IMG/VR virus record: IMGVR_UViG_638275430_000001 | Span: 86,274 to 150,273 of that record | Length of the DNA: 64,000 nucleotides | Source: a virus | Taxonomy: Duplodnaviria > Heunggongvirae > Uroviricota > Caudoviricetes | Strand: one strand, 5' to 3' | Part shown: piece after piece, positions 1 through 64,000 of the stretch | How positions within the stretch are numbered: position 1 is the first letter of the stretch | How the letters are laid out: each line of letters begins with the position of its first letter | Translations under genes and position numbers: made by a program | Notes under the pieces: model-generated | Databases searched by the model: none | What the model was told of the DNA's origin: nothing | What the model saw: the letters and a program-made list of their open reading frames with translations, nothing else

Positions 1-3
1 TTT

Positions 4-3000
4 TTAAAGCTGTTCAGTGAGTTTCAGATAATCTTTCAACTCTTTGCCTTTCAGCTTCTTACATGCTGAATACTCGCGGTATTCTGTGCGCTTGGCAGGG
101 ATGTAGACACGAACGTATCCGTCATCCTCGTTGCCGCCTTCGATCTTGATTCCCGCAGGGAAATCAACTTTCTTGGGTTCCACGTACTCAAGACGACCGT
201 TCTTCCATCTTGGCAATTCGCCATCACGGAAAGAATAAACGATGTAATCTTGAACACTAGAACGCTTGGCTTCGGTAAGCATTTCACCGAACTTCATTGT
301 TTTACTTTCTTCCAACGTTCCCTTCATTTCTGCTTGATACGCTTTGAACTTGTCGTGGCGGTTTAGCTCGACTTCATAGCATTTTAGAATTCGCAGTTGT
401 TTTTCTGGATTAAACACTGCCCATTCCGGACTGATTACGTTTGATTTTGATGTTGCGTTAGGCACACCAGCAGAACGATAATCTTTAATAGGCTGACCCA
501 GAATAGATTCCATTTCGAAAACATATCCCTTTGTTCCAGCTTGACGTCCATAACCGGAGTTACCAACGTACTGCAAGATCTTATCAATCTTGTTACTAAA
601 GTAAATACCGTCACCTAGCATACGTCCAACAACAGATGCATCCTTACTAGGAATGATCTTAAAGCCGTAGCGTAAAATCATGTTAGCAGCGATACCACCA
701 GTTCCGTGAAAACATGGAACAACTTGCTCAAGTTTACCAGCGTCGATTTGCTCTTGCATGAACTTTTTGAATTCACCGTCAGGGAAACTCACGGTCATAC
801 TACGCAGAATTAGCGGATAAACATTGCCGTGTTTACCAGCGTAATAGTTGTCGATCAAATGCTTACCAATCAGGTATTTCTGTTCGTTGGTAATATTGTC
901 GTTCGTCGCTTTAACTTTCGGAACAACACCGTCACCCTTCGCAGCTTCTGCCTCTACTCGCTTGATATAATCGGTGAATTTCTCATTCTTACCGAGTTTG
1001 AGCTTCGCTTGTTTCACCAACTCAGTTGGGTTAATCTCGTTAAACTCAAACATCTGTTTAACACGACGACGATCAAGCTTATCGAACAAGTTAATTGGAC
1101 CTTCAAGAACTTGTCCGTAAACAAACTTGATTGCAGCCAATTGATCACGAACTTTACCACGATAATATGTTTCCAAGTTATCAAAGAACAAGTCGGTAAC
1201 AGTCGGGTCGGTTTCTACGGCGTCGGTCATAATGTCAACCAATGATTGCTGCATACCTTGTTTGTGATCGCGAACGCTAATTGATTTACCGTTCTCAGCG
1301 TTAAAGAACTTGAATCCGTTCTTAACTTCAAGCTTCATGAATTCTACAGCATCTTCTCCCTCGAAATCATAGTATTTCAAGAAAGCAGAATAAAGATTGT
1401 CAAACTTGCTTGAGGTAATACCAAGACTAGAAAGATCCAGATTTTTCCCCAATACGCTATAAGCACCTAGGAAAATCTTCTGTCTGTGTTCTGGCATTGT
1501 GCCGCGATTTGACATCAACAAAATGCGAGTCTTTCCGTATGAGTTAGGTGTACCTTGAATCTTGCTCATAACGTATTCCGCACCAGCTTTAACGTCCTTT
1601 TCACCATGAATGAAAATAGCAGACAATAATGCCCGTTCTTGTTCTTCCCATGGAACACCGGCGCTAGTGTCTTTCGTGATATAAGCGTCCAACGCATCCT
1701 TAACGCGCTGCTTCATGCTCGGTACCATGTTTACTGCCATTTCGTTTACGCGATTTGGGAAGATAACTCCGATTTCAAGAGCACGAATAACGCACTTAGC
1801 AATCATGATCACATCAGCGGTATCCATACGCTCAAGCGGAAACTCGACGGAAGTCTTGTATGCGTCATTAACTTTCAGCATGACATTTTTAAATTCTTCA
1901 TCATCCAGCGCAAAAACTTTGGACCAATGTAGATTAACGAAACCGAAATCCGCATTTGTTTTGTTATCCGGATTCAACAAGAACTCCATGCCATAGCGAC
2001 ACATAGTTAACTTGCTTTGATCGTTCCAAGCACTCCAACGATACGGAGGATAAAAATCTTTGTACTTGTCGGTAACATAGTTAACGACTTGATCCCAACC
2101 AATCATATCAGCAAACGGACCAGTAAACAACAATTCTTTGTAACCATCAGTCAGATACGAAGAATAGGACATCATATAAACGTAAGCGGGTTTGATTACT
2201 TCCAACAGACAGTTGAAATACATTTGGCGAATCATTGGACTCATTTCACGCATATTGCCCATGATGCCGATAACAATGCTATTCCCGTTCGTTCCCTTAT
2301 AGTGATTCACCATATCTTGGCCGATTTTGCCATTTGTCATTTCAAAGGCAACATCAATGCTATTGAATCCAAAGAGCCAGCAAGTCGGGTCAGTTTTCAT
2401 ATTACTAAACGCCATTGCCATTGTCTGATAACCGGTATATCCAATTTCATCACCGAGAATGCTATATTTTTCTTTTAATCCACGGAAGAAGGAAATGTGT
2501 TTACGCAAGAATTCAACGTTTTTCAATTCCATTGCTTCTTCAATCGCATAAACGCTATTTGAGTTATCACCAAGCATATAATGACTGATACGTTTGCCCA
2601 TTTCTGAAAGCTGGGTAATAGTAGCAGAGTATCGGGTACGGTACTTGTCGTGCATTTCGGATTGCGCTTCATCGTTCAGATCGAATTCGAATCCAGTTAC
2701 CATTTCGCCGTACTTACTCACAATAGGATATGCAGTTTGAGCCAACCCATATAGACCTTTCAGACCGGTACTTGTGTTAACACACTCTTCAATCTGCTTG
2801 GAAATGAATTGGAGCAATCCCGCGTCATGATCATATGTCTGATAGTCTGGTTGAACAGGAACAGCTACAGGCTCGTCCTGGACGACCGGAGCGACGTCAT
2901 CGGCAACGTCATCGACATCAGGAGACGCATGGACTTGTGCCAAGTTATCGTTTTTGTCGTCGTCATCATCGTCTCCGGTATTTGATGTAACACCAGCACC

Positions 3001-3639
3001 AGCAGCAGTACCAACAGTTACGGTACTCACACCAGCAAGACGCGCATATTTAACATACATACTCACGGTCCACAGATCTTCACCTGCTTCTGGGAATTTT
3101 TTGATTACGCGACGCAATTCCTTGGAAGTATCAATCAGACTAATAGCACCTGTCTTAAACTTGTTCATCAGATCACGAAGCTTTGGATGCAAATTCATCA
3201 ATGCGGTAGATTTAATGTTTGCTACCCAACCACGAACGATATCATCATCAACGGTGTTAATAACTCCGGCTTTGCATTTAACTAGGAAGCGGGTCATTTC
3301 GCTTACCTTAGCGTCGCTGATAAACATTTTCTTATCAGTCATTAGTTTCAGTACCAGGGAAATGTTGTTGTTATCGTCTCCGATATTCTTCAACATCAAT
3401 TGGCCGTCACTCTTAAAATAACGCTCATACTTGCGCAGGCTAGATAGATGATTCATCTGGCGTGCAGCGTTGAAACTACCCAGAATACCGATGAAGTTGA
3501 ACATGAACGCATTCATGATCGCGGTTTCGTCATCCACGAAAGTCGCTTTGTTTGCGGCATCATAGAGGGTATTTTCTGCCAAGAAGCGTTGGTAATCCTC
3601 TTCTTCTTGACGCTCGAATAATTGTTTGGTTGTTAACAT
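4..3639 (-). CDS. Large protein with C-terminal PARP-like (H-Y-E) ADP-ribosyltransferase domain; probably late and virion-associated
   Basis: Motifs CFHGT, GDGIYFS and SPEWAVF match the PARP catalytic triad layout; CTAAATA late-type promoter and GAGG RBS upstream. Confidence 0.8.
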   Translation of the reverse strand: MLTTKQLFERQEEEDYQRFLAENTLYDAANKATFVDDETAIMNAFMFNFIGILGSFNAARQMNHLSSLRKYERYFKSDGQLMLKNIGDDNNNISLVLKLMTDKKMFISDAKVSEMTRFLVKCKAGVINTVDDDIVRGWVANIKSTALMNLHPKLRDLMNKFKTGAISLIDTSKELRRVIKKFPEAGEDLWTVSMYVKYARLAGVSTVTVGTAAGAGVTSNTGDDDDDDKNDNLAQVHASPDVDDVADDVAPVVQDEPVAVPVQPDYQTYDHDAGLLQFISKQIEECVNTSTGLKGLYGLAQTAYPIVSKYGEMVTGFEFDLNDEAQSEMHDKYRTRYSATITQLSEMGKRISHYMLGDNSNSVYAIEEAMELKNVEFLRKHISFFRGLKEKYSILGDEIGYTGYQTMAMAFSNMKTDPTCWLFGFNSIDVAFEMTNGKIGQDMVNHYKGTNGNSIVIGIMGNMREMSPMIRQMYFNCLLEVIKPAYVYMMSYSSYLTDGYKELLFTGPFADMIGWDQVVNYVTDKYKDFYPPYRWSAWNDQSKLTMCRYGMEFLLNPDNKTNADFGFVNLHWSKVFALDDEEFKNVMLKVNDAYKTSVEFPLERMDTADVIMIAKCVIRALEIGVIFPNRVNEMAVNMVPSMKQRVKDALDAYITKDTSAGVPWEEQERALLSAIFIHGEKDVKAGAEYVMSKIQGTPNSYGKTRILLMSNRGTMPEHRQKIFLGAYSVLGKNLDLSSLGITSSKFDNLYSAFLKYYDFEGEDAVEFMKLEVKNGFKFFNAENGKSISVRDHKQGMQQSLVDIMTDAVETDPTVTDLFFDNLETYYRGKVRDQLAAIKFVYGQVLEGPINLFDKLDRRRVKQMFEFNEINPTELVKQAKLKLGKNEKFTDYIKRVEAEAAKGDGVVPKVKATNDNITNEQKYLIGKHLIDNYYAGKHGNVYPLILRSMTVSFPDGEFKKFMQEQIDAGKLEQVVPCFHGTGGIAANMILRYGFKIIPSKDASVVGRMLGDGIYFSNKIDKILQYVGNSGYGRQAGTKGYVFEMESILGQPIKDYRSAGVPNATSKSNVISPEWAVFNPEKQLRILKCYEVELNRHDKFKAYQAEMKGTLEESKTMKFGEMLTEAKRSSVQDYIVYSFRDGELPRWKNGRLEYVEPKKVDFPAGIKIEGGNEDDGYVRVYIPAKRTEYREYSACKKLKGKELKDYLKLTEQL

Positions 3640-3671
3640 TTATGTTCCTCATTGGTGAACTTAATTTACTG

Positions 3672-3678
3672 TATTTAG
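3672..3678 (-). promoter_or_regulatory. Late-type promoter CTAAATA for the PARP-like gene
   Basis: Same heptamer precedes several structural genes in this window. Confidence 0.6.
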
Positions 3679-3689
3679 TGCGTCCAGCA

Positions 3690-3810
3690 CTGCGGCGTAA
3701 GCCGCTAGATCAGAAAAGACAAAATAAAATCTCTTATAGATCTTTAATGATAATCTATTTTGTCTTCCTTAAGGTAATCAATGAGTTAGCTTCGCAGTCG
3801 CTGGCGCGAC
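3690..3810 (+). repeat. Dispersed palindromic repeat, copy 1
   Basis: GCGGCGTAAGCCGC hairpin, AAGACAAAATA...TATTTTGTCTT inverted core, AATCAATGAGTTAGC; near-identical copies at 33666, 33856 and 62541. Confidence 0.95.
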
Positions 3811-3813
3811 ATC

Positions 3814-4695
3814 CTACAACTGGTCAACTATTGAACAAACAACTCGGTGCGTGAACTCGTTAACAATGCTATCGATTATATCTTGTCGTTTGATATTTTC
3901 GATCAGCCAAGGAGTAAACTCTTGATTTTTGTTCTGGACAGTTGTATATGCGCCAATCATTGATCCATAGATACTTGCGATTGTATCGCTATCTAATCCC
4001 ATGTTTGCTATGAGAAAAATCCCATACTCTTTGTGTTCGAACTCTAGGAACACTCTCCAAGCGATTGTGAGTGAGTCCTTAACATAGCCAGTAGGCAAAC
4101 ATGAGTCTTCATCGAAATACGCTCCAAATTCGGTACGAAGCGTCCTTTTGTTTACTCCGTCGAATATCCGATGCATGATACGAACATACAACATAGAGTA
4201 ATGCAAACACAACGGAACCGGATGGGTAAACTCCGTCATGTATTTAACGATACGTTCGATATCTTCTTGACTTCTGCCGTAAGTGGCAATTGCGACTGGA
4301 TACATACGCATGAGCGCACCATTACCAGCTCCCTTAGTTGGGTCAGTGACCGGCTTGTTCGCGAGTATAGCATAGGCAGTACCTGTGCCAACATCAAAGC
4401 ACTCGCCTGTGGAAGAAAACGCACCTTGCTCGATCCAGCGCGTCATATCACGCTTAATTGCGGGCACATTGAACTCGCCATTTTTGAAATTGCGCATAGT
4501 GATCAGCGCACAAGTGGTATCGTCTGTGAAGTTACCATACTTATTGTGAAAAACATCGCGATCTGTTTTCAGCAGATTCATGTCCACTTTGCGAAGTTTT
4601 TTCTTGCCTTTGGTGCCGAAATTGAATTCGTTGAATGCGCCAACACAATCGCCAATGATAGCAGATTGCGTGGTATTTTTGATAATGTCGATCAT
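3814..4695 (-). CDS. ADP-ribosylglycohydrolase (ARH/DraG family)
   Basis: Motifs IIGDCVG, FTDDT, GAGNGALMRMYP, THP and DSDTIASIYGSMIGA. Confidence 0.9.
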   Translation of the reverse strand: MIDIIKNTTQSAIIGDCVGAFNEFNFGTKGKKKLRKVDMNLLKTDRDVFHNKYGNFTDDTTCALITMRNFKNGEFNVPAIKRDMTRWIEQGAFSSTGECFDVGTGTAYAILANKPVTDPTKGAGNGALMRMYPVAIATYGRSQEDIERIVKYMTEFTHPVPLCLHYSMLYVRIMHRIFDGVNKRTLRTEFGAYFDEDSCLPTGYVKDSLTIAWRVFLEFEHKEYGIFLIANMGLDSDTIASIYGSMIGAYTTVQNKNQEFTPWLIENIKRQDIIDSIVNEFTHRVVCSIVDQL

Positions 4696-4764
4696 GATAT
4701 CCTCATAAATGAAAAAGGGTCTATACTCGATAGACCCATATTGTACTTCTTTATTGATTTGAAA

Positions 4765-5382
4765 TCAACGACGATGTGGAATAATTGATTCCAGATAGTT
4801 GTTGACATAGACAACATCACCAGCAACACGTTGCAGATTACAATCTTGTTGTTCGGTTTTGACGGAGTGGAATACAACTTGATCTTTGCTATCGTCTTTG
4901 CTGATAATTTTCAGCAGGATGTATTCTTGCGTCATCGGGTCGATCATAGGCTCGCCGCCCATTTTCAGAACTTCCAATCGAGTACCACTGTTGCGGTACA
5001 ATTCGATCATGTCGCCTTCGGTGATAGCACGACCGGAAATCAGACCAGGATTGGTTACTTTTCGGGTTTTGTGTGAATAGAAGCCACCGCGTTTCACCCA
5101 TCCCATAGTACCAACTTCGATACTTTCATTGGTGATACCAAAGTTAACTTTGTTGACTCGGGTAATCAGCGCGTTCCCGTTAACGATGCGCATAGAAACA
5201 CGTTCGTCGCTCGCTTCCAGATTGTATACCGGTTCGACGTTGGTGCCAGTTCGCTCGATGTTCAGCAGAACATAAGAACGATCTTTGATGTCGATGGAGT
5301 CGCCCGGTTTCATGTCGATCAGTCGAACATAATTGATATCGATATTCGGCATAGCCACTTGATGTTTCAGATAATAAGCCAT
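4765..5382 (-). CDS. Hypothetical protein, 205 aa
   Basis: ATG ORF in the co-oriented early cassette. Confidence 0.7.
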   Translation of the reverse strand: MAYYLKHQVAMPNIDINYVRLIDMKPGDSIDIKDRSYVLLNIERTGTNVEPVYNLEASDERVSMRIVNGNALITRVNKVNFGITNESIEVGTMGWVKRGGFYSHKTRKVTNPGLISGRAITEGDMIELYRNSGTRLEVLKMGGEPMIDPMTQEYILLKIISKDDSKDQVVFHSVKTEQQDCNLQRVAGDVVYVNNYLESIIPHRR

Positions 5383-5391
5383 GATAATTCC

Positions 5392-5589
5392 TTAGTGTGT
5401 GATTTCGTTGATGCGGGTTTCGTAAACTTTGATCTTGCTGCGGAACAGATCCATGTTTTCTTTGTGTTCCATGATAACAGCTTGTGACAGTGCGCGTTGT
5501 GCGAATGCATGAGATTCGATCAACACATCTTTCTCAGTAGCGTAGCCACGTTTAGCGCGTTTTGCTTTCAGTTCGGCGGTAGTCATCAT
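5392..5589 (-). CDS. Hypothetical protein, 65 aa
   Basis: GAGG RBS; follows a sigma70-like promoter. Confidence 0.7.
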   Translation of the reverse strand: MMTTAELKAKRAKRGYATEKDVLIESHAFAQRALSQAVIMEHKENMDLFRSKIKVYETRINEITH

Positions 5590-5619
5590 GATTTGTTCCT
5601 CAGTTCGTTTGATGTAGCT

Positions 5620-5647
5620 ATATTAACAGATCTGGATTTGCTGTCAA
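5620..5647 (-). promoter_or_regulatory. Sigma70-like early promoter
   Basis: TTGACA-N16-TAATAT. Confidence 0.55.
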
Positions 5648-5925
5648 TCGATTCTAGGAATTATTTTCACATAAATCTGAAAATGTCCTCTCGCGTGACG
5701 TTCGCGATTGAAACTCTCGACAAAATCCTCGTTATCAATGCAACTCAACTCCGGACAAAGCTTGTCAAATAGCCAATAGGTATCGCTCTTGAAATCTGCG
5801 AATTCTTGGGATTCTGCTATCTTTTTTGATCTAGGATAGTAGTTGTTCAGAACGTTAAGCAGATACAGGAGACGATTCCGCAGAACTGGATGCGTAATAT
5901 AGTGACGGGTTTCATATGATTTCAT
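5644..5925 (-). CDS. Hypothetical protein (start MKSYE)
   Basis: ATG with GGAG RBS. Confidence 0.6.
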   Translation of the reverse strand: MKSYETRHYITHPVLRNRLLYLLNVLNNYYPRSKKIAESQEFADFKSDTYWLFDKLCPELSCIDNEDFVESFNRERHARGHFQIYVKIIPRID

Positions 5926-5935
5926 CTTTATCTCC

Positions 5936-5956
5936 AAAAAGGGCCCGAAGGCCCTT
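5936..5956 (-). terminator. Rho-independent terminator
   Basis: GGGC-CTTCGG-GCCC hairpin followed by a U tract. Confidence 0.8.
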
Positions 5957-5958
5957 GA

Positions 5959-6507
5959 TCAAAATTCGTTATCTTGCTCATACAGCTCAACAAAGCCGAG
6001 TCCGTGTGCATCCAGAGCGCCTTCGTCGTTCTTACGGATAAGAATAGTCTTACCTTTAGAATCACTCAAAACAACAGCATCGGGAGTGATCAACAGAACA
6101 CTGCATTTCCCGTTCCGACTTTCAACTTCATCGGCGATAGAAAGAGGCTCACCAACACCGATTCGATATGCTGCTTTCTCAACAAACAGGCCGTTTGAAC
6201 TTGATTTACGAGCGATTCCAAGTGGCTTCATTTGCTGACGAGTTACGCTATAAGTTTTGGAATCTTTATATACTCGGGTAATCTCTACCTCATACGCACC
6301 GAACAGTCGGAAAGTAAGTTCGGTCTTGCCGTCTTCGGATTCAGCACGATAGAATGGAGAATATACTCCAGACCCATTACTTACTCCATATCGAGTGAAC
6401 ATACCAAACTTGATGTTATTTGCTTCATCAACGAACGGCTTACCCGCGAGGTGAATTTCTACAAGTTCCACCGGAACGTCTTTGATATTTCGCTTATGAT
6501 AAAACAT
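5959..6507 (-). CDS. Hypothetical protein, 182 aa
   Basis: ATG ORF closely following the upstream gene. Confidence 0.7.
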   Translation of the reverse strand: MFYHKRNIKDVPVELVEIHLAGKPFVDEANNIKFGMFTRYGVSNGSGVYSPFYRAESEDGKTELTFRLFGAYEVEITRVYKDSKTYSVTRQQMKPLGIARKSSSNGLFVEKAAYRIGVGEPLSIADEVESRNGKCSVLLITPDAVVLSDSKGKTILIRKNDEGALDAHGLGFVELYEQDNEF

Positions 6508-6510
6508 CTT

Positions 6511-6897
6511 TTATCCTTTTGATTTGTAATAACCGGATTTGACTCGTTCGCGATACGCTCGACGTTGTTCTAAAGTCAAACCATCTTTCATCAGTGTTAC
6601 CAGCTTATACGGTTTCGGCATTTCCGTCAACTGCAAATACAGATTTGTTTCACGCGGAGCACCTGGACGTTTCTCAGATTCGTAAAGCAACGCCTTTCCG
6701 ATGATTTCACAATCTTTCGAATGGAGATCTTTTGAGTAAAGAAACTCAATCGGAGGCGAGCATAATCCAGTTACATCACGATCTTCTGCCTGATCTCGCA
6801 GCTTATCAAACTCTTCTTTGTTGACTTCCACGTAATCGTGAGTTATTTCTCCGACGTCACAATATTCGTCGTGTTCTCGAATTCTTTCAATTCTCAT
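6511..6897 (-). CDS. Hypothetical protein, 128 aa
   Basis: ATGA overlap with the upstream gene. Confidence 0.7.
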   Translation of the reverse strand: MRIERIREHDEYCDVGEITHDYVEVNKEEFDKLRDQAEDRDVTGLCSPPIEFLYSKDLHSKDCEIIGKALLYESEKRPGAPRETNLYLQLTEMPKPYKLVTLMKDGLTLEQRRAYRERVKSGYYKSKG

Positions 6898-7535
6898 GAT
6901 TTGAATCCGTAGTATTTGAAATCGACGTACTTACCAACATACATGCCAGTCATATCTTGATAGATTATAGTCTGTGTTTCTCGGTCTTGCAACATCGGAC
7001 TAGCCTTAGTTACATCAATTGATACCATATCCACGTTATCAAAACAAGCAGGAGTTTTCCCGTCTTTCGACTTTACATCACGATCTTTCCAGATTTCAGC
7101 GACAGTCGGACGAGTTACACCTTTGGACTTACGAATCACTTGAATAGTGAAAATAACATCGATTTCGTGAACAGCTTCAATTCGCTTGATGTATGAGCGC
7201 AGTTTCTCCAGTCGATCTTCGGTACCGTTGAAATCAGCATAACCGGAGAAGTCTAAAACAACAACGTCGATTTTACGCTCTCTTCCAAGCTCTACCGCAG
7301 CGTTGTGAACGGCGTCCTGTAGGGCAGTCAGACTTACACCGTCAACTTCACCAACAGCAATCTCACCGTCTCCAAAGTCGGTATCGATATCGGAGATCTT
7401 TCCGACGATACTCTCTTGGGTTTCTTCGTTGTTCAGGAAGACGACATACTTGCCTTTCTTCGCTTCTTCTACCGCAAGTTCAATTGCTTTGCTAGTCTTG
7501 CCAGCGCCGGCACTTGCTTTAATTATCTTGATCAT
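6894..7535 (-). CDS. P-loop NTPase (RecA/DnaB-like fold, function unknown)
   Basis: N-terminal Walker A ASAGAGKT; Walker B-like VVVLDF. Confidence 0.65.
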   Translation of the reverse strand: MIKIIKASAGAGKTSKAIELAVEEAKKGKYVVFLNNEETQESIVGKISDIDTDFGDGEIAVGEVDGVSLTALQDAVHNAAVELGRERKIDVVVLDFSGYADFNGTEDRLEKLRSYIKRIEAVHEIDVIFTIQVIRKSKGVTRPTVAEIWKDRDVKSKDGKTPACFDNVDMVSIDVTKASPMLQDRETQTIIYQDMTGMYVGKYVDFKYYGFKS

Positions 7536-7791
7536 TTACTTCCTCGTGATATTCGTCAATCCAATATTGGTCAGAGTCTTTGTTTCGACGTTTCAGATCT
7601 GATTGAATGCAATCGATAACAGATTGTCGATTTCGTATAGTCTCAGCATGTGGCTCAACGTCGGACGATAAAGTGAATTTTATCTCACCTATCTGAACAA
7701 TGCAACTCAAGAAATCGCGACGTTTGACCCAAACGGTGACATCGTATTTCTTGAGTTTCTGTTTGCGTTTAAAAAAGTCAAGTATTTTCAT
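7519..7791 (-). CDS. Hypothetical protein, 90 aa
   Basis: Co-oriented ATG ORF. Confidence 0.6.
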   Translation of the reverse strand: MKILDFFKRKQKLKKYDVTVWVKRRDFLSCIVQIGEIKFTLSSDVEPHAETIRNRQSVIDCIQSDLKRRNKDSDQYWIDEYHEEVNDQDN

Positions 7792-7806
7792 ATGTAAAAT
7801 CGGGGA

Positions 7807-8064
7807 TTAACCCCGATTCTCCAGAGATTTGATCATCGCATAGAGACGGTCAATATGACGGCGCTGGGTGATTACCATCATCCACAGACACACAAAGAAC
7901 GACATAGCGGAGATCACGAATGTGCCTTCCGCCTGATAGTTTTCATAGCCAGCATACACATCCATGAAAATGTATGAATAGCCAAGCAGCATCAGCAGAA
8001 TATAGATAACGTTATCCATATTGAAATTCCACTTGCCGTCTACTTTCATTCGAGTATCAATCAT
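7807..8064 (-). CDS. Small membrane protein with two hydrophobic segments
   Basis: Two ~20-aa hydrophobic stretches; AGGA RBS. Confidence 0.65.
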   Translation of the reverse strand: MIDTRMKVDGKWNFNMDNVIYILLMLLGYSYIFMDVYAGYENYQAEGTFVISAMSFFVCLWMMVITQRRHIDRLYAMIKSLENRG

Positions 8065-8074
8065 TTTATTTTCC

Positions 8075-8266
8075 TTAGTTCATTACCAACATAAATGGGC
8101 AGTTTACACAAACAGCATACCAGAGTGCGCCACTTGCTGCCACGGGGATAAGAGTGCCGATATCAATCTTGCCACTTAATGCAAGTTGCGCGTATGTACC
8201 AAAAGCGGTAGCGAACGACACAACAACAGCGATAATCACAAGAACAATCCAACCGAATACGATCAT
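8075..8266 (-). CDS. Small membrane protein (start MIVFGW)
   Basis: ATGA overlap; hydrophobic N-terminus. Confidence 0.6.
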   Translation of the reverse strand: MIVFGWIVLVIIAVVVSFATAFGTYAQLALSGKIDIGTLIPVAASGALWYAVCVNCPFMLVMN

Positions 8267-8490
8267 ACAGTCAGATCTCGGTGAATTTGCGACAGTGCTG
8301 CCAGTTCGTTTTCGTCTTTGCATTCAAACGAGGCATCTTCAATCAGTCGCACAATGATATCGTGGTGCTTGATCATGTTCATCATAACACGGCGAGCATT
8401 TTTAAAATCTGACTCGCTCATATCTTTTGGTTTACCTTGAATACGCAGACCATTACGAGCGTTTTCAGGCAACATTTCATTCAAGAACAT
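8263..8490 (-). CDS. Hypothetical protein, 75 aa
   Basis: GGAG RBS. Confidence 0.65.
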   Translation of the reverse strand: MFLNEMLPENARNGLRIQGKPKDMSESDFKNARRVMMNMIKHHDIIVRLIEDASFECKDENELAALSQIHRDLTV

Positions 8491-9046
8491 ATTTTACTCC
8501 CAACCGTTGAGCCAAATTTCGAAGTCTTTCTTCTCGTTCATCACGAGTCTCAATTACCATACGATTATAGAACGATGTGCCAGCTAGGTCAAGCAGTTTC
8601 TTTGTTATTTCTTCTGCTTCTGATTTCAATACAGTTTGAGCGGCGTGAGTTGTTAACATGCTCTCTATGGTATTGAGTTCTTTCATGTTCTCGGATGGAA
8701 TACGAACTGGACTCTTTTGTACACTAATACCACTGCTATTTGCGGTCACTTTAATGTGTACCCAGTCACAGTTATTTTCGTTCGGCACATCGACATCCAC
8801 CAACACGGTATCTTCGGATTGTAGCGATGAAAGAAATATCAGAGGTACCCGACCAAGATAACGTCCATTAAACTTACCATCAAGATCAAAGAAGCAAACG
8901 TGGTAAACTTGTTGATCTTGTACTACTTGAGAGATAGCGTAAACGTTCTTCGGGTTACCTGTTCCAACAATGCGGTCACGATAACGAAAAGTCGCTTTCA
9001 TATCGTTCAGCATTTCGGCAATGCTATCAGTTGCTTTGGTGTTCAT
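8477..9046 (-). CDS. Hypothetical protein (start MNTKAT)
   Basis: GGAG RBS before the internal ATG at 9046. Confidence 0.65.
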   Translation of the reverse strand: MNTKATDSIAEMLNDMKATFRYRDRIVGTGNPKNVYAISQVVQDQQVYHVCFFDLDGKFNGRYLGRVPLIFLSSLQSEDTVLVDVDVPNENNCDWVHIKVTANSSGISVQKSPVRIPSENMKELNTIESMLTTHAAQTVLKSEAEEITKKLLDLAGTSFYNRMVIETRDEREERLRNLAQRLGVKYVLE

Positions 9047-9422
9047 CTTGCTTCTCCATTTCTTTGATAAGATCAATATACACGGCTTTGGCTTCGTTCT
9101 CAACATATTCCGGGAGTCCCATTATGTCGAAACACAGACAGCGATTTTTATCCCATCCAAGATTGAAAGCGATTGACTGAGGGATATTTTTGTTTCCAAA
9201 CGGACGTTTCGCCGTTTTCAGAAACTCAACAATGCCCATTTTACATTGTTCGTCTTCTTCGCTTTGGAGATATTCGAGATAGAAACCCTTCAACACAGTT
9301 TCCAATCGAACACGTTCCCAAAACGGCTCCATTCGATTGTTGAGCGCGTTGTCCCAATACTTGACTCGGGTCATACCTGATTCGGCAACATATCGGGCAT
9401 TCAGTTTATGGAGATTCATCAC
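9027..9422 (-). CDS. Hypothetical protein, 131 aa
   Basis: GGAGG RBS; ATGA overlap. Confidence 0.7.
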   Translation of the reverse strand: MMNLHKLNARYVAESGMTRVKYWDNALNNRMEPFWERVRLETVLKGFYLEYLQSEEDEQCKMGIVEFLKTAKRPFGNKNIPQSIAFNLGWDKNRCLCFDIMGLPEYVENEAKAVYIDLIKEMEKQDEHQSN

Positions 9423-9676
9423 GCTTCCTCCTTCATTTCAGTTGCGTATTTCTCGATCATCTGCATAGTGATCCACTCGGGTTTAGTTTCAAAGCTGTTA
9501 TACAGTGCTTTCATGCTTTCGATTTGTTCGTCAACACTGCCAGCCCACAGACGGGATACAGAACGATTACCGTATCCCAGAAAGAATTCGCAATCGGATT
9601 TCATACGACTCAGTAACATGTATTTGAATTCATGATCTGCTGGACGAGTCGCGATAACTTCTTGAATATAGCTCAT
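9419..9676 (-). CDS. LPD11-like (large polyvalent protein-associated domain) standalone protein
   Basis: YMLLSRMKSDCEFFLGYG..LWAG..EQIESMKALY..KPEW matches the LPD11 pattern as recalled. Confidence 0.75.
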   Translation of the reverse strand: MSYIQEVIATRPADHEFKYMLLSRMKSDCEFFLGYGNRSVSRLWAGSVDEQIESMKALYNSFETKPEWITMQMIEKYATEMKEEA

Positions 9677-9704
9677 GATTTATTCCTCTCGTTTCGATGT
9701 GTCC

Positions 9705-9732
9705 ATAATAGCAGGTTGATTTGATGTGTCAA
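9705..9732 (-). promoter_or_regulatory. Sigma70-like early promoter
   Basis: TTGACA-N16-TATTAT directly after a terminator. Confidence 0.6.
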
Positions 9733-9741
9733 CAACAAAAC

Positions 9742-9765
9742 AAAAAAGCCACCCGAAGGTGGCTT
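9742..9765 (-). terminator. Rho-independent terminator
   Basis: GCCAC-CTTCGG-GTGGC hairpin plus U6. Confidence 0.85.
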
Positions 9766-9782
9766 AAATTTATCTTAACTGA

Positions 9783-10061
9783 TTACTCACTATCCCAAGA
9801 CCGTTTTACGTTACGTCCATCACGACGAGGGCGAGACTTGTCTTTAGCCGGTTTTTCGATATGTTCACGTTCGTCCATGATGGACTTGATCAGATCGTAA
9901 TAATCGGCCAGATTGTGAGCGCGTTCCATATCCGCATCAGAACAATTCTGATTATCTGCATGATACTGTGCGGCAGCGCGAGACTTCAACACGGTTTTAC
10001 GCAGTGCATTCAGACGTTCGGTAGTCAGATTGCGGAGTTTTTTCTCAGTTAGAAATTCCAT
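9783..10061 (-). CDS. Hypothetical protein, 92 aa
   Basis: AGGA RBS; ends before a terminator. Confidence 0.7.
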   Translation of the reverse strand: MEFLTEKKLRNLTTERLNALRKTVLKSRAAAQYHADNQNCSDADMERAHNLADYYDLIKSIMDEREHIEKPAKDKSRPRRDGRNVKRSWDSE

Positions 10062-10110
10062 CTTTGTTTCCTACAGGTGGTTTTAATACACTATCACGAA
10101 TGACAGATTT

Positions 10111-10232
10111 TGGAGGGGAAGACGGGACTCGAACCCGCGACCAACAGTTTGAATTTGCGTTTATTTGCGGTAAAGAATCTTAATCAGATTCCGCTTTGTG
10201 CGACTACTGCTCTACCACTGAGCTACTTCCCC
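10111..10232 (-). ncRNA. tRNA-bodied RNA (CCA-ended) with the anticodon loop replaced by a ~54-nt motif insert
   Basis: GGGGAAG/CTTCCCC acceptor, T73-CCA, normal D and T arms; insert GAATCT-GATTA-AGATTCTTTACCGCAAAT. Confidence 0.8.
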
Positions 10233-10240
10233 AAATTTTT

Positions 10241-10376
10241 ACAACACTATGCTGGCGGTGCTGGAGTCGAACCAGCGTTACAGGCTTAACAGGCGAGTAT
10301 TTATTGCAGGAATCATTCTTGACAGAATGAATTTTACAGTGTCCTACCACTAGACGAACCGCCAGCATAATGTTGT
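10241..10376 (-). ncRNA. tRNA-bodied RNA, CCA-less, ~19-bp terminal clamp, motif hairpin in place of the anticodon arm
   Basis: Glu-like D arm CGTCTAGTGGTAGGAC; T arm GCTGG-TTCGACT-CCAGC; insert TCATTCT-GTCA-AGAATGATTCCTGCAAT. Confidence 0.8.
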
Positions 10377-10505
10377 TTGTTGTCGCGATACTGGATTCGA
10401 ACCAGTGACGTTTCTCGATGTGCCCACACGCAACGGAATCGAACCGTTCTCGATACTTCCTCGGCTAGAGGACGTTCTCCCAACTGAACTAATCGCGACA
10501 ACAAA
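10376..10505 (-). ncRNA. tRNA-like RNA with two T arms and a 14-bp terminal clamp
   Basis: D arm GTTC-AGTTGGGA-GAAC; AACGG-TTCGATT-CCGTT and ACTGG-TTCGAAT-CCAGT; no CCA. Confidence 0.75.
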
Positions 10506-10518
10506 ACTATATTAACAC

Positions 10519-10995
10519 TTATTTCTTAGAAGGTAAACCATTTTCGTTGAACTTTTTCACTGCGAGTTTGAACTTCAAACGAATACACGGCTCACGACTC
10601 GGATCCACTTTCATGATCTTGGCATTTCCACGGTGAATCAGCGAGTAAACATCTTCGATCTGATTCCGAGCAATCAGTTCCGCGAATTCTTCGCTGTATC
10701 GAATCTGGGTAGTGAAGTCAATAAACTCCTCGCCAGAAATCAGATCAACACAACGAGTTACGGCACCATCATACATGTAATCCGTATTCACAACAACACG
10801 AACATTACCAGCACCGTCGAAAGAGATCATCGGGATGCCGAGAGGACGTTTGTATGAAAGCATGATCAAACGATCTTTCTCTTTACGTTCTTCGTATTCT
10901 TTGCGCTTTTGTTCGATTCCAGCCCATTTGCCTTCTTCGACGATAGCAGTATAAGTATTCGGGAACAACAGTTTAGCCAGATATTTCATACTCAT
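10519..10995 (-). CDS. Hypothetical protein, 158 aa
   Basis: GAGG RBS. Confidence 0.7.
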   Translation of the reverse strand: MSMKYLAKLLFPNTYTAIVEEGKWAGIEQKRKEYEERKEKDRLIMLSYKRPLGIPMISFDGAGNVRVVVNTDYMYDGAVTRCVDLISGEEFIDFTTQIRYSEEFAELIARNQIEDVYSLIHRGNAKIMKVDPSREPCIRLKFKLAVKKFNENGLPSKK

Positions 10996-11025
10996 AATAA
11001 CTTCCTCATTGATTTGATATTCGTA

Positions 11026-11370
11026 TTATAGCGACTCTGGATTACCAGTCAAGCAAAAATATGCGATTGCGATCAAAATTTTACACACAACATGAAGTGC
11101 CTGATCTTGATGTAATCCAATCTTACCGTTGCACTTAGCATAATCGATGATCCAATGACTTACAAGCTCTGCCAAACTAAGCCAAACGCTCTTGGTTGCA
11201 ACGTATACCACAAGCGCATGGGTAGCACTATGGGCAGTTAGCCAGTAAATCCAATGCACTCCATAGAGTGGAGAGTTGATAGGATTCTTACCACGAGCAA
11301 TACTATCGGATTGCAGAACATAATCGGCCACAAAATGACCGATAATCAGAACATATAGAATCTCAAACAT
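11026..11370 (-). CDS. DUF3307-like membrane protein
   Basis: GHFVADYVLQ, H..HA, HWIIDYAK and DQALH pattern. Confidence 0.75.
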   Translation of the reverse strand: MFEILYVLIIGHFVADYVLQSDSIARGKNPINSPLYGVHWIYWLTAHSATHALVVYVATKSVWLSLAELVSHWIIDYAKCNGKIGLHQDQALHVVCKILIAIAYFCLTGNPESL

Positions 11371-11569
11371 TTCGCGGCGCCATCACTAAGAAAACGTGAT
11401 ATCCGTTTTGTTTGATTTGTCTGGTATGAAAGCTGAATCCGCGAGACAACAGAATAACATGATCGTGCTGGCTAATGAAATCGCTTCTGTCCATTGGATC
11501 GGTACTAACTTCGTCGTATCCGATACACTCGATAGTCCGAAGAATCCGAGATAGATTTTCAGATACCAT
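11363..11569 (-). CDS. Hypothetical protein (start MVSENL)
   Basis: Fills the gap between flanking coupled ORFs. Confidence 0.5.
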   Translation of the reverse strand: MVSENLSRILRTIECIGYDEVSTDPMDRSDFISQHDHVILLSRGFSFHTRQIKQNGYHVFLVMAPRNV

Positions 11570-11846
11570 CGTGTTCGATCTTCTCTTGCAACTCTGCTTT
11601 GCAGTTTGCCAAATGATGTTCGATAACACGTTCATCGGCAAACAATTTCAGATTCAGGCTGGTGCGATAGTGATCGCCTTCGCCAGCGTGAGAGTGAAAC
11701 CAGAACTCCACATTACCTTCATCGTCGATGTTGGCATCATTGGATTCCCAGTTAGAATCTCCATTGACTTTGATTTCGTTCGCATGTGCGACTATCGCTT
11801 GCTTGAAAGTCTTGATGTTATAAATTAGCGCATTTGTATTTCGCAT
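11559..11846 (-). CDS. Hypothetical protein, 95 aa
   Basis: GGAG RBS; coupled to the upstream gene. Confidence 0.65.
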   Translation of the reverse strand: MRNTNALIYNIKTFKQAIVAHANEIKVNGDSNWESNDANIDDEGNVEFWFHSHAGEGDHYRTSLNLKLFADERVIEHHLANCKAELQEKIEHDGI

Positions 11847-12101
11847 TTATTCTCCGTTAACTTGTTTCAAAAAATCTTCCACCTGCTTGATCCAAGACGA
11901 AACGCTTGCTTGATCGCGGAAGAAATCCATTTCAAATTTGTGTTCAAGCTCTTTGCCGTCGGCATCGAACTTCACAATGATTTCTTTCTTGTTCAGATTG
12001 AACGATACATCATCGGCCTTAAAATCCATTTTGTGGATTTTTGCCATTGCATCGCCGTACATCTTCACGTTGGCAAGTATAAACTCAATAATAGAACTCA
12101 T
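11847..12101 (-). CDS. Hypothetical protein (start MSSIIE)
   Basis: GAG RBS before the ATG at 12101. Confidence 0.6.
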   Translation of the reverse strand: MSSIIEFILANVKMYGDAMAKIHKMDFKADDVSFNLNKKEIIVKFDADGKELEHKFEMDFFRDQASVSSWIKQVEDFLKQVNGE

Positions 12102-12108
12102 GATAATC

Positions 12109-12522
12109 TCACATTGGAGTTGGAATTTGGCCGAATTCAGCTTGCAGTCGCTTGTAATGTTCCAAGCGTTGTTGCTTCTGATTAGCAATCCATGCTTCTT
12201 TCTTGACCCGGTACTCTTCGTCTTTCTGCTTTATGTGAGCAAAAGATCGCGCAATCTCGGATTCGATATCTTCCAGGATGTCGTCGATCTCTCGATCATC
12301 AACCGCGACGTCAATGCTACAAACATGGAAGTCGTCATCCCAGCCAGTCTCAAAAGTGACGCTAATCGTCATGTCTTCGAGATCCATGCTAACATTCGAA
12401 TATCGACCAGTCAACTTGCGAATGTTATCTTTATCGTGAAACTGGGAAACTTTTTCGTTCCATTCAGCTCGCAACGTCTCGACTTTCGCCACAATCTTCT
12501 TACAATCTTCACTTTTGAACAT
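12109..12522 (-). CDS. Hypothetical protein, paralog of 12524..12910
   Basis: Shared MF...DC.K, ID.I..D..S and charged C-terminal helix ending FG. Confidence 0.7.
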   Translation of the reverse strand: MFKSEDCKKIVAKVETLRAEWNEKVSQFHDKDNIRKLTGRYSNVSMDLEDMTISVTFETGWDDDFHVCSIDVAVDDREIDDILEDIESEIARSFAHIKQKDEEYRVKKEAWIANQKQQRLEHYKRLQAEFGQIPTPM

Positions 12523-12523
12523 G

Positions 12524-12910
12524 TTATTCTCCGAATTTCTCTTTAAGTTTCAGATAGGTTTCGCGTTCTTCTTGCTCTCGTTTGGCAATTTGATCCAGTC
12601 TATCTTGCTCTTTTTTCTTGCGTTCGTCAAGCTTCGATTTCAATCTGTCGCCGAACTTGGAATTCAGATCATTGATGATAGTATCGATGTCTTTTGTTCC
12701 GATGTTGGTTTCCACACAGAATACCGCACCATCTTCCCACCACATATGATCGAATGCTACATGAATATCCAGATATGAGAATCTGATATCGATTGTTGCC
12801 GTTCTTACTTTGAGATGAGTGTCTATCGTGGCAATCTCTTGATTCCATTTCAGTTGAGCAGCAAATGCCCATTGCTTCAATTTATCACAATCATTTTTGT
12901 TTATGAACAT
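12524..12910 (-). CDS. Hypothetical protein, paralog of 12109..12522
   Basis: AGGAG RBS; similarity to the neighbouring gene. Confidence 0.7.
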   Translation of the reverse strand: MFINKNDCDKLKQWAFAAQLKWNQEIATIDTHLKVRTATIDIRFSYLDIHVAFDHMWWEDGAVFCVETNIGTKDIDTIINDLNSKFGDRLKSKLDERKKKEQDRLDQIAKREQEERETYLKLKEKFGE

Positions 12911-12958
12911 GTTTGTTCTCCTTTTGTATATTCTCTCATATCCAACGCATATGTCAAT

Positions 12959-12982
12959 AAAAAAGGCACCCGAAGGTGCCTT
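12959..12982 (-). terminator. Rho-independent terminator
   Basis: GGCAC-CTTCGG-GTGCC hairpin plus U6. Confidence 0.85.
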
Positions 12983-12987
12983 AATTT

Positions 12988-14424
12988 TTAGAAGTCGATA
13001 CCGACGTAACGGTCGCTCATGATCTTGTCAAGCATGATTTGCATCGGGTTAAAGTCTTTCGCACTCAGGATTGTCTCCATGATTGCGGGACTGAAACCGG
13101 ACACCAACGCAGTGCCTTGATCATCTTTGGTCACCGGATTGTTAGTCGGGCGCGGGCAAAGATTCCAGAATACCAGCTTCGGCATTTCGTAACCAGCATC
13201 GCGGTAAGTCTGACGAATCACCTCAAAGTTGGTACGTTCGCGATCACGCATACGATAGTATCCGCTGTAACCGCCGTCAGCGATGTTGAATTCCATGTCA
13301 GACAAGACGACCATCATAGTCGGCATATCTTCTTGCGGAACTCGATTGCGTACAGCGCGATCAAGAATGATCTTGAATGCACCGGCAAAGTTGGTAGAGC
13401 CACCCCAAGGAGCGCGTCCCAGATGATTCACCATGCTTTGCAGATCGTCGCCTTTCGCTTTGATGTTGTAGAACTGAGGATTATCATCGAAGGTAATCAC
13501 TTCGTTCTTGAACACGCCACCAGAGCGTTCGCCGATATACAGACCCAGAGAAATCGCGATGTCCATAGCAGACAGACCAGCAACAGCAGTCGGAGTGCTC
13601 ATAGAACCGGAAACGTCAACCATTGCGATTACGTTTTCGGTAGAGCCAGCCATCCAGTCGCGTTGTGCTTTCCATTGCGCGTCAGCAGCAATAGAAGAAC
13701 CGGTACGCATGGACTTGATCATGTCATACGGGTAAACTGCACCAGCGTTGATCTTAGCCTCGCCCTTTTTCAGAGACTCAAGGTAAGCAACATAACGCTC
13801 GTTCGCGTTTTTCAGGAATGCTTTCTGATATCGAGCAGAAGCAACAGACGGCAGTTTACCGAACTCAATGCCATCCCACTGACGAGCACACATCTTTTGT
13901 TCAACGGTGTTCGACATACGGACGATAGTGTGACGGTATTCTTTGGCAGTCATCTGCATGGCTTTCGCTAGAATGCCAGCTTCTGAGCCTTTGCGCGGTG
14001 CCCACTTTGCAGCAAGACCGTTTTGCTTGGTCATGATTGCATCAACCATGATCGCAACAGCGGCGTCCTGAATCGGAGAGTTGAACATCGCTACCACATC
14101 TTTGAAGCGACCGATTTCAGGAGTGTTCATCAGAACAACGGTAGCATCAACCGGGTGACGGTGTGCAAGGACTTTCAGCAGGCGGATGAATTGTTCGCGT
14201 TCACCGGCACCACCGCGAATATCGCGAGCCCATTGCAGAATGCGAACAGCCCAGTCCGGAGACTCGGTATAAGCATCAACAAACATCTGAGTTAGATCTT
14301 TCCCGCGAGAGGAACCAATCTGAGAAAACAGATTCAGACACTTGTCGCCAGTAGTGTAGTTAGTAACAGCACCGTTAGCAGTGCGGGCTTGAGCTTGTAC
14401 CATTGCATTCATAAAAGTAGACAC
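12988..14424 (-). CDS. DUF2828 / vWA protein (Ro60/TROVE-like), 478 aa from GTG
   Basis: RTANGA, WARDIRGGAGER, AAKWAPR, KINAGAVYPYD, MIDAS DVSGS, GGSTN and LSDMEF; GAGGT RBS before the GTG at 14424. Confidence 0.85.
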   Translation of the reverse strand: MSTFMNAMVQAQARTANGAVTNYTTGDKCLNLFSQIGSSRGKDLTQMFVDAYTESPDWAVRILQWARDIRGGAGEREQFIRLLKVLAHRHPVDATVVLMNTPEIGRFKDVVAMFNSPIQDAAVAIMVDAIMTKQNGLAAKWAPRKGSEAGILAKAMQMTAKEYRHTIVRMSNTVEQKMCARQWDGIEFGKLPSVASARYQKAFLKNANERYVAYLESLKKGEAKINAGAVYPYDMIKSMRTGSSIAADAQWKAQRDWMAGSTENVIAMVDVSGSMSTPTAVAGLSAMDIAISLGLYIGERSGGVFKNEVITFDDNPQFYNIKAKGDDLQSMVNHLGRAPWGGSTNFAGAFKIILDRAVRNRVPQEDMPTMMVVLSDMEFNIADGGYSGYYRMRDRERTNFEVIRQTYRDAGYEMPKLVFWNLCPRPTNNPVTKDDQGTALVSGFSPAIMETILSAKDFNPMQIMLDKIMSDRYVGIDF

Positions 14425-14437
14425 AGAATTACCTCTT

Positions 14438-15037
14438 TCAGGTTTGTTTGAATTTGTCCCAATCATAGGACAGTTTGTTTTTCCAGCACTTGCGGCAGAA
14501 CGAGATATAACGTTGTTCAGCCCCAATGCAAATTTGTTCACCGCGACGGATAACATTGCCGTTATCATCAACGCGAGCTACCATACAGGATTTTCTACCA
14601 CAATCGCAGATACCAGACAGTTGTCGGATTTCATCTGAGATCGAAAGCAATGCCCTAGAGCCGGGGAACAAGTTACCGAGAAAATCGGTACGCAGTCCGT
14701 AGCACATCACAGGGATATCCAGCTTGTCAACTACATCAGATAGTTCCCATACTTGTTTTTCAGTTAGGAACTGCGCTTCATCAACAAGAACACAGGCGAT
14801 TTCGGACAGTTTACTCTCTTTTTCGATCATTGTAAACATGTTTTCATTAACATGTACACATCGGCATTCACGCTGGATACCGATACGTGATCCAATCGTG
14901 CCTTCCGTTCTCGTGTCAAATGCTGGTTTGTACAACAGAACGTTTTGATTTCTCTCGTTGTAGTTGAAAGCCACTTGCAGTAATTGAGTGCTCTTTCCAA
15001 CGTTCATCGAGGCATGGGTGAAAAATAACTTAGCCAT
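14438..15037 (-). CDS. tk: Thymidine kinase
   Basis: SMNVGKST, VLVDEAQF, YGLRTDF and C-terminal Zn cysteines. Confidence 0.95.
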   Translation of the reverse strand: MAKLFFTHASMNVGKSTQLLQVAFNYNERNQNVLLYKPAFDTRTEGTIGSRIGIQRECRCVHVNENMFTMIEKESKLSEIACVLVDEAQFLTEKQVWELSDVVDKLDIPVMCYGLRTDFLGNLFPGSRALLSISDEIRQLSGICDCGRKSCMVARVDDNGNVIRRGEQICIGAEQRYISFCRKCWKNKLSYDWDKFKQT

Positions 15038-15086
15038 TGATTCCTCTTTTCTGTTACTTTAACTCGCCTTCCATGGCAAGTAAACA

Positions 15087-15413
15087 TCAGTAACAATATT
15101 TCGCTAAAAAGTTAGCTTGGTATGAATCGTCCTTGATGTAGTATTTGATTCCACTTTGATACACAGCTTTCAATAGTACAACGGTTTCTTGTTTGAACTC
15201 GGGTACAATCGTACAGCTACCAGTTTCGATTGTGTGAACAAGAATTCCGTTATATTCAAACTCAACGCGAGCAGCTTGATAGAACTTACCTCTCCACTCT
15301 TGTGGCTTGTATCGCGTCGCCTGTGCTGTTACTTCACGAACAACAATTGGCTTTTCTGGTTCGCCGCAACCAGATAACAGCGCGACGAACACAAGAAACA
15401 TTACACGGAACAT
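15087..15413 (-). CDS. Putative lipoprotein
   Basis: Signal peptide with lipobox LSGC. Confidence 0.7.
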   Translation of the reverse strand: MFRVMFLVFVALLSGCGEPEKPIVVREVTAQATRYKPQEWRGKFYQAARVEFEYNGILVHTIETGSCTIVPEFKQETVVLLKAVYQSGIKYYIKDDSYQANFLAKYCY

Positions 15414-15422
15414 ATAATTCCC

Positions 15423-15851
15423 TTACAGAACAGGCACCACGGTGATAGCGGAACTAGCATTGTCGCCGTCCATTTTCTTGGTATAGCTCACATAAACCAT
15501 GTTCATATGCTCTTTGTCATACACACGGTCGATCACCATGTTTTTGAAAAACCAGCTTTTCTTCTGAGAGAAAATGTTTTTGCGAGACGTCAGCTCAACG
15601 CCAGAAGCAAACGGAGCAGAAACACACTGCATTGCCACGTCGGTCTGATCTTCGAAACTCAGAGTTCGAGACGGCAGATTCACATAGCAGGTGATGTTCG
15701 GATAGTCTGGATCACTGAATACTTCCACACTCAGGGTATCTTTGAATACCAGGCCGGAAGTCTCAACTTCGTACAGGGTATCGGCTTTAACAGCACCAAC
15801 AGCCAGCATGGCACACACGAACATCAGGTTTTGAATAATCTTTTTCATCAT
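15423..15851 (-). CDS. creA: CreA-family periplasmic protein
   Basis: Signal peptide; FSDPD.PNITCYV, FFK.M.IDRVYD and AITVVPV match the CreA layout. Confidence 0.8.
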   Translation of the reverse strand: MMKKIIQNLMFVCAMLAVGAVKADTLYEVETSGLVFKDTLSVEVFSDPDYPNITCYVNLPSRTLSFEDQTDVAMQCVSAPFASGVELTSRKNIFSQKKSWFFKNMVIDRVYDKEHMNMVYVSYTKKMDGDNASSAITVVPVL

Positions 15852-16051
15852 ATTTCCTTAGCAATTACTTTGCAGTTGACAACATAACACGATTTGCCGT
15901 TATACTTAAATGTAACAAAATCGCGGGTAATACTCAAATCGGTGACTATCAAGTTCCTCGCGAGGATTTTCTCTCCGCTTTCGCTTGGCAGTTGATAGTA
16001 TGTCTCATAAGCTTTATCTATGTAATAGATCGATACAACATGTTGGGCCAT
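15848..16051 (-). CDS. Hypothetical protein (start MAQHVV)
   Basis: Coupled to both flanking ORFs. Confidence 0.55.
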   Translation of the reverse strand: MAQHVVSIYYIDKAYETYYQLPSESGEKILARNLIVTDLSITRDFVTFKYNGKSCYVVNCKVIAKEI

Positions 16052-16293
16052 TATTTCAGATCCCAGATAACGGAACAAGTGGCATTTGTGACGTAGTATT
16101 GACGCTCGTTGAGCATAAACATCCAACCATCACCAATTCGACTCAACTCACCGGCACGAATGCCGTTAATCAGCATACCGTCTGGAGTCTTCACATATCC
16201 GCCGTTTTGAAACCAGCAAGTAATCATGCCAGGTACCGCGAACACAGAGCTATTAAACAACATCAGAGCCACAAACGCAAGAACTTTTTTCAT
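16051..16293 (-). CDS. Small secreted protein, paralog of 16297..16518
   Basis: MKKVLAFVAL signal peptide; TCWFQNGGYVK. Confidence 0.75.
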   Translation of the reverse strand: MKKVLAFVALMLFNSSVFAVPGMITCWFQNGGYVKTPDGMLINGIRAGELSRIGDGWMFMLNERQYYVTNATCSVIWDLK

Positions 16294-16296
16294 TTT

Positions 16297-16518
16297 TCAC
16301 CTTTCAAGTAAGCAAATAACGCCATTTAGTTTATACGACTTCTTATCATACCAGAATGACGTTTCCATTCCGTCAATTATTGCAAGTCGAACGTATAGAT
16401 TTTTAATCTCCGCATCGCCGATCTTAACATAGTTCCCGTTTTGAAACTGACAAGTTAGAATCTCTGCATTAGCGGTACTCGCAAACATCAGAGCGACAAA
16501 AGCAATAACTTTTTTCAT
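16297..16518 (-). CDS. Small secreted protein, paralog of 16051..16293
   Basis: MKKVIAFVAL signal peptide; TCQFQNGNYVK. Confidence 0.75.
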   Translation of the reverse strand: MKKVIAFVALMFASTANAEILTCQFQNGNYVKIGDAEIKNLYVRLAIIDGMETSFWYDKKSYKLNGVICLLER

Positions 16519-16739
16519 TTTTCACCACATTTTTCTCTGAGACGTTTGATTTCATCGTACATTTCGGACACGATGTTGGAAACATAACGGTGACAATCGC
16601 CGCCGGTTCCCCAGCAAGTAGTACAGCAGTATTGATCATCGAAGCTCATTCCGCGACAGTCTGGACAGTTCACAACACCACGGAATTCATCTTCATCGAT
16701 CATACGCTTGATCATATGCAGTTCTGAGCTATCAATCAC
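16515..16739 (-). CDS. Small Zn-finger protein (start approximate)
   Basis: CPDC and CTTCWGTG motifs. Confidence 0.5.
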   Translation of the reverse strand: MIDSSELHMIKRMIDEDEFRGVVNCPDCRGMSFDDQYCCTTCWGTGGDCHRYVSNIVSEMYDEIKRLREKCGEK

Positions 16740-17010
16740 CTTGTACGTCCATGAACATGTTGTCGGCACCATAGAACTTGATAAAGCGTTGTCCAACGAT
16801 TGCCACCATTGTACCATACTCGGACATAATGCTACCACAGTCATGATACATATTCTTTGTGAAAACGAATGGACGAACACCAAAGACGTTTTCGAACAGT
16901 TGACCGGCATCGTCGTTTCGCTCATAGATTGAGCCCATACAGTCAACAATGCGCACACCGACCAGGCTCATTGTCAACAGTTCTTCCAGATTCTTTACAA
17001 ATACTTTCAT
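16732..17010 (-). CDS. Hypothetical protein, 92 aa
   Basis: Coupled ORF. Confidence 0.6.
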   Translation of the reverse strand: MKVFVKNLEELLTMSLVGVRIVDCMGSIYERNDDAGQLFENVFGVRPFVFTKNMYHDCGSIMSEYGTMVAIVGQRFIKFYGADNMFMDVQGD

Positions 17011-17240
17011 TTTCCATCTTCTCCATACAGTTTTATCAAATCGTAGTTACCGAAATCGCATGTAAACGCAACAACTTTCAGATTTTTATAGACTTCGCAA
17101 TACAGCTCCAGTCCACGATTACGCTTAAACAAATCCGGCTCGCCGTCGAACTTCACGGTAATTGTTTCAAACTGACTAAGTTCGGTAGCGGTGAAGTCGT
17201 GGATCTCTTTGACTGTATTGAACGTGATGTTTTTGCCCAT
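17007..17240 (-). CDS. Hypothetical protein, 77 aa
   Basis: GAGG RBS. Confidence 0.65.
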   Translation of the reverse strand: MGKNITFNTVKEIHDFTATELSQFETITVKFDGEPDLFKRNRGLELYCEVYKNLKVVAFTCDFGNYDLIKLYGEDGK

Positions 17241-17242
17241 GA

Positions 17243-17731
17243 TTAACCTCGTTTGTTAATGTCAACATTAAAGTAACCGCTGATAACAAAATAGTGTGAT
17301 TTCTTGACAACGACGGCAACGTCCTCACACCAAAAGATCATACACTCACCGAACATCGGTTTCCATTCTTGTTCGAGTTTGCGGTTGCGCTCATAGACAC
17401 AATCGGAAGTTTCGATCTCGTTAACGCTATCATCCAGTTCAGCATAATTCAAATCGTCGAGTGTGTCAATACAAGTTTTATCGAAATACACACCGATATC
17501 GGATGCGTTTTCAACCGTAGAATATCCACGCTCGGTAATGATATACAGCTCCGGTGAATTGCCTTTGTTGACATATACCGCAGACTTGTATCCAAACCGA
17601 TCAAATATATACTGTGAGATTTTGCGACTGTATGAACATTTGAAAATATTCGGACGAAGACCGTCATTAATCGCAACTTCGGCACCAACATTCAATTCGA
17701 AGTTAAACAGAAAATCGTGAACTGTAGTCAT
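17243..17731 (-). CDS. Hypothetical protein, 162 aa
   Basis: GAGG RBS; first gene after a promoter. Confidence 0.7.
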   Translation of the reverse strand: MTTVHDFLFNFELNVGAEVAINDGLRPNIFKCSYSRKISQYIFDRFGYKSAVYVNKGNSPELYIITERGYSTVENASDIGVYFDKTCIDTLDDLNYAELDDSVNEIETSDCVYERNRKLEQEWKPMFGECMIFWCEDVAVVVKKSHYFVISGYFNVDINKRG

Positions 17732-17764
17732 AATGTATTCCTCATAAGTTGTTTCGATATGGAC

Positions 17765-17792
17765 ATCTTATCAGGACAAACCATGGTGTCAA
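17765..17792 (-). promoter_or_regulatory. Sigma70-like early promoter
   Basis: TTGACA-N16-TAAGAT after a terminator. Confidence 0.5.
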
Positions 17793-17805
17793 CACTTTTG
17801 GAAAT

Positions 17806-17829
17806 AAAAAATCCCGCCGAAGCGGGATT
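17806..17829 (-). terminator. Rho-independent terminator
   Basis: ATCCCG-CTTCGG-CGGGAT hairpin plus U tract. Confidence 0.85.
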
Positions 17830-17833
17830 CTGT

Positions 17834-18211
17834 TTACCATTGAATGAACCAGCGAAAAGCGCAAGTATCGTACTTTCTACGGTCAATGATCTCAACATCG
17901 GTATTATCCAATGAGATCTTTTTCAGTTGATCGCGAACTTTAGCACGACCCAGATTGGCATACTGTCTGCAACTCTTGTTAGAGTAGTTGCCGGTTTTGC
18001 TAACTTCGCAGTCATAACCACGAACGATCTGATTTTTCTCTCGCTCATATTCTTCATAAACGTTCATATTGATGCGTTCTTGTTGAATATGATATCGCCA
18101 GTAATCATACTTACCGATTCGGTAATACTCGTTGCAATTATCTTTCCAGAAGTCGTGGCCAATCAGATACTTGACTTCATTTTTGTTCTTAACTCGGGTA
18201 GTTCTTGACAT
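17834..18211 (-). CDS. Hypothetical basic protein, 125 aa
   Basis: GGAG RBS. Confidence 0.65.
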   Translation of the reverse strand: MSRTTRVKNKNEVKYLIGHDFWKDNCNEYYRIGKYDYWRYHIQQERINMNVYEEYEREKNQIVRGYDCEVSKTGNYSNKSCRQYANLGRAKVRDQLKKISLDNTDVEIIDRRKYDTCAFRWFIQW

Positions 18212-18266
18212 CTTGGATCTCCATTGTTAGTTAAAACAATGAAAGAACCGTCCCTTATGACTAATC

Positions 18267-18428
18267 TTAGCCTTTATGTTTTGCAATCTCAATAGCCTGT
18301 AGTTGATCTACTGCTTGTTCTTTGGTCTTGTGTGTGCCAAGAACTTTCGTCTTAGCATGATTCAAAACCACCCAATCGTCGCCTCGTTTCTCAACGTATT
18401 CCAGCAACATGAAACTCTTAAAGTCCAT
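18267..18428 (-). CDS. Small protein, 53 aa (MDFKSFMLLE...), possible internal head protein
   Basis: GGAG RBS; late-type promoter at 18531-18537; N-terminus resembles T4 capsid-targeting peptides ending in E. Confidence 0.6.
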   Translation of the reverse strand: MDFKSFMLLEYVEKRGDDWVVLNHAKTKVLGTHKTKEQAVDQLQAIEIAKHKG

Positions 18429-18444
18429 ACGATCTCCAAATATA

Positions 18445-18527
18445 GGCGTTAGAAGGCGGGACTCGAACCCGCACCCCACTGGGTTTCTGCCCAGTAGCTC
18501 TTCCAATTGAGACTTACTACCAACACC
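18445..18527 (-). ncRNA. Degenerate tRNA-like element, CCA-less, extended acceptor stem
   Basis: GGTGTTGG/CTAACGCC stem, D-loop TGG, ACTGGG-CAGAAA-CCCAGT arm, canonical T arm. Confidence 0.65.
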
Positions 18528-18533
18528 TAATAT

Positions 18534-18809
18534 TTAGATCTCTTCGGCAGCGTCTGCTACCATTTCAGCCAACTTATCTTCGTTGTCGCTAACAATCAAA
18601 TAACGAGCCTCATTGATTTCCCAGCGATACGGACACAATTGTCCATAGCAGTATTCGGCACCACTTTTCATGATGTCTCTGATTTCATCGGCACAATCTT
18701 CGATGTAATCCTCGTCCACGATATCTTTTCTGGCGAGGAATGCAATGATTTCCCAGCGATGATGAACAACTTTCTTTTTGTAACCTTCAATCATCAGAAT
18801 CATGTTCAT
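18534..18809 (-). CDS. Hypothetical protein (start MNMILM)
   Basis: Internal ATG of an ORF-track frame. Confidence 0.55.
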   Translation of the reverse strand: MNMILMIEGYKKKVVHHRWEIIAFLARKDIVDEDYIEDCADEIRDIMKSGAEYCYGQLCPYRWEINEARYLIVSDNEDKLAEMVADAAEEI

Positions 18810-19098
18810 ATTCCCAATTGGCTTCATGCAAAGCTTTATGCATTTGAAAGTTGAAATCGTCTTTCTGTCTTGACAGTTCTCGGTGAAATGCGAACTCACT
18901 AGCACAAGCGATCAACATCTTTTTATCTTCTACGGCGTTAAACGGCGACTGAGCAACAAAGACAACTTTATTTTGTTGGTGCATTTCATTGATGTACCGA
19001 CACACTCGATCACCGTTGTCAAACATACGAGATAGGTAGAGTCGTTGAAACTGAGACAATCGGACTTTCTTGTCCTTGTCAACGTCTATATAATGCAT
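18787..19098 (-). CDS. Hypothetical protein, 103 aa
   Basis: Coupled ORF. Confidence 0.6.
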   Translation of the reverse strand: MHYIDVDKDKKVRLSQFQRLYLSRMFDNGDRVCRYINEMHQQNKVVFVAQSPFNAVEDKKMLIACASEFAFHRELSRQKDDFNFQMHKALHEANWEYEHDSDD

Positions 19099-19313
19099 TA
19101 ATTCGGACCGCCTTCGAGTTCACCGAAAGTTTCTTCGGTATGCTCTTGGACAGAGAAGTGATAGCTTTCGCTGTATCCTTTCTCGGAATACTCGGCGTTA
19201 GCGCGAGCAGCAACAGATTCAGCGATCTTTTTGTCAGTGCGAACGGCATAGAACTCTTTGTATTCTCCACCGTACTCTACATCAAAGAATGAACGAATGA
19301 CAACATAAAACAT
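19098..19313 (-). CDS. Hypothetical protein (start MFYVVI)
   Basis: GAGG RBS; the ORF-track 5' extension overlaps a tRNA gene. Confidence 0.65.
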   Translation of the reverse strand: MFYVVIRSFFDVEYGGEYKEFYAVRTDKKIAESVAARANAEYSEKGYSESYHFSVQEHTEETFGELEGGPN

Positions 19314-19334
19314 GATTATTTCCTCAGATGAATT

Positions 19335-19409
19335 TGGTGGCCCCGGTGGGAATCGAACCCACATCAAGCGGTTATGAGCCGCACGCTAAAACCCTCCAGC
19401 TACGGGGCC
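19335..19409 (-). tRNA. tRNA with CAT anticodon (probably Ile2, else Met)
   Basis: Cloverleaf GGCCCCG/CGGGGCC-A-CCA, loop CT-CAT-AA; acceptor resembles enterobacterial Ile2. Confidence 0.85.
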
Positions 19410-19449
19410 ATGTTTATAGGAACCATTATTACATAGTTCCTAATGATAG

Positions 19450-19836
19450 TCAACCTTTAAGATTCAGTTTGTATCGAATCGAAGTCAAAAACGTCATGAT
19501 ATCTTCCAGTGCATTCACCAGATCGAAATGGCGTTTAGTCTCCAAATACTCATGCACCATAGTACACTCTTGTAGGAAATTGTCAATCAACATTTCAACT
19601 TCCACTTCCGCGTGAGTGGCTGTAAAACTCTGAACATAGCCACGAGCGATAGCGCATTCAGCAAAGCTATCAATCAGCTCTGGAAGTCCTTCGTAGTACG
19701 CTTGGAGTGCTGTATGGCGGCTATAGATGGTAGTAGTCAGGTGTTGATGATGAACGTATGCCACGCTTTTCAGAAGCTTGGAAATTAGTTCACCAACACT
19801 TGAGTTCGCATCACCTTTGAAATCTTTGAAACTCAT
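19450..19836 (-). CDS. Ferritin/Dps-like four-helix protein (DUF5856-type)
   Basis: H..HL....YSRH.AL..YY..L..L.D.F.E pattern; AGGAG RBS. Confidence 0.55.
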   Translation of the reverse strand: MSFKDFKGDANSSVGELISKLLKSVAYVHHQHLTTTIYSRHTALQAYYEGLPELIDSFAECAIARGYVQSFTATHAEVEVEMLIDNFLQECTMVHEYLETKRHFDLVNALEDIMTFLTSIRYKLNLKG

Positions 19837-19851
19837 ATTATACTCCTAATG

Positions 19852-19876
19852 AAAAAGGGAGCCGAAGCTCCCTTTT
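19852..19876. terminator. Bidirectional hairpin terminator
   Basis: AAAAGGGAG-CTTCGG-CTCCCTTTTT. Confidence 0.8.
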
Positions 19877-19883
19877 ATTTAGA

Positions 19884-19970
19884 TGGTACGGATGGTCGGA
19901 CTCGAACCGACACGCTATCACTAGCGCGAGCACCTAAAACTCGTGTGTCTACCAATTTCACCACATCCGC
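19884..19970 (-). tRNA. tRNA-Leu(TAG)
   Basis: Class II cloverleaf, loop TT-TAG-GT, CCA. Confidence 0.95.
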
Positions 19971-19976
19971 ATTGTT

Positions 19977-20064
19977 TGGAGGAGAAAGTGGGATTCGAAC
20001 CCACGGACCCTTGCGGGCCTACGAATTAGCAATCCGCTACGTTCGGCCTCTCTGTCATTTCTCC
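19977..20064 (-). tRNA. tRNA-Ser(GCT)
   Basis: Class II cloverleaf, loop TT-GCT-AA, CCA. Confidence 0.95.
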
Positions 20065-20174
20065 ATGTTCTTTGATGTAATCAGCGGCTCGTTTAATCTG
20101 TTCCCACTGAGAATCAGTTACTTTACTACCGGATAACTCGAACGAGGCTCTTACGTTTTCCTCGATCTCTTGTT

Positions 20175-20396
20175 TTAAGCTTTGCAATAGTCGGTACCAC
20201 TTCGAACAAAACCACCATGATCTTTCTGTCCAATGCAGTGGACACCGCGACATACTTTAATCAGTCCAAGCTTTAGCAGTCTAGTAATCTGATCATTAGA
20301 ACATCTTGCCTTGGATTGAGTTGTACCAAATCCATTAGAATTAGCGGTATCAGCGAAACGAGATTGCAGTTCAATATCAGCTTTGGTGATTTTCAT
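20175..20396 (-). CDS. Hypothetical protein, 73 aa
   Basis: GAGAG RBS; lies between tRNA genes. Confidence 0.55.
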   Translation of the reverse strand: MKITKADIELQSRFADTANSNGFGTTQSKARCSNDQITRLLKLGLIKVCRGVHCIGQKDHGGFVRSGTDYCKA

Positions 20397-20420
20397 AATA
20401 TAACTCTCTATTGTTTAATT

Positions 20421-20515
20421 TGGCGGAAGCGATCCGATTCGAACGGATGGACGAGGGGATACCTCGCCGCAAGTTTTCAAGACTTGTGCAATAAGCCGGA
20501 CTCTGCCACGCTTCC
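20421..20515 (-). tRNA. tRNA-Ser(TGA)
   Basis: Class II cloverleaf, loop CT-TGA-AA, CCA. Confidence 0.95.
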
Positions 20516-20601
20516 AAATTCTTCGACACGGCTCTATGTCGTCATGACTCTTGAACATTACGTTCTGGCTACATACGCGCATCACCTTCCCATTTGATAA
20601 T

Positions 20602-20946
20602 TTAACGAGCTACGGGAATCATAGCAGCTCGTTCCAACCGATCTGCACATTGATTTCTAATATCGACAATAACAGAACGAGCAGACTCAGTGGAAATACC
20701 AAGAATGGTATTCAATTCCGTTATATTGACTCCAATCAATGGGTCTTTATATTTTATATTATCGAATCGTTTGATTAGATGGTTTATGCGTTTCAGTTCT
20801 TCTGGACGAGCATGTAAAGAATCGCGATACAAGCCGTCAACTATTTCCATAAACTCACGCTCGTTGAAATTCAACGTAGCGACCAGTTCACAGTTAGACC
20901 CATACTCAGATTTATCAATAGGTTTTACAATCATTTCTCGGCTCAT
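20602..20946 (-). CDS. Hypothetical protein (start MSREMI)
   Basis: The ORF-track upstream part overlaps tRNA-Gln, so the start was moved to 20946. Confidence 0.55.
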   Translation of the reverse strand: MSREMIVKPIDKSEYGSNCELVATLNFNEREFMEIVDGLYRDSLHARPEELKRINHLIKRFDNIKYKDPLIGVNITELNTILGISTESARSVIVDIRNQCADRLERAAMIPVAR

Positions 20947-20960
20947 TTTATTTTTGAAAT

Positions 20961-21037
20961 TGGCGGGGGATGTTGAATTCGAATCAACGATATCGGAGTC
21001 AAAGTCCGATGCCTTAGGCCAGCTAGGCGAATCCCCT
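20961..21037 (-). tRNA. tRNA-Gln(TTG)
   Basis: Cloverleaf, loop CT-TTG-AC, A1/C72 mismatch, G73-CCA. Confidence 0.9.
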
Positions 21038-21290
21038 ATAATTCTTAGCAGACATGAACGTTTAACGTGAGTCGCTGCCTTATCGTTTCGGTAACTTAAT
21101 CCTACTTTGTGTAACCTCACATCATTCAACGCAACGCTGAATCAATTCAAAGAACTCTAATCAAGAACTCTTTGAAGTGACTCACAAGTAAATCACTCGC
21201 CCCTTAAAATCGCATGTTCTTTCGAACAGAGGGAATTTTTCAGCTGGACTTCTAACAAAGTTTCCTAGGACATTGTTAGCATTCTCTATT

Positions 21291-21365
21291 TGGTCTCGGG
21301 TGAGTGAATCGAACACTCGACGACCTGGTCCCAAACCAGGCGACATACCACTTGCCTAACCCGAG
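21291..21365 (-). tRNA. tRNA-Pro(TGG)
   Basis: Cloverleaf, loop TT-TGG-GA, CCA. Confidence 0.95.
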
Positions 21366-21374
21366 GTAACTAGA

Positions 21375-21476
21375 CGCTAAGGTAGAGAATCGAACTCTAC
21401 ATGAAATCAATACCGACGGGGCAATATATATCCCGACTTTCGAGAAGCTATCTCATTGCACTTAAAAGCATTAGCG
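21375..21476 (-). ncRNA. tRNA-like element with acceptor stem and T arm only
   Basis: CGCTAA/TTAGCG stem with GTAGAG-TTCGATT-CTCTAC; non-tRNA middle; no CCA. Confidence 0.55.
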
Positions 21477-21501
21477 ATTTCACCTTTCAAAGCGATTAAA
21501 C

Positions 21502-21577
21502 TGGTGGGCCCTCCCAGAATTGAACTGGGGACACTATGATCTTCAATCATATGCTCTACCTACTGAGCTAAGGACCC
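21502..21577 (-). tRNA. tRNA-Phe(GAA)
   Basis: Cloverleaf, loop TT-GAA-GA, CCA. Confidence 0.95.
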
Positions 21578-21582
21578 GAGAT

Positions 21583-21658
21583 TGGGGTGACGGACGGGGA
21601 TCGAACCCGTGACTACCAAGATCACAGCCTGGAGCTCTACCAACTGAACTACCGTCAC
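21583..21658 (-). tRNA. tRNA-His(GTG), with T at position -1
   Basis: Cloverleaf, loop CT-GTG-AT, C73-CCA. Confidence 0.95.
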
Positions 21659-21737
21659 ATAAATGATCACTCGAAAGAAAGCATTTATGTAACGAGTTAC
21701 ACACTGACATATATGGGAACATCAGAACCCTTTTCAC

Positions 21738-21812
21738 TGGAGCCCCCACTCGGGATTGAACCGAGGACCTACTGCTTACAAGGCAGTTGCTCTACCACTG
21801 AGCTATAGAGGC
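21738..21812 (-). tRNA. tRNA-Thr(TGT)
   Basis: Cloverleaf, loop CT-TGT-AA, CCA. Confidence 0.95.
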
Positions 21813-21818
21813 GAAATT

Positions 21819-21910
21819 TGGTGGATGCGGTAGGAGTCGAACCTACAATGTTTACCCTGTGGGGCCAGATTTACAGTCTGGTGCAATACCACCGTCATTG
21901 CAGCACATCC
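21819..21910 (-). tRNA. tRNA-Tyr(GTA)
   Basis: Class II cloverleaf, loop CT-GTA-AA, CCA. Confidence 0.95.
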
Positions 21911-21923
21911 ATTATTCTTTATT

Positions 21924-22022
21924 TAGTACGCTATGATGCGAGTGGTGGATTTGAACCACCGACCTTTAGCTTATGAGGCTAACGAGATACCGGACTTCTC
22001 CAACTCGCATCATAGCGCACTA
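21924..22022 (-). ncRNA. Initiator-Met-like tRNA(CAT), CCA-less, 20-bp terminal clamp
   Basis: fMet-like D arm and TTCAAAT T loop; TAGTGCGCTATGATGCGAGT pairs with ACTCGCATCATAGCGTACTA. Confidence 0.8.
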
Positions 22023-22029
22023 ATCAATT

Positions 22030-22105
22030 TGGTTCTCCGTATGGAATTCGAATCCATGTTACCGCCGTGAAAGGGCAGTGTCCTAGTCCACTAGACGAAC
22101 GGAGA
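22030..22105 (-). tRNA. tRNA-Glu(TTC)
   Basis: Cloverleaf, loop CT-TTC-AC, CCA. Confidence 0.95.
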
Positions 22106-22109
22106 TCTG

Positions 22110-22349
22110 TCAATAAGCGAAACTAAACAATCGTCTTTGTTTTGCTTTTAAGTCTTCTTCGACAACAGAGACATTATCACATGTTTCCGCAGTAGAGTAA
22201 ACATCTTTTTGTTTTTCTTTTTCAGCGGCTTCCGCAGCTTTCTTTCTAGCAAGTGGACCAACGTTTTTCCACAACGGAGCGTCGTACCATGCTTTGCTAC
22301 ACTGATTACCCGAGCCACGATTGGCGCGAGCGTCTTGATCATTACTCAT
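22110..22349 (-). CDS. Hypothetical protein (start MSNDQD)
   Basis: AAGGAG RBS. Confidence 0.65.
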   Translation of the reverse strand: MSNDQDARANRGSGNQCSKAWYDAPLWKNVGPLARKKAAEAAEKEKQKDVYSTAETCDNVSVVEEDLKAKQRRLFSFAY

Positions 22350-22381
22350 ATAAACTCCTTTAATAGCAAGTCTATTTAGTA

Positions 22382-22520
22382 CCAAATTTAAATGCACTGT
22401 CTAGATCCCCGCAGGTGGTTCCCACTCTACTAGCCTTTGTTTGCACAAGCTTGCGGCTCTTAGCTACATACGAGGGCTTATCTCGTCCAATGATGGTAAG
22501 GGCAATGCACTTAAATTTGG
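22382..22520 (-). ncRNA. Candidate structured RNA closed by a ~18-bp stem
   Basis: CCAAATTTAAGTGCATTG pairs with CAGTGCATTTAAATTTGG; internal hairpins; no credible ORF. Confidence 0.5.
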
Positions 22521-22591
22521 TGGAGACGACGGGATTTCCGCCCGTATCTCAGGTCCCAGTGACCTGCGATTATGAAGTTATCTACGTCCCC
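22518..22591 (-). ncRNA. Ala-acceptor tRNA mimic (G3:U70, A73, CCA) without a D stem
   Basis: GGGGACG/CGTCTCC-A-CCA; CAGGTC-ACTGG-GACCTG; T loop CGGAAAT. Confidence 0.65.
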
Positions 22592-22596
22592 GAATC

Positions 22597-22671
22597 TGGT
22601 GGTGCATGGTAGATTCGAACTACCGACCGACGGCGTATGAAACCGCAGCTCTACCACTGAGCTAATGCACC
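22597..22671 (-). tRNA. tRNA-Met(CAT) (elongator or Ile2)
   Basis: Cloverleaf, loop TT-CAT-AC, CCA. Confidence 0.85.
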
Positions 22672-22890
22672 AGACGGTATCCAGAATAACAGATACCGAG
22701 GCAATAATCAACCATTCGGTTGCAAAGAGATTTAACCAACAACAAACTACTCTCATTGTATGTCGTGTTGGAAGCACTTCTCAGATCGTCCGTGGTAAAC
22801 ATCACGCGCCCCGTCTGAGCCTAATCTATTGCTTTTTTATAGCCTATCGCCACGCAACAAGTATATGGCCTATTGCTTGACTCGACTATT

Positions 22891-22967
22891 TGGTACGCCG
22901 CCCGGGACTCGAACCCGGAACCTATCGGTTAAAAGCCGATTGCTCTAAACCATTGAGCTAACAGCGC
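22891..22967 (-). tRNA. tRNA-Lys(TTT)
   Basis: Cloverleaf, loop CT-TTT-AA, CCA. Confidence 0.95.
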
Positions 22968-22973
22968 ATTGTT

Positions 22974-23047
22974 TGGCAGGGGATGTAAGAATCGAACTCA
23001 CGTCAACGGATTTGGAATCCGCCGCATAACCATTTTGCTAATCCCCT
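22974..23047 (-). tRNA. tRNA-Trp(CCA)
   Basis: Cloverleaf, loop TT-CCA-AA, CCA. Confidence 0.95.
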
Positions 23048-23240
23048 ATATTCTTACCAGCTATCAAAATCCGTAATGGGAACACTCTTTGCTCCATCTT
23101 TGACAGCTTTTGCACTAACCACAGTACCGATTGATCCGCTTTCGTATTCAACATCAATCAGATTCGTTTCGTGCATCTGCATGAGTTCCATCATACGCTG
23201 AATCTCAAGCATTGTAAACCTTACTTTATTCATTTTTCAC

Positions 23241-23441
23241 CTACAGAATAGGACTTTCGATTGTGACGTCAAGAACGGAATAATACGTGCTGTATTCCGA
23301 ACCCATGTCGTCGTAATGTGCGCGAACTTTACTTTCGGCATCGTCTATGTCTTCCGCTTCTACCAATTTAATGGTATCGAATGACTTGGATGATCCCATG
23401 TATTCGCTTTTCATATAACGTATCTTAGCAAGAAACAACAT
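23241..23441 (-). CDS. Hypothetical protein (start approximate)
   Basis: ORF between tRNA genes. Confidence 0.5.
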   Translation of the reverse strand: MLFLAKIRYMKSEYMGSSKSFDTIKLVEAEDIDDAESKVRAHYDDMGSEYSTYYSVLDVTIESPIL

Positions 23442-23847
23442 CGTTGTCAACCTTTAACGTATAGATTTTCGAAGTGTGTCCAGTCATAGGCTGAACTCCG
23501 CAAATTTCCTCAGCAATCAGCTTGGGAACAAATCTAGGAACAACTGTGAGTCTATCGAAAATCGCTTGATTTCCTTTATCCCAGTTCTGTTGTCTTTTGA
23601 TCGCCGCAATCTGTGTTGACTTGATATCAAGTTCTTCCGCTTTCAGAAGCTCGAATTCTAAGTCATTGCTATAGGTAACACCATACGCGATTACGATATC
23701 AAAGTCAATAGGACATTCAGGCGTTTCGGTATATCTAATGATCTGTCTCAGTGTTCGAACATCATCTTGAAACCAACCGCAGTTGATAAAGCATTGTCCG
23801 ACACGTTCGCCGTTCTTCATGAACAGCGCCCAACTAGGTGCGCTCAT
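23425..23847 (-). CDS. Hypothetical protein, 140 aa
   Basis: ATG ORF; the C-terminal VQPMTG motif also occurs in T4-like major capsid protein fragments. Confidence 0.6.
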   Translation of the reverse strand: MSAPSWALFMKNGERVGQCFINCGWFQDDVRTLRQIIRYTETPECPIDFDIVIAYGVTYSNDLEFELLKAEELDIKSTQIAAIKRQQNWDKGNQAIFDRLTVVPRFVPKLIAEEICGVQPMTGHTSKIYTLKVDNDVVSC

Positions 23848-23991
23848 ACTTTATTTCTCAATAGAGTGAATCACAGATAATAGTGAGGACAAGAAGTACA
23901 TCCGTTAGGATGGCATGTTGCCGTTCTATCATCACAAATAAAAACAACAGGAATTAATACCATATTAGCTTTCATTTTTATTCCTTGTTAT

Positions 23992-24066
23992 TGGAGTACC
24001 GGATCTGATTTGAACAGACGTAAAAGTGATTTGCAATCACTTGCCTTACCGCTTGGCTACCGGCAC
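23992..24066 (-). tRNA. tRNA-Cys(GCA)
   Basis: Cloverleaf, loop TT-GCA-AA, U73-CCA. Confidence 0.95.
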
Positions 24067-24073
24067 GTTAATC

Positions 24074-24147
24074 TGGAGCCTCATTCGGGAATCGAACCCG
24101 ACACTACGACTTGGAAGGACGGTATGTGACCACTACACCAATGAGGC
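24074..24147 (-). tRNA. tRNA-Gly(TCC)
   Basis: Loop CT-TCC-AA, U73-CCA; anticodon stem has two mismatches. Confidence 0.85.
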
Positions 24148-24220
24148 ATTTCTGAGTAGTCGAGCCGACTTATCCGTATTCTTTCAACGGTGAGCTGATA
24201 GCTACTCTAAACTTTAAATT

Positions 24221-24296
24221 TGGTGGAGAAAATGGGACTCGAACCCACGACCCCCAGCTTGCAAGGCTAGTGCTCTCCCATCTGAGCTATTTCCCC
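24221..24296 (-). tRNA. tRNA-Ala(TGC)
   Basis: Cloverleaf, G3:U70, loop CT-TGC-AA, CCA. Confidence 0.95.
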
Positions 24297-24364
24297 AAAT
24301 TCTAATAGATACTCGCAAGTATACATTAGAATAGGCACTTTATGCAAGTACCTACGCAAGTCTT

Positions 24365-24510
24365 CGGATTCACATACGGGAGCGGTGACTAACCCGCGTT
24401 ACTTTTATATGCTGTTCCCTCTCAGCCGCACATCCAACTACCGAAGCAAAGGAGTGCTATCCATTAATAGTAGAGTTTTGTTTTTGTATTGATTGCAGAA
24501 GTGAATCCAT
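24365..24510 (-). ncRNA. Motif RNA with a multi-hairpin interior
   Basis: GGATTCAC-TTCTGCAATCAAT ... GTGAATCC-G terminal stem. Confidence 0.7.
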
Positions 24511-24571
24511 GCAATTTCAAAGAGCAATTGAACTACTGTCGGGTAAGTTCATTTTCCTGCTAGGCAGAAAC

Positions 24572-24658
24572 TGGTGGAGAAGACTAGCTTCGATTCTAGT
24601 AAGGCTTGTAAAGCGGGCCCATCACGAGGACCTGAGACTCTTTATCTCTTACTTCTCC
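24572..24658 (-). ncRNA. Degenerate class II tRNA-like RNA with CCA
   Basis: GGAGAAG/CTTCTCC-A-CCA; GGTCC-TCGTGAT-GGGCC; non-canonical D and T loops. Confidence 0.6.
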
Positions 24659-24665
24659 ATAAAAC

Positions 24666-24740
24666 TGGCGGTGCATACGGGAATCGAACCCGTATCTTGT
24701 GATAGACAGTCACGAATAATAGCCATTATACTAATGCACC
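24666..24740 (-). tRNA. tRNA-Asp(GTC)
   Basis: Cloverleaf, loop CT-GTC-TA, G73-CCA. Confidence 0.95.
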
Positions 24741-24746
24741 TAAATT

Positions 24747-24821
24747 TGGTAGTCCCGAATGGTATCGAACCATCCACATCCGCGTTATCAGCACGGCGCT
24801 CTACCTCTGAGCTACGGGACT
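24747..24821 (-). tRNA. tRNA-Ile(GAT)
   Basis: Cloverleaf, loop CT-GAT-AA, CCA. Confidence 0.95.
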
Positions 24822-24826
24822 AAAGA

Positions 24827-24936
24827 CTGAAAGACTTTTTAACTGCCACCTGGACTCTTGTGCTAGAGAGTTGAGGAATCGAACCTCACCGTTTTCTTAA
24901 AATAGAAAAGTTATATTGATTGCTGAAATCTTTCTT
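24827..24936 (-). ncRNA. Motif RNA with a circularly permuted tRNA-like domain (YrlA-like layout)
   Basis: GAAAGATTT-CAGCAATCAAT ... AAGTCTTTC stem enclosing a hairpin, a T arm TGAGG-TTCGATT-CCTCA and a closed stem ACTCT/AGAGT. Confidence 0.7.
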
Positions 24937-24947
24937 AGCACGGTAAA

Positions 24948-25048
24948 TCATTATTGCGGAGGAGGTTGGACTCGAACCAACATAGGGTTATTACCCGCAG
25001 ATTAACAGTCTGCCGCTCAACCTTTGAGCCACACCTCCGCAATAATGA
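24948..25048 (-). ncRNA. tRNA-Asn(GTT)-like, long variable arm, CCA-less, terminal clamp
   Basis: Loop CT-GTT-AA; variable arm GGGTAATAACCC; TCATTATTGCGGAGG pairs with CCTCCGCAATAATGA. Confidence 0.8.
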
Positions 25049-25063
25049 CTTGCAAATAAGAAA

Positions 25064-25127
25064 CGGAATGAACTTTTAAGGCTATTTCAAATAATGGCTT
25101 TTTAAGTTAGTTGCTGAACTCATTCCT
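25064..25127 (-). ncRNA. Minimal motif RNA
   Basis: GGAATGAG-TTCAGCAACTAA ... TTCATTCC-G. Confidence 0.7.
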
Positions 25128-25137
25128 ATCTTTGTTT

Positions 25138-25167
25138 ACTATACACTACTATTTAGTGACTGTAAAC
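25138..25167 (-). promoter_or_regulatory. T4-type early promoter with an embedded CTAAATA
   Basis: GTTTACA-N17-TATAGT. Confidence 0.75.
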
Positions 25168-25187
25168 AAAGCATCTTAAATTTTTGA

Positions 25188-25242
25188 CAGGCTCACTTTT
25201 TGATTTCATCCGCAGAAAAGTTTTGATTGCTGAACGGAGCCT
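25188..25242 (-). ncRNA. Minimal motif RNA
   Basis: AGGCTC-CGTTCAGCAATCAA ... GAGCCT-G. Confidence 0.7.
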
Positions 25243-25249
25243 TATAAAG

Positions 25250-25279
25250 ATTGTATCACGTTTTATCAACGTTGTAAAC
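25250..25279 (-). promoter_or_regulatory. T4-type early promoter
   Basis: GTTTACA-N17-TACAAT. Confidence 0.75.
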
Positions 25280-25317
25280 TATCTTTTATTTATGCTCTAC
25301 TTTAAGAGCATGTGATA

Positions 25318-25347
25318 ATGATAGCATACGGTTCATAGAGTGTAAAC
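25318..25347 (-). promoter_or_regulatory. T4-type early promoter
   Basis: GTTTACA-N17-TATCAT. Confidence 0.7.
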
Positions 25348-25367
25348 ATTCTTTATCACGATATCCC

Positions 25368-25507
25368 AACATTGCTTCATGCTACTGCCGGTTGAGTCCG
25401 AAGACCGACTAAGGGTTCACTTCCGCTTTAGATTTACGGCATACCGTGATAAAGACAGTCCGCATCGCAAATTGGACACAACGGCATCGCAATCTGCCAC
25501 TAATGTT
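25368..25507 (-). ncRNA. Candidate late structured RNA
   Basis: Begins just after CTAAATA (25507-25513); AACATT/AATGTT terminal stem; internal TTGCGATGC repeat and CTTCGG hairpin. Confidence 0.45.
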
Positions 25508-25611
25508 ATTTAGTGTCTACTGTCAATCAGCTTTGGGTGGGTGCTGATTCCGTCCCACGAGCGTGAGCCACCGATACACGCTCGGAAAGATCTTACGGTT
25601 TATCGAATTCT

Positions 25612-25836
25612 TTACTTGTCGTAATAATACGGCTTACATTGACCTTCGAACTTGGTTTTACCGCCGAAGAATCCAGTACGATTCTCGCCATATGTATCTT
25701 GTGCATTTTCTTCCGCGACTTTCAGCGCGGCTCTGCACTCTGCTTCGGTGTCAAACTTCTCAATTGCGTGACTATGTGAGCCCCAATTAGTACCGAAGTT
25801 AACGAACAACGAAGTAATCAACAAGAACTTAATCAT
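25612..25836 (-). CDS. Small secreted or membrane protein
   Basis: Hydrophobic N-terminus; AGGTG RBS. Confidence 0.6.
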   Translation of the reverse strand: MIKFLLITSLFVNFGTNWGSHSHAIEKFDTEAECRAALKVAEENAQDTYGENRTGFFGGKTKFEGQCKPYYYDK

Positions 25837-25861
25837 AACATCACCTATTGGTATAGTAAAC

Positions 25862-26149
25862 TTATTTAGTATCGCAGGAATACACTTCTTTCACGCGAGT
25901 AACAGAACGTTTGGTAACGTTGATCGAACTACCCTGATACCAGCGAGACTCTGAATCCAGCACTTTGTCAACAACTGCCTCCGATTTGGGTAGAATAGCG
26001 TCGAAACAGGTTTTACCCATACTGTCTTTCATGTGTGACCAGATAGACAGTGAGAAACGTTCGATCTTGTTACAGACTTTTACCTTGCACATTTCTTCGG
26101 ACTGAGCACCAAAAGACAACAGCGCAAGCAGAATTACAGCAGCTTTCAT
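25862..26149 (-). CDS. Small secreted Cys-containing protein (start MKAAVI)
   Basis: Signal peptide ending AQS. Confidence 0.65.
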   Translation of the reverse strand: MKAAVILLALLSFGAQSEEMCKVKVCNKIERFSLSIWSHMKDSMGKTCFDAILPKSEAVVDKVLDSESRWYQGSSINVTKRSVTRVKEVYSCDTK

Positions 26150-26472
26150 TCTTCGATCTCCACAACTGCACCGGTTTTTATAAGATGATCCCACAACTTT
26201 TGATAAGAGATCGAGTGATCTTCCTTTTCGTTACAGCAGGAACAACCTTGCTCATAGTACACAGTGATCCAATTCATGTCAAGCTTATAACCGCAGCCAT
26301 AGAAATGACGACTGCCGTGACTCGGTTTACCCAGTTCATAGTTGACGACATCTTCCAGAGCGTTATCAATACCGTCAGAGTCGATGAAGTCTTCCGGTGC
26401 GTCTTGTTTACGCAAAGCGTCCATAAAGTCAAACAGATTATCAATTTGCATTTTATTTTCCTCATTAGCCAT
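26146..26472 (-). CDS. Hypothetical protein, 108 aa
   Basis: Coupled ORF. Confidence 0.6.
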   Translation of the reverse strand: MANEENKMQIDNLFDFMDALRKQDAPEDFIDSDGIDNALEDVVNYELGKPSHGSRHFYGCGYKLDMNWITVYYEQGCSCCNEKEDHSISYQKLWDHLIKTGAVVEIEE

Positions 26473-26547
26473 AGTAATACGTTATCGCATTAATATGGCG
26501 GCTCTTTCGAGCCACCTCTTAGAAATCAGGCCATTCGTCTTTCACGA

Positions 26548-27651
26548 TTAGACCTCCTTGAACTCCACGATACTTGAAATCTCGTTGAACTCGCCGTATT
26601 TCTTCATTGATGGAACAAGATTTCCGTTCTCGCCATGAATCAGATCTGGGTTTTCTTTCCACTTATTAGCTGATACGTATTCTTGCACAGCTTTCGTGTC
26701 CAAGTCAACAACTAATTTCGGACTAATTTTCAGTGGATATTCGCGAGTCCGATCATTCTCCGCACCAGCTACCACGATTCGAGTCATCAGATCGGCATGA
26801 TACAGATGATCGTTGTCCTGACTGCCGTATTGTTGTGGGTTAAACTCGATGTTGAGTTCACACAACATACTAACAAACTTACGAAGTCCGATATGCAGCT
26901 CTGCATTAGCGGCAGTGAGTTTAATAACACGGTTTGTCAAGTTGTTTTTAGAGTAGGGACCCATTCCTACATTGACAACACTATCGTATTCCCAAGAGAA
27001 TCCCATACTGAGATATTCGTTGAACAGATCTTTTGTCAGTTCTTCGCGAATGATCTCGGGCGCTTTCTGAATTTCTTCCATTCTGAACGCGAGTTCTTCT
27101 TTAGTCAAGCGTTTTTTATCCGGATCTCGAAGTTCTAGTTTGGCGAAACTTTCGCGGATCTTTTTGTGCGACTCAATAACGTATTCTTTGTTCCAAGAGT
27201 GTTCAAACGTGCGGTCGTATTCTGCTACCATCAGATCATATACTTTTCGCTTGATTACCATGAACATAACCTGAGATTTCTTACCGCCCATAAACGATGA
27301 GGCTGGTTGAATATACAAAGCTTCCTCATGCATTAAGTCTTGATATGACAGCTTGTTCAGATCGAATAGATCGTCGATGTTAACATTGCGATCTTCGTCA
27401 CAGACGATATGAGTCTTTACCATGTCTTGGAACGCTTGGTATGCGGCATTATCTTCGATCTCGAAGTTACCATAGTCGTCATACGTCGCATACAATGGAA
27501 GATGCAGTGCAAGCTGGTATCGATCCCAGTTATAGCAACCAGGTGCGGCTGGGATAGTTTCTCCGTGACAAACGAGTGCCAGTAAAACAACCGGCTCGCC
27601 ACAAGTAACGATATGACGACTAACGCCACAAATAGTATTGAAAGAACCCAC
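26548..27651 (-). CDS. Hypothetical protein, 367 aa
   Basis: Long GTG ORF with AAGGA RBS. Confidence 0.8.
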   Translation of the reverse strand: MGSFNTICGVSRHIVTCGEPVVLLALVCHGETIPAAPGCYNWDRYQLALHLPLYATYDDYGNFEIEDNAAYQAFQDMVKTHIVCDEDRNVNIDDLFDLNKLSYQDLMHEEALYIQPASSFMGGKKSQVMFMVIKRKVYDLMVAEYDRTFEHSWNKEYVIESHKKIRESFAKLELRDPDKKRLTKEELAFRMEEIQKAPEIIREELTKDLFNEYLSMGFSWEYDSVVNVGMGPYSKNNLTNRVIKLTAANAELHIGLRKFVSMLCELNIEFNPQQYGSQDNDHLYHADLMTRIVVAGAENDRTREYPLKISPKLVVDLDTKAVQEYVSANKWKENPDLIHGENGNLVPSMKKYGEFNEISSIVEFKEV

Positions 27652-27671
27652 GATATTTTCCTTTTGGTTAC

Positions 27672-27696
27672 AAAAAAGCCCCAGTTAAGGGGCTTT
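27672..27696 (-). terminator. Rho-independent terminator
   Basis: AAGCCCC/GGGGCTT hairpin plus U tract. Confidence 0.8.
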
Positions 27697-27703
27697 CGAA
27701 TTG

Positions 27704-28093
27704 TTAAGCGATAGCTTCCAGGACAGCTTCCAGAGATTCTTCGATCATGACGCGATTCGGTACGTCATACTCGGAAGTGCGGAAACTCAACAGAACTTCA
27801 CCATGGATGTTCTCATGCAGACCAACGATCTTGTCAGCACCAACTACGAACTTCTCGATACCGCGGTGTTCAACCGGAGTAACAACGGCGCGCTTGAGGT
27901 AGCAATCTTTCAGTTTCAGTGCCAGATCTTCGAAACGTTCAGAAACGGTATACACAGTCGGCAGTTGACCGTCAACTTTTACAGTCAGCAGGGTCTTACC
28001 AGAGCGCAGCTTTACCAGGCCAACAACTTTCTCGGAGTTGACTACAAAACGGGTGATGTTACCAGCTACCGGGGATACAACAAAACGGGACAT
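27704..28093 (-). CDS. Hypothetical protein with an internal tandem duplication
   Basis: Two ~60-aa halves (RFVV..EKVVGL / KFVV..DKIVGL). Confidence 0.7.
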   Translation of the reverse strand: MSRFVVSPVAGNITRFVVNSEKVVGLVKLRSGKTLLTVKVDGQLPTVYTVSERFEDLALKLKDCYLKRAVVTPVEHRGIEKFVVGADKIVGLHENIHGEVLLSFRTSEYDVPNRVMIEESLEAVLEAIA

Positions 28094-28102
28094 TTTAGTT
28101 CC

Positions 28103-28339
28103 TTAAACAGTGATAGAAAATACATACTGGTCATTCTGAATGATTCCAGCGTTGTTGTCAACGAAAATTTTGAAATTCATTTCCTTTGACGTTTCGATGT
28201 GAGCTTTCGCAGCTTCTAATGCTACTACACTCGGGTATTCATGTCTAGCACCCGCGAAAATACAGATGCCGTTTAAACCATAGACTCGGCCACTAAAGCT
28301 TCCGTCTTCATCTTGGTCTAGTATACAGATTAATTTCAA
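28103..28339 (-). CDS. Hypothetical protein, 78 aa (start uncertain)
   Basis: Co-oriented ORF. Confidence 0.5.
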   Translation of the reverse strand: MKLICILDQDEDGSFSGRVYGLNGICIFAGARHEYPSVVALEAAKAHIETSKEMNFKIFVDNNAGIIQNDQYVFSITV

Positions 28340-28358
28340 CGTGTCAATCTCTTTTATT

Positions 28359-28447
28359 TGGTGCGAGTGGTGAGGATCGAACTCACATGGCGCGTTAGCA
28401 CCGGCAAATTTTAAGTCTGCTGCCTATACCGATTCGGCTACACTCGC
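28359..28447 (-). tRNA. tRNA-Leu(TAA)
   Basis: Class II cloverleaf, loop CT-TAA-AA, CCA. Confidence 0.95.
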
Positions 28448-28452
28448 AATTC

Positions 28453-28537
28453 TGGTGGGAGTAGTGGGATTCGAACCCACACGACTATTGTCAACAAGGT
28501 TTGAGCTTGCCCTGTATGCCAGTTCCAGCATACTCCC
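28453..28537 (-). tRNA. tRNA-Leu(CAA)
   Basis: Class II cloverleaf, loop CT-CAA-AC, CCA. Confidence 0.95.
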
Positions 28538-28624
28538 AAAAATAATGCCAGTCCGGATCTCTTCTCGTATAAATTGGACTTTATGGGATTTGTCAGATCC
28601 GACTGGACTTTTTCTTTTGTGTAA

Positions 28625-28745
28625 AACACATTGTCCGGGTGGCGGGACTCGAACCCACAACCCACTGCTTCTTCTGTACTCTCGTTAGAAAGCACAGGAG
28701 AAGGCAGATGCGCTATCCTGTTGCGCCACACCCGGACAATGTGTT
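28625..28745 (-). ncRNA. tRNA-Arg(TCT)-like with a 28-nt anticodon-arm insert, CCA-less, 17-bp clamp
   Basis: TCTGC-CTTCT[CCTGTGCTTTCTAACGAGAGTACAGAAG]AA-GCAGT; AACACATTGTCCGGGTG pairs with CACCCGGACAATGTGTT. Confidence 0.8.
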
Positions 28746-28759
28746 CTAATAGACTGGAA

Positions 28760-29254
28760 TCAAGGACTCCAGTCAAAATTTAAATCTTCCGTGTATTCTT
28801 CAAGTATACACAGCTTGTAATCGATTGTAAAGCTTTTTGGCAAAACAAAATCAGGACCAACATCATAACTAGCGGTAATGTGTGGATGATAGTCAGGATA
28901 ATCATGAGTTGCCCCATGCTTTTCTCTGATCTCTTTGTGTCTAGCACCAAACCATGGGTCGGTCAACTTGAGCACAAGAGCACGTTTGCCGCTTTGAGTT
29001 TCAAAGATATCAGGTATCATGACTCCTTGCAACACTTTATCGATCTTACCGCTTGCTTGAAACTCAGGCAAGTATTTTCTTGAGTAGACCAACGTGGTAT
29101 GCATTTTGTCATAGGGGACAAGATTAGGTATCCCCATTTCTCTGCATCTTCGAACAATTGCCATTGCAGTGCGCGGCTTATACCGTACTGCTACGTAAGT
29201 GCCGCGCGTGTCTTGCTTAGTCGCTTCTGTGAATTCAGAAAACGACTTTAACAT
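28760..29254 (-). CDS. 57B: gp57B / Acb1-like 2H phosphoesterase
   Basis: Two HxT motifs (HTTLVYS, HITASY); TYVAVRY N-terminus; synteny with 57A and gene 1. Confidence 0.85.
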   Translation of the reverse strand: MLKSFSEFTEATKQDTRGTYVAVRYKPRTAMAIVRRCREMGIPNLVPYDKMHTTLVYSRKYLPEFQASGKIDKVLQGVMIPDIFETQSGKRALVLKLTDPWFGARHKEIREKHGATHDYPDYHPHITASYDVGPDFVLPKSFTIDYKLCILEEYTEDLNFDWSP

Positions 29255-29487
29255 TACTCGGTTACCAGCTCGCCGTCAACTGCTTTCGGAGCTTTCAGAT
29301 CAGCGATTGCTTTCAGATAAGCTTCCGGTTGAGAAGCGTCTTCGCCTACCAGGCCCAGTTCTTTAGCCAGTTGAGCAAAGAAACCCTGATAAAACTCAGT
29401 TTCTTGAGTACGGGCTTCTTGGGCATCAAACAGACGAACTTTCAGGGTGTTCAGTTGCGCTTGCAGTTGTTGAACTTGTTCTTGCAT
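29254..29487 (-). CDS. 57A: gp57A tail-fibre chaperone
   Basis: LKVRLFDAQE coiled coil; synteny. Confidence 0.8.
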   Translation of the reverse strand: MQEQVQQLQAQLNTLKVRLFDAQEARTQETEFYQGFFAQLAKELGLVGEDASQPEAYLKAIADLKAPKAVDGELVTE

Positions 29488-30140
29488 TTCAATTCCTTAT
29501 ATGTTGTTAATACTTGATCACTAAGTGCCGCTAATGTCGCGTCATTGTGAATTATTGGTTCATGTTCTAGCGGAGTTAGTCCCCGCTCTGTGATGTGATT
29601 ATCACACAGATTAGTGTCGCGATAAACAAACATCATTTTCCCGAACTCTCGAACAAACTCGATTTCGTGAGTCTGTCTAATGTCTGGGATAATTATATCT
29701 TTATTTAGTGACTTTTTCATTAGAGGCAATAGCCAATAGTTCTTATTGACTGATACCATAATGTCAGTTCCCAGAGTCTGCATCATTCTTCGAATTGTCC
29801 ACGGCTCGTTGTAATCAAGACTTTCAATGATCTTGGTTACTTCCGTATATTCGGCGATGGATATTTTATTATAAGACAAATGCAGCCAACGTAAGCACTC
29901 TCGTATCATTTCAATATCAACCAGAAATAGATCTTCATCACGATTGACGGTTGTTTTACCATCAAAGTCGTCAAATGTTAATCCGAGTTGTCTACCAATA
30001 CCGAAGTCTAATGCGAGTTTGATTGGAAACGCGAGTGAATAAATCTCGGCATTGCCTCCCTGTTCAACTTCGTAATTTCTAATGAAACGAGCGGCAGTAT
30101 CTTTGCCGCTTCGTTTTTTACCGTGAATACCAATTAACAT
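29451..30140 (-). CDS. 1: gp1 dNMP kinase
   Basis: GIHGKKRSGKDT, R..MQTLGTDI, DIRQTHE and HITE motifs. Confidence 0.92.
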   Translation of the reverse strand: MLIGIHGKKRSGKDTAARFIRNYEVEQGGNAEIYSLAFPIKLALDFGIGRQLGLTFDDFDGKTTVNRDEDLFLVDIEMIRECLRWLHLSYNKISIAEYTEVTKIIESLDYNEPWTIRRMMQTLGTDIMVSVNKNYWLLPLMKKSLNKDIIIPDIRQTHEIEFVREFGKMMFVYRDTNLCDNHITERGLTPLEHEPIIHNDATLAALSDQVLTTYKELKCKNKFNNCKRN

Positions 30141-30147
30141 AGTTACC

Positions 30148-30717
30148 TTATGCGTGTGAATAGAATGGATGTAATTTAGGCACACTGCCATTTGATCCAG
30201 CGACATAAGGACGTATTTCTACACCGTCTTTTTCAATGACGAATGACTTATACATAAACTGAACAGGAAGAACTATCGGAGTATTACTTTCATCGGTGTA
30301 CGTAAATTCTACCTCACCTAGATTAGACGGCCAAGCGTCGATAAACTTGAATGTAAGAACGATCTTCTTCTTGGAGTTATCCAAAACGTGGAGCAGCAGT
30401 GTTCTAGGAACAGTGCCGTCAATTTGTGCAGTGCTGTTTAACTTTGCATAGTCTACCACAGATAACATCCACTTGTAAACTTCCACGTATGCGCTTAGGT
30501 GTTCATCAAGTAACACACGGATGTTAAGCGGTTCAAAGTCAACTGCGGTGCCGGGTATTTTCCCAACTGTCATTGGGTTAATAGGTATTTCAATCGGATT
30601 TATATTAATTCCAGGGATGCTCAATCCCTGGACTGCCATTTCAAATGCAACTGTGCCACCCGTGTCTGGAATATCCAGTCGGAAGTTCGTTACGTGAGCT
30701 GGATTACTATGTATCAT
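30148..30717 (-). CDS. 3: gp3 tail tube terminator
   Basis: TNF.L.IP, SIPGI, F..L..R..LDE and LHVLDNSK motifs. Confidence 0.9.
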   Translation of the reverse strand: MIHSNPAHVTNFRLDIPDTGGTVAFEMAVQGLSIPGININPIEIPINPMTVGKIPGTAVDFEPLNIRVLLDEHLSAYVEVYKWMLSVVDYAKLNSTAQIDGTVPRTLLLHVLDNSKKKIVLTFKFIDAWPSNLGEVEFTYTDESNTPIVLPVQFMYKSFVIEKDGVEIRPYVAGSNGSVPKLHPFYSHA

Positions 30718-32561
30718 CTATTTTGCATCCCATGTGGTGTTGTGTTTGAATATGCATGATCAGACGGGAACGCAAACGAGCTGGTATAAATGCTAGTATT
30801 GCTGTTATTGACGTTGTTTGTCATAGCCATTCTAGATTGCATAGCCGTAGCGTCTCGTTGTCTATCACGCTCCTGCTTCTCTGCCTCGGCGCGTTTCAAA
30901 TTCTCTCCACTCGATTCAACAGCAGCACTTTCTGGTGCCATACCGCTTTGAATATTAGCAACCGGAGACAGTTTCTCTTTCAGTGCATTACCGGCGTTGC
31001 TTACCATTTCAGAGACTTTACCGTCGGTAGCATAATCCGCGATATCATATAGATCACTCAATAACAAAGCGGTACCAACAAACGGAATAAACTTAGTCGC
31101 AACTCTACCAACAACTTTAGCAGCTCCAGTCAATGCAGCTTTGCCACCAAGTCTCTCCATAATACCCTTAGTGCCTGCGGCAGCAGCTTTTTGTCCGGCT
31201 TTACCTTCAACAGTTTCAGCAGCTTCACCGAGAGCTTTACCTGGCTTCATTTCGACGTCAGGTGTTTTACCAGGCTCAATAGTTGGCTTAGGCTTTCCGT
31301 TTACATCAACATCAACATTAGGTCTAGGCTTTCCTTTCGCATCAACGTCTGTAGTCGGCTTTTTGCCGTCGATATCAGGCTTGGGTTTTTTGCCGTCAAC
31401 ATCAACACTAGGCTTAGGCTTTTTGAATCCAGGGAAAGCTTTTTCGAATAATGATCCAAGCGACGACTTGATTGCACTAGCGAATTTAATTGCTAGTCCT
31501 CCTAGAGTAGTAATCAACAGGCCAAATCGAGAGAATAATCCAGCGCCTAGACTCGATAGACTACCGAGTAAACCACCGAACATTTTCATGATGCCGCCAA
31601 TCAAGATCATTTTTCCCAAGTCTTTCAGTGTGCCGATCAAAGTCTTGTGACGCTTGTCATTCTCGCCACGCTCCTTCTTATTTTCACCACGTTCTTGACG
31701 TTGCTCTTGATTGTCTTTCTTTGTCTGATCTTCGGCGTTTACATCTTCACCTGTTTGAACTTCTCTAGATGCTTGGAATTTACTAATCTCTTTCTCCTTG
31801 AGACGTTCAAATCTATTTTCCTTTATCTTCTCTACGCCTTTGCTACCGACAAACTTAGCAAATTTGGTGCCCTTACTAGCGACTGTATTCACCGCGGATT
31901 TTGCAATCCCATATCCAGGAATATCTTTGAACAAAGCGGATTCGATACCGCTTGCCATTTGACCAAATGCACCACTCGCGGTTTCTTTGATTGTTGATAA
32001 TGATTCTTTGATAAAGTTGTCGGCAGATTTACGAATAAATCCCTTGTTATTTTCGCGCTCCTGCTTATCTGCTTTCTTCTTGTCCTCATACTCCTTTCGA
32101 CTTGTCAATCCTTTGTCTTTGAGAAACTTTTTCAACTCCGCATCCACATCCGGTTTTGTTTCCGGTGCTGGTGCTGGACTTGGTGTGTCTCCGGTCGGAA
32201 CGTCAGTCTGTGCGGCAGCATTAGCCGCTTGTTCAGAATACCGAACAATCGGACTCTGACTTGCTATTTTGTTTTCTAGCTCCGTTCTACGCTGTAATGC
32301 CTTTTGATATTCGTCCTCAATTTGAGTGCTATTTCGCTGTGAGTAGGCAACCGTGTCCATATAATCGGTAGCACGTTCGGTTGCCTTGACTTTAGCTGAT
32401 ATAGACTTAACAAGCGTATCTTCCGCTTTCGCGACGTCGAGACTGGAATCGGTAGTCATATCGAATGCCGTTTCTAGATCCCTTGCTTGTTTTTTGGTAT
32501 CATCAAGTTGTACAGCGAGCTTTAAACTAGAGTCTTCAAGTATTTCGTTTGCTTCTTTCAC
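30714..32561 (-). CDS. Tape-measure / gp29-like baseplate hub protein
   Basis: 615 aa, helical K/E/A-rich, Gly-rich hydrophobic segments, DVDGKKP repeats; follows the chaperone gene. Confidence 0.6.
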   Translation of the reverse strand: MKEANEILEDSSLKLAVQLDDTKKQARDLETAFDMTTDSSLDVAKAEDTLVKSISAKVKATERATDYMDTVAYSQRNSTQIEDEYQKALQRRTELENKIASQSPIVRYSEQAANAAAQTDVPTGDTPSPAPAPETKPDVDAELKKFLKDKGLTSRKEYEDKKKADKQERENNKGFIRKSADNFIKESLSTIKETASGAFGQMASGIESALFKDIPGYGIAKSAVNTVASKGTKFAKFVGSKGVEKIKENRFERLKEKEISKFQASREVQTGEDVNAEDQTKKDNQEQRQERGENKKERGENDKRHKTLIGTLKDLGKMILIGGIMKMFGGLLGSLSSLGAGLFSRFGLLITTLGGLAIKFASAIKSSLGSLFEKAFPGFKKPKPSVDVDGKKPKPDIDGKKPTTDVDAKGKPRPNVDVDVNGKPKPTIEPGKTPDVEMKPGKALGEAAETVEGKAGQKAAAAGTKGIMERLGGKAALTGAAKVVGRVATKFIPFVGTALLLSDLYDIADYATDGKVSEMVSNAGNALKEKLSPVANIQSGMAPESAAVESSGENLKRAEAEKQERDRQRDATAMQSRMAMTNNVNNSNTSIYTSSFAFPSDHAYSNTTPHGMQNR

Positions 32562-32734
32562 GACTCACTAGCCTCCTTAGCTCGTTTATTTCTGTCATTA
32601 ATGAATAGAGTACGATAAATGGCACGTTCGAAGGGAGTGGTAGTTTCCAATTCTTCAATCGTCCAACCCTCTTTGTGCATTTCGTAATTTACGTTGAATA
32701 AGTCGTAAACCGAATCATTGACGAGGGTCAGTCG
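32558..32734 (-). CDS. -1 frame extension of gp26 (58 codons, gp51 C-terminus-like)
   Basis: No start codon of its own; entered at slippery T TTT TTC; its TGA overlaps the GTG of the next gene. Confidence 0.65.
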   Translation of the reverse strand, partial: RLTLVNDSVYDLFNVNYEMHKEGWTIEELETTTPFERAIYRTLFINDRNKRAKEASES

Positions 32735-33504
32735 AAAAAATCGGAGAGTCCTCGCAGAATAACCGGCTCAGAATGTCCACACACAGGACACTTGACAGCT
32801 AATTCCATTGTAGTCTGAGGAATATCATTCACAAACTTAGCCATTTTCTCATATCCGTCTTTGTCCAGATAATCCAATAGCTCGATCAGTTCCTCATGCT
32901 TAATATCTTCACCGACTCGCATTACGTCTCCGTTTAAGTGAACTTCCTCAACACAGCGCATTGTGATATCAAACAAATCAGATTCTTTTTCTACGTCAAA
33001 GAATTCGGATTCATATACGGTCGGATAACGCATCTTGATTGATAGCTTATCGCTGACTTTGATCATACTTTCTGGGACGCGGGACAATTTAGCGCGGCGC
33101 AGATCAGCGTTGATTTTAATTTGAGTTGAGCACTGGTGTTGCACTTGAACTCCATTGAACATCACAGGATTGCCTTCTTCATCAACACTGTCAACCATAT
33201 TCTGACAGATAAACGCAACAGGAACAACTGAGGTGCCCTTGGAGAGCTTCCACACAGCTAGATAGATCGTCTCTATGTCGAAAATTGGAAGCGTCTCCAA
33301 ATCGATTCCAGCCGTGTCAATCACGCAGTTCTTGAGAACTTGAATCATCGCTTCTTCCATAGACGACTCGCTTTCATGAGCCAACATCAAGATCTTATAT
33401 TCTTTTACCAAGAATGCACGAACTCGAACTTTCTTACCGTTTGACAGCTTGACGCTTGATTGTTGAACAGCTTCAAGAAGCATGTCCCTTGTAAACTTTG
33501 CCAT
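32728..33504 (-). CDS. 26: gp26-like baseplate hub assembly chaperone
   Basis: RAFLVKEY, MRYP and CPVCG...ILRGLSDFF motifs. Confidence 0.85.
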   Translation of the reverse strand: MAKFTRDMLLEAVQQSSVKLSNGKKVRVRAFLVKEYKILMLAHESESSMEEAMIQVLKNCVIDTAGIDLETLPIFDIETIYLAVWKLSKGTSVVPVAFICQNMVDSVDEEGNPVMFNGVQVQHQCSTQIKINADLRRAKLSRVPESMIKVSDKLSIKMRYPTVYESEFFDVEKESDLFDITMRCVEEVHLNGDVMRVGEDIKHEELIELLDYLDKDGYEKMAKFVNDIPQTTMELAVKCPVCGHSEPVILRGLSDFFD

Positions 33505-33526
33505 TAAAAACTCCTTTAGTTAATCT

Positions 33527-33534
33527 TATTTATA
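33527..33534 (-). promoter_or_regulatory. Canonical T4 late promoter TATAAATA
   Basis: Exact match upstream of gene 26. Confidence 0.85.
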
Positions 33535-33665
33535 GAAACGCTCGCAAACTTCACCAATCGAATGGAGAAGCGATTCGAACTACCTATAGTACGAACGTAT
33601 CAGTTAGGTAACAAATCGATTATAGAGCATTCCATATAGATAGTAATCAAGCAGGCGAGTCGATA

Positions 33666-33800
33666 GACTGCGGCGCAGCCGCTCAATTGTTACTACCTAG
33701 TTATAAAAAGACAAAATAAAATCTCTTATAGATCTTTAATGAGAATCTATTTTGTCTTCTTCAATGAAATCAATAAGTTAGCTCACTACGTTCGCGATCT
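33666..33800 (+). repeat. Dispersed palindromic repeat, copy 2
   Basis: Same core as 3690; extra spacer after the GC hairpin. Confidence 0.95.
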
Positions 33801-33855
33801 TGCGATCATTGATTTCTGGAAGAGACTACTTTATGAACTAATGTAAACAGTCGCT

Positions 33856-33970
33856 AGACTGCGGCGTAGCCGCTAGAAAGACAAAATAAAATCTCTTATA
33901 GATCTTTAATGAGAATCTATCTTGTCTTTTTCAATTAAATCAATAAGTTAGCTCGCTACGCTCGCAATCT
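33856..33970 (+). repeat. Dispersed palindromic repeat, copy 3 (tandem with copy 2)
   Basis: Same core, one substitution in the right arm. Confidence 0.95.
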
Positions 33971-34009
33971 TACGATAGTTTACTGACTGGTACTTGCATC
34001 ATATAATGA

Positions 34010-35005
34010 TTATGCATTTCTGATACCGCGTACCATTCCCTTAGCTCTGTTATAGAACGACTCAACCGAGTTGATCAAATTATCTTTACCGGCATGTTCG
34101 GCATGAATCATTGTGCTGACTGTAAATTCAACCTCAAATGTCGCTACTTGGTTGTTATTCTCAAAGTCTAGTTGAACTTCACCAACTCGGGTAGGGAAAC
34201 ATCCGTCACTGTGAACAACGGAAGTCATTACTCCGCGTCTGTTTAGTGTCACGATATCGATATCTCTTGCGTAATTGCTATAAAAGCCAAATGTACCCTT
34301 CTTCGGATTATGAATAGAGTTCATCCAAGTTAAAAACCAAATGCGCTCCGCATAATCGGAAGAGCAATAAAATGTCATTCTAATTGGGTCAACTGTTCTA
34401 TTTCGAACTTCCGTAAACGGTTTTCGTTCGTTATAGTTTGTTTGAGTGTCGAAACTCACACCCGGTAAATTAACAGACTTGACCATTAATGCCAGATCAC
34501 GGTTGACGTCATAATCAGATCCCAAGAATCCGTCTAGTAATTCACCTGCACCAGGAATCATTCTCACTAGCGTTGGGTCAATCGCTCCCATAATATTCTT
34601 GATCTTCGGACTCAATAACTTTTTGCCCTGATTCATCGCTATATCCTGAATACGATGCCACTGAAAACTTGTACCACCGAAGAATCCACCGGTTGACTTG
34701 TTGATCGCATCACCAATCCCACCAATTGTCTCGCCTAGTGGACCCAAATGTCCCAAAATACCGTCCGCGGAAGCAACGGATTTAAAATCACCAAATCGAA
34801 CAAGAAACGTATTTGCTCTTGCCAAATCTTTATTCTCAATCACTCGCATAAAACGCGCAAAGTCCGGAGTTGAATTCGGATCATCTGCTAATCTATCTGC
34901 AATATAATCAATGCCGTCCGATAATGCCGTACTCGCCATCCCAGGAATTTTACCAGGAATCTCTTTGATATAATTCGCGGCAGTATCCATTAAACTTAAA
35001 CCCAT
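34010..35005 (-). CDS. 54: gp54 baseplate tail-tube initiator
   Basis: DLARAN.F.V.F, MVKSVNLPG and DPIRMTF motifs. Confidence 0.85.
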   Translation of the reverse strand: MGLSLMDTAANYIKEIPGKIPGMASTALSDGIDYIADRLADDPNSTPDFARFMRVIENKDLARANTFLVRFGDFKSVASADGILGHLGPLGETIGGIGDAINKSTGGFFGGTSFQWHRIQDIAMNQGKKLLSPKIKNIMGAIDPTLVRMIPGAGELLDGFLGSDYDVNRDLALMVKSVNLPGVSFDTQTNYNERKPFTEVRNRTVDPIRMTFYCSSDYAERIWFLTWMNSIHNPKKGTFGFYSNYARDIDIVTLNRRGVMTSVVHSDGCFPTRVGEVQLDFENNNQVATFEVEFTVSTMIHAEHAGKDNLINSVESFYNRAKGMVRGIRNA

Positions 35006-35023
35006 TTTAATTCTCCAAATAGT

Positions 35024-35046
35024 AAAAAGGCGGCATTCGCCGCCTT
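35024..35046 (-). terminator. Rho-independent terminator
   Basis: GGCGGC/GCCGCC hairpin plus U tract. Confidence 0.8.
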
Positions 35047-35053
35047 GTGTAAA

Positions 35054-36052
35054 TTAATAACTCTTCCAAACTTTTTGTGCACCAAACGATTTGCTCTGAG
35101 GACCAGATACAAATTTCTGAGTCGGTAAGAACACAGCATTCACCCAGTCTTGTGGCTTGATCTCAATCATGCCGCCTTTGATTCTCTGAGGAATATATGC
35201 CTTGATCATGTGCTCCGCACCACGCATCGATTTAACTTTGTCCCAGTTAATCTTTAGTGTCGTCTTGTTTGTGATACGATCTGTGCTCGCATATTTCAGC
35301 AACTCTTCCAAGAAATCTTTTCTTGCTTTTGGCGGAATATAGTGCAAGTTCAAACCCATCATCAATCCAGGATATCTCAGACTCGGTCCCAGATATACAA
35401 TAAGAGGATATACATCCCAATACGGTAGCGTGTCTTTATGCTTCGCGTCGTAGATATAGGTATACAATTTCCCAATCTGAGGTTTATTCGGTCTAAATCC
35501 TCGAACGTTTTTCTTGATAACATCGCTAAACCACTCAGCCGATTTCTTCTCATTCTTTTGAATGGAATCGCGAGTTCTTGCCTTGACTTGAGCATTAAAA
35601 TCCTGTTTCAGTAGATCGTATTTCTGTTTCGCGCTCAACTTGGATTTATTTTTCATGCTATCTTCCAGATTCTTCTTGATGATAATATCATCCCTGAATT
35701 TTCTGAAAGCACGGCTCATAGTCTCTTTGTTGAGTTTCTTATCATCGGCGAACTGAGAAATGGAAATACCTTTGTCTTTAGCCCTTAGATAAGCAACACC
35801 AAGCTCTACCCATTGCGCTTTGTTCTTGTTCGGATTAATCGCGCTGTAATATTCCTTGATGTCGTCTTTGTAACGACGCATAGCGCGGCCAAACGTCTCG
35901 TATTTTAATCCGTTATCGTCTGCGAACTTCTTGACAGTCAAACTTGGATTCTTTTTCTTTGCGTCGAGAAACTTAACGCCGACGTCGATCCATGCTTTCT
36001 TATTACGCTTTTCAGCCGGAGTTTCCGGAATCTGAACTTCCTCAAATATCAT
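35054..36052 (-). CDS. 2: gp2 DNA end protector
   Basis: YDAKHKDTLPYWD.YPLI and GLNLHYIPPKAR motifs. Confidence 0.95.
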   Translation of the reverse strand: MIFEEVQIPETPAEKRNKKAWIDVGVKFLDAKKKNPSLTVKKFADDNGLKYETFGRAMRRYKDDIKEYYSAINPNKNKAQWVELGVAYLRAKDKGISISQFADDKKLNKETMSRAFRKFRDDIIIKKNLEDSMKNKSKLSAKQKYDLLKQDFNAQVKARTRDSIQKNEKKSAEWFSDVIKKNVRGFRPNKPQIGKLYTYIYDAKHKDTLPYWDVYPLIVYLGPSLRYPGLMMGLNLHYIPPKARKDFLEELLKYASTDRITNKTTLKINWDKVKSMRGAEHMIKAYIPQRIKGGMIEIKPQDWVNAVFLPTQKFVSGPQSKSFGAQKVWKSY

Positions 36053-36512
36053 CTTTCACTCCCTTAAAGCCCATTCGCTTTAGTGTGTCTTCGGTGATTA
36101 TATTAAATCTCCACCCTTTTTGTTCGCATACTTTGATTGCAGCTTTCCATTTTGACGTATTAACGCCCCATGTATATACTTCCTGTGCGAATCTCTTTTT
36201 CGCTGCTGCTGTATTTCGATTCGGCATCTGCGGAGGCATTGTTTCTTTGCGAGGCTTAACTTCCCAAAGTGAAATGCTGCCATTTTTCCAGCACACAGTC
36301 ATGTCCATGAAGTATCGTCTTTTCTTTCCGTCTGCTTCTGAGAAATAAGGAATAACCGTTTCTTCCGAATTCCACCATTTGACTTCTGGGTTTCTGTCAA
36401 GCATTTTCATGATGAAAAGCTCCCAGCTACTCCGATACGTGATCTTGGAGGCATCGCCTCTGTATTTTTCTTTGTTTTCAGGCACAAACTTGCCTTTATA
36501 TGTTTCTGCCAT
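36042..36512 (-). CDS. 4: gp4 head completion nuclease
   Basis: YRSSWE, WNSEE..IPY, RYFMD and EVKP motifs. Confidence 0.95.
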   Translation of the reverse strand: MAETYKGKFVPENKEKYRGDASKITYRSSWELFIMKMLDRNPEVKWWNSEETVIPYFSEADGKKRRYFMDMTVCWKNGSISLWEVKPRKETMPPQMPNRNTAAAKKRFAQEVYTWGVNTSKWKAAIKVCEQKGWRFNIITEDTLKRMGFKGVKDDI

Positions 36513-36530
36513 AATGAACTCCTTTAACTG

Positions 36531-36544
36531 TATTTAGCTAAATA
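36531..36544. promoter_or_regulatory. Back-to-back divergent late promoters
   Basis: Perfect palindrome TATTTAG-CTAAATA at the strand switch between genes 4 and 48. Confidence 0.75.
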
Positions 36545-36564
36545 ATCATAAAAGGAGCTTAATA

Positions 36565-37641
36565 ATGGCCAACAAAACAGTCACTATGTTAAACAACGGT
36601 GTCAAGACTATTTCAGACGCCGCTGGTAAATTTATCGGTGAATTTCTAAGTTCGCCGAGCGGCGAAACTGGGATTCAAGCATTACAATATCCACTCGCTA
36701 TGAAAGGCGAGGCAGATCGCCACAAAAACTATCTATGTTTTTATGCCGTTGATGCAACTGCACAGGGTTTGAGCAATTCGGATATTCAAAATCGGAGTCT
36801 GAATAGCGTTAGTGGTAAATTCAACGAGAAAACAATTGCCGTTATTCAGATGTACATGCCTAGTTTAAACCAAAATATCAGTCATGAATACAGCGATAAT
36901 GATGGCGGTTTCTTGCAAGATATGATGATGAACTATGCTGGCTCTGCTGGCTCCGGTATTATCGAGACGGGCAAAGATCTGGGTATTGCGCTTGCGAAAA
37001 CTGCGATTCAACAAGTAACCGTTAATCTGGGAAAAGCAACTCAACAATATAACGCGCAATTAAGCGGTAAAGTATTGGGTAGCAGAAGTGCTAATATGTA
37101 CAAAAATACATCACTTAGATCCCAAACGTTTTTGTACAACTTGCGTCCTAAGAACTTAGCGGAACTAAAAGAAGTTGGACAGATCATCCGTGCTTTCTTG
37201 TTGTATAGCTCTGCATCTTCGGAGGGAGCGACTTCTATCAACTCGATGATAGGTAGCATTGGCGGTAATGCGAACGTGCTCCAAAGTGAGCTTGGAAGCG
37301 GCGGTGGGTCTGAGAGTATTCAAGTGTTGAAAGTGCCTCCTCTTTGGTATCTGGAAGAACGAATTAACAGTCAGGCTGCATCAGCGGAGATCAGATATAC
37401 ACCAAAGTTTGCAATGGGTCCTTGTGCGCTAACTAATATTCGTATAACTAGCACACCGGAACAGATTTACAACTCATTCGAGGGCACTGCTGGTGACCCA
37501 ATTGCTATTGACTTGGAACTGACATTCACTGAATTGCGTCCTGTGTTCAGAGAATATTGGGACAACTTGACAAAGAATTTAGGCGCACAAGATTCAGGGC
37601 AATTCTTCTTTGGATCATACGGAAGTAAGGAAAGCAAATAA
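36565..37641 (+). CDS. 48: gp48 baseplate tail-tube cap
   Basis: QYPL, R.QTF.YNLRPKN..E, FGPC-like and LELTFTE motifs. Confidence 0.8.
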   Translation: MANKTVTMLNNGVKTISDAAGKFIGEFLSSPSGETGIQALQYPLAMKGEADRHKNYLCFYAVDATAQGLSNSDIQNRSLNSVSGKFNEKTIAVIQMYMPSLNQNISHEYSDNDGGFLQDMMMNYAGSAGSGIIETGKDLGIALAKTAIQQVTVNLGKATQQYNAQLSGKVLGSRSANMYKNTSLRSQTFLYNLRPKNLAELKEVGQIIRAFLLYSSASSEGATSINSMIGSIGGNANVLQSELGSGGGSESIQVLKVPPLWYLEERINSQAASAEIRYTPKFAMGPCALTNIRITSTPEQIYNSFEGTAGDPIAIDLELTFTELRPVFREYWDNLTKNLGAQDSGQFFFGSYGSKESK

Positions 37642-38207
37642 TGTTGATGCAATTTTTTGACCCAATTACATACAACGGTATTCCAACTGCGAACATTTTT
37701 AAAAGCTACGGTAAGTATTTCAATGAAGTCGCTGGTAGCTTTATTCTACGTCGATATTTCGTGACGGGTGATCCCCGTCCCGAATTACTTGCACATAGAT
37801 TATACGGAAATAGTTCATACTACTGGATTTTGTTGATGTTGAATAACATATATGACCCATTTCATGGGTGGATTAAGTCGCAGGAACAAGTATATAGTTC
37901 CGCAGCGCAAAAGTATAAGAACATGCCCGACAAAGAAAATACCGTGTTGTATCACGTTGATTCGGAAGGGAAGCGTTATTACAGAATGAAAGAATTTCCG
38001 ATTGGCTCAAAGAACTGGTATGATATTGGTGATAATCTGAATAGATTTATTCAGCACACCGGAGCACTTGCTCCTGTTAGTGCAATTGAGCATGAATTAA
38101 ACGAGAACGAAAACAAACGAAATATTGTTATTCTGAGTCCGTCCGATTTACAAACATTCTTGGACATGTTGACTCGTAGAATGGAGAGAGTTCGCCGTGG
38201 CAGTTGA
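37641..38207 (+). CDS. 53: gp53 baseplate wedge
   Basis: RPELLAH.LYGN..YYWILLMLN.IYDPF. Confidence 0.92.
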   Translation: MLMQFFDPITYNGIPTANIFKSYGKYFNEVAGSFILRRYFVTGDPRPELLAHRLYGNSSYYWILLMLNNIYDPFHGWIKSQEQVYSSAAQKYKNMPDKENTVLYHVDSEGKRYYRMKEFPIGSKNWYDIGDNLNRFIQHTGALAPVSAIEHELNENENKRNIVILSPSDLQTFLDMLTRRMERVRRGS

Positions 38208-39423
38208 ACGCATTAGTGCCAGTTCGCTTGAGAATTTCACCATTGAGCGAATATTGGTAATGCAGGGTGAAAACGGATTTGAAGTAAGTGATGCCTTTTA
38301 TTCAATCGAGATTAACGAGGGAATGACAAAGGGGTTTATAACTGGTGTGTTGACTATCAAAAACGATGCTGATTTTCTTGACACCGCTATGAATCCACGA
38401 GGAGACGAATTTATCGAAATTAGTTTCTATCACAAATATCCGGGCGGTGGATCCGGTAAAAAGTTTTCTAAGCTGTTTCGCGTCAACTCATATAAAGAAA
38501 TGACGGACGCTAATACAATGAGCCGCGGTTTGATTGAATTCCACTTTGAAAGTGTAGGCTCAGTTGAAAATGAATTTGTTCGTGTTTCCAAGTCATACGC
38601 AAACGTTGGTACTCACGTTATTGTTGCTGATATGCTCAAGCTATTGGGCTATAAGGACAGTGATATGAAAATCGAGCCAACGTTGTATAACAAAGACATT
38701 GTTATTCCAAACATAACACCAGTTGAAGTAATTGGACATTTGGTAGATCACTCTCAATCGGGTGACTCAATCACGAAAGGAGATAGTAACTTTTATTTCT
38801 TCGAGAACAGGGATCAGATCAACTTTGTTAGTGGGTCAAGTCTTGTGAATGCCGCTCCGGTTGCAACTTATGTTTATAGCATGACGAGCGATCAAAATTT
38901 TCAGGGAAAAGTTATTAAGTTTATCCGTGATCGAGGATATAACTTGAGGGATCAGGCAAGAAGCGGTGCATTTGGTGTGACCGTTATTTCAAACAGTCTG
39001 GTAGACAAAAGTTATAAAGTAACTCCATTGGAAGTCGAAAGCGTCAAAGAAGTATACAAGACGTTAAACACTGATAAGTGGTACGGTGGTACTATCGGAA
39101 ATAATCGCGATTCGTGCGTTATGATGTCCTGTGAAGATCAGATGTATCAATATCTGAATATGGGAGCAAACGGTAACAGCCTCGGTATTCAAAGAGTAAA
39201 TAGATCAAACTTCAATGCTAAAAGAGCATTTGCTCGCATTGGCGGAAATACCGACATTACAAGTGGAAGTGTTATTGACTTGAAAGTGCCGAGTATGAGC
39301 GGAACAAACAATAACAGAGATAGCGGCAAGTGGATCGTTTTCTCTGTTCGTCATTTCATAACGAGAGAGCAATATTTTATGGATCTTGAGTTAATGAGTG
39401 ATTCAGATATTAGGAGATCATAA
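38197..39423 (+). CDS. gp27-like baseplate hub protein
   Basis: 408 aa between 53 and 5; YFFENRD..NF and SGKW.V.SVRH hub-like motifs. Confidence 0.65.
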   Translation: MAVERISASSLENFTIERILVMQGENGFEVSDAFYSIEINEGMTKGFITGVLTIKNDADFLDTAMNPRGDEFIEISFYHKYPGGGSGKKFSKLFRVNSYKEMTDANTMSRGLIEFHFESVGSVENEFVRVSKSYANVGTHVIVADMLKLLGYKDSDMKIEPTLYNKDIVIPNITPVEVIGHLVDHSQSGDSITKGDSNFYFFENRDQINFVSGSSLVNAAPVATYVYSMTSDQNFQGKVIKFIRDRGYNLRDQARSGAFGVTVISNSLVDKSYKVTPLEVESVKEVYKTLNTDKWYGGTIGNNRDSCVMMSCEDQMYQYLNMGANGNSLGIQRVNRSNFNAKRAFARIGGNTDITSGSVIDLKVPSMSGTNNNRDSGKWIVFSVRHFITREQYFMDLELMSDSDIRRS

Positions 39424-41237
39424 TGTTTTATGGTTTGAGTTATAAATGGTTTGAGGGGGTCGTTGAGGATCGATTTGACCCTCTCGATCTCGGACGTGTT
39501 CGTGTTCGTGTTATGGGAATTCATAGCAATCAAAAAGCAAAGAACGACAAGAACGGTATTCCAACGGAAGAGTTATTGTGGATGCATCCAATGCTACCAA
39601 TTACTTCTGCTGCTGTTTCTGGCATAGGACAAAGTCCAACCGGCTTATTAGAAGGATCTCACGTTGTCGGGTATTTCAGAGATAAATTCTGTCAAGACGG
39701 GGTTATTGTTGGGTCTCTTCCTGGGATTTACAAAAATAAGCCGGATTCATCTAAAGGATTTGCTGATCCGAACGGACAATATCCTAGATATGTTGGAAAT
39801 GACGTTAACGTGTTGGCGGGTGGCGGTCAAGCAGGCAGCGGTAGTTCTGGCAGCGGTGCAATGGTTGGTCCAGGTGGTGAGCCAATCGACGTATACACAC
39901 AAAATGAAAATACAGGCATCGCCATTAAGCCAGACGATACACCAGCTGGAGAATATATTCCAGATGATGATCCTAATTTCACAATCGAAAAGATGCTTGT
40001 TCAGGATGAAGGTGTTCGCACCAAATGGTATCTTGACTCGGAGGGATATCCAACAATCGGCATCGGCCATCTTATTATTCGCGAGAGAACATCCAACTTG
40101 GTGACTATCAACTCAATTTTGAGTGCTCAACTAGGTAGAGTTGTTACTGGTGGCGTTATTACATCGGAAGAAGTTAGTAAACTATTTTCACAGGACTTGA
40201 ATAAAGTTCGCGCCGATATTATGCGATTCACTTCTATTTCCCAAGTCTACATGAAAGCAAATAGATCTCGCCAAATGGCTATCGAGAATATGTGTTTTCA
40301 GATGGGCGCGGGAGGTCTAGCTAAGTTCAAGAACACGCTTGCGGCTATGGCACGTGAAGACTGGACTGCCGCTTACAACGGATTGCGCGATTCGCTATGG
40401 GCTAGACAGACTCCAGGACGCTCTGCCAGAGTTTCGAAAATCATTCTGACTGGTAACTTAGAGTCGTATGGTGTAATGACTCCAGAGACGGCTCCTAAGC
40501 TCAAACGTATGAATAACGAAGACCCTATTGGTACAGTTGCATCGAACGATTGGATTGAAGATTCTGATGATCCAGAAAATCCGCCGGCGGAAGCTAAATC
40601 TCGTATTATGTTCGAGGAGCCAAAGTCTAGTTATGCCGCACAATATCCGTACAATCATGTTTATGAGTCGGAGAGTGGGCATATTCAAGAATTCGACGAT
40701 ACCCCGGGTAAAGAGCGTTATCACAGAAAACATCCAACCGGTACTTTTGAAGAAATTCGACCTGACGGTAGTCGTTTGGTGAAAATCGTTGGTGATGATT
40801 ATCTTATTGTCAAGAACGGAAGAAATCTAAACGTCAAGGGCAATTTGAAAGTTGTTATTGAGGGAAATGCCGAGCTGTATTATATGGGTAATGTCACGCA
40901 GACAATCGACGGTAATATGACCCAAATGGTAAGAGGCAACGTTCAAGAGACTGTGGAAGGTAGCGTCAATCAGCACGTTGTTGGTAACGTAGATCAATTC
41001 ATTGAAGGAAACGTTGGACAAGTTATTAGTGGAAACGTCAATCAGAAAATTGACGGCAACGTGACTCAGGGAATTAAGGGAAATCAAACATCAAGCGTTG
41101 ACGGTAATTATAAGTTGACTGTTAAAGGAAGTTATGACGTTGAAGCCACCGGTAATGCAAAAATGAAAGGTGCAAACGCGACTATGGAAGCACAGGGTAC
41201 TGCTCAGATTAGTGGTGCAACAATTAACATGAACTAA
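39423..41237 (+). CDS. 5: gp5 baseplate hub / tail lysozyme
   Basis: OB fold (GVVEDRFDPLDLGRVRVR), lysozyme domain (EG...YLDSEGYPTIGIGH), VxGN beta-helix repeats. Confidence 0.97.
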   Translation: MFYGLSYKWFEGVVEDRFDPLDLGRVRVRVMGIHSNQKAKNDKNGIPTEELLWMHPMLPITSAAVSGIGQSPTGLLEGSHVVGYFRDKFCQDGVIVGSLPGIYKNKPDSSKGFADPNGQYPRYVGNDVNVLAGGGQAGSGSSGSGAMVGPGGEPIDVYTQNENTGIAIKPDDTPAGEYIPDDDPNFTIEKMLVQDEGVRTKWYLDSEGYPTIGIGHLIIRERTSNLVTINSILSAQLGRVVTGGVITSEEVSKLFSQDLNKVRADIMRFTSISQVYMKANRSRQMAIENMCFQMGAGGLAKFKNTLAAMAREDWTAAYNGLRDSLWARQTPGRSARVSKIILTGNLESYGVMTPETAPKLKRMNNEDPIGTVASNDWIEDSDDPENPPAEAKSRIMFEEPKSSYAAQYPYNHVYESESGHIQEFDDTPGKERYHRKHPTGTFEEIRPDGSRLVKIVGDDYLIVKNGRNLNVKGNLKVVIEGNAELYYMGNVTQTIDGNMTQMVRGNVQETVEGSVNQHVVGNVDQFIEGNVGQVISGNVNQKIDGNVTQGIKGNQTSSVDGNYKLTVKGSYDVEATGNAKMKGANATMEAQGTAQISGATINMN

Positions 41238-41245
41238 GAGGAAAT

Positions 41246-41797
41246 ATGGCAGCAATAACACCACCAACCGGTGGCTGGGAACAATATGCTAATATCTATG
41301 AGTTCTATGACGGAGCGGGCAATTTGCCCGTTTCCCATGAATTTGAATTTGATGTTAGTTTAGATCCAAATGAAATCGTTGTGTCAAAGGGAATCCAGAT
41401 ATCTGTTCCGATTGAAACATATGGAGGATCGCGTCTCGGTATGAAAGTTGTATCGAAATTCGTTGATTATTTCGAGAGAAACGGTGCCATTATGACGCTT
41501 AGATATCGAGATAGAAAGACTCTAGAAATAAAATCGGTGAACGGATTTAATAATCTCCCGAGTGACGCGAAAACGTGTGATGTTATTGAGTTCAATCCTC
41601 CTGGGGAATTGACTGCTCAAATAGTATACACACCAACAGCAACTATCAGAAAGATCGATTTACAGAACCCCACACTACCTCCTACCGTGTATAACGTAAC
41701 AGCGAAATACACTCAGACACTCCATGGATCATATCAGGGATGGGCAAATAAACTCAGAGATTACATAAATAAGAGTGGACCATTTCCGAGGATGTAA
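41246..41797 (+). CDS. gp5.1-like hypothetical protein
   Basis: Position between gene 5 and the PAAR-like gene. Confidence 0.6.
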   Translation: MAAITPPTGGWEQYANIYEFYDGAGNLPVSHEFEFDVSLDPNEIVVSKGIQISVPIETYGGSRLGMKVVSKFVDYFERNGAIMTLRYRDRKTLEIKSVNGFNNLPSDAKTCDVIEFNPPGELTAQIVYTPTATIRKIDLQNPTLPPTVYNVTAKYTQTLHGSYQGWANKLRDYINKSGPFPRM

Positions 41798-41798
41798 T

Positions 41799-42092
41799 AT
41801 GGCAGGCATTGTATTAAATATGGCCCCGACAATTGGACCGGGGCCATGGAAACCTTCAAAAGTTGTTGGCACTAGCTCTACGGTATTCGCAGAGGGCAAA
41901 CAAATCGTAGTCAGACAAGACGATCAAGTAATAAAACACGAACGACCGGACGGACCCGATTGGAAGCAAGGCAAAGTTATTGCGAGCACTTCCAAAGTAT
42001 TTGTCGAGGGCAAGCCAATTGCACAAATCGGAGATGTTTGTACCGATGGTGAAATATTGGTAAAGTCCGCGACGAGCGTATTTGCATCATAA
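41799..42092 (+). CDS. 5.4: PAAR-like spike tip (gp5.4)
   Basis: TSSTVFAEG, STSKVFVEGKPIAQIGD. Confidence 0.8.
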   Translation: MAGIVLNMAPTIGPGPWKPSKVVGTSSTVFAEGKQIVVRQDDQVIKHERPDGPDWKQGKVIASTSKVFVEGKPIAQIGDVCTDGEILVKSATSVFAS

Positions 42093-42101
42093 GGAGAAAT
42101 C

Positions 42102-42524
42102 ATGAGTTTGTTTAAAAATCGACTGAGATTATTGGCAGTCGAATCGAAGGAATATTATTCCGATATTGCGGCAGATTTCAGTCGAGATTTCAGAGATAAT
42201 GATGTTGGATCAGTGACTAACGTTAGTGCTGTTCAACAATCTATGGCTGGAATTATTGGAACGCGCCGTGGTGAGCGTCCATTCGATCCTAATTTCGGAT
42301 GCGATATACACAATTCTTTATTTGAAAACATGAGCGAGGCATCGGCTACCGCTATTGAACGCTCGATATACGATGCAATTGGCAACTATGAGCCTCGTGT
42401 TCGAGTCGAAAACGTATCCGTTATTCCTGTGTATGACCGAAACGAATATATCGTGACGTTATATTACAGATTAATCACGGATCTCAACTATTTGTATGAA
42501 CTTAAAATGGGAGTAGCTGGATAA
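42102..42524 (+). CDS. 25: gp25 baseplate wedge
   Basis: GERPFDPNFGC and NYEPRV motifs. Confidence 0.95.
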   Translation: MSLFKNRLRLLAVESKEYYSDIAADFSRDFRDNDVGSVTNVSAVQQSMAGIIGTRRGERPFDPNFGCDIHNSLFENMSEASATAIERSIYDAIGNYEPRVRVENVSVIPVYDRNEYIVTLYYRLITDLNYLYELKMGVAG

Positions 42525-44479
42525 TGGCTAACAAGATTAATGCAGTAGATTTGCCGAAGGATTTTACCGGTGCTTCGTTTGAGCAAATCAAAATAAAACT
42601 AATTCGCTGGTTGCAAAACCAGGACGAGTTCAAAGATTATAATTTTGCAGGTAGTCGCCTATCTGTTTTGACGGATCTGTTGGCATATGCGACGCTTTAT
42701 ATTCAGCAATTCGGAAACGCGGCAGTATTTGAAAGCTTCTTGCGTCTTGCACAACTAAGATCATCCGTTGTTCAACACGTACAAGATCAGGGATATTTGC
42801 CGTCTACCGCGAGCGCGAGTGGAACAACCGTTCGATTTACCGGGTATTACAGTCCAATCGAATCTAGCCCTATTTCAATCACTATTCCTCGTGGAACGAA
42901 GTTCACAGGCTCAATTGAAAATATCGATTTCTATGACTACGTTACATGGGATGATGTTCAAGTTATTCGCGGCATCAACAACCGATATATTACAGATCTT
43001 GCATTGAAACAGGGTCGAATTATTCGTCAAGAAATGATTTATCAGAAAGACAGCATTATCGAAATCAACGATACCAGTATTGATAGAAATTACGTTCGTG
43101 TTTATGTTGACGGTGCTCCCTGGACAGACTGGACAACTAAGCCGCTTGTTAGTGTTGGTGGTACAAGTACCGTATTTTATCAGCGCGAAACTATCGACGG
43201 ATATACCGAGATTTTCTTCGGTGAAGGCGAGAAAGTCATTAAAGCAAACGGTCAATTGAGTTCAAGTTTTGTTGGCGGATTGAAACCATCCGTTGGATCG
43301 ACAATCGTTATCGAATATCTGACTACCGATGGTAAAGCTGCTAACGGTTGCCGTAACTTCGCTTATGTTGATACTATCCCTAATATCGTAGTAGAGCGAA
43401 TTGATGAAAACCCAACCGCGCTGCTTGGCAAGGATGATCCCAATTATACTGGTGCTGCCGGTGGTGGTGGTGAGGAAGATATCGAGCGTCTGCGAGAACT
43501 GGGTCCAATTATGCGTGAGACTCAACGCCGTGCTGTTACTCGTTCCGATTATGAGGCTTTCGTAAACTATCGTTTCGGTAATATCGTGCAGGCTGTTCAG
43601 TGTTATACCGACTCAGAAAAACCTGGATATGCATTCATCGCAATCAAGCCAAAAGACGGATTATATCTGACTACCGTTCAGAAAGAAGACATTCAAAACT
43701 TCTTGCGAGAATACAACGTGGCTACAATCACTCCTGTTGTTCATAGTCCGAATTACCTGTATGTTAAATCAAATGTCAAGGTAACATACGCAATGAATAA
43801 TTTGAGTCAGACCGAAGAATGGCTACAAGGTAAGGTATTGGATGCGATTGATCGTTATTACATCGAAGAAGTTGAAATTTTCAACAAGGGTTTCTATACG
43901 TCAAAACTAAACGGACGTATTGACGACTCGGATATTTCAATCCTAGGTACTACTACGGATATCGGACTTGTTCGCGAAATCGAGAATTTCTATTCTTCTC
44001 CAATGATTGGCATTAAATACTTGAATAAGATTGCAGAAGGATCCGTTTATAGCTCGGATATTAAGTATACACCAAGAGCCGGAACAAGTTATAATATTCA
44101 CTATGTGGGAACAAGAAAGAATAATGTAGCGTTTAATGGCGTAGTGAATCGCGATGCTGGTATTACTCTAGTTGGTCCTTTCGCCGCTGGTGATGTTACC
44201 GGAGTAACTGCATATACCGGAACAGATTTTGATCGCAAAGTCATTGACGGTAGGAGTTTATATTATGCTGTTGGCGAAGTTGATTATGTTTCCGATGAAA
44301 TTTCTTTCAACCTAGGTGTTCTAAATCAGAATATCGATAAGTTCAGCTCGGCTTATATCGAGCTTCATGCAACTCCGGTTGAGGATAACATTTATACTTC
44401 CGACGGCACGATGATTGTGTTTGAGAATAACCTCAGACCACAATATACCACAATTCAAATGGAGGCGGTAGTTCGCTAA
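42524..44479 (+). CDS. 6: gp6 baseplate wedge
   Basis: DYNFAGSRLSVLTDLLAY and QRRAVTRSDY motifs. Confidence 0.97.
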   Translation: MANKINAVDLPKDFTGASFEQIKIKLIRWLQNQDEFKDYNFAGSRLSVLTDLLAYATLYIQQFGNAAVFESFLRLAQLRSSVVQHVQDQGYLPSTASASGTTVRFTGYYSPIESSPISITIPRGTKFTGSIENIDFYDYVTWDDVQVIRGINNRYITDLALKQGRIIRQEMIYQKDSIIEINDTSIDRNYVRVYVDGAPWTDWTTKPLVSVGGTSTVFYQRETIDGYTEIFFGEGEKVIKANGQLSSSFVGGLKPSVGSTIVIEYLTTDGKAANGCRNFAYVDTIPNIVVERIDENPTALLGKDDPNYTGAAGGGGEEDIERLRELGPIMRETQRRAVTRSDYEAFVNYRFGNIVQAVQCYTDSEKPGYAFIAIKPKDGLYLTTVQKEDIQNFLREYNVATITPVVHSPNYLYVKSNVKVTYAMNNLSQTEEWLQGKVLDAIDRYYIEEVEIFNKGFYTSKLNGRIDDSDISILGTTTDIGLVREIENFYSSPMIGIKYLNKIAEGSVYSSDIKYTPRAGTSYNIHYVGTRKNNVAFNGVVNRDAGITLVGPFAAGDVTGVTAYTGTDFDRKVIDGRSLYYAVGEVDYVSDEISFNLGVLNQNIDKFSSAYIELHATPVEDNIYTSDGTMIVFENNLRPQYTTIQMEAVVR

Positions 44480-47400
44480 TGATTAAGGCACCCACTATTA
44501 CCAGCTTGCGTATTGCAAAGCTTGGTGCAAACTTCTTGCACTTGAAATGGGATGATGTGGGTTCTAACTTCTTTTACATCGTAGAATATTCCATCGACAA
44601 CGGTGATGGAAATTATGCGTGGATCCAGCGCGGGGTCACACCAGACCCCGACTGGTTCGAAGACAGAATCCTTGCACCTAATACAAAATACGTTTTCAGA
44701 ATTTCAACAACGTTTGCTGGTTTCGAGCCATCCGATTGGGTTTATTCTGATGTATTCGAGACATTTGACACTAACGCATATTCAATTAGCACAATGGCTC
44801 AGTTTATTCCGAACAATGTGTTCGTGAAAAACAAACTAACAAACAACAAAAACTATGTAAATTTTGATAAAGACCCGATTTATGCAACTCTGATGAATGA
44901 GAACTTTGTTTATGATCCGGGCATCGAAAATATTACCAACATCGAAAACTTTATTGCTGCCGATGAAGAGTCACATTTAGTCCAGGAAGAAGTCGAAAAG
45001 GTTTGCGTTGATATCAATCGCACTTACCTAGGCTACAAAGACGATGTATTGTATACATTCGAGCGTTTCCAGAATATGGCTAAAGTCTCCAACGACGGAG
45101 GACAAAACTGGTGGTATTATCAAGCACTAACCGGTAGAATTGGATATCCAGTTGCCCGCACGATCATGTATCAGAACAATAACAGTAGTTTCCTGCTGGG
45201 TTATGATGATGTGTTTTACGGGCGTCAATCCGATGAAATTCGTTTCAGTAGCAACACGCATTTCTGGTCAGACGATCAAATCACATTCGTTCGTATGGAC
45301 GTCGATGCCAGTATCCCATTTAAGACTTTGGTGTTCGGTCGCTATACTTCATATCCGGAAGATATTCGACGCAAGGTAGAAGCACAGGCCGCGTCCAATC
45401 AGTGGATTTATGCTGTTGCCGAAGACAACTTTAGACGTATTCTTGTTAAGAACGCGCCAATCGGAACTGACGGTGAAGGAAACACAATTAAAATGTGGGA
45501 CAGCAATGTGTATCACATTACGAATAATCCTCTTTGCGTTGTTAAGAAGCTCGATGTTTTCAAAGATAAATGTTATGCACTCGTAACTGGTAAAGTTGCT
45601 AACCTGGATGCAGATCGTCGTAATGCCGACAACATTCTGAGAGCGGACGAAATTGGTGTTTATCGATTCGATGAAGTATATAAACCAGAAGTGTTTAAGC
45701 TAGGAAACATTAATACGGGTGGATATACAGCGGGTATCGATTTTGTCAAAATGGCAGTTACTTTTGCTGGCGGCTCACATGCCGGTCAGATTACAACGTC
45801 ATGGGAAAATCGTGTGTTCCGTGGTAAGAACGGAGTACAAATGACCGTACTTCGCACCATTAGTAGCAAGAACAAAGACGCTTTTATTTTTGACGCTGAT
45901 ATTAAAGACGCGGACGGCAATTTAGTTCAGGCTAAAGTTGATGCTTTTAAAGCTGCATTTGCTAACCCGAATGAGTTTGAACTTATTCTAGAAAATGGTC
46001 AAATCGTTCTACCTGGTATTCCAAACGGAGGATCATGGGTACGTGTTTTCGGTAATACTGAAAAAGAGCGTCTGAGTATTGAACACAAGTTCAGTAACAT
46101 GAGCACCGACGGAGAAAAAATATTCGTATCGTCTGCTGCTTATAAGTTTGATGATACCGTTGTTGATAACGATCTACCACTTGAATATCCCGATGCTGTT
46201 AACTCGGCTGTGAAATATAGTTCGGAATATCCGTATTTGTCTTATAAGAGACACCATTTTTATGTTTGGAAGTCGGAAGACGGCGAGAAATACATTAGAC
46301 GTCCACAGACTTACTACAATGAGGCAAACTTTAGCTGGATGGCAACACACGGCCAACGCTGCTGGATTTCACATGATAACAGAGCAGTTGTTATTAATCC
46401 GAAGAAAGCGCACACATACAGACTTGACCCAGACTATAAGACAAACAAAGAAGTGTGGGATAAAGGCAATGTTAAATTCTATCTTGAGAACGTCAAGTTT
46501 AGTGGATTCACCCAATATTGCAACGGTATCATGATTCACAAAGGATATGACCGTGAGCGCAAATCTGGTGGTGAAATCGTTGCTTATTACGAATATCCAT
46601 ATCGTGTTCGTGATAACGCTGCTATTGTGTGGAGACCCGAATTGGTTGCAATGGAAGCTAACTTGCAAAATCAAGAGCGTCCTACTCCTCCAGTTGTCGA
46701 AGACGAAAAAGGATTAGTTGATCCGGATTTGAGTCACTTTATCCGAATTATGGGACCAGAAGTATATTTTGATGATGAATCTAACTTTACGAAGTTCGGA
46801 GAATATTATCTGAAATACATTTCGGAAGGATCAGAGACTTATTACAACAGATTGCTAAACTTGATTAAGAATAAGTATCCAAGAGAGAAAGACAACTTCG
46901 AATATCTGTGGTCAGAAATCAGACGTAGAAATATCTATCTGGATCAAGAAAAACGCGATAGTGTTATCCGATTCTTCGAATCTAAAGCCGCTAACTTCTA
47001 TAGCTCAAAGGGAACAGAAGCGAGTTATAAATTCTTGTTCAAATTGCTATATGATGCCGATGTGGAAATCGAGGTAGAGAGTTCAGTTGGCATCGATTAT
47101 GACATCGTTGTTAAGTCTGGTAACGTTGATTCTGGGCTCGTAGGACGCACTATATACACTCCCACCGGTAGAGCTAATGTTACCTATGTCGAGCGTATCT
47201 ATGACAACGGCCTGCTTCGCTGGAAGATTACCTTGCATAACTTGATTGGTAAGTATGTCGAAGGCCAGATCATTAAGTCTGAAACATCTGCATTCGAGGG
47301 AGAAATCGTTCGTGGCATTCAGGGTAAAGAACTTGCATATTCTGACATCGACTATATCAATCGTAATCGTTCTTATTATGTGATGAAGATTCGTTCCGAG

Positions 47401-47970
47401 TTGAATACCGCTAGATATCGTGATGATATTTTGCGTTTTGTTCATCCAGTCGGATTCGGATTTATCGGTATTGCGATGCTAACTGTTTTCATTAACGGTG
47501 GTATTAGTATGGTACCACAACAGACAATGATCGAGATAAATAAGACATACAGATGGGACTCAGGACTTCCTAGTGTGACTCCGAAACTCAAAACGAGTGT
47601 TAACCCGGATTCGCCATTAGATAATCCAGATCCGTTATTTGACAGCAAGACCGGAGAATTAATTGAAGTACAGCAAGCACAAGTCGCATTTGATATTGCG
47701 AAATGGCAGACTGCGAAAGATTCTAACGGAGTTGCATACGGTAACAGATCATATGATACCGACGAAACGAACGTTACTTGGAACGGCACTGTATATAAGC
47801 CGTCACAAAGAAGATTGGAATGGAGTCCTTTGTTCAGTGATTTCAGCACACGATTTAGTGATTATCGTAGACTGGTAGAACAAAGACTAAAAGACGATTT
47901 GAAAGATCCTCGTGATGTTAGTCGTTTGGTAACATTGAAAGAACCGTCACAAACAAGAATTGGGGAATAA
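44479..47970 (+). CDS. 7: gp7 baseplate wedge initiator
   Basis: KAPTITSLRIAKL, KGTEASYKFLFKLLY and FVHPVGFGF motifs. Confidence 0.95.
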   Translation: MIKAPTITSLRIAKLGANFLHLKWDDVGSNFFYIVEYSIDNGDGNYAWIQRGVTPDPDWFEDRILAPNTKYVFRISTTFAGFEPSDWVYSDVFETFDTNAYSISTMAQFIPNNVFVKNKLTNNKNYVNFDKDPIYATLMNENFVYDPGIENITNIENFIAADEESHLVQEEVEKVCVDINRTYLGYKDDVLYTFERFQNMAKVSNDGGQNWWYYQALTGRIGYPVARTIMYQNNNSSFLLGYDDVFYGRQSDEIRFSSNTHFWSDDQITFVRMDVDASIPFKTLVFGRYTSYPEDIRRKVEAQAASNQWIYAVAEDNFRRILVKNAPIGTDGEGNTIKMWDSNVYHITNNPLCVVKKLDVFKDKCYALVTGKVANLDADRRNADNILRADEIGVYRFDEVYKPEVFKLGNINTGGYTAGIDFVKMAVTFAGGSHAGQITTSWENRVFRGKNGVQMTVLRTISSKNKDAFIFDADIKDADGNLVQAKVDAFKAAFANPNEFELILENGQIVLPGIPNGGSWVRVFGNTEKERLSIEHKFSNMSTDGEKIFVSSAAYKFDDTVVDNDLPLEYPDAVNSAVKYSSEYPYLSYKRHHFYVWKSEDGEKYIRRPQTYYNEANFSWMATHGQRCWISHDNRAVVINPKKAHTYRLDPDYKTNKEVWDKGNVKFYLENVKFSGFTQYCNGIMIHKGYDRERKSGGEIVAYYEYPYRVRDNAAIVWRPELVAMEANLQNQERPTPPVVEDEKGLVDPDLSHFIRIMGPEVYFDDESNFTKFGEYYLKYISEGSETYYNRLLNLIKNKYPREKDNFEYLWSEIRRRNIYLDQEKRDSVIRFFESKAANFYSSKGTEASYKFLFKLLYDADVEIEVESSVGIDYDIVVKSGNVDSGLVGRTIYTPTGRANVTYVERIYDNGLLRWKITLHNLIGKYVEGQIIKSETSAFEGEIVRGIQGKELAYSDIDYINRNRSYYVMKIRSELNTARYRDDILRFVHPVGFGFIGIAMLTVFINGGISMVPQQTMIEINKTYRWDSGLPSVTPKLKTSVNPDSPLDNPDPLFDSKTGELIEVQQAQVAFDIAKWQTAKDSNGVAYGNRSYDTDETNVTWNGTVYKPSQRRLEWSPLFSDFSTRFSDYRRLVEQRLKDDLKDPRDVSRLVTLKEPSQTRIGE

Positions 47971-47972
47971 AA

Positions 47973-48959
47973 GTGTCTTCTATTATCTATCGCTCAATAG
48001 TAACAAATAAGTTCAGAACGGAAAACCTTTTGAACTTCTATAACTCGGTTGGCGATACGCAAGACAAACACACAATCTATGCAACATTTGGCCGCCCAGA
48101 TAAATGGGCGGACAATGAGACAGATTCGAAGTTTGCTCCACCGTATCCTGATGATTCAATCGAGGGGATTGCAGATGTTTGGTCTAGAATGTTGGGTGCG
48201 GTAAAAATTCAACAGGAGCTATTGCGTCCTGTTGTTCCGCGCGACGACTGGGGAGATCAACGATTTACAGATCCGTTTATTCATCACATTGGTGATATTG
48301 TTGTAACTAACAGTGCGCCATATAACAGAACAGAAATTGGCTCCGGTTGGATGATTTATCGCTGTGTCGATGTACCAGAAGTTGGGCAATGTAGTATTAA
48401 GTCGATTGTTGAGAAAGGCGAGTGTATGAAAATCGGCGGCAAATGGACGCCTAGTCGAGAGTCATTATTGCCAGTAGGCAAGAGCGACGGTGTTGATATG
48501 AAAGACGGATACATCTGGGAATATCTTTATACAATTCCGCCTGACGTTGCAATTAACGAATGCACAAACGAGCATATCGTTGTCCCTACTCCACAAGAGC
48601 TAATCGCTAGTCCATCGCGCTGGGGTTATCAGCACGTATTGAAATGGTACCCCAATAAGTACGATGTTATCTATAGAATGAAATGTCATACGCTGCGGTT
48701 TAGAGCGTATATCGACAGTATTTATTTTAAAGAAGCGTCCATGGTTGGTAACAAAGGTTTCCGTCAATTGAGTGTTATTCTTGACCCAATTCTGATGAAA
48801 ACTAATCCAGCTAGTGCTGACGTCAAGGCGACTGGTGCAAACTATTTGCCAACTCAGCTAGAACGTCATTCGGGTGAAATGATTTACATGGAAAATCGAC
48901 AGCCGATTATTCGTTCGAGAGATCAGACCGAAGAATTCAACTTAGTGTTTGAGTTTTAA
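47973..48959 (+). CDS. 8: gp8 baseplate wedge
   Basis: IYRSIVTNKFRTENL, DGYIWEYLY and YMENRQPI motifs. Confidence 0.97.
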   Translation: MSSIIYRSIVTNKFRTENLLNFYNSVGDTQDKHTIYATFGRPDKWADNETDSKFAPPYPDDSIEGIADVWSRMLGAVKIQQELLRPVVPRDDWGDQRFTDPFIHHIGDIVVTNSAPYNRTEIGSGWMIYRCVDVPEVGQCSIKSIVEKGECMKIGGKWTPSRESLLPVGKSDGVDMKDGYIWEYLYTIPPDVAINECTNEHIVVPTPQELIASPSRWGYQHVLKWYPNKYDVIYRMKCHTLRFRAYIDSIYFKEASMVGNKGFRQLSVILDPILMKTNPASADVKATGANYLPTQLERHSGEMIYMENRQPIIRSRDQTEEFNLVFEF

Positions 48960-48961
48960 TC

Positions 48962-48985
48962 AAGCCACCTTCGGGTGGCTTTTTT
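48962..48985 (+). terminator. Rho-independent terminator
   Basis: AGCCAC-CTTCGG-GTGGCT hairpin plus U tract. Confidence 0.85.
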
Positions 48986-48997
48986 GTTGGTGAATCG

Positions 48998-49004
48998 CTA
49001 AATA
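48998..49004 (+). promoter_or_regulatory. Late promoter CTAAATA for gene 9
   Basis: Immediately after a terminator. Confidence 0.7.
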
Positions 49005-49032
49005 AGTTAATATAACATCGGAGAACTTTATA

Positions 49033-49959
49033 ATGCAACAAACAAAAATCCTGGTAGACACCGGTGAAGAAGGTGTAGAAGGAACTGGAGATACCCTATA
49101 TCAAGGCGGTACTTCTCTTAATAGAAACCTGAATAGTTTATATAATGTGTTCGGTGATTATAGACAGTTCAAGTCTGATGCCGGACAGGGAAATCAAGTA
49201 ATGACGCTCCATGCCGGGGGTTATTATCAGAAGCACTCACGCGCATATTATGCGGGTGCGGAGCAACCAAGCGGAAACCCAGTTGAATTCGGCTCACTTC
49301 ATGATCTGTCAGTCACAAGAGACGGCGCGGGTGATCTCGTTGTAACACTACCAGCGGGTAACAATCACGCGGGTGAATACGTTCACTTTATTAACACAGA
49401 CGGATCAGTTGGCGTCGGTACCGGCAAAGAAGTCGTTATTCGTGTTAGTGGCTCCGGTGATAGTATCGGTGGGTTGGGAACACAAATGAAAATCCAGAAA
49501 TCTTATTTCTCGATTCGCTTCTGGGTGGATAAATCTAGTCCAACTGGTTCACATTGGAGCTATAAAGTCGAGAGTTTATTTGGTGACGGGTCTGTTCCAT
49601 ATAACTCAGTAATTAGCAATATCGGCACAGGTGTGACAAAAGATATCGCGTTGTTCAACAAATTCCAGTATAACTCCGTTAAACATATGGTATTTGTTAC
49701 CGAACGTGGTACGAATATTCAACAGGAAGCGAGTGAGGTTTTGGTACTCGTAAATAACAGCAACAACAACGACAACAACGTTTATATGACCGAATATGCG
49801 CGAATTCGTACCAAGCCAACTGCAAATTCAAAAGATGATTTGCTTTATGAAGCTGATTACAGAATTGTGAATGGAGTTGTTAGAATGTATGTCAAGAACA
49901 TCGGTTCGACTGCTATTGACGTTACTGTTAAAGCAATTGAATCAATCGGGGGTCAATAA
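49033..49959 (+). CDS. 9: gp9 long tail fibre connector
   Basis: DTGE....TGDTLY.GG and LHAGGYYQK motifs. Confidence 0.9.
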   Translation: MQQTKILVDTGEEGVEGTGDTLYQGGTSLNRNLNSLYNVFGDYRQFKSDAGQGNQVMTLHAGGYYQKHSRAYYAGAEQPSGNPVEFGSLHDLSVTRDGAGDLVVTLPAGNNHAGEYVHFINTDGSVGVGTGKEVVIRVSGSGDSIGGLGTQMKIQKSYFSIRFWVDKSSPTGSHWSYKVESLFGDGSVPYNSVISNIGTGVTKDIALFNKFQYNSVKHMVFVTERGTNIQQEASEVLVLVNNSNNNDNNVYMTEYARIRTKPTANSKDDLLYEADYRIVNGVVRMYVKNIGSTAIDVTVKAIESIGGQ

Positions 49960-52115
49960 TGAGTAAACAATCTATTATCATCGGTAGCGCAGTTGATGAC
50001 GGTACTGGTGATTACATGCGTCGTGGTGGGCAGAAGATCAACGACAACTTTACCGAATTATACGGTGAGCTTGGCGACGGTGCTATCCCACACGCTGCTG
50101 GTGCGTGGAAACGTTATTCCACCGTCGGCACACCGCTTAGTGTTGTGTTTGGTAAAGCATACACAATCGACACAACCGGCGGACAAATCACAGTTAATTT
50201 GCCAGCGGGTAAACCTTCTGACTACGGTAAAGTAATTCGTCTGCGAGACGTTAACGGCTCTTGGGCAACTAACCCAGTCAACTTAGTCCCAGGTGGCACA
50301 GATACCGTAAAAGGTACAGCGAAAAAGCATAAACTTTGGAAAAACTATCTTGATGCGGAATTAGTATATTGCAGTCCCGGCAAATGGGAATATGCAGATA
50401 ACAAGCGAGTTAACGGTATTAGTACCGCAAACGGAGCGACTGTAGCTAGAAAAGAATTTATTGCGGTTGAAGGTCAAACGGATTTCGTTAATATTTTTGA
50501 ATCGAGTTATAACCCAGCTGCGGTAGAAGTTTACCGTCGCGGTAACTTGCTATATTACGGAGATCGTATTTCCGAGAACACCGACTATGGTTCGATGACA
50601 GCAAAAACTCCGGTTGTTAGTGACGTAACTATTACAGGTGGAACTAAAAACGGCACAGTTGGATATTCGCAGGGAGTAGTTGGTACAATCAACTCAACAA
50701 AAAATAAAGTCGAAGGACTTGTTATTGTTGATTTCCGTGGTGAAGTCGCAACAAACACCGTTATTATGCAATTTGCTGGCGGCGCAAAGCCAATGGACTC
50801 GAATGTAATTTACGTTCAGAACGGAACAACCGGTCCATGGTTTTTGCAATATGATTCGAGTCGTACCGCTTATATTGGTGTTTATCCTGACTTGATTACA
50901 AAGCTAACATCTACTGCCAGTCAAACATACAAAGTATCAGTTTATAAACTGAATACACTTGACGGATATTCAATTCGTTTAGCAGAGCCGTGTTTTGCGG
51001 GTGACGTTGTTACCGTTGTGACTTATCTAGACGGAATCGCTTCTTATCGTAGTTCATACCAGCGTTATACTCTTCGAGTATATGACGAGAAATTAACTAC
51101 AGAAGATATCAAGACTATTCCAGGCCAACGCTGGGTAGGGGATCTGAGTAAGAAAGCTAGATTCAGCTTAAACGACTTTGACCTGCTGGAGAACGAGACC
51201 TATAACCCGTTTAGTATGGAGATACTCGTAAACGGTAGAACGCTTACCAGAGCAGGCGAGGGAGATTTGCCAGCGTTTATTTGTGAAGGCGCAACTGCTA
51301 ACGACGAAACCTCTTGTATTGCTTTGGGTGGTGCATGGGTACCGTCAGGTGGAGATTTCTCAACCGTAACAGATCTCAATGATCGCTATCGCGAGTTCGT
51401 TATCAACCAAGATCTGAATCACAAAGATATTATTACGATTCGTTGGTACAATAACGATATCGGAACAACTCTTGACTGGGAAGGTGACGGTGGTATTAAA
51501 GAAATGGCAGACGCTCGTTTCTTGGTATCAGAACGCACATTCAATAGAAACAGCAAGATTATGTATACCGATACAACTAATCCTAGTTCTAATAACACGG
51601 TTGCTGACCCAGAAACGGAAAATGGAATTAGATTTACAAGCGTGGATAGCTTGTTAGAGTCTATTTATCCTGTTGGTTCAGTTTATATTAACGCAAATAA
51701 CCCGAACAACCCTAAATCATATATGGGATTCGGTGAATGGCGTAGATTCGGACAAGGAAGAGTACCGGTTTCTTGGAACGAAGATAATCCGAACGATCCT
51801 AATTTTGGTCTAAACACAAATGACAAAGACGTAAACGGCAACCCAAGACATTCCGCTGGTAATACTGGTGGTGCGGTAACAAACACACTCGGTATCACCA
51901 ATATTCCTCCGATAACATCAAGTGAAAAAGCTTTGATTGTTGATCCGGCCGGTGATGTTCTTGTTGGTGGTTGCCAATTCGATCCAGACGATCAGGGTCC
52001 AGGGTTTAAGAGATATCGAGAAGACTTGGTGAAAGCGCGTCCGAGTGAGATTGCGTTGCCAGTTAATAATCTGCAACCGTTTATTACGGTTCACATGTGG
52101 CTAAGGGTTCTATAA
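49959..52115 (+). CDS. 10: gp10 baseplate wedge / tail pin
   Basis: IGSAVDDGTGDYMRRGGQKIN, IYPVGSVY and LQPFITV..W motifs. Confidence 0.95.
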   Translation: MSKQSIIIGSAVDDGTGDYMRRGGQKINDNFTELYGELGDGAIPHAAGAWKRYSTVGTPLSVVFGKAYTIDTTGGQITVNLPAGKPSDYGKVIRLRDVNGSWATNPVNLVPGGTDTVKGTAKKHKLWKNYLDAELVYCSPGKWEYADNKRVNGISTANGATVARKEFIAVEGQTDFVNIFESSYNPAAVEVYRRGNLLYYGDRISENTDYGSMTAKTPVVSDVTITGGTKNGTVGYSQGVVGTINSTKNKVEGLVIVDFRGEVATNTVIMQFAGGAKPMDSNVIYVQNGTTGPWFLQYDSSRTAYIGVYPDLITKLTSTASQTYKVSVYKLNTLDGYSIRLAEPCFAGDVVTVVTYLDGIASYRSSYQRYTLRVYDEKLTTEDIKTIPGQRWVGDLSKKARFSLNDFDLLENETYNPFSMEILVNGRTLTRAGEGDLPAFICEGATANDETSCIALGGAWVPSGGDFSTVTDLNDRYREFVINQDLNHKDIITIRWYNNDIGTTLDWEGDGGIKEMADARFLVSERTFNRNSKIMYTDTTNPSSNNTVADPETENGIRFTSVDSLLESIYPVGSVYINANNPNNPKSYMGFGEWRRFGQGRVPVSWNEDNPNDPNFGLNTNDKDVNGNPRHSAGNTGGAVTNTLGITNIPPITSSEKALIVDPAGDVLVGGCQFDPDDQGPGFKRYREDLVKARPSEIALPVNNLQPFITVHMWLRVL

Positions 52116-53090
52116 ATGATCAATATCTATCAACAGCCAGTTGATATTACTTTCACCTACGGTTCGAGATTTTCATTTTCCGTTGGTGCAAACACTGATA
52201 TCGATACTGGCTATGTAACATATCGCTGGGAGTGGACTGCTCCCGGCACATCTAATTGGGCAGCAATTCAACACCCGTCTGCCACTTTAATGAGTGTCGT
52301 TATTCTGCCGTCAATGGGAACAACATACGACACAAACGATTTCCGATGCGTCATTGCAGAATATGACAATTTGGGAGTCAAGAAATCGGAGCTGATTACT
52401 TCGATTGTTAAAGGCATCAAGTTTGAAGGAAGAACATCGGTAGCGAAAACTAAAACTTCCGATGCTGTTCTTATTCGTTCTAGACTCGCAAGACATTCCG
52501 AGTTTGAGCTTCATCCTTCGCTCGATAACACATTCCTGAGTGATAATATTGGTCTAGCTACATTACACGACGCGGAAGACAATATAACGCATCCTAACGT
52601 GCAATCTGCAATCGTTGATATTGCTGACGGTATGACTATGCCTATTGGCTCAGTTATTATCGAACGTAAGAATAACGACCCTAGTGGTAAAGCACAACAA
52701 ACCGTTTTGCAGTTTGACGGAATTGTTGCGTCTCCGGTCGGTGGTGTTGATGCTGTATTGAATGTGTTTGGTCGCAGAGTTGTTATTGCGGATAAGAGCA
52801 TTGCTGCCCAAGTAAAAGATCAGGTATTGACAATTCTAGCTGATTTTGAAAACAAGGGATTGTATGTGAAAAACGTTAGCTCGGTATCTGCTACCTCTAT
52901 TTCGTTTGAGCATAGAGATCATAAGGCACATGTTCCTCCTGCATGGACACAATACGGTGTTACTATGACTGGACTTGTTGCGTCTCCTCCTGCTAAAGGC
53001 TACGGTCAATGGCAGAAGTTCGCAGAAATTAACATCACGGGGTTGGATGCATCGGTATCTAAACTTTATTATTGGGAGAGAATTTCGTGA
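52116..53090 (+). CDS. 11: gp11 short tail fibre connector, with N-terminal extension
   Basis: NVQSAI, MPIGSVII and KLYYWERIS motifs. Confidence 0.85.
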   Translation: MINIYQQPVDITFTYGSRFSFSVGANTDIDTGYVTYRWEWTAPGTSNWAAIQHPSATLMSVVILPSMGTTYDTNDFRCVIAEYDNLGVKKSELITSIVKGIKFEGRTSVAKTKTSDAVLIRSRLARHSEFELHPSLDNTFLSDNIGLATLHDAEDNITHPNVQSAIVDIADGMTMPIGSVIIERKNNDPSGKAQQTVLQFDGIVASPVGGVDAVLNVFGRRVVIADKSIAAQVKDQVLTILADFENKGLYVKNVSSVSATSISFEHRDHKAHVPPAWTQYGVTMTGLVASPPAKGYGQWQKFAEINITGLDASVSKLYYWERIS

Positions 53091-54397
53091 GAACAAATAA
53101 TATCACACAGCATATTAGCTCTAAAGCGGGGTCGGTTGTATTCGACCCCGCATCTGCTCCTGCTTTTGATACGACTATCACAGATCTACAAAAGCTGGGA
53201 AATAAAATCGATGCTCATGCAACTAAACCACTACCGGTCGCATCTGAAACTGTATCGGGTATTGCTGAATTGGCTACCGTTGATGAAGTTCTATTGGGAA
53301 ATGATAAAGTTAGATTAGTCACTCCTTATACACTTCAACAAAAATGGGCGCGTCCTAATGCGAGCGACACCGTTTATGGTCTAGTTAGATATAATACAGT
53401 AGCAGAACGAGAAGAAGCGGCAGCGAAAGTTGACGTTACTGTGAATACCGCATCTTTGTGGGACGTTGTTCGTAATAAATCGATTGCAACTGAGTCCAAG
53501 CGCGGATCAGTGAGTATTTCAACTCTGGTAGCTGCCAAAGCTGGCGTAGATGATACAACAGCAATGACACCAGCGAAAGTTAAAGCGGCAATCGACACGT
53601 TCGCGGTAACTTCTGTATCTGGTGCAACTGAAACCGTTACGGGCACAGTTAAGAATAGTCCGGCATTAATCACTAACGCCGCGCTTCATACCGGTTATGC
53701 AGTTACACCTAAAGGTTTCATTGAAACCAGAGCCGCACAGGCTCGCGTTGGAACAGTTCGTATGGCAACTCAAGCAGAAGCTAACGCTAGAACTCTGGGA
53801 GACGTGGCAATCAGTCCAGCGACGCTTCCAATCGCATCTGATACACAATATGGCATCACTGCTCTTTTGCATAACGCGCAATCCGGCGTAACAAACAAAG
53901 CATTGAGCGCACACGGAGCGACTCTGTTTATCAACAGAAACGGCGACTCCATGACGGGTGATCTTACTGTTCATAATATCTTTACTGCTAACGGACAAAA
54001 CGGACGTGGCGATTCGCTGACTAGAAAGGATTACGTTGACGGACTTTTCAATCAGAAAGCGAATATTTCGCATACGCACGGAACTCCACAAGAATCATGG
54101 ACACTAATTTGGCAGGGACCGTTAGATCGCGGTAATTTCGTGACTAATCAGCCATGGTGGAACTTCGATGCACTCGTTATTGAAAGTTCGCGTGATGGTG
54201 GTAGCTGGTTTAATACCATGGAGATTAGTCGTTGGCAGATCGAACAGATGCAAGCAAAATATCCAAACTTCAACTTGGTATCGGCACAAGAATATTATTG
54301 GTTTGGTAAGTTTAGAGCCGATGGTATGTATTTCGACACCCATACAGAGAACTGCTATCTGTGGAGAATATACGGAGTTAACAAAACTTGGAGCTAA
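53087..54397 (+). CDS. 12: gp12 short tail fibre
   Basis: HIS..AGSVVFDP; ASET..GIAELAT repeats; GTG start overlapping the gene 11 stop. Confidence 0.88.
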   Translation: MRTNNITQHISSKAGSVVFDPASAPAFDTTITDLQKLGNKIDAHATKPLPVASETVSGIAELATVDEVLLGNDKVRLVTPYTLQQKWARPNASDTVYGLVRYNTVAEREEAAAKVDVTVNTASLWDVVRNKSIATESKRGSVSISTLVAAKAGVDDTTAMTPAKVKAAIDTFAVTSVSGATETVTGTVKNSPALITNAALHTGYAVTPKGFIETRAAQARVGTVRMATQAEANARTLGDVAISPATLPIASDTQYGITALLHNAQSGVTNKALSAHGATLFINRNGDSMTGDLTVHNIFTANGQNGRGDSLTRKDYVDGLFNQKANISHTHGTPQESWTLIWQGPLDRGNFVTNQPWWNFDALVIESSRDGGSWFNTMEISRWQIEQMQAKYPNFNLVSAQEYYWFGKFRADGMYFDTHTENCYLWRIYGVNKTWS

Positions 54398-54400
54398 TCG

Positions 54401-54407
54401 CTAAATA
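54401..54407 (+). promoter_or_regulatory. Late promoter CTAAATA for wac
   Basis: Intergenic between 12 and wac. Confidence 0.7.
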
Positions 54408-54440
54408 TTAGCATTAGTATATCAAATATAAGGGTGAATA

Positions 54441-57400
54441 ATGGCTATCGAAAAAGTAAGTCAGTCGCAATTACCGTTTGTTGATGGCGTCCCCGCTGTA
54501 GGACAAACGAGAATTGACTGGATTCAAAACGGTGAGTATACCGACGGTGCTGTTAGCGCCACCGATAATGGTGGCGCCCTTAACCGAGCTTCGGTTAAGG
54601 TACAGAAAAACGTTGATACAATCAACCAAGAATTAAACAAAACAAAAGACTCATTGAGCAAAGTTATTGATTTGGCCGAGACTCATGATCGCATTTTGAA
54701 TGCACAAGGAGACGGCACAAATCTTTATGATCGCGTAACAGCGGTAGAAGTTGTCAATAAAGCACAACAAGATCGACTGGCTAAAATTGAAACAGACGAA
54801 ATCGAACATGTTGCAGGCCAAGAAGCAATTAATAAGCGTATTACTGACACAGTTGATCCTCAAATTACCAATATCAAAAAGATGCTGGGAAATTACAAGG
54901 GTTTTGACCAAGACGGTAATCCTGACATAAATGCTCCTGGACTAGGCGTTAAAGGACAAGTTGAAAGAAACTGGGAAAACGTAGTTCAGCATGATAACAG
55001 AATTAAAAGTCTGGAAAGTTTCTGGCAAGGAGACACTCCTGATGTTCTAATCAGAAATACCCGCGATTTGCGAGCTGAAATGGGTCCGTCTTCTGAAAAG
55101 ACAGATAAGACAATTTACCAGCGAGTAAAAGAATCCGAGGATCATGTTACTACCGCAAATAAACATTTGACCGATATCGATACTGCTATTGGCAAGATCG
55201 AATTCCCGGCCAAATATGTTACCAGTACGGGTACCGAAGTAACCGCAAAAGACATTTGGGAATATACCAAACTCGTTCGTGGTGATGTCGGAGCGAATCA
55301 GAATGCACTGAATACAGCGATTAATGACATTCTGTTGAATAAGTCTGACATCAAGACGATGAAAGAGTTCGATACTTCATCTGGGGCAAAAATTACAAAT
55401 CTCGAATCTCTTGTTGGACTACAACCTACCGACGGTATGCGCGGCGACATCAAAGCTTTGGATTTGCGCGAATCAAATAACGCAACTCGTTTAGAAGGTA
55501 TGGTGAAAACTGTTACCGACGTTGTTAACTTGGAAACAACTCCGGCAGTTCGCAATCTTCAAGAAGATATGACAAAGGCTAAGCCGGATATTTACGGAAC
55601 TAACGTAGATACCGATACTCCTATTGTTAAGCTTGGTATCAAGTCAACAAACAAAACGATGTATGAGGAAATGTATCTGCCGTTCAAATCCGGCAGTGGA
55701 TTTATTCTTGATACTAGCGATCAAAACGTTGATTCTTCTTTCGTTCGTCGTTATGTTGACGGCAAGTGGGAATGGAAAAATCTGTTCAGCGAAGATCTGG
55801 TGATTGGCTCAAATAAATCAGTACGAAGCTTTGACGGACAAAGAGCTGTATCGTTCGCACTGAGAATCGATAAGCCTCCTGTTACTGTTTTCGGCGACGA
55901 TAATACCGAAATTGAAATTCGCGGTAAGATTACAAACGAGATTGATATTACTGGACTGAAATACAAGACTTCCAGTGTGGTTCATTTCACAGATACCCAG
56001 GATACATTCGGTAAAGGACAGCCTGTTCAATTTAAAGTTGACGGCGAAAACGCGCTGACTGTTACATATGGCGGAACTGTTGGTACTATTGTTCATTCTG
56101 CTAATATCAAAAACTATGTTGCTGATATTGATCCAAGAACTGGATTCAGACTGAATCGTGATACTTCCGTTTCTGCCGAAGTTTCGATTGGCAACGTGAA
56201 CGTTATCGGAACTAGCTTTATCAATAAAACTGTCAAGTTGTCAGACGAAGGCATGACTACTCAAATTGAAGGTGAAGTATCCAAGATTCGCATGGCAATC
56301 GACGCGAAATATACCGGATATTCCGCTGGTAATATTCTGATGAATGAGTTGGGAGTCTCGCGATATGTTGCAAATGATTACGTTGAAGTTGGTGACAGCA
56401 AAGCAAGCGCCGCGCTTAGAACACGTGGTGATGATCTGAAATCAGTTAAAGTCGTAGCTGGCACCGGAAACACTCTGTATACCGTATGGCACGACGGCCT
56501 AGATGCTCCGAAAGACGATGCTATGTATGCACGTAAGAATGGTGTTTGGACTGCGTTTAACCCAGGTGGAACCGGCGGTGGATTAGCAGACGACGCACCG
56601 GACAATGGTATGCCACATGTTCGCGTTTCTACTAACGGTAATGCAGTTTGGGAAGCGTTGGGATCTAAAGATATTAACTTGAGCCCGAATATCGGCATTA
56701 AGTTCAATACCACAGATCACGGACTTGTTTCTGCGTTTAGTCCTCTTGCAACTGGTGCAATTAGCATTGGATATGATAATAGCAAGTCTCCGATTACATT
56801 TAAGGGCCGTGTTCAAGCATTCACATTAGGCAATGAACAAGCTTTGATGGGCTTGACTACTTCCGACGAAGTTCGCACAATCGTTAAAGTTGATTTCGAA
56901 AACGACATTATGATCGGCGACGAAAACACTGCCGTTTATTTTGGACGTCAACCGTTTGTTGATTTCAATGGGTCTTCTCATAGGGTTTGGCACGACGGTA
57001 TTGATGCTCCTTCCGATGGAAGTTATTACGCCCGTAATAATGGAACATGGCAGAAAGTATTCAACGGCGTTGACCCGACTGCTGACGTAAATACTACAGG
57101 AGCATTTAAATCTCGCGGAATGAATATTGGTTTCACTGAACAAGTCGGTACCGATTATATCGTACAGCTTGGACAATCAAATCAGTATACAAAACTCAAC
57201 GGTAAAGTTATGGATATTATGCTGGCACAGCCGGTTGATAATGGACAGACTTCTATCAAGGGTATGTTGAAAGGCGCTGAATTAAATGTTATTGCAATCA
57301 AAGACAACGTAGCCGGTAATAATCATGTTATTGTTGGTGATGCTTCCGCTGAAATGCGTATCAATTGCAAAGAAGCTTACATTAACGGAAACACCGTAAT

Positions 57401-57548
57401 TACATCTGCTTTTGATGTTCCTACCGACGACAAGCGTTATTCTCGTCGTAATGGAAAGTGGATCCAGAGTTATTACTATGGCAACTTTGCAACAAACGCA
57501 CCAGCTACACCAGTTGAAGGCGATGTGTTCTTTGAATTCGTAAACTAA
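54441..57548 (+). CDS. wac: Extended fibritin (whisker) protein
   Basis: LPFVDGVP..GQ.RI.WI.NGE N-terminus, coiled coils, several foldon-like DAP.DG..YAR.NG.W repeats. Confidence 0.85.
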   Translation: MAIEKVSQSQLPFVDGVPAVGQTRIDWIQNGEYTDGAVSATDNGGALNRASVKVQKNVDTINQELNKTKDSLSKVIDLAETHDRILNAQGDGTNLYDRVTAVEVVNKAQQDRLAKIETDEIEHVAGQEAINKRITDTVDPQITNIKKMLGNYKGFDQDGNPDINAPGLGVKGQVERNWENVVQHDNRIKSLESFWQGDTPDVLIRNTRDLRAEMGPSSEKTDKTIYQRVKESEDHVTTANKHLTDIDTAIGKIEFPAKYVTSTGTEVTAKDIWEYTKLVRGDVGANQNALNTAINDILLNKSDIKTMKEFDTSSGAKITNLESLVGLQPTDGMRGDIKALDLRESNNATRLEGMVKTVTDVVNLETTPAVRNLQEDMTKAKPDIYGTNVDTDTPIVKLGIKSTNKTMYEEMYLPFKSGSGFILDTSDQNVDSSFVRRYVDGKWEWKNLFSEDLVIGSNKSVRSFDGQRAVSFALRIDKPPVTVFGDDNTEIEIRGKITNEIDITGLKYKTSSVVHFTDTQDTFGKGQPVQFKVDGENALTVTYGGTVGTIVHSANIKNYVADIDPRTGFRLNRDTSVSAEVSIGNVNVIGTSFINKTVKLSDEGMTTQIEGEVSKIRMAIDAKYTGYSAGNILMNELGVSRYVANDYVEVGDSKASAALRTRGDDLKSVKVVAGTGNTLYTVWHDGLDAPKDDAMYARKNGVWTAFNPGGTGGGLADDAPDNGMPHVRVSTNGNAVWEALGSKDINLSPNIGIKFNTTDHGLVSAFSPLATGAISIGYDNSKSPITFKGRVQAFTLGNEQALMGLTTSDEVRTIVKVDFENDIMIGDENTAVYFGRQPFVDFNGSSHRVWHDGIDAPSDGSYYARNNGTWQKVFNGVDPTADVNTTGAFKSRGMNIGFTEQVGTDYIVQLGQSNQYTKLNGKVMDIMLAQPVDNGQTSIKGMLKGAELNVIAIKDNVAGNNHVIVGDASAEMRINCKEAYINGNTVITSAFDVPTDDKRYSRRNGKWIQSYYYGNFATNAPATPVEGDVFFEFVN

Positions 57549-57557
57549 GGAATTAAG

Positions 57558-59162
57558 ATGCCAATTAGAATTGCGGGTCAAAATGGGGAGCTGCATTATG
57601 CAGCCCCCAAAGTTTATAACGGATATTGGAGAAATTCCGTTGCTTGGGTATATTCGGGTGGCGCATGGCGTCGCACATACGATCCAACAGATGAAAACCT
57701 TTTAATCAATAGTCGATTGCTAAATGGCACCGATTATTTCATATACGCGGACGGAAGAGTGATTGGTTTCACGCCTCCTGGTTGGAGTGCTTATTCAAAT
57801 GCTTCTCAAGTAGGAGGAAACGCATATGCGTATTATTCCAACAGAGAAGATGAATATAGCAGAGCTTACACGTTTAAAGCCGCAAATAGTCGTATGTTCT
57901 TCCAGACAAGAATATATCTCAGACAAGGAGAAACATACAACGCGAGCGCGTTTGTTCATTCCATCAACTTACAAGTCGGAAGAAAGTCGTTTGATATTTT
58001 CGTTGACGGTGTTGCATCGAATAAACAATCGGATTACATTCAGATGATCAATCATTTTCCAACTGTTCCTGAGTTGAAAGCAAACACAAGAGTACAAGCA
58101 ACGTTCAAAGCACTAAAGGATTGTTTGGTACAGTTTAATATCGGCGTTGGTGTCGATTACAACGACAGTGGAGAGATTCAAGTAAGCCAGCCAATGGTAA
58201 CTAAGTCTAGTGCATTGCTATCGTACCAACCGACTCCTAAAGATACCAATTACAATGCGATCATCATGAAAGATACATACATGAAATTGAACAAGACTCT
58301 TCCTCCAATCGCAGGAACAAATCATTTGGAGTCTAGTGTTCAATTACTCGATAATGCATCAAATCGCATTATGATTATCGGATACAATAACGACATTTCA
58401 ACATCTGGAATCGGAGTTGATATATCCAAAAACACACTATTTGTTATGGCAGAAGATGTTATAACTCATGAGGTACAAATCAATCAGCCTATTCCGAAAA
58501 ATCAAGTGTTTGGTGCCGGTATATGGTTTGACGTTTCCGGTTCTTATATCAAGAACATTAGATTACATGCAAACGGCGAATTGATTGCTAGAATCCCAGA
58601 CACAACTTCGGTTGTTGCTGCTACTAATTTTGTGTTCGGTAGTAAGCAGTATCCTATAACAGGAGTCATTGTCGAGCAATTCGGGATGTTCGTTAACGGA
58701 CGAAATCACATTTTCAATATCGAAGAGGGATCGGGGAATATTTCTAGCGAAACTCCTAGTCCTGATAATCTGACGGTTGACTTTGGGACAGACGAAACGA
58801 AATATGAATGGCTTGGAGCATTGCTACCTAAGATCACAGTTCAACCAGCAGATGAATATATCGGAACATCTGGTATGTCGGTTGAACTTGTATCGTCAGG
58901 AAGCAATTACGACGCTATAGAATGGAGAACTCAATACGGACAAATCGCGAACTCGAATACAAACAATATCACAGTATTGGTTTCCGATGATTACGATTAC
59001 GGCTTGGTATATCACGCGGTGTATAAGAATCGATTTGGCAGTGTTGAAACAATAAAAACAAAAATCTCCGCATTCCCAACTCCTAAAAAGCTGATGCAAA
59101 CGGAGAAGGGTGAACAGTTGGGTACAGAGGACGATAAGTTAATCGAAACTCAACAGCCTTAA
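57558..59162 (+). CDS. Putative whisker-associated adhesin (beta-sandwich and Ig-like domains)
   Basis: N-terminal W..Y.GGAWR motif; C-terminal Ig-like PKITVQP...W...Y.AVY.N.FG. Confidence 0.55.
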   Translation: MPIRIAGQNGELHYAAPKVYNGYWRNSVAWVYSGGAWRRTYDPTDENLLINSRLLNGTDYFIYADGRVIGFTPPGWSAYSNASQVGGNAYAYYSNREDEYSRAYTFKAANSRMFFQTRIYLRQGETYNASAFVHSINLQVGRKSFDIFVDGVASNKQSDYIQMINHFPTVPELKANTRVQATFKALKDCLVQFNIGVGVDYNDSGEIQVSQPMVTKSSALLSYQPTPKDTNYNAIIMKDTYMKLNKTLPPIAGTNHLESSVQLLDNASNRIMIIGYNNDISTSGIGVDISKNTLFVMAEDVITHEVQINQPIPKNQVFGAGIWFDVSGSYIKNIRLHANGELIARIPDTTSVVAATNFVFGSKQYPITGVIVEQFGMFVNGRNHIFNIEEGSGNISSETPSPDNLTVDFGTDETKYEWLGALLPKITVQPADEYIGTSGMSVELVSSGSNYDAIEWRTQYGQIANSNTNNITVLVSDDYDYGLVYHAVYKNRFGSVETIKTKISAFPTPKKLMQTEKGEQLGTEDDKLIETQQP

Positions 59163-59171
59163 GGAGGCTAT

Positions 59172-59777
59172 ATGCCTACAATTAAGATTTCCGACCTAAA
59201 TCATGTCGATGAATATACTGGCAATGAATTTGGACAAGTAATTCAGAACGGAAGCAATAAAAAGGCCGTTCTATTATTTGCCGATGCCAATAATAAAATT
59301 GTTATACCGAGTGGATTTACTGTTCACGCCGAGACAGACAACGGACTTAAAAACGTTATTGAATTGACGCAAGACGGTAAATCATTCTATCTTGGACCGA
59401 AAAGTGTTCGTCCTGTTATTGAAGCTGATATTTCGGGAATGGTAGTGAAAAACATTACTATACCTAATAATACTGGCTACTACGCAATGAGCACAGAAGG
59501 CGAAAGAAAATGCCTGATTAAACTTGGTAACGACAACAAGGTAACTATCGGAGACGATAAAGCCTCATTGACTTTGATGCAGGGATCCAATCATGAAATA
59601 TCAGTTAGACGCGAAAGCTTGCCAGGAAATAATGATTGGTCGGATTATCGTTTGATCGACACAGGATTGTTTAAGGATTATTTCGTCATACACATGGACT
59701 CAGTTTATACCTACGGTAATGCTGACCCAGATGACAACGACGGATATCCAGACGGACACCTTTACATCAAATACTAA
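59172..59777 (+). CDS. Putative fibre/whisker accessory protein
   Basis: MPTIKISDL start; P.....DG.LYIKY end resembling the wac C-terminus. Confidence 0.55.
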   Translation: MPTIKISDLNHVDEYTGNEFGQVIQNGSNKKAVLLFADANNKIVIPSGFTVHAETDNGLKNVIELTQDGKSFYLGPKSVRPVIEADISGMVVKNITIPNNTGYYAMSTEGERKCLIKLGNDNKVTIGDDKASLTLMQGSNHEISVRRESLPGNNDWSDYRLIDTGLFKDYFVIHMDSVYTYGNADPDDNDGYPDGHLYIKY

Positions 59778-59804
59778 TCAAACGGCGGGGAAACTCGCCG
59801 TTAT

Positions 59805-59969
59805 ATGGAGGTAAGATTTTTGTTCATCAAGATAAATAACACTAGCACACCCTGCGAAGTTCGTTTAAAGATCAACGGACAATATAAGTCAGGAACTGCC
59901 TACATCAAAGTAAACGGTAAATACCAACCGGTAAACAGCCAGACAACAAACTTAAAGCTGAAAGGCTAA
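59805..59969 (+). CDS. Small fibre-tip-like protein (TTG at 59820 is an alternative start)
   Basis: Repeated IKING/IKVNG motifs; not in the ORF track. Confidence 0.45.
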   Translation: MEVRFLFIKINNTSTPCEVRLKINGQYKSGTAYIKVNGKYQPVNSQTTNLKLKG

Positions 59970-59978
59970 GGATTTAAA

Positions 59979-60176
59979 ATGCAAGCGATTATTTTGTTTA
60001 TGCTCAAGCGAGTTGGCACCGAAGTGTTGCTACAAATGCTAAAGCAGTTAGTAAAGATTCTGGAAAAGCGTATTGACAACAACTTTGGTTCCGATGACGT
60101 TGACGCAATTGAAAAGCGTGTTGATGTTGCGAAAGATCCAGTTGCTGCACCAATCGCGCATCCAGGAAAAGAATAA
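59979..60176 (+). CDS. Hypothetical protein, 65 aa
   Basis: AAGGA RBS; amphipathic N-terminus. Confidence 0.55.
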   Translation: MQAIILFMLKRVGTEVLLQMLKQLVKILEKRIDNNFGSDDVDAIEKRVDVAKDPVAAPIAHPGKE

Positions 60177-60191
60177 AGGAGACTAGCCGAG

Positions 60192-61112
60192 ATGATGTCA
60201 AATAATTTTGTTAGGAACCCAAGAGAGCTTAAAGATCTTATTTTGAGACGTCTTGGCGCTCCTGTAATTCAGGTTGAAGTAACCGAAGACCATATTTACG
60301 ATAGTATCGGTAGAGCACTAGAACTCTACAAAGAATATCACCACGACGGTTTGAATAAAGCATATCTAAGTGTTAAACTTAATCAAGAACAAGCGGCAAC
60401 CGGATACATCGATATTTCTGCGTATCCTGTGTTTGCTATCACCAAAATCATTCGTCATAAATCCATGATGTGGGGTGGATTGGGAGGTGGAGCGACATTG
60501 AATTTCTTCACTGACTTTTTGACGACGCTAGGTGGAGGCCCACAAGGAATTAGTTATCACGGACCATTTGGTGCGTTGGGTAATATAGGTTTCTTTGCTC
60601 AGTTCCAAAGCTATCAGAATATGATGATGGATCAACTTGACCCTCTTCCAGATTATTGGCTAGACCCAGTTAATGGTGTTGTTCAGTTAACTGGCAATTT
60701 CAGAGAAAATGACGTTATTATCATGGAAGTTCATATCCAGAACTTTGTTGAACTGGAGAAATCCGTTCGTGGAGTTGCTGGAGCTGGAATCGTGGCCGGA
60801 GGCCCAACGAGTGCTGATAACAAAGACAAGTGGATGAATCCGTATTCTAGAATGCCGTCAAACGTCGCTGGACGCGCTAGGAGCGAATTCCCAGATCAGG
60901 GCGTATACAACGTCAGATGGGTAAAGGATTACGCTACCACGCTCACCAAAGAAGTTTGGGGTGAAATCTTAGCTAAACATCAAGGTATGTCGCTGCCTGG
61001 TGGTGTTACTGTAGACGGAACACGACTTGTTGAAGAAGCTAGACAAGAAAAAGAAGTGTTGCGCCAAGAGCTACTGCTTTTGGAAGAGCCGCTTCCCATT
61101 TTAATGGGGTAA
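60192..61112 (+). CDS. 13: gp13 neck protein
   Basis: ELKDLILRRLGAPVI.VEVTED and LPGGVTVDG motifs. Confidence 0.97.
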   Translation: MMSNNFVRNPRELKDLILRRLGAPVIQVEVTEDHIYDSIGRALELYKEYHHDGLNKAYLSVKLNQEQAATGYIDISAYPVFAITKIIRHKSMMWGGLGGGATLNFFTDFLTTLGGGPQGISYHGPFGALGNIGFFAQFQSYQNMMMDQLDPLPDYWLDPVNGVVQLTGNFRENDVIIMEVHIQNFVELEKSVRGVAGAGIVAGGPTSADNKDKWMNPYSRMPSNVAGRARSEFPDQGVYNVRWVKDYATTLTKEVWGEILAKHQGMSLPGGVTVDGTRLVEEARQEKEVLRQELLLLEEPLPILMG

Positions 61113-61115
61113 TCG

Positions 61116-61904
61116 ATGTTTGCACGTAATCAAAGCATGTTCGCCCAGCTCGAAACCGGAGCTGGGTACAATAAGACTTATCAAACTAATGTATTAAACC
61201 CATATGTGAATAAACATGAATATGAGCCTACTCTTTCGTTGCACGAAATGCTTGTTGCTGAATCTATTCAGATGACTGGTGTTGAAATGTATTATATTCG
61301 CCGTGAGTTCGTGAACTTTGATCGAATTTTTGGCGAAGATATGCAATCCAAGTTTAAGAAGACGTATAAAGTCGCGATGTATTTGGAGAGTTTCGATGAA
61401 TATAGCGGACAAAGGGACTTCTTCTCCAAATTCGGTATGCAAGTCAACGACGAAATAACAATGTCTGTTAGTCCTAAGCTGTTTGAAACCCAAGCAGACG
61501 GAGATCGAGTTAAGGAAGGAGATCTGATTTATTTCCCACTGAATAATAGCCTGTTTGAAGTTACTTGGGTAGAGCCATCGTCTCCTGTTGTTAAGAGAGA
61601 ACAGCTTGCCAAATATAAAGTAACTGCACAGAAATTTATCTACAGTGGTGAGGAAATCAAGCCTGAGTTTGATCCAAATCGGTATGTGCTCGGAGAAGAT
61701 GACCCGCTATCTCAGATCAAGGCACTTGACGGACGCGCGGATATCTCATTGGACGAGTTCGCAGAAGATGACGCATTCAACGAAGAGGCGGAAGATTTTG
61801 TTGTTGAGTTTGACAATATTATCGGAAACGGTACACCAATAGCAGAGCACAAGCCTACTAAGCCAGCGCCTGTTAGTGCATTCGATGATCTAGAATCGTT
61901 TTAA
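61116..61904 (+). CDS. 14: gp14 neck protein
   Basis: LNPYVN, LVAESIQM.G, FFSKFG and EGDLIYFP motifs. Confidence 0.97.
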   Translation: MFARNQSMFAQLETGAGYNKTYQTNVLNPYVNKHEYEPTLSLHEMLVAESIQMTGVEMYYIRREFVNFDRIFGEDMQSKFKKTYKVAMYLESFDEYSGQRDFFSKFGMQVNDEITMSVSPKLFETQADGDRVKEGDLIYFPLNNSLFEVTWVEPSSPVVKREQLAKYKVTAQKFIYSGEEIKPEFDPNRYVLGEDDPLSQIKALDGRADISLDEFAEDDAFNEEAEDFVVEFDNIIGNGTPIAEHKPTKPAPVSAFDDLESF

Positions 61905-61906
61905 GT

Positions 61907-61930
61907 AAGAGCCCGTTATGGGCTCTTTTT
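61907..61930 (+). terminator. Terminator after gene 14
   Basis: AAGAGCCC/GGGCTCTT hairpin plus U tract. Confidence 0.8.
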
Positions 61931-62521
61931 GTATGTGGAACACGACTCGCAAATTGAGTCGGATTTGATTCGACGCAACGAGAGATCGAAGTTGCCGTGT
62001 TGCTTGCAAGTGACTTGATATTGTGTGCTGTTACCAGCCCATCCAGAGACTTGACGAATAGCGTAGCCGTGTTTCTTTGCATAGTCGCTAGTGATCTGAA
62101 TTGCAAGATGTTTCGGCTTTTTGTTTTGTATGCCAGTGCATACGGTACAAGTCGGCGCGTCGAACATGACCTTACCTACCTTCTCATAGAAAATGTGACC
62201 GTGTTCGCAAGTCAAAGCGAGTTGACTATCACGATGCCACTCTTCTTTTTGAGAAGGAGGCATATGAAGTCCAAACGTCGTGCTTGACAAGTTGCGACGC
62301 ACCAGGGTTTCTTTTTGTTGTGCATTGAACGGGTAGCGTCGATTACACCAACACATGAGTCGTTCAATCTGCTGAAATGTACCAGGGAACACCGGCTTAC
62401 CTAGCCATGTTTTCTTTGAGCACTCTTCACAGACACAAGCATACACCTTGTTTCTAGCATTGTCAACACAAATTATACGTGTGATAGTGAAATGAGCAAT
62501 TTTCATACCGATTCTGTTCAT
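61916..62521 (-). CDS. Antisense-oriented protein with three Zn-ribbon modules (homing-endonuclease-associated type)
   Basis: CxCxxC/CxC, CEHGH...CTVC and CKQHG...CESC; GGAAGAG RBS; no clear nuclease motif. Confidence 0.7.
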   Translation of the reverse strand: MNRIGMKIAHFTITRIICVDNARNKVYACVCEECSKKTWLGKPVFPGTFQQIERLMCWCNRRYPFNAQQKETLVRRNLSSTTFGLHMPPSQKEEWHRDSQLALTCEHGHIFYEKVGKVMFDAPTCTVCTGIQNKKPKHLAIQITSDYAKKHGYAIRQVSGWAGNSTQYQVTCKQHGNFDLSLRRIKSDSICESCSTYKKSP

Positions 62522-62540
62522 AATCTATACTCTTCCAGAA

Positions 62541-62662
62541 AGTCGCGCCAGCGACTGCGAAGCTAACTTATTGATTTCATTAAAGAAGACAAAATAGATT
62601 CTCATTAAAGATCTATAAGAGATTTTATTTTGTCTTTTTAGCGGCTGCGCCGCAGTCTTCGA
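62541..62662 (-). repeat. Dispersed palindromic repeat, copy 4 (inverted)
   Basis: Reverse complement matches copy 1, including TTCGCAGTCGCTGGCGCGAC. Confidence 0.95.
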
Positions 62663-62669
62663 CTAAATA
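62663..62669 (+). promoter_or_regulatory. Late promoter CTAAATA for gene 15
   Basis: Upstream of the AAGGAGG RBS of gene 15. Confidence 0.7.
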
Positions 62670-62688
62670 CAAGTAAAGGAGGATACCA

Positions 62689-63516
62689 ATGTTTGGGTAT
62701 TTTTACAACAGCATTTCAAGACGCTACATTGTTCTAATGGGACAACTGTTCAACGGTATACAGGTAGCGCGTGAACGAGACGGCAAAGTATCGTATCAAA
62801 AAGTACCAATCACCTACGCTAGTAAAGAACGTTTTACCGCAAAACTCAACAGCGTTAACAGTAACATCGACGAAAACGGAGTTGCTCGCATCGAGACGAT
62901 TTTGCCACGTATGAACTTGGAACTACTTGACATGGTATATAACCCTATGTTCAAGACCGGTGTCAACGTGAGATCGCAATCGCTAGGAGCGGGTGCGTCG
63001 GTATCTCGTAATAATCCGGTACCATACAAGTATCTTTTTGGCTTGTCAATAGCTACCAGATTTGAGGATGACATGTTTCAAATTATTGAGCAAATCATTC
63101 CTTATTTTCAACCAAACTTCACAACCAAGATTACGGAACTTCACGATAGCTTAACACCGATAGATCGCGATATTCAGATCACAATACAAGGTGTTTCTAT
63201 TTCAGAGGATCTTGAAGGAGCTCCTACCGAGCGTCGTCGTATTCAGTGGGATATTACGTTCGAACTCGACGGCTGGCTATATCCTCCAATCGCGAACTTG
63301 AAAGGCGAAATTAAGACAATTTACATTGACTTTTTCTCCAACAAGACCGAGCTGAAATCTAGCGAAGATAATTTTGAGTCTGTTGACTTCGAGGTTGATC
63401 CTAGAACTGCGACTAAAGAAGAATGGGATGGTAAATATATAGAGACAGCAAGCGAGAATATTCCTATTCCGCGAGATCCTAATAAACCGGGACCCAGAGG
63501 TAAAAAATTAAAATGA
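62689..63516 (+). CDS. 15: gp15 tail sheath stabilizer / terminator
   Basis: MFGYFYNS..RYIVLMG.LF, KVPITYASKE and ILPRM motifs. Confidence 0.97.
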   Translation: MFGYFYNSISRRYIVLMGQLFNGIQVARERDGKVSYQKVPITYASKERFTAKLNSVNSNIDENGVARIETILPRMNLELLDMVYNPMFKTGVNVRSQSLGAGASVSRNNPVPYKYLFGLSIATRFEDDMFQIIEQIIPYFQPNFTTKITELHDSLTPIDRDIQITIQGVSISEDLEGAPTERRRIQWDITFELDGWLYPPIANLKGEIKTIYIDFFSNKTELKSSEDNFESVDFEVDPRTATKEEWDGKYIETASENIPIPRDPNKPGPRGKKLK

Positions 63517-64000
63517 ATGATCTTAATATGAATCAGTTGCTCGATATGAGCGGCATACCGGGTATGAGTTTCGATGATACTATGCCCGTTGTATATGAGC
63601 CGACGGTGCTTGAGCCCGTCGATTCACATCCTGCTGAACGAGCCAAAGACCTAGAGACTGACTATGATCTAGTTAGACAAACTCTGAATTATCAGCAACA
63701 GATGCTAATGGCAATGGGAAAAATCGCATTGGAGAATGCGAAGAACTCAGAAAGTCCAAAGCATGTTGATGCATTCGTTAACTTAATGAATAGCATGACA
63801 AACGTCTCGAAAGAGATTTTGAAAGTTCATAAAGAAATGGGCGCAATCACCAACGAGACTACTAAGACCAAAGACGCGCCGCAACAACAGCAACCGTCTA
63901 TGAATATTGAAAACGCCACTGTATTCGTCGGAACTCCGGCGGAATTGATGGCACGGGAAGGAACTCAGTCTGAATCCATTTCCCGTTCGAAAACTGTAAT
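63513..64000 (+). CDS. 16: gp16 small terminase (truncated by the window end)
   Basis: DLETDYDLVR..L..QQQML and ALENAKNSESPKH motifs. Confidence 0.92.
   Translation, partial: MNDLNMNQLLDMSGIPGMSFDDTMPVVYEPTVLEPVDSHPAERAKDLETDYDLVRQTLNYQQQMLMAMGKIALENAKNSESPKHVDAFVNLMNSMTNVSKEILKVHKEMGAITNETTKTKDAPQQQQPSMNIENATVFVGTPAELMAREGTQSESISRSKTV

Follow-up and report, generated by a model that had tools for sequence, protein, structure and literature searches.

A family of PARP-type ADP-ribosyltransferases in T4-like phages with candidate late-expression and packaging signals, joined by an ADP-ribosylglycohydrolase in Aeromonas phages

The window analyzed here, a 64,000-nucleotide stretch of phage DNA, derives from the genome of Aeromonas phage Aeh1, and all 15 published late-promoter coordinates land on CTAAATA. 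Its first genes on the minus strand are ORF131c, encoding a PARP-like ADP-ribosyltransferase (ART), and, directly upstream, ORF132c, encoding an ADP-ribosylglycohydrolase (ARH) (Table 1). The original prediction mentioned a PARP-like ORF noted in phage Aeh1, and because the analyzed stretch is itself from Aeh1, that ORF is ORF131c. The Pfam matches of both proteins were tabulated when the genome was described (Nolan et al., 2006, PMC1524935), a ‘bacteriophage Aeh1 pART / PARP homologue’ has been cited (Otto et al., 2005, PMC1266365; Perina et al., 2014, PMC4245714), and the Aeh1 PARP is also cited in a 2023 paper, with Suskiewicz et al. among the citing authors. [quoted passage not shown] On the Aeh1 pair, these papers contain only domain matches and contextual prediction. 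ORF131c and its pairing with an ARH are already known, and since both the ORF and the pair have been published, neither can be claimed as new. In these papers we did not find the three-part family architecture, the late promoter, the protease-site leader, or the finding that the ARH occurs in a single clade. What is added here is a phage family with a shared layout, a late-promoter motif, an L/I-x-E leader, and an ARH limited to the Aeromonas clade.

Table 1. Features of the ORF131c–ORF132c locus, numbered by position in the window.
Feature	Position	Strand	Basis or remark
Aeh1ORF131c, 1211-aa PARP-like ADP-ribosyltransferase, whole gene with stop	4..3639	(-)	ORF call; phrog_18612 full length
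Conserved C-terminal helix and beta-rich domain, residues 1097-1211	7..351	(-)	Alignment, AF2 model
PARP-type ART catalytic domain, residues ~907-1096, with H978, Y1013, E1072 and nicotinamide-pocket residues K1020 and Y1024	352..921	(-)	Motifs, fold match
Conserved helical region before ART, residues 760-906	922..1362	(-)	Alignment, AF2 model
Variable middle region, residues ~266-759	1363..2844	(-)	Alignable only among Aeromonas-phage orthologues
Low-complexity acidic/Ala/Pro/Val linker, residues ~204-265	2845..3030	(-)	Sequence; low pLDDT from residue 200 on
All-helical conserved N-domain, residues ~23-203	3031..3573	(-)	Found only at N-terminus of ORF131c family; AF2 pLDDT 89
N-terminal leader, residues 1-22, L-A-E end before N23; candidate prohead-protease propeptide or capsid-targeting leader	3574..3639	(-)	Leader motif across 148 relatives
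CTAAATAC, Aeh1-type late promoter motif, 32 nt upstream of ART start codon	3671..3678	(-)	Nolan 2006 consensus; kept in relatives
GCGGC-TTAC-GCCGC hairpin immediately upstream of late motif	3692..3705	(-)	Same cassette before published gp15/gp16 late promoter
A+T-rich long hairpin with U run after it; may terminate or attenuate ARH transcript	3713..3770	(-)	Kept in Ah1, PX29, phiAS5
Aeh1ORF132c, 293-aa ADP-ribosylglycohydrolase (ARH/DraG superfamily)	3814..4695	(-)	Profile match, intact metal-site motifs
Intrinsic terminator between ORF133c and ARH, published as 90990-91010	4717..4737	(-)	Published
Closest upstream early promoter among those published, Pe:91935; early read-through into ARH probably starts here	5613..5662	(-)	Published

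On the evidence of its triad and its modeled fold, ORF131c is a PARP-type (H-Y-E) ART. The H-Y-E layout that had been read from the 1211-aa ORF holds: H978 lies in FHGTGG (codon 706-708), Y1013 in GDGIYFS (595-615, minus strand; codon 601-603), and E1072 in PEWAVF (412-429, minus strand; codon 424-426), and residues equivalent to PARP1 K903 and Y907 are found as well. Across 124 full-length relatives, the histidine is conserved in 123 and the tyrosine and glutamate in all 124. An AF2 model of residues 760-1211 (pLDDT 80) bears out the proposed ART fold, with PARP1/2/3 catalytic fragments as the top Foldseek matches (E ~1e-9), and VIA aligned it to the catalytic domains of tankyrase, PARP10, and PARP1 with Z ~14-15 and an rmsd of ~3.5 Å over ~170 residues; for tankyrase and PARP10 the rmsd was 3.4-3.9 Å over 160-175 residues. 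With these eukaryotic domains ORF131c has in common the fold, the triad, and the nicotinamide-pocket residues, whereas identity is only ~15-20%, all accessory domains of the eukaryotic enzymes are missing, and the match to the Pfam PARP catalytic domain (PF00644; E 1.3e-5, 25.3 bits) falls 1.4 bits short of the gathering cut-off of 26.7. A precomputed PF00644 match is found in 17 of 19 relatives.

The roughly 950 residues preceding the ART had been left unassigned, and they can now be divided into a leader, an N-domain, a linker, a variable middle, and a helical region. Structure searches with the N-domain gave no solved or viral fold outside the ORF131c family. Relatives carry Ala/Pro/Thr-rich linkers at the corresponding place; beyond about residue 300 the alignment is kept only by P0022 and P0023, and searches with the variable middle (residues ~266-759) returned nothing. 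The family is large and essentially confined to phages, its members following a fixed layout of N-domain, variable middle, and ART. Compared with all other Aeh1 ORFs, ORF131c showed no detectable sequence relation.

The leader is a family-wide feature. An L/I-x-E end occurs in ~94-99% of 148 relatives (P3 L/I in 139, P1 E in 147, P1′ N in 142), with a median leader length of 10 aa. This agrees with the L/I-X-E cleavage motif of T4 gp21 and the 7-residue propeptide of T4 Alt (PMC9026906), as well as with the 10-residue capsid-targeting sequence. A gp21-type protease is encoded in Aeh1 and in all five long family-carrying contigs, and a scan of the other Aeh1 ORFs found none with a similar leader. 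The resemblance of the leader to gp21 sites makes virion delivery of ORF131c plausible; alternatively, the L/I-x-E-N motif may serve the structure of the N-domain instead of marking a cleavage site. Our search of the literature on the family found neither virion proteome nor transcript data for any member. Like T4 Alt, ORF131c is a large ART of a T4-type phage, with a short N-terminal leader ending in L/I-x-E and a C-terminal catalytic domain, and late synthesis is reported for Alt and predicted for ORF131c. Alt, however, is an arginine-specific R-S-E enzyme whose packaging is proven, whereas ORF131c belongs to the H-Y-E PARP clade and its packaging is putative.

Motif evidence also favors the late-type promoter that had been proposed for the ART. 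The Aeh1 late-promoter consensus, CTAAATA (Nolan et al., 2006, PMC1524935), lies at -32 and is conserved before the ART in five Aeromonas phages (Aeh1, Ah1, PX29, phiAS5, and Ahp1); the ART proteins of the latter four are just 43-85% identical, yet the motif is kept. Across the Aeh1 genome, 28 of 43 CTAAATA sites fall no more than 66 nt upstream of an ORF start, and a hairpin-plus-CTAAATACA cassette is common to ORF131c and the published late promoter of the tail-sheath-stabilizer and small-terminase genes. At the level of the family, TAAATA occurs at -70 to -15 at 24 of 36 loci, compared with 51 of 530 control ORFs (p 9e-15). The ORF131c site is absent from the 15 published Aeh1 late promoters, and a 43-nt matrix built from those 15 placed it outside the top 45. 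The spacer separating the ART from the ARH is 174 nt long, is structured (z -3.8, whole spacer), and carries the predicted ART late promoter.

The assignment of the upstream gene as an ARH/DraG hydrolase was confirmed by Pfam ADP_ribosyl_GH (PF03747; E 1.7e-32, 113.7 bits against a cut-off of 26.2) and by a full-length match to phrog_6572 (E 1e-113). The di-metal site motifs GDCVGAFNE (GDxxGxxxE), FTDDT ([ST]DD[ST]), and LDSDT (DxDT) are intact and align with 8za7 and 2cwc, their roles being assigned from established ARH3/ARH1 structures. The nearest group is DraG/Tri1, and ORF132c has the superfamily and the di-metal motifs in common with the bacterial enzymes (PDB 2woe, 6dre, 2cwc, 8za7). 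It is nonetheless not an orthologue of Tri1 or DraG, because its NCBIfam scores (73.9 against 490 and 67.9 against 337) lie far under the equivalog cut-offs. Characterized DraG/Tri1 members act on arginine-ADP-ribose, a mark that PARP-type enzymes do not usually make.

The two genes had been predicted to form a writer/eraser pair. A PARP-type ART does adjoin an intact ARH, but the pair is not obligate, as the ART mostly occurs without an ARH. The expectation that the two would co-occur in relatives failed in a synteny survey, where an ARH lay within 10 kb of the ART at 1 of 63 IMG/VR loci. All non-Aeromonas phage records (Stenotrophomonas, Xanthomonas, Ralstonia, Pseudomonas, and Ochrobactrum) have the ART without an ARH, as does Aeromonas phage Ahp1, and four of five near-complete family contigs encode no ARH anywhere. 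Only the Aeromonas clade has the ARH partner, and in 11 Aeromonas phage records spanning at least three genera it always lies directly upstream of the ART. Since the ARH of AsFcp_1 is 90% identical to that of Aeh1 while its ART is merely 43.5% identical, the ARH recombines independently of the ART.

These distributions weigh against the published prediction of a toxin-antitoxin or immunity module (Iyer et al., 2022), in which the ARH would reverse the marks of the ART, for example in superinfection exclusion or self-protection, as in DraT-DraG or Bxa-BAH. Such a module would suit genes that are adjacent on the same strand in Aeh1, Ah1, avDM12, PX29, phiAS5, and the AsFcp phages and that are bracketed as a pair by published terminators. 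That an ARH can confer enzymatic immunity to a prophage ART has also been shown experimentally: the Bxa/BAH system of a Bacteroides stercoris prophage (Alexei et al., 2024, PMC11699363) likewise places an ARH-family hydrolase next to a phage-borne ART, and BAH reverses Bxa marks experimentally. Bxa, however, is an arginine-modifying member of a polymorphic-toxin family whose toxin domains can be swapped, and it has a second immunity protein, of the binding type, whereas the ORF131c family has a fixed architecture (ART in 124/124 full-length relatives) and mostly lacks the ARH. With the ART lacking an ARH at 62 of the 63 loci, in phages of all five non-Aeromonas host groups, in Ahp1, and in most near-complete contigs, with a structured spacer and a separate late promoter between the genes, with mosaic exchange in AsFcp_1, and with lytic T4-like phages as the carriers, we consider this module unlikely.

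The ARH could instead be an independent counter-defense or housekeeping eraser whose adjacency to the ART is incidental, working on host ADP-ribosylating defenses or toxins, or on the arginine marks of a phage Alt-type enzyme. ARH homologues do occur in phages without a PARP-like ART (Cronobacter S13/LPCS28, Citrobacter Ci1, jumbo phages, and Bacillus phage G), orphan phage erasers that defeat DarT are proven, a putative alt gene was reported in Aeh1 (Nolan et al., 2006, PMC1524935), and both the mosaic exchange and the arginine-ADP-ribose hydrolase activity of the closest characterized relatives, Tri1 and DraG, point the same way. The constant position upstream of the ART in all 11 Aeromonas phage records argues for a link between the genes, similarity to Tri1/DraG so far below the cut-offs does not imply arginine specificity, and a PADLOC run gave no sign of a defense link; this explanation strikes us as somewhat unlikely. 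It also seems improbable that the ART stays unpackaged and acts late in the producing cell as DNA-dependent PARPs do, with DNA ends, RNA, or replication or repair proteins among its conceivable targets. The family gene of Moby and X1 does sit in a replication-gene neighborhood, between gp32 and dexA, with NAD+ salvage genes a few kb downstream in Moby; the top Foldseek matches are PARP1/2/3 fragments, and we found no packaging proteomics in the literature. Against such a role, profile searches of ORF131c detected no DNA-binding domain, and the helical region preceding the ART gave no convincing superposition on the PARP1 helical domain: with PARP helical-plus-ART fragments, Foldseek aligned 340-380 columns at an rmsd of ~14 Å, and the VIA alignment starts only at about model residue 87. 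The family-wide leader and the late promoters fit a virion protein better.

We therefore favor, as the best explanation and with about even confidence, a late-made, head-packaged, and injected PARP-type enzyme accompanied by a clade-specific, loosely linked ARH eraser. ORF131c would be an active NAD+-dependent ADP-ribosyltransferase, transcribed late from its own CTAAATA promoter, directed into the prohead by its short leader and/or conserved N-domain, and trimmed by the T4-type prohead protease after L-A-E22. The mature enzyme would then enter the next host together with the DNA and ADP-ribosylate host macromolecules as infection starts, corresponding to T4 Alt in function but belonging to another ART clade. 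ORF132c, presumably an active ARH made from upstream early transcription, would remove ADP-ribose marks, and may either limit or reset those of the injected ART or shield the infected cell from new ART before packaging. On this view, the ARH would be an accessory of one clade, which the ART can do without.

More tentatively, a PARP-type enzyme that is targeted to the capsid and processed by the protease may be injected by T4-like phages of many hosts. PARP-clade ADP-ribosylation, perhaps of nucleic acids or even as poly-ADP-ribose, would then be a means of taking over bacterial hosts in the first minute of infection, and in the Aeromonas clade an early ARH would erase these marks in a timed reset. 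Most known PARP-clade enzymes are eukaryotic, and to our knowledge no phage member has been characterized. The late-promoter and prohead-protease-type leader signals make the function of ORF131c directly testable. The family is large, keeps its catalytic residues, and seems restricted to T4-like phages, so that demonstrating its target would add to the Alt, ModA, and ModB type of phage ADP-ribosylation a second branch with a different chemistry.

ORF131c, the ART, and ORF132c, the ARH, were both catalogued by Nolan et al. 2006 (PMC1524935) and lie in a virus record of 233,234 bp, to which the nearest other records are those of Aeromonas phages Ah1 and avDM12-TAAL (~85% nucleotide identity). 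ORF131c is very probably an active PARP-type ADP-ribosyltransferase, judging by its sequence and a model of its fold. The original prediction had read an H-Y-E layout in this protein, and the residues are in place: FHGTGG supplies H978 (codon at 706-708, as predicted), with Y1013 from GDGIYFS and E1072 from PEWAVF. These are conserved in 123/124, 124/124 and 124/124 full-length relatives, respectively. The match to the Pfam PARP catalytic domain scores 25.3 bits (E 1.3e-5), which is 1.4 bits below the gathering score, and in a HMMER alignment with PARP1 the HG[ST] and GIYF motifs and the nicotinamide-pocket Lys and Tyr coincide. Foldseek, a check that the prediction had itself named, was run with an AlphaFold model of residues 760-1211 (input of 19 relatives, pLDDT 80) and returned PARP1/2/3 catalytic fragments as top matches (E ~1e-9). 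VIA-align placed residues ~907-1096 on the ART domains of tankyrase, PARP10 and PARP1 with Z 14-15 and an rmsd of ~3.5 A over ~170 residues. The ADP-ribosylhydrolase gene predicted directly upstream is recognizable too, as ORF132c scores 113.7 bits against ADP_ribosyl_GH and has intact GDxxGxxxE, TDDT and DSDT motifs that align with those of solved bacterial ARHs. Its nearest characterised relatives, Tri1 and DraG, are both arginine-specific, and ORF132c scores far under the equivalog cut-offs. An NCBIfam search with the ART, PADLOC, and an Rfam search of window positions 1-6000 each gave no match.

Features of the ART/ARH locus in Aeh1
Feature	Window position	Published-map position	Strand	Remarks
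ORF131c (ART)	4-3639		minus	1211 aa; Aeh1ORF131c
ORF132c (ARH)	3814-4695		minus	293 aa
Late motif CTAAATAC	3671-3678		minus	32 nt 5' of ORF131c start
Structured spacer with candidate late promoter	3640-3813		minus	between ARH and ART; folding z -3.8
Early promoter Pe:91935		91935		first element in order, ahead of small ORFs; published map
Terminator	4717-4737	90990-91010		between small ORFs and ARH; published map and scans
Terminator		86253-86268		after ART, overlaps next early promoter; published map and scans

The PARP-like ORF that the prediction mentioned for Aeh1 does exist in the literature: Otto et al. 2005 (PMC1266365) named the bacteriophage Aeh1 pART and remarked on its large unrelated N-terminal part, and Perina et al. 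2014 (PMC4245714) and Suskiewicz et al. 2023 refer to the protein as a PARP that is putatively functional but has no known function. The Aeh1 ART/ARH pair as such is therefore already in print and not new, and our literature search found no experimental work on it.

Searching residues 1-770 of ORF131c against 1.84 billion representatives with HMMER gave 151 matches, nearly all of them proteins of 1050-1560 aa that aligned at their own extreme N-terminus, to residues ~15-220 only. The C-terminal ART module was present in all 124 matches of at least 900 aa, and the matches that lack it are all shorter than 900 aa and fragment-like, so the layout of the family is fixed: it opens with a short leader and a helical N-domain, continues through a low-complexity linker and a variable middle to a conserved helical region, and closes with the ART followed by a small C-terminal domain. 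The ~950-aa N-terminal part, originally left unassigned, can thus be split into domains, but the N-domain (helical, ~180 residues, AF2 pLDDT 89) matches no fold outside the family; from BFVD its model retrieved family members only, and the PDB (48,161 representatives) offered nothing better than generic helical bundles, with Z no higher than 5.5. Folding made no use of an alignment of full-length relatives to residues 1-770, in which ART columns were misplaced. The variable middle region gave nothing beyond noise in the ESM Atlas. Since neither the N-domain nor the ART-module profile found a paralogue among Aeh1 ORFs, ORF131c has no detectable kinship with the Aeh1 alt gene; a search with the Alt profile PF01129 gave no match, and its controls also gave none. 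Separately, residues 679-790 (window 1270-1605) show weak similarity to potyvirus-type coat protein (E 0.03-0.06), including an NGF..ENG.S stretch, with no conservation in the wider family.

Family members occur in T4-like phages of Aeromonas, Stenotrophomonas, Xanthomonas, Ralstonia, Pseudomonas and Ochrobactrum and at 63 IMG/VR loci, while 185,579 prokaryote species genomes yielded only two close relatives, both on MAG contigs. Some uncultured phage contigs (L019:7109-15138; L020, L030 and L039, 7.8-20.5 kb) carry two to three tandem full-length ART paralogues with an N-domain in each, which hints at diversification of the enzyme.

The leader preceding the N-domain carries a conserved motif. 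Across 148 aligned N-termini, L or I stands three positions before the domain start in 139, E is the last leader residue in 147 and N follows in 142, with a variable position between L/I and E; the median distance of the motif from the initiator Met is 10 residues, and in ORF131c it reads L-A-E22, then N23. It agrees with L/I-X-E, the site of the T4 prohead protease gp21 (PMC9026906), and a gp21-type protease is encoded in Aeh1 and in 5/5 long IMG/VR contigs with the family. The leader is comparable to the 7-residue propeptide of T4 Alt, the head-packaged and injected ADP-ribosyltransferase, and to the 10-residue capsid-targeting sequence of T4 internal proteins. Motif and protease are suggestive of packaging signals, although L/I-x-E-N could instead be a structural feature. 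When the N-termini of all Aeh1 ORFs were compared, no family with a common leader of the capsid-targeting type emerged and none had a leader like that of ORF131c, and the pf16 and DLP6 papers contain no virion proteome. By sequence and by analogy with T4, we give packaging and injection of ORF131c an even chance.

Late expression of the ART is rather better founded and seems probable. Nolan et al. 2006 (PMC1524935) reported CTAAATA as common to Aeh1 late promoters, unlike TATAAATA of T4, which occurs only five times in the Aeh1 genome; the published late-promoter coordinates fall exactly on CTAAATA in 15/15 cases, which identifies the record holding the window as Aeh1, and of the 43 CTAAATA sites in the whole genome 28 have an ORF start no more than 66 nt downstream. 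The original prediction gave the ART its own late-type promoter, and a candidate CTAAATA-type motif is indeed found ahead of the gene and kept, 25-38 nt before the ART start, in Ah1, PX29, phiAS5 and Ahp1. This motif is not one of the 15 published sites, and with a 43-nt matrix built from those sites it ranked outside the top 45; because flanks dominate that matrix, we relied on the core motif instead, judged by its position and by comparison between genomes. TAAATA occurs at -70 to -15 in 24/36 distinct family loci versus 51/530 control ORFs of the same loci (Fisher p 9e-15), mostly as the T4-type late motif NATAAATA. The element upstream of ORF131c (a TAGCGGC..GCCGCAGT hairpin, a short spacer and ACTAAATACA) is nearly identical to published late promoter Pl:148910, ahead of the tail-sheath-stabilizer and small-terminase genes. 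A near-identical GCGGC..GCCGC hairpin lies directly 5' of CTAAATACA at 62637-62679 (+) and 3671-3710 (-), and hairpin plus motif may be a reusable terminator/late-promoter cassette.

From the order of elements, the ARH is probably reached by early read-through, with the ART having its own late signal. A sigma-70-like promoter (TTGATT-17-TACAAT; 4717-4768, minus) also sits directly 5' of the pre-ARH terminator, with a predicted start inside the hairpin, resembling promoter/stem-loop modules elsewhere in the Aeh1 genome. The 174-nt ARH-ART spacer, with three hairpins, is 96%, 82% and 71% identical to Aeh1's in Ah1, PX29 and phiAS5, where the ART proteins are 85%, 43% and 44% identical; in PX29 it thus outconserves the ART. 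In AsFcp_1 an ARH 90% identical to Aeh1's is joined to an ART only 43.5% identical, indicating that the two genes recombine apart, and the spacer may be the recombination joint behind this mosaic.

The predicted writer/eraser pairing stands as adjacency in 11 Aeromonas phage records but is not kept beyond them. Only 1/63 IMG/VR loci, that of Ah1, has an ARH within 10 kb of the ART, and non-Aeromonas phages with the ART have no ARH anywhere. Four of five near-complete contigs with the family lack an ARH, the fifth having one 50 kb off, and an ARH is also missing from Aeromonas phage Ahp1, whose ART of 1213 aa is intact. This failure to co-occur, together with separate promoters, weakens the toxin-antitoxin reading published by Iyer et al. 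2022. In favour of the ARH being an independent counter-defence eraser are precedents, AdfN among them, and its own distribution, with homologues also present in phages without the ART; that it acts on the ART's marks is a tentative proposal, somewhat on the doubtful side. The closest tested phage writer/eraser pair, Bxa/BAH (Alexei et al. 2024, PMC11699363), differs from ART/ARH in its chemistry and belongs to a polymorphic-toxin family.

Another explanation, that the ART is a late intracellular enzyme that is not packaged, is suggested by its neighbourhood in Stenotrophomonas phage Moby (L004:2667-6275, 1202 aa) and Xanthomonas phage X1 (L005:2061-6248, 1395 aa), where, unlike in Aeromonas phages, it lies between gp32 and dexA; against this stands the leader motif shared across the family. 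In Moby, NAD+ salvage genes (NMNAT/Nudix and NAMPT; L004:9589-11272) lie ~3 kb downstream, a possible link of an NAD+-consuming enzyme to NAD+ resupply.

The best-supported mechanism remains one in which ORF131c would be made late, targeted to the head, trimmed by the protease and then injected as a PARP-type enzyme. It would be a functional analogue of T4 Alt from a different catalytic clade, with the ARH as a clade-specific accessory eraser. The present analysis adds how the family is built, a candidate late promoter, a leader with a protease-type site and the finding that ART and ARH are only weakly linked, and together these give a concrete, testable mechanism.

What the first reader, a model, noticed from the sequence alone, without database searches (positions are those of the whole stretch)
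10111..10376. Two tRNA bodies whose anticodon loop is replaced by the motif hairpin
Seen: both have normal D and T arms, but a 55-60-nt insert sits at the anticodon position. In that insert the motif helix is closed by a small loop (GATTA or GTCA) instead of being formed by the RNA ends, so it is the topological inverse of the 24827 element. The 10111 RNA keeps U73-CCA; the 10241 RNA has a Glu-like D arm and no CCA. Inference: a protein-binding tag grafted onto tRNA scaffolds, possibly tethering the Ro-like protein to aminoacyl-tRNA synthetases, EF-Tu or ribosomes.
Basis: partly seen in the sequence, partly recalled or inferred. Interest (0 to 1): 0.8.

Follow-up and report, generated by a model that had tools for sequence, protein, structure and literature searches.

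The report
tRNA-bodied partner RNAs of phage Ro-like protein
Two small RNA genes of Aeromonas phage Aeh1 are complete tRNA shapes that carry an extra hairpin "handle", the same handle found on small RNAs beside a Ro60-like protein gene in many phages, so they are most likely that protein's partner RNAs and not broken tRNA genes.

Summary
Both RNAs are real, on the minus strand: R1 at 10232-10111 and R2 at 10376-10241. They have tRNA acceptor, D and T arms plus a conserved hairpin followed by NUWUWCNGCAA. Covariation across 18 homologues supports every helix.

R1's anticodon loop is replaced, but R2 keeps an Asn-type loop (CUGUUAA). In R2 a 42-nt module is inserted into the 5' strand of the anticodon stem (29|30).

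A covariance model separates such RNAs (72.8 bits or more) from ordinary tRNAs (60 or less). It finds them in KVP40 (annotated "tRNA-Pseudo"), Cronobacter S13, Citrobacter Ci1, a cyanophage and a megaphage. All nine cultured genomes tested also encode DUF2828, which occurs in 1.4% of phage records.

The same handle, with open ends, lies directly beside DUF2828 genes in Listeria, Mycobacterium, Felix O1-type and metagenomic phages. The Aeh1 DUF2828 protein folds like Ro60.

Best reading: unpermuted, tRNA-scaffolded Y-RNA analogues. Binding, processing and partners are untested, and excision to normal tRNAs is not excluded. This scan has reported the DUF2828-handle system, including tRNA-fused handles, on other DNA. 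I found no published description.

The parts
10111..10232 (-). R1: tRNA-shaped RNA with encoded U73-CCA. The anticodon loop is replaced by a 54-nt module (10202-10149) between the stem strands GUAGU (10207-10203) and ACUGU (10148-10144).
   Evidence: Sequence; Rfam tRNA 53 bits; model R1 107.6 bits; conserved with compensatory changes in PX29, Ah1 and phiAS5.
10165..10192 (-). R1 handle: helix GGAAUCU (10192-10186) / AGAUUCU (10180-10174), loop GAUUA, and the 11-mer CUUUACCGCAA (10175-10165).
   Evidence: Handle helix 100% paired, 5 of 6 pairs covary. In the 11-mer, C6, G8 and C9 are invariant and U4 and A10 are present in 19 of 20 distinct sequences.
10241..10376 (-). R2: tRNA-shaped RNA with a Glu-like D arm and no CCA. 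The acceptor stem (10364-10358 / 10259-10253) is prolonged by 12 flank pairs (10376-10365 / 10252-10241).
   Evidence: Fold z-score -6.8; model R1 103.2 bits; D arm and variable loop compared with the phage tRNA-Glu.
10295..10336 (-). R2 module: a 42-nt insert between anticodon-stem nucleotides 29 and 30. Handle helix UCAUUCU (10330-10324) / AGAAUGA (10319-10313), loop GUCA, 11-mer GAUUCCUGCAA (10314-10304).
   Evidence: Split-stem parse; alignments A2 and A4.
10281..10294 (-). R2 retained anticodon mini stem-loop: GC (10294-10293), loop CUGUUAA (10292-10286, GUU = Asn type), 3' strand GCCUG (10285-10281).
   Evidence: Removing the insert in silico leaves a 75-nt sequence of ordinary tRNA size (read to a matching end rather than a CCA terminus) with an Asn-type loop.
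12988..14412 (-). Gene for the DUF2828 + DUF7788(vWA) protein, a Ro60-like fold. It lies 2.6 kb upstream of the RNAs on the same strand.
   Evidence: Pfam; AF2 pLDDT 87.6; the top 13 PDB matches are all Ro60/TROVE, E 3e-9 to 6e-6; MIDAS residues D266, S268, S270, T340 and D372 are invariant.
24365..25242 (-). Four open-ended RNAs with the same handle: about 24545-24365, 24955-24822 (with a T arm, YrlA-like), 25128-25064 and 25242-25188.
   Evidence: Read directly; two of the four were recovered by my scanner.
9746..11052 (-). Likely transcription unit: promoter-like site 11052-11025, a 158-aa ORF, then R3, R2, R1, a 92-aa ORF, and a terminator-like hairpin at 9765-9746.
   Evidence: Consensus scan only; ORF list.

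Best explanation
R1 and R2 are non-coding partner RNAs (Y-RNA analogues) of the phage's Ro60-like DUF2828 protein, built on unpermuted tRNA bodies.

The handle is a 6-7-bp helix. An A-rich stretch lies on its 5' side and NUWUWCNGCAA lies on its 3' side. I take it to be the protein-binding site. In most RNAs of this system the handle helix is formed by the RNA ends and encloses a variable cargo. Here the helix is capped by a small loop and grafted onto a tRNA. In R1 it replaces the anticodon loop. In R2 it is a side arm inserted between nucleotides 29 and 30 of the anticodon stem. The tRNA is therefore the cargo.

The RNAs are probably cut from an early polycistronic transcript by tRNA-processing enzymes. 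R1 ends in CCA like a tRNA. R2's ends are locked in a roughly 19-bp duplex. The tRNA body then acts as the effector module, as in bacterial YrlA. It would bring the Ro-like ring to a factor that recognises tRNA, such as a tRNA repair, decay or modification enzyme or an anticodon nuclease, or it would serve as a protein-tagged tRNA decoy.

Shown: the anatomy, conservation, covariation, genomic linkage to DUF2828, and the Ro60-like fold. Inferred: binding, processing, and the identity of any tRNA-side partner.
For: 1. Structure. Every helix covaries. Model R1 scores handle-bearing tRNA bodies at 72.8-118.9 bits against at most 60 bits for ordinary tRNAs.

2. Wide conservation. Homologues occur in Aeromonas phages (PX29, Ah1, phiAS5, Ahp1), Vibrio phages (QD01, KVP40 with 5 copies, nt-1), Cronobacter S13, Citrobacter Ci1, Synechococcus phage BUCT-ZZ01, a 735-kb megaphage and IMG/VR contigs. 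The insert is the best-conserved part.

3. Linkage to DUF2828.
- 9 of 9 tested genomes encode DUF2828, against 701 of 50,697 phage records overall and 0 of 14 control genomes.
- The RNAs lie directly downstream of the gene on the same strand in BUCT-ZZ01 (about 0.15 kb), S13 and Ci1 (roughly 1 kb), and Aeh1 and PX29 (about 3 kb).
- 4 of 8 near-complete DUF2828-bearing contigs hold such RNAs.

4. The handle itself is tied to the gene.
- The strict 5'-strand motif occurs 0-400 nt after the DUF2828 stop in 14 of 77 loci, where about 1 is expected.
- Open-ended handle RNAs flank the gene in Listeria LP-064, Mycobacterium phage Snenia, Felix O1-type wV8 and metagenomic phages.
- The middle Snenia RNA gives a sub-threshold Rfam YrlA hit: 39 bits, E 2e-5.

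5. Protein. The full-length fold matches Ro60 from Xenopus, human, Deinococcus and Thermus phage phiLo, with an intact MIDAS site.

6. Precedent. YrlA is a tRNA mimic bound by Ro60, encoded within 4 kb on the same strand. M. smegmatis YrlA is opened by RNase P and receives CCA (PMC4201824).
Against: No RNA or binding data exist. No RNA-seq holder was listed for this stretch.

The Rfam YrlA model does not hit anything in window 9000-30000 even at E<=1. The handle lacks the GNCGAAN0-1G/CGAA motif of known Ro60 ligands. Pfam TROVE does not match the protein at E<=0.01.

Only 5 of the 80 DUF2828 loci have a tRNA-bodied handle within 10 kb. In KVP40-type phages and the megaphage the RNAs lie 10-134 kb from the gene, so linkage there is by co-occurrence only.

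The strict retention of anticodon-like loops (U33, A37, A38) in the split type is not required by a simple tethering model. It fits a real tRNA function equally well.
Confidence: 0.6

Rival explanations
1. They are functional tRNA genes with a new kind of removable insert. The module is excised and the halves rejoined, for example by phage RNA ligase. This gives normal tRNAs (Asn-GUU for R2), perhaps conditionally, and the Ro-like protein might mark the site.
For: - Deleting the insert in silico leaves 74-75-nt sequences of ordinary tRNA size, each with a perfect 5-bp anticodon stem and a 7-nt loop typical of a specific tRNA: CUGUUAA, CUUCUAA, AUGAUAA, AUCAUAA, AUCCUAA or AUUCCAA.
- The split stem covaries: GC/GC, CC/GG, AUC/GAU, UGC/GCA.
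- Most CCA-ended members encode CCA.
- Three of four GUU-type RNAs have G73, read. That G73 is an Asn identity element is from my own knowledge.
- Aeh1's other Asn-GUU gene (24956-25038) is itself aberrant.
Against: - No splicing route is known in bacteria or phages for 40-50-nt inserts at 29/30. There are no group I features and no Rfam intron hit.
- The insert is the most conserved part, and its handle also occurs on RNAs that are not tRNAs.
- Loop-replacement members such as R1 have no recoverable anticodon loop.
- Canonical tRNAs with the same anticodon coexist in the same phages: Gly-UCC in S13/L084, Ile-GAU in L135, CAU in BUCT-ZZ01. They are only 67-71% identical to the handle-bearing copies.
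- R2-type ends are buried in a long duplex without CCA.
Confidence: 0.13
2. They are tRNA decoys or mimics that act without the DUF2828 protein. The handle would be a folding element or a site for another factor, host or phage, and the co-occurrence with DUF2828 would reflect shared ancestry of large T4-like genomes.
For: In KVP40-type phages and the megaphage the RNAs are far from the gene. Most examples come from related myoviruses with tRNA arrays. The A-rich and U-rich single strands could bind general RNA chaperones (inference only).
Against: - The handle sits directly beside DUF2828 genes in phages of Firmicutes, Actinobacteria, Proteobacteria and Cyanobacteria that share little else.
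- The RNAs are immediately adjacent to the gene in BUCT-ZZ01, S13, Ci1, L084 and L135.
- Co-occurrence is 9 of 9 against a 1.4% background.
Confidence: 0.15
3. They are decaying tRNA pseudogenes with chance insertions. This is how GenBank annotates them: 'tRNA-Pseudo', 'tRNA-OTHER', or an intron-containing 'tRNA-Leu'.
For: Public annotation. The literature on KVP40 and phi-pp2 calls such genes low-score pseudo-forms (PMC3468402). tRNAscan counted 3 pseudo tRNAs in Aeh1 (PMC1524935).
Against: Compensatory changes occur in every helix, including the insert. Insert sequences are conserved between Aeromonas, Vibrio, enterobacterial and cyanobacterial phages. Copies recur in multiples per genome.
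Confidence: 0.02

Closest known systems
YrlA, the tRNA-like bacterial and mycobacteriophage Y RNA bound by Ro60/Rsr (Rfam RF02553; Chen et al. 2014, PMC4201824; structure preprint 10.1101/312249)
   Same: A small RNA encoded near a Ro60-type ring protein and on the same strand. It is modular: a protein-binding helix with a conserved single-stranded 5' motif, plus a tRNA-like domain with authentic T and D arms. The protein-binding module sits where the anticodon arm would be.
   Different: YrlA is a circularly permuted tRNA. Its acceptor stem is closed by a loop, its RNA ends lie in the Ro-binding helix, and it has no CCA and no anticodon loop. R1 and R2 are the reverse: natural tRNA ends, the handle closed by a loop, and in R2 a retained anticodon loop. 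The motif is NUWUWCNGCAA, not GNCGAAN0-1G. The Rfam model does not detect them. The protein belongs to Pfam DUF2828, not TROVE.
[quoted passage not shown]
   Same: It ends up with an open, CCA-tailed acceptor stem on a Ro-bound tRNA mimic. That is functionally the topology of R1.
   Different: It is a two-piece RNA made by cleavage of a permuted precursor. R1 is encoded as one continuous chain in the normal tRNA order.
Thermus phage phiLo Ro60 with Yrl1/Yrl2 (PMC12135203; PDB 9KOP, 9L5Y)
   Same: A phage-encoded Ro60-fold protein with adjacent partner RNAs. It is the best structural match to the Aeh1 protein model.
   Different: The phiLo RNAs are open stem-bulge-stem Y RNAs with a CGAA motif and no tRNA body. 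Binding to host PNPase was shown there and nothing is shown here.
Class I RNAs of dictyostelid amoebae (Kjellin et al. 2021, PMC7919456)
   Same: A 6-bp covarying stem joins the RNA ends, with a conserved, largely unpaired 11-nt motif directly 3' of the 5' stem strand. The paper gives T3, C6, C9, A10 and A11 as near-invariant. The phage 11-mer has C6, C9, A10 and A11, plus U4. One phage copy (L144) reads CCUUACAGCAA, which I recall as the D. discoideum consensus (from memory, not checked).
   Different: Eukaryotic, about 60 nt, with no tRNA body. The known direct binder is an RRM protein (Rnp1A). Any link to DUF2828 proteins of eukaryotes is untested here. The lead came from earlier notes of this scan.
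Intron-containing tRNAs (bacterial group I introns; archaeal bulge-helix-bulge introns, some recalled at 29/30)
   Same: An insertion in the anticodon arm whose removal would give a standard tRNA.
   Different: At 42-54 nt the insert is far too small for group I, and no splicing endonuclease system is known in these hosts. The insert is a conserved motif shared with non-tRNA RNAs.

Membership tests
YrlA / bacterial Y RNA (RF02553) | Encoded within about 4 kb of a Ro60-type gene, on the same strand | tested here: met
   R1 and R2 (10111-10376, minus strand) lie 2.6 kb downstream of the DUF2828 gene (12988-14412, minus strand). The criterion is from PMC4201824.
YrlA / bacterial Y RNA (RF02553) | Match to the Rfam covariance model at its gathering score (69 bits) | tested here: not met
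   There is no YrlA hit in window 9000-30000 even at E<=1. A related open-ended RNA in Mycobacterium phage Snenia reaches 39.3 bits.
YrlA / bacterial Y RNA (RF02553) | 5'-strand Ro-binding motif GNCGAAN0-1G | tested here: not met
   The handle reads CUUUACCGCAA (R1) and GAUUCCUGCAA (R2). The consensus is NUWUWCNGCAA.
YrlA / bacterial Y RNA (RF02553) | tRNA-like T and D arms | tested here: met
   Rfam tRNA 53 bits for R1. GGUUCGA(N)UCC T loops and A14/G18G19-type D loops are conserved, and both stems covary.
YrlA / bacterial Y RNA (RF02553) | Permuted order (T arm, closed acceptor stem, D arm) with the RNA ends in the Ro-binding helix | tested here: not met
   The order is that of a normal tRNA, the ends lie at the acceptor stem, and the handle is closed by GAUUA or GUCA.
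YrlA / bacterial Y RNA (RF02553) | Bound by the Ro60 orthologue in vivo | not testable with these tools
   Needs immunoprecipitation or EMSA.
Canonical tRNA (RF00005) | Continuous 5-bp anticodon stem closing a 7-nt loop | tested here: not met
   R1 has a 54-nt 'loop'. In R2 the stem is interrupted by 42 nt between 29 and 30, although a 7-nt loop is kept. ARAGORN calls neither.
Canonical tRNA (RF00005) | Mature 3' CCA and aminoacylation | not testable with these tools
   CCA is encoded in R1 (UCCA) and absent in R2. Charging needs an acid-urea gel.
Group I intron-containing tRNA | Intron of about 200 nt or more with a P1-P9 core in the anticodon loop | tested here: not met
   The inserts are 42-54 nt and there is no Rfam intron hit.
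Ro60 / TROVE proteins (for the DUF2828 partner) | Alpha-helical (HEAT-type) ring domain followed by a vWA domain with a MIDAS site | tested here: met
   The AF2 model (pLDDT 87.6, pTM 0.88) has 13 top Foldseek hits that are all Ro60, aligned over 517-592 columns with TM 0.35-0.59. DxSxS...T...D is invariant.
Ro60 / TROVE proteins (for the DUF2828 partner) | Match to Pfam TROVE (PF05731) | tested here: not met
   Only DUF2828, DUF7788, VWA_2 and VWA_CoxE match at E<=0.01. A sequence search of the PDB finds no Ro60.
DUF2828-linked 'handle' RNAs (uncatalogued; defined here and in earlier notes of this scan) | A 6-8-bp covarying helix whose one strand continues NUWUWCNGCAA and whose partner strand follows an A-rich stretch, in a genome that encodes DUF2828 | tested here: met
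   Open-ended members lie beside the gene.

The most novel reading that the evidence does not exclude
The split-stem members (R2 type) are conditional tRNAs. They would be complete tRNAs, such as Asn-GUU in Aeh1, kept off the ribosome by a Ro-handle arm at position 29|30. The arm would be removed, or the cleaved RNA re-sealed, by a protein-guided cut-and-ligate pathway marked by the Ro-like ring and using phage or host RNA repair enzymes. That would be a new kind of tRNA insert or switch in bacteria and phages, used during tRNA-targeted conflict with the host.
Probability: 0.07. Interest if true: 0.95.

Novelty: new variant of a known kind. Interest (0 to 1): 0.77.

Why it matters
Ro60 and its Y RNAs are an old, poorly understood RNA-surveillance system. 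The partner of the tRNA-like module of bacterial YrlA is still unknown.

These phage RNAs present a whole, unpermuted tRNA with a CCA end, and in one subtype with an authentic anticodon loop, on a Ro-type handle. They occur in tractable, long-studied phages (KVP40, Aeh1, Cronobacter S13). The question "what does the tRNA part of a Y RNA do?" therefore becomes directly testable.

The finding also re-labels a recurrent class of "pseudo-tRNA" annotations. It extends Ro-like RNPs to the large DUF2828 family: 701 phage records, and more than 7,900 database proteins at E<=1e-5. It also shows a natural tRNA architecture with an extra arm in the anticodon stem that I did not find described.

Tried and rejected
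- Pattern scan of IMG/VR with AGAATGANTYCTGCAAT. All 71 hits were chance matches inside coding sequence, so the scan was useless.
- My rigid hairpin and open-handle scanners have low specificity (3-4 false hits per 64 kb strand) and missed two of the four open handles in the window. I replaced them with the covariance model and the strict 10-mer count.
- Expression. No RNA holder was listed for this stretch. Laying four runs gave 'joints' at 10142/10207-10209. These are ordinary tRNAs of other organisms with 18-21 other letters between, not spliced forms. One DNA run holds a close relative of the whole stretch. None of this bears on expression or splicing.
- Literature. Full text for 'DUF2828' gave five unrelated papers. 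Searches on YrlA/phage and Ro60/phage found no description of these RNAs. The two Wolin-lab reviews and the supplement of Chen et al. 2014 are not held, so an earlier mention there cannot be excluded.
- MFE folding of single sequences did not recover the cloverleaf for R1. I relied on comparative structure instead.
- My parsing script mis-parsed two rows (window R1 and Ahp1) because of an early TTCAA match and an irregular T stem. I read those two by eye.

Full report
**Source.** The window is part of Aeromonas phage Aeh1, a T4-like myovirus. The record is 233,234 bases, the size published for Aeh1, and its closest relatives are PX29, Ah1, avDM12 and phiAS5. Everything discussed here is on the minus strand.

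**Observation.** Between two small ORFs lie three tRNA-like genes in a row: R3 (10500-10377), R2 (10376-10241) and R1 (10232-10111). The finding concerns R1 and R2.

- R1 has a 7-bp acceptor stem followed by U-CCA, and D and T arms. Rfam's tRNA model scores it 53 bits with a large insertion. ARAGORN does not call it.
- R2 has the acceptor UGGCGGU/ACCGCCA, prolonged by 12 more pairs formed with the flanks, and no CCA. Its D arm and 4-nt variable loop are nearly identical to the phage's own tRNA-Glu.
- Both carry a hairpin: GGAAUCU-GAUUA-AGAUUCU in R1 and UCAUUCU-GUCA-AGAAUGA in R2. An A-rich stretch precedes it and an 11-mer ending in GCAA follows it.
- The same helix-plus-11-mer, with the helix formed by distant strands, occurs at 24545-24365, 24955-24822, 25128-25064 and 25242-25188.

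**Is it more than chance?** Blastn found the three-gene cluster in seven related Aeromonas phages. It also found single RNAs in Vibrio phage QD01, a 735-kb uncultured megaphage, Synechococcus phage BUCT-ZZ01 and Aeromonas phage Ahp1.

On an alignment of 18 such RNAs, a structure of acceptor, D, lower anticodon, handle and T helices is 96.5% paired. Changes on both sides occur in 21 of 24 pairs. No shuffle of 500 reaches this, and slid registers give 39-50% paired. The handle helix is 100% paired and 5 of its 6 pairs covary.

A covariance model built from this alignment splits cleanly. Handle-bearing tRNA bodies score 72.8-118.9 bits and ordinary tRNAs score 60 bits or less. In the whole Aeh1 genome only R1 and R2 score high.

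**Corrected anatomy.** With 25 examples aligned, two layouts appear.

- *Loop replacement* (R1, the first RNA of the Cronobacter S13 pair, QD01_c, L144 and others). A contiguous 5-bp anticodon-type stem (GUAGU/ACUGU in R1, with G-U to A-U and U-G to U-A changes in relatives) encloses the module.
- *Split stem* (R2, and 15 of the 25 as parsed, a sixteenth by eye). The module of 40-49 nt is inserted in the 5' strand of the anticodon stem after nucleotide 28 or 29. The last two or three nucleotides of that strand follow the insert and close a 7-nt loop. Examples: ACG|insert|GC-CUGUUAA-GCCGU, CGU|insert|CC-AUCAUAA-GGACG, CUU|insert|CC-AUUCCAA-GGAAG.

The small upper helix covaries (GC/GC, CC/GG, AUC/GAU, UGC/GCA). 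The loops are typical anticodon loops with U33 and A37-A38 (GUU, UCU, GAU, CAU, CCU, UCC).

R2 reads CUG|42 nt|GC-CUGUUAA-GCCUG, so its anticodon loop is retained, not replaced. Removing the inserts in silico gives 74-75-nt sequences of ordinary tRNA size.

The 11-mer after the handle helix is NUWUWCNGCAA. C6, G8 and C9 are invariant, and U4 and A10 are present in 19 of 20 distinct sequences.

**Link to the Ro-like protein.** The gene at 12988-14412 (minus strand) matches Pfam DUF2828 plus DUF7788/vWA.

An AlphaFold model built on 62 homologues (pLDDT 87.6, pTM 0.88) has 13 best PDB matches. All are Ro60: Thermus phage phiLo, Xenopus, human and Deinococcus Rsr. They align over the full length at E 3e-9 to 6e-6, and isolated vWA domains follow. 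The MIDAS residues are invariant. Pfam TROVE and a sequence search of the PDB do not detect the relationship.

Three lines tie the RNAs to this gene.

1. *Co-occurrence.* All nine cultured genomes with tRNA-bodied handles that I tested encode DUF2828: QD01, the megaphage, BUCT-ZZ01, Ahp1, PX29, KVP40, Ci1, nt-1 and S13. The family is present in 701 of 50,697 phage records and in none of 14 control genomes.
2. *Adjacency.* The RNAs lie directly downstream on the same strand in BUCT-ZZ01 (about 0.15 kb), S13 and Ci1 (roughly 1 kb), L135 (immediately upstream), and Aeh1 and PX29 (about 3 kb). In KVP40-type phages they are 10-13 kb away.
3. *The handle sits beside the gene.*
 - In 80 IMG/VR loci centred on DUF2828, the strict motif TTC[AT]GCAA[TC] falls within 0-400 nt of the stop codon in 14 of 77 loci, against about one expected. 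The sequences there are open-ended stem-motif-cargo-stem RNAs.
 - Three such RNAs precede the gene in Listeria phage LP-064.
 - Three follow the "Ro-like RNA binding protein" gene of Mycobacterium phage Snenia.
 - One lies in the tRNA array after the gene in Felix O1-type wV8.
 - The middle Snenia RNA encloses a T arm, a closed acceptor stem and a D arm. It gives a sub-threshold Rfam YrlA hit of 39 bits at E 2e-5. This connects the system to known Y RNAs.

**Mechanism.** I take the handle to be the binding site of the Ro-like ring and the tRNA body to be the cargo or effector module. The closest analogue is YrlA, a Ro60-bound tRNA mimic encoded within 4 kb of rsr on the same strand (PMC4201824). 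YrlA is a permuted tRNA with a closed acceptor stem, no CCA and no anticodon loop (10.1101/312249). R1 and R2 are the unpermuted form.

R1 encodes CCA, as do many relatives. It would be expected to be processed like a tRNA, as was seen for M. smegmatis YrlA, which RNase P opens and which receives CCA. R2 and the QD01 "type B" RNAs instead bury their ends in 17-20-bp duplexes whose sequences differ between lineages, so the clamp appears to be selected.

A promoter-like site (11052-11025) and a terminator-like hairpin (9765-9746) bracket the unit. This is consensus evidence only.

What the tRNA side contacts is unknown. An RtcB ligase lies near the gene in the Listeria phage, and bacterial rsr-yrlA is linked to an RNA repair operon induced by damaged tRNAs (PMC7790460, listed). 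These point to tRNA damage and repair. That is inference.

**Rivals.** The main rival is excision to functional tRNAs. The exons of split-type RNAs make perfect tRNAs, and the loops are under obvious constraint. Against it:

- no mechanism is known in these hosts or phages;
- the insert is the best-conserved part and is shared with non-tRNA RNAs;
- R1-type members have no anticodon loop;
- canonical tRNAs with the same anticodon coexist in three phages and are only 67-71% identical to the handle-bearing copies.

I cannot exclude it without RNA data.

Decay as pseudogenes, which is the public annotation, is contradicted by the covariation.

A function independent of DUF2828 is unlikely, because the handle sits beside that gene in phages that share little else.

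**Comparison and novelty.** These RNAs fail three defining tests for YrlA membership: the model score, the motif and the permuted topology. They work like YrlA in layout and genomic context.

The handle has the same layout as dictyostelid Class I RNAs: a 6-bp terminal stem plus an unpaired 11-nt motif with C6, C9, A10 and A11 conserved (PMC7919456). This lead came from earlier notes of this scan, and I checked only the layout.

Earlier follow-ups of this scan reported the DUF2828-handle system, including handles fused to tRNA bodies, in other genomes. I found no published description. What this report adds:

- the two distinct graft points, including the side arm at 29|30 with a preserved anticodon loop;
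- the CCA-ended and clamped end types;
- the identification of KVP40, S13 and Ci1 "pseudo-tRNAs" as members;
- the redundancy test against the intron reading.

Noticed in passing
window 10377-10500 (-): A third tRNA-like RNA (R3) lies directly 5' of R2. It has normal acceptor, D and T arms. A 5-bp hairpin with a 4-5-nt loop sits where the anticodon arm should be, and it covaries among relatives (CCUC/GAGG, CUUUG/CAAAG, CUCUG/CAGAG). A second T-arm-like hairpin (AACGG-UUCGAUU-CCGUU) lies in the variable region. It has no handle motif. Parts of it are annotated as tRNA-OTHER or tRNA-Ala in PX29 and phiWae14.
   Followed up: partly
window 28634-28735 (-): A tRNA-Arg(UCU)-like body (Rfam tRNA 49.8 bits, missed by ARAGORN). 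Its anticodon arm is extended into a roughly 20-bp rod closed by UAAC. It has no handle motif and no CCA.
   Followed up: no
window 24956-25038 (-): The gene called tRNA-Asn(GUU) is 83 nt, has a long variable arm, lacks CCA, and has flanks that pair. Aeh1 may therefore have no canonical Asn tRNA, and R2 also carries a GUU loop.
   Followed up: no
L167 2950-2995 (Vibrio phage ValKK3): An open-ended handle (GACAUU-UUACAGCAAU...AAUGUC) lies in the 5' leader of the DUF2828 gene itself. Its 3' helix strand overlaps the AUG and the Shine-Dalgarno sequence lies inside the enclosed loop. This suggests the protein may repress its own translation.
   Followed up: no
L165 1429-1980 and 5813-7024 (Listeria phage LP-064): A ROOL RNA match (87 bits, below the gathering score of 99) lies about 1 kb upstream of the DUF2828 gene and its three handle RNAs. 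An RtcB-like ligase and a phosphohydrolase lie just downstream.
   Followed up: no
L179 (Vibrio phage KVP40, record 179301-181843): KVP40 carries five handle-bearing tRNA bodies (79-92 bits). Three are annotated tRNA-Pseudo-3, -4 and -5, and two are unannotated.
   Followed up: partly
L093 1317-1767: ARAGORN calls a tmRNA (tag ANTNFALAA) on a phage contig fragment that also carries DUF2828 and a handle-bearing tRNA body.
   Followed up: no
L084-L163 (80 IMG/VR loci): DUF2828 genes are very often followed on the same strand by long tRNA arrays: model R1 found about 300 ordinary tRNA hits, almost all on the gene's strand. The protein family is thus generally embedded in phage tRNA regions.
   Followed up: no

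What the first reader, a model, noticed from the sequence alone, without database searches (positions are those of the whole stretch)
10241..28745. A class of CCA-less tRNA mimics clamped by leader-trailer pairing
Seen: all 21 canonical tRNA genes encode CCA. Six tRNA-like genes do not, and in each the acceptor stem is extended by flanking complementarity: 10241 (~19 bp), 10376 (14 bp), 18445 (~11 bp), 21924 (20 bp), 24948 (~17 bp with one mismatch) and 28625 (17 bp). Four read N73-CA(A/T) instead of CCA. Each also has another anomaly. Inference: the clamps are selected, perhaps blocking 3' trimming and CCA addition to give stable uncharged decoys for anticodon nucleases or tRNA sensors, or creating substrates for RNase III cleavage or circularisation.
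Basis: partly seen in the sequence, partly recalled or inferred. Interest (0 to 1): 0.75.

Follow-up and report, generated by a model that had tools for sequence, protein, structure and literature searches.

The report
Phage tRNA genes sealed by flanking helices
In this T4-like Aeromonas phage, six tRNA or tRNA-like genes lack the usual CCA end and have flanks that pair into a conserved helix about 13 bp long, most likely a cutting signal for an unusual way of making their ends.

Summary
All 21 ordinary tRNA genes encode CCA, and their flanks extend the acceptor stem by 0-1 bp. The six CCA-less genes carry helices of 12-14 bp beyond the acceptor stem; C2 and C3 are irregular. The helices persist in five related phages, with compensatory changes. 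Their wobble pairs are G.U only on the transcribed strand, so selection acts on the RNA.

The class is wider than this phage. Among 484 tRNAs from 82 distant phage loci, flank pairing is bimodal: 0-6 bp or 13-16 bp. The helix beyond the acceptor is nearly always 12-16 bp (mode 13), with a G.U near position 11. The bases kept before a predicted staggered cut are always a prefix of CCA (N73-C or N73-CC).

Best reading (about 0.4): rRNA-style processing stems cut by a double-strand RNase such as RNase III, then CCA completion. Main rival (about 0.3): permanently sealed, uncharged mimics. These might partner the phage's Ro60-like DUF2828-vWA protein, whose gene neighbourhood conserves the C0/C1 RNA family. 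Nothing was tested at the RNA level.

I found no paper describing this class. This scan noted a similar clamped phage tRNA earlier on other DNA (e1-1836832).

The parts
10241..10376 (-). C1: insert-type tRNA-like RNA. 12-bp clamp plus 7-bp acceptor stem, G73-CAT, no CCA.
10376..10505 (-). C2: tRNA-like RNA with a second T-arm-like hairpin. 7-bp clamp, plus 6 more pairs after a bulge. C73-AAC.
18438..18535 (-). C3: tRNA-like RNA with a long irregular terminal stem, a 6-nt 'anticodon' loop and no CCA.
   Evidence: (weak tRNA-Sec hit)
21923..22023 (-). C4: cloverleaf tRNA with anticodon CAU, U73-CAT and a 14-bp clamp. It lies between tRNA-Glu and tRNA-Tyr.
24945..25051 (-). C5: tRNA-Asn (GUU) with a long variable arm, G73-CAA and a 13-bp clamp.
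28622..28748 (-). C6: tRNA-Arg (UCU) body with a 28-nt insert that pairs with the anticodon, A73-CAA and a 13-bp clamp.
10114..10232 (-). C0: paralogue of C1 (insert-type tRNA-like RNA) with encoded U73-CCA and no clamp.
12988..14412 (-). DUF2828 + DUF7788/vWA protein with a Ro60-like fold. The likely start is the ATG at 14412.

Best explanation
The clamps are leader-trailer processing stems, like those that flank bacterial rRNAs. In the precursor RNA, the 5' leader pairs with N73 and the 3' trailer. This forms about 13 bp that stack on the acceptor stem (7 bp) and T stem (5 bp), giving a helix of roughly 25 bp centred on the tRNA's 5' end. A double-strand-specific endonuclease, most plausibly host RNase III, cuts at that centre with a 2-nt stagger. 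The cut frees a body with a 5' phosphate at +1 and a 3' end of N73-C, or N73-CC where N73 is unpaired. A CCA-adding enzyme then completes the end; the phage encodes a candidate, and the host enzyme would also serve. C4, C5 and the insert-free form of C6 would become usable tRNAs (AUA/AUG-type, Asn, Arg). C1-C3 and the insert form of C6 would become CCA-ended tRNA-like RNAs like C0. What is shown: the helices, their selection at the RNA level, their geometry and the CCA-prefix rule. What is inferred: the nuclease, the cut site and the CCA addition.
For: (1) Flank pairing is all-or-none. It is 0-1 bp in the 21 canonical genes against 13-14 bp here. In 82 other loci, 477 tRNAs show 0-6 bp and 7 show 13-16 bp. 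In 83 random viral tRNA loci, 0 of 313 tRNAs reach 9 bp. (2) The pairing acts in RNA. There are 16 G.U pairs and no A.C mismatch among 157 clamp positions. Compensatory changes occur in the C4 and C5 clamps. C4 sits 20-24 nt from its neighbours, which leaves no room for its own promoter, so both arms should be transcribed. (3) The geometry looks like a ruler. In 12 clamps from at least 5 phage lineages, the helix beyond the acceptor is 12-16 bp (mode 13), with a 5'G.3'U pair at position 11 in 9 of the 12, followed by 2-3 A-U pairs (and flanks). (4) CCA-prefix rule. Where -1 pairs with N73, position 74 is C and 75 is A (C1, C4, C5, C6, L013, L034). Where N73 is unpaired, positions 74-75 are CC and 76 is U or A (L062, L079, L088, L009 twice). 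(5) Clamped and open forms are interchangeable within one family. C0 and most relatives encode CCA without a clamp, while C1, L056 and L063:1672 are clamped and lack CCA. (6) In phages whose tRNA genes otherwise encode CCA, the true exceptions are the clamped genes. (7) Discriminator bases fit the amino-acid identity recalled for E. coli tRNAs (G73 Asn, U73 Gly, C73 His, G73 Ser and Asp), and the anticodon loops of C4 and C5 are invariant while the stems change. No other Asn or Arg tRNA exists in the genome. (8) The genome encodes a PolyA_pol-family, CCA-adding-like enzyme.
Against: Four of the six RNAs cannot decode as encoded. C6 carries its anticodon-burying insert in 4 of 5 lineages, and that insert itself shows compensatory changes, so translation is not what is selected there. 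The clamped His genes have U rather than G at -1, so they would not make a normal tRNA-His. In C1, C2, C4 and C6 the clamps are more conserved in sequence than the bodies, which fits a sequence-specific binding partner better than a shape-reading nuclease. 146 CCA-less tRNA genes in other phages have no clamp, so a clamp is not needed to mature CCA-less tRNAs. Complete clamp-bearing phages such as JH2, L062, L056 and L063 lack their own CCA-adding enzyme. The RNase III rules I used come from memory and were not tested here.
Confidence: 0.4

Rival explanations
1. The RNAs are permanently sealed, uncharged tRNA mimics. The helix hides the 3' end, so no CCA can be added and no amino acid attached. 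The stable RNA works by binding proteins, above all the phage's Ro60-like DUF2828-vWA protein, as a Y-RNA analogue whose terminal stem is the Ro-binding stem and whose tRNA-like body recruits or titrates tRNA-binding factors.
For: The DUF2828-vWA protein folds like Ro60 over its whole length: the top 13 PDB matches are all Ro60/TROVE, with E from 8e-8 to 2.5e-5 and TM-scores of 0.47-0.62 normalised to the query. Its gene opens or adjoins tRNA clusters in many distant phages: 44 of 80 loci have tRNAs within 10 kb. The C0/C1 RNA family lies within 0.1-0.9 kb of that gene in 9 of the 11 loci listed (L063 and L066 lie about 2.7-2.9 kb away). In an unselected sample it occurs almost only in DUF2828-positive records. 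A mycobacteriophage homologue has a weak YrlA-like RNA next to it. A preprint reports that the Ro60-like gp130 of phage Bas63 sits upstream of tRNA genes, counters the ppl defence, and may use some 'tRNAs' as Y RNAs (10.1101/2024.10.10.617714). Clamp sequences are more conserved than the bodies. Different RNAs in one lineage share similar arms: C1 and C5; and L013, L034 and L056.
Against: Most members of the DUF2828-linked C0/C1 family have a free encoded CCA and no clamp. The feature conserved next to the gene is therefore the insert hairpin, not the clamp. No clamp has a GNCGAA-type Ro-binding motif, and none hits Rfam YrlA. From general knowledge, a perfect 20-bp helix should be cut by RNase III in a gamma-proteobacterial host. 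Clamped canonical tRNAs are not consistently next to the DUF2828 gene.
Confidence: 0.3
2. The RNAs are decoys for anticodon nucleases or tRNA sensors and act independently of the Ro-like protein. Uncharged look-alikes with real anticodon loops (CAU, Asn, Arg, His, Gly) soak up host tRNA-cleaving defences.
For: The anticodon loops of C4 and C5 are invariant while the stems diverge. The types involved (Asn, Arg, His, Met/Ile) overlap the targets I recall for colicin E5, colicin D and VapC-type nucleases. Phage tRNAs are known to counter tRNA-targeting defences (cited).
Against: C1, C2, C3 and most C6 alleles have no exposed anticodon loop yet share the clamp. A decoy has no need for a helix of fixed length or for the CCA-prefix rule. 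No nuclease partner was identified.
Confidence: 0.12
3. The repeats are a DNA-level feature or plain decay. The inverted repeats would be remnants or borders of mobile or recombining tRNA cassettes, or the genes would be degenerating pseudogenes whose flank complementarity has no RNA role.
For: The C4 and C6 bodies differ by 25-50% between relatives while their flanks stay 93-100% identical, as cassette replacement would give. C6 is missing in phiWae14, where a plus-strand ORF sits instead. T-arm remnants lie at about 21370-21500 and 24827-24936.
Against: All 16 wobble pairs are G.U on the sense strand, with no A.C mismatch. Compensatory changes keep the pairing. The geometry recurs in unrelated phages with unrelated arm sequences. 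The inserts and stems inside the bodies also covary.
Confidence: 0.05

Closest known systems
Leader-trailer processing stems of bacterial rRNA operons, cut by RNase III
   Same: The 5' leader and 3' trailer of a stable RNA pair into a long helix that abuts the mature domain. The helix is conserved through compensatory change.
   Different: Here the helix encloses a single tRNA or tRNA-like RNA, directly continues the acceptor stem, is only about 13 bp long and replaces the encoded CCA. Cleavage has not been shown.
Bacterial and phage Y RNAs (YrlA, Rfam RF02553; D. radiodurans Yrn1) with Ro60/Rsr (PMC4201824; Thermus phage phiLo Ro60, PMC12135203)
   Same: A tRNA-like module is joined to a stem formed by the RNA's two ends, and the RNA is encoded in a genome with a Ro60-like protein. 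In Yrn1 the terminal stem leaves from the acceptor position, as it does here.
   Different: YrlA is circularly permuted (T arm, closed acceptor, D arm) and carries a GNCGAA-type Ro site. C1-C6 are not permuted, lack that motif and do not hit RF02553. The protein belongs to DUF2828 and is not a Pfam TROVE member.
CCA-less tRNA genes of phage T4 (Pro, Ser, Ile, Gln) and the T4 stable RNAs rnaC and rnaD
   Same: These are T4-type phage tRNA-cluster genes without an encoded CCA. rnaC has a T arm, partly paired ends and no known function.
   Different: The T4 CCA-less genes have no leader-trailer pairing. There is no sequence similarity to rnaC or rnaD beyond the T arm.
Ro60-like gp130 upstream of the tRNA block in Felixounavirus Bas63 (preprint 10.1101/2024.10.10.617714)
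   Same: The same gene arrangement appears in JH2, which has a DUF2828 gene followed by the tRNA cluster. The authors also suggest that some of the 'tRNAs' are Y RNAs.
   Different: The preprint points to no specific RNA. JH2 has one clamped, CCA-less Ser-like gene that the preprint does not describe.

Membership tests
Canonical tRNA (Rfam RF00005) | Cloverleaf that scores above the family threshold | tested here: met
   C4 scores 64.5 bits, C5 58, C6 49.8 and C0 53. C1, C2 and C3 do not reach the threshold; C3 gives only a 26-bit tRNA-Sec hit.
Canonical tRNA (Rfam RF00005) | Free single-stranded 3' N73-CCA end, encoded as in all neighbouring genes | tested here: not met
   None of the six encodes CCA. 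N73 and the following 12-13 nt pair with the leader.
Canonical tRNA (Rfam RF00005) | 7-nt anticodon loop that can decode | tested here: inconclusive
   Present and invariant in C4 and C5. Buried by an insert in C6, except in phiAS5. Absent or abnormal in C1-C3.
YrlA / Y RNA (RF02553) | Match to the covariance model and the permuted order T arm, closed acceptor stem, D arm | tested here: not met
   None of the six gives a YrlA hit at E <= 5. Their order is the normal tRNA order.
YrlA / Y RNA (RF02553) | Ro-binding stem with a conserved GNCGAA-type motif | tested here: not met
   The motif is absent from all clamp arms read.
YrlA / Y RNA (RF02553) | Encoded next to a Ro60 orthologue | tested here: inconclusive
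   A protein with the Ro60 fold lies 2.5 kb from C2-C1-C0. The C0/C1 family is tightly linked to this gene elsewhere. The clamp itself is not.
RNase III leader-trailer processing stem | Continuous helix of about two turns formed by leader and trailer at the border of the mature RNA | tested here: met
   The helix is 19-21 bp continuous (clamp plus acceptor stem) and about 25 bp with the stacked T stem, in C1, C4, C5 and C6.
RNase III leader-trailer processing stem | Cleavage by RNase III with a 2-nt 3' overhang | not testable with these tools
   The only support is indirect: the bases kept up to the predicted cut are C or CC.
Ro60 / TROVE protein (for ORF 12988-14412) | HEAT-repeat ring plus vWA domain fold | tested here: met
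   The AlphaFold2 model has pLDDT 86.8. The Foldseek top 13 hits are all Ro60/TROVE. Pfam assigns DUF2828 + DUF7788/vWA, not TROVE.

The most novel reading that the evidence does not exclude
A portable clamp of fixed length (about 13 bp) turns selected phage tRNAs and tRNA-like RNAs into sealed 'pro-tRNAs'. Their release, or their use as Y-RNA-like partners, would be controlled by a double-strand RNase and by the widespread phage Ro60-like DUF2828 protein. That would make it a previously unrecognised RNA layer of phage counter-defence that bypasses RNase P and RNase E.
Probability: 0.25. Interest if true: 0.85.

Novelty: new variant of a known kind. Interest (0 to 1): 0.72.

Why it matters
Phage tRNA clusters are now seen as weapons against host tRNA-cleaving defences, but how individual phage tRNAs are matured or held back is hardly studied. 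A discrete, conserved class of tRNA genes that swaps the CCA end for a helix of fixed length would mean one of two things. Either there is a second, RNase P-independent route for making tRNA ends in bacteria, or there is a family of deliberately unchargeable mimics. Either result gives a concrete RNA candidate for the Ro60-like proteins found in hundreds of phages. One of those proteins is reported in a preprint to counter a defence system. The geometric rules found here (13 bp, a G.U pair at position 11, retention of a CCA prefix) make the question directly testable with simple end-mapping.

Tried and rejected
- Rfam YrlA gave no hit on any of the six RNAs or on the 24827-24936 element. The mycobacteriophage CELFI spacer gave only a weak hit (21.7 bits).
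- I considered that the clamp is simply how CCA-less tRNAs are processed. I rejected this as a general rule because 146 CCA-less tRNA genes in DUF2828 loci and 219 in control loci have no clamp.
- I considered that N73-CA(A/T) marks the class. I rejected this because CAA follows N73 in most unclamped tRNA genes of several phage lineages.
- I considered that a phage CCA-adding enzyme is required. It is not: four complete or nearly complete clamp-bearing phage genomes lack one.
- Circularisation by RtcB: no RtcB gene is present in the genome.
- Homology to T4 rnaC or rnaD: none beyond the T arm.
- I tried reading the C1 and C0 inserts as introns. No excision restores a normal anticodon arm, and no splicing system is evident.
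- Genome-level association of clamps with DUF2828 is only suggestive: 7 of 484 tRNAs against 0 of 313, p = 0.047. One GC-rich 9-bp clamp-like element occurs in a DUF2828-negative record (L119).
- Three further DUF2828 phages (S13, LAh_6, Astolliot) showed no standard clamp in the 15 kb sampled.
Full report
**What the window is.** The window lies in a 233,234-bp virus record. It is a T4-type Aeromonas phage (Straboviridae). Its closest relatives in the phage collection are Ah1, avDM12-TAAL and PX29 at about 87% identity, and phiAS5 and phiWae14 at about 80%. All tRNA genes lie on the minus strand. ARAGORN finds 23 and Rfam 24, and there are none elsewhere in the genome.

**Checking the observation.**
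- Each of the 21 canonical genes has N73-CCA, and its flanks extend the acceptor stem by 0-1 bp.
- C4 (21923-22023, anticodon CAU), C5 (24945-25051, Asn GUU) and C6 (28622-28748, Arg UCU body) lack CCA. They have 13-14 uninterrupted pairs starting at -1:N73.
- C1 (10241-10376) and C2 (10376-10505) are tRNA-like RNAs missed by the tRNA model. A detector for 'T arm followed by a long helix' finds C1, C2, C4, C5 and C6 and nothing else in the genome. Shuffled genomes give about 0.1 hits.
- C3 (18438-18535) has an irregular stem: 9 bp, then an interrupted A-U run.
- Folding z-scores range from -2.6 to -9.8.
- A seventh odd gene, C0 (10114-10232), has a large insert but keeps U73-CCA and has no clamp.

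**Are the clamps selected?** All six genes are present in the relatives, except that C6 is missing from phiWae14.
- Of 101 terminal-helix pairs, 14 show compensatory double changes and 6 show one-sided changes that keep pairing. Clear cases lie inside the C4 clamp (U-A to A-U) and the C5 clamp (C-G to U-A; A-U to G-C).
- Across 12 clamps from this and other phages, 140 positions are Watson-Crick and 16 are G.U on the transcribed strand. None is A.C. Selection on DNA hairpins would not give this asymmetry.
- C4 lies 20-24 nt from tRNA-Glu and tRNA-Tyr, so both of its arms must sit in the cluster transcript.
- In C1, C2, C4 and C6 the arms are more conserved (90-100%) than the bodies (50-90%). 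C5 is the reverse.

**The class is wider than this phage.** I fetched 80 viral contigs that encode a relative of the neighbouring DUF2828 protein, plus two annotated phages.
- Among 484 ARAGORN tRNAs in these loci, flank pairing is sharply bimodal. 477 tRNAs have 0-6 bp and 7 have 13-16 bp: His three times, and Gly, CAU, Asp and Ser once each.
- In 83 randomly hit viral tRNA loci, none of 313 tRNAs reaches 9 bp.
- In phages whose tRNA genes otherwise encode CCA, nearly every true CCA-less exception has leader-trailer pairing. Examples are L034, L062, L079, L088 (Felixounavirus JH2), L008 and L043.
- Two clamped genes in L009 do encode CCA, paired with an upstream UGG.
- CCA-less status is enriched among clamped genes (8 of 10 against 146 of 497, p = 0.0016). 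It is not universal in them.

**Geometry.**
- Measured outward from the acceptor stem, the clamps are 12, 13, 13, 13, 13, 13, 14, 14, 14, 14 and 16 bp. C2 is 7 + 6 bp with a bulge.
- Nine of the 12 have a 5'G.3'U pair at position 11, followed by two or three A-U pairs, so the trailer arm ends in UUU(A).
- Where -1 pairs with N73, position 74 is always C and 75 is A. Where N73 is unpaired, positions 74-75 are CC and 76 is U or A.
- A staggered double-strand cut centred on the +1 position would leave a 2-nt 3' overhang. It would therefore leave N73-C or N73-CC, exactly the part that matches CCA.
- The clamp (13 bp) and the stacked acceptor and T stems (12 bp) are about equal halves around that point.
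- What I know of RNase III (two-turn substrates, 2-nt stagger, limit products of 12-15 bp) comes from memory and was not tested here.

**The Ro60-like neighbour.**
- ORF 12988-14412 is DUF2828 + DUF7788/vWA and belongs to PHROG 850, 'RNA-binding protein'.
- An AlphaFold2 model (pLDDT 86.8) matches Ro60/TROVE structures over its whole length. These fill the top 13 Foldseek ranks.
- Homologues occur in 701 phage records. Some are annotated 'Ro-like RNA binding protein'.
- The gene often directly precedes the tRNA cluster, as in JH2, L034, L056 and L062. 44 of the 80 loci have tRNAs within 10 kb.
- A preprint reports the same arrangement for Bas63 gp130, finds that it counters the ppl defence, and guesses that some of the 'tRNAs' are Y RNAs.
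- Phage Ro60 with Y-like RNAs has been characterised biochemically in Thermus phage phiLo.

**The C0/C1 family.**
- C0, C1 and RNAs from L056, L017 and L034 align well. They share a GNNA-type hairpin closed by CU/AG and a UUAC-GCAA segment in place of the anticodon arm.
- A covariance model built from them finds strong hits within 0.1-0.9 kb of the DUF2828 gene in L056, L034 (two copies), L008 (two copies), L017, L039, L082, L079, L062 and L011.
- In the unselected control loci, long hits fall in L158, L161, L153, L138 and L109, all of which are DUF2828-positive records. L145, an incomplete record without the gene, also has hits. 15 other DUF2828-negative records have none, apart from one weak hit.
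- This RNA family is therefore the protein's conserved neighbour.
- Most members carry an encoded CCA and no clamp. C1, L056 and L063:1672 are the clamped, CCA-less versions.

**Weighing the explanations.**
- Clamped and open forms alternate within one RNA family and across many tRNA types. Together with the fixed length and the CCA-prefix rule, this suggests the clamp is a modular way of making ends, not a separate functional class. I therefore favour a processing stem cut by a double-strand RNase, followed by CCA completion (0.4).
- The phage's own PolyA_pol-family enzyme fits this reading but is not required, because several complete clamp-bearing phages lack one.
- Against this reading: four of the six RNAs cannot decode. 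The C6 insert is itself structurally conserved. The clamped His genes lack G-1. The arms are conserved in sequence.
- These points keep the sealed-mimic or Ro-partner reading alive (0.3) and, less so, a nuclease-decoy role (0.12).
- A DNA-level or pseudogene explanation is unlikely (0.05).
- The two leading readings are not exclusive. A Ro-like protein could gate or assist trimming of such helices, as I recall Rsr does for 23S rRNA ends in Deinococcus.

**Comparison with known systems and novelty.**
- T4's CCA-less tRNA genes have no clamps. T4 rnaC and rnaD share only the T arm with these RNAs.
- YrlA membership fails on topology, motif and model score.
- I found no paper describing clamped phage tRNA genes.
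- This scan had already noted a clamped AUA-type phage tRNA in another genome (e1-1836832), and another first-stage note proposed the Ro60 link for this stretch.
- I rate the finding as a new variant of known kinds (processing stems, tRNA mimics). The structure is real and general. Its function is unproven.

Noticed in passing
window 12988-14412 (-): A DUF2828-vWA protein with a full-length Ro60-like predicted fold. Homologues occur in 701 phage records and often open the tRNA cluster.
   Followed up: yes
window 10114-10232 (-) and L008, L017, L034, L056, L063, L207: C0 and C1 belong to an apparently unnamed family of tRNA-like RNAs. A GNNA-type hairpin domain replaces the anticodon arm. Members are tightly linked to DUF2828 genes and are often tandem pairs. 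GenBank annotates them as intron-containing tRNA-Leu, -Lys or -Ser, or as tRNA-OTHER.
   Followed up: yes
L019, L022, L030, L041, L054, L060, L061, L069, L070: In several metagenomic phage lineages nearly all tRNA genes end in N73-CAA instead of N73-CCA, with no clamp. This genome-wide convention is unexplained.
   Followed up: partly
window 24827-24936 (-): A perfect T arm is followed by a closed stem and a D-like remnant, lying between tRNA-Ile and C5. It may be a permuted YrlA-like element, but it gives no Rfam YrlA hit at E <= 5.
   Followed up: partly
window 21370-21500 (-): A T-arm hairpin (TAGAG-TTCGATT-CTCTA) with a CGCTAA/TTAGCG closing helix but no recognisable D arm. It looks like a tRNA remnant or another tRNA-like RNA.
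   Followed up: no
window 28760-29254 (-): An Acb1 (anti-CBASS) family protein immediately upstream of C6. Relatives annotate it as '57B RNA ligase'.
   Followed up: partly
genome G000 196617-202194 (outside the window): A PolyA_pol-family (CCA-adding-like) ORF of 347 aa and a T4 Rnl1-type RNA ligase lie about 3 kb apart. The genome has no RtcB.
   Followed up: partly
L005:21229-21331 (phiAS5), L001:15797-15888 (Ah1), L003:21431-22171 (phiWae14): The C6 insert is absent in phiAS5, which has a clean clamped tRNA-Arg. The long variable arm of C5 is absent in Ah1. C6 is replaced by a plus-strand ORF in phiWae14.
   Followed up: partly
L089:5485-5607 (Mycobacterium phage CELFI): The 350-nt gap after the DUF2828 'RNA-binding protein' gene holds a permuted T arm, closed stem and D arm. 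It gives a weak YrlA match (21.7 bits).
   Followed up: partly
L207:11193-11281 (Cronobacter phage S13): A tRNA-Ser gene whose flanks form a 10-bp helix that leaves G73-CCA unpaired in an internal loop. This is a different clamp layout.
   Followed up: no
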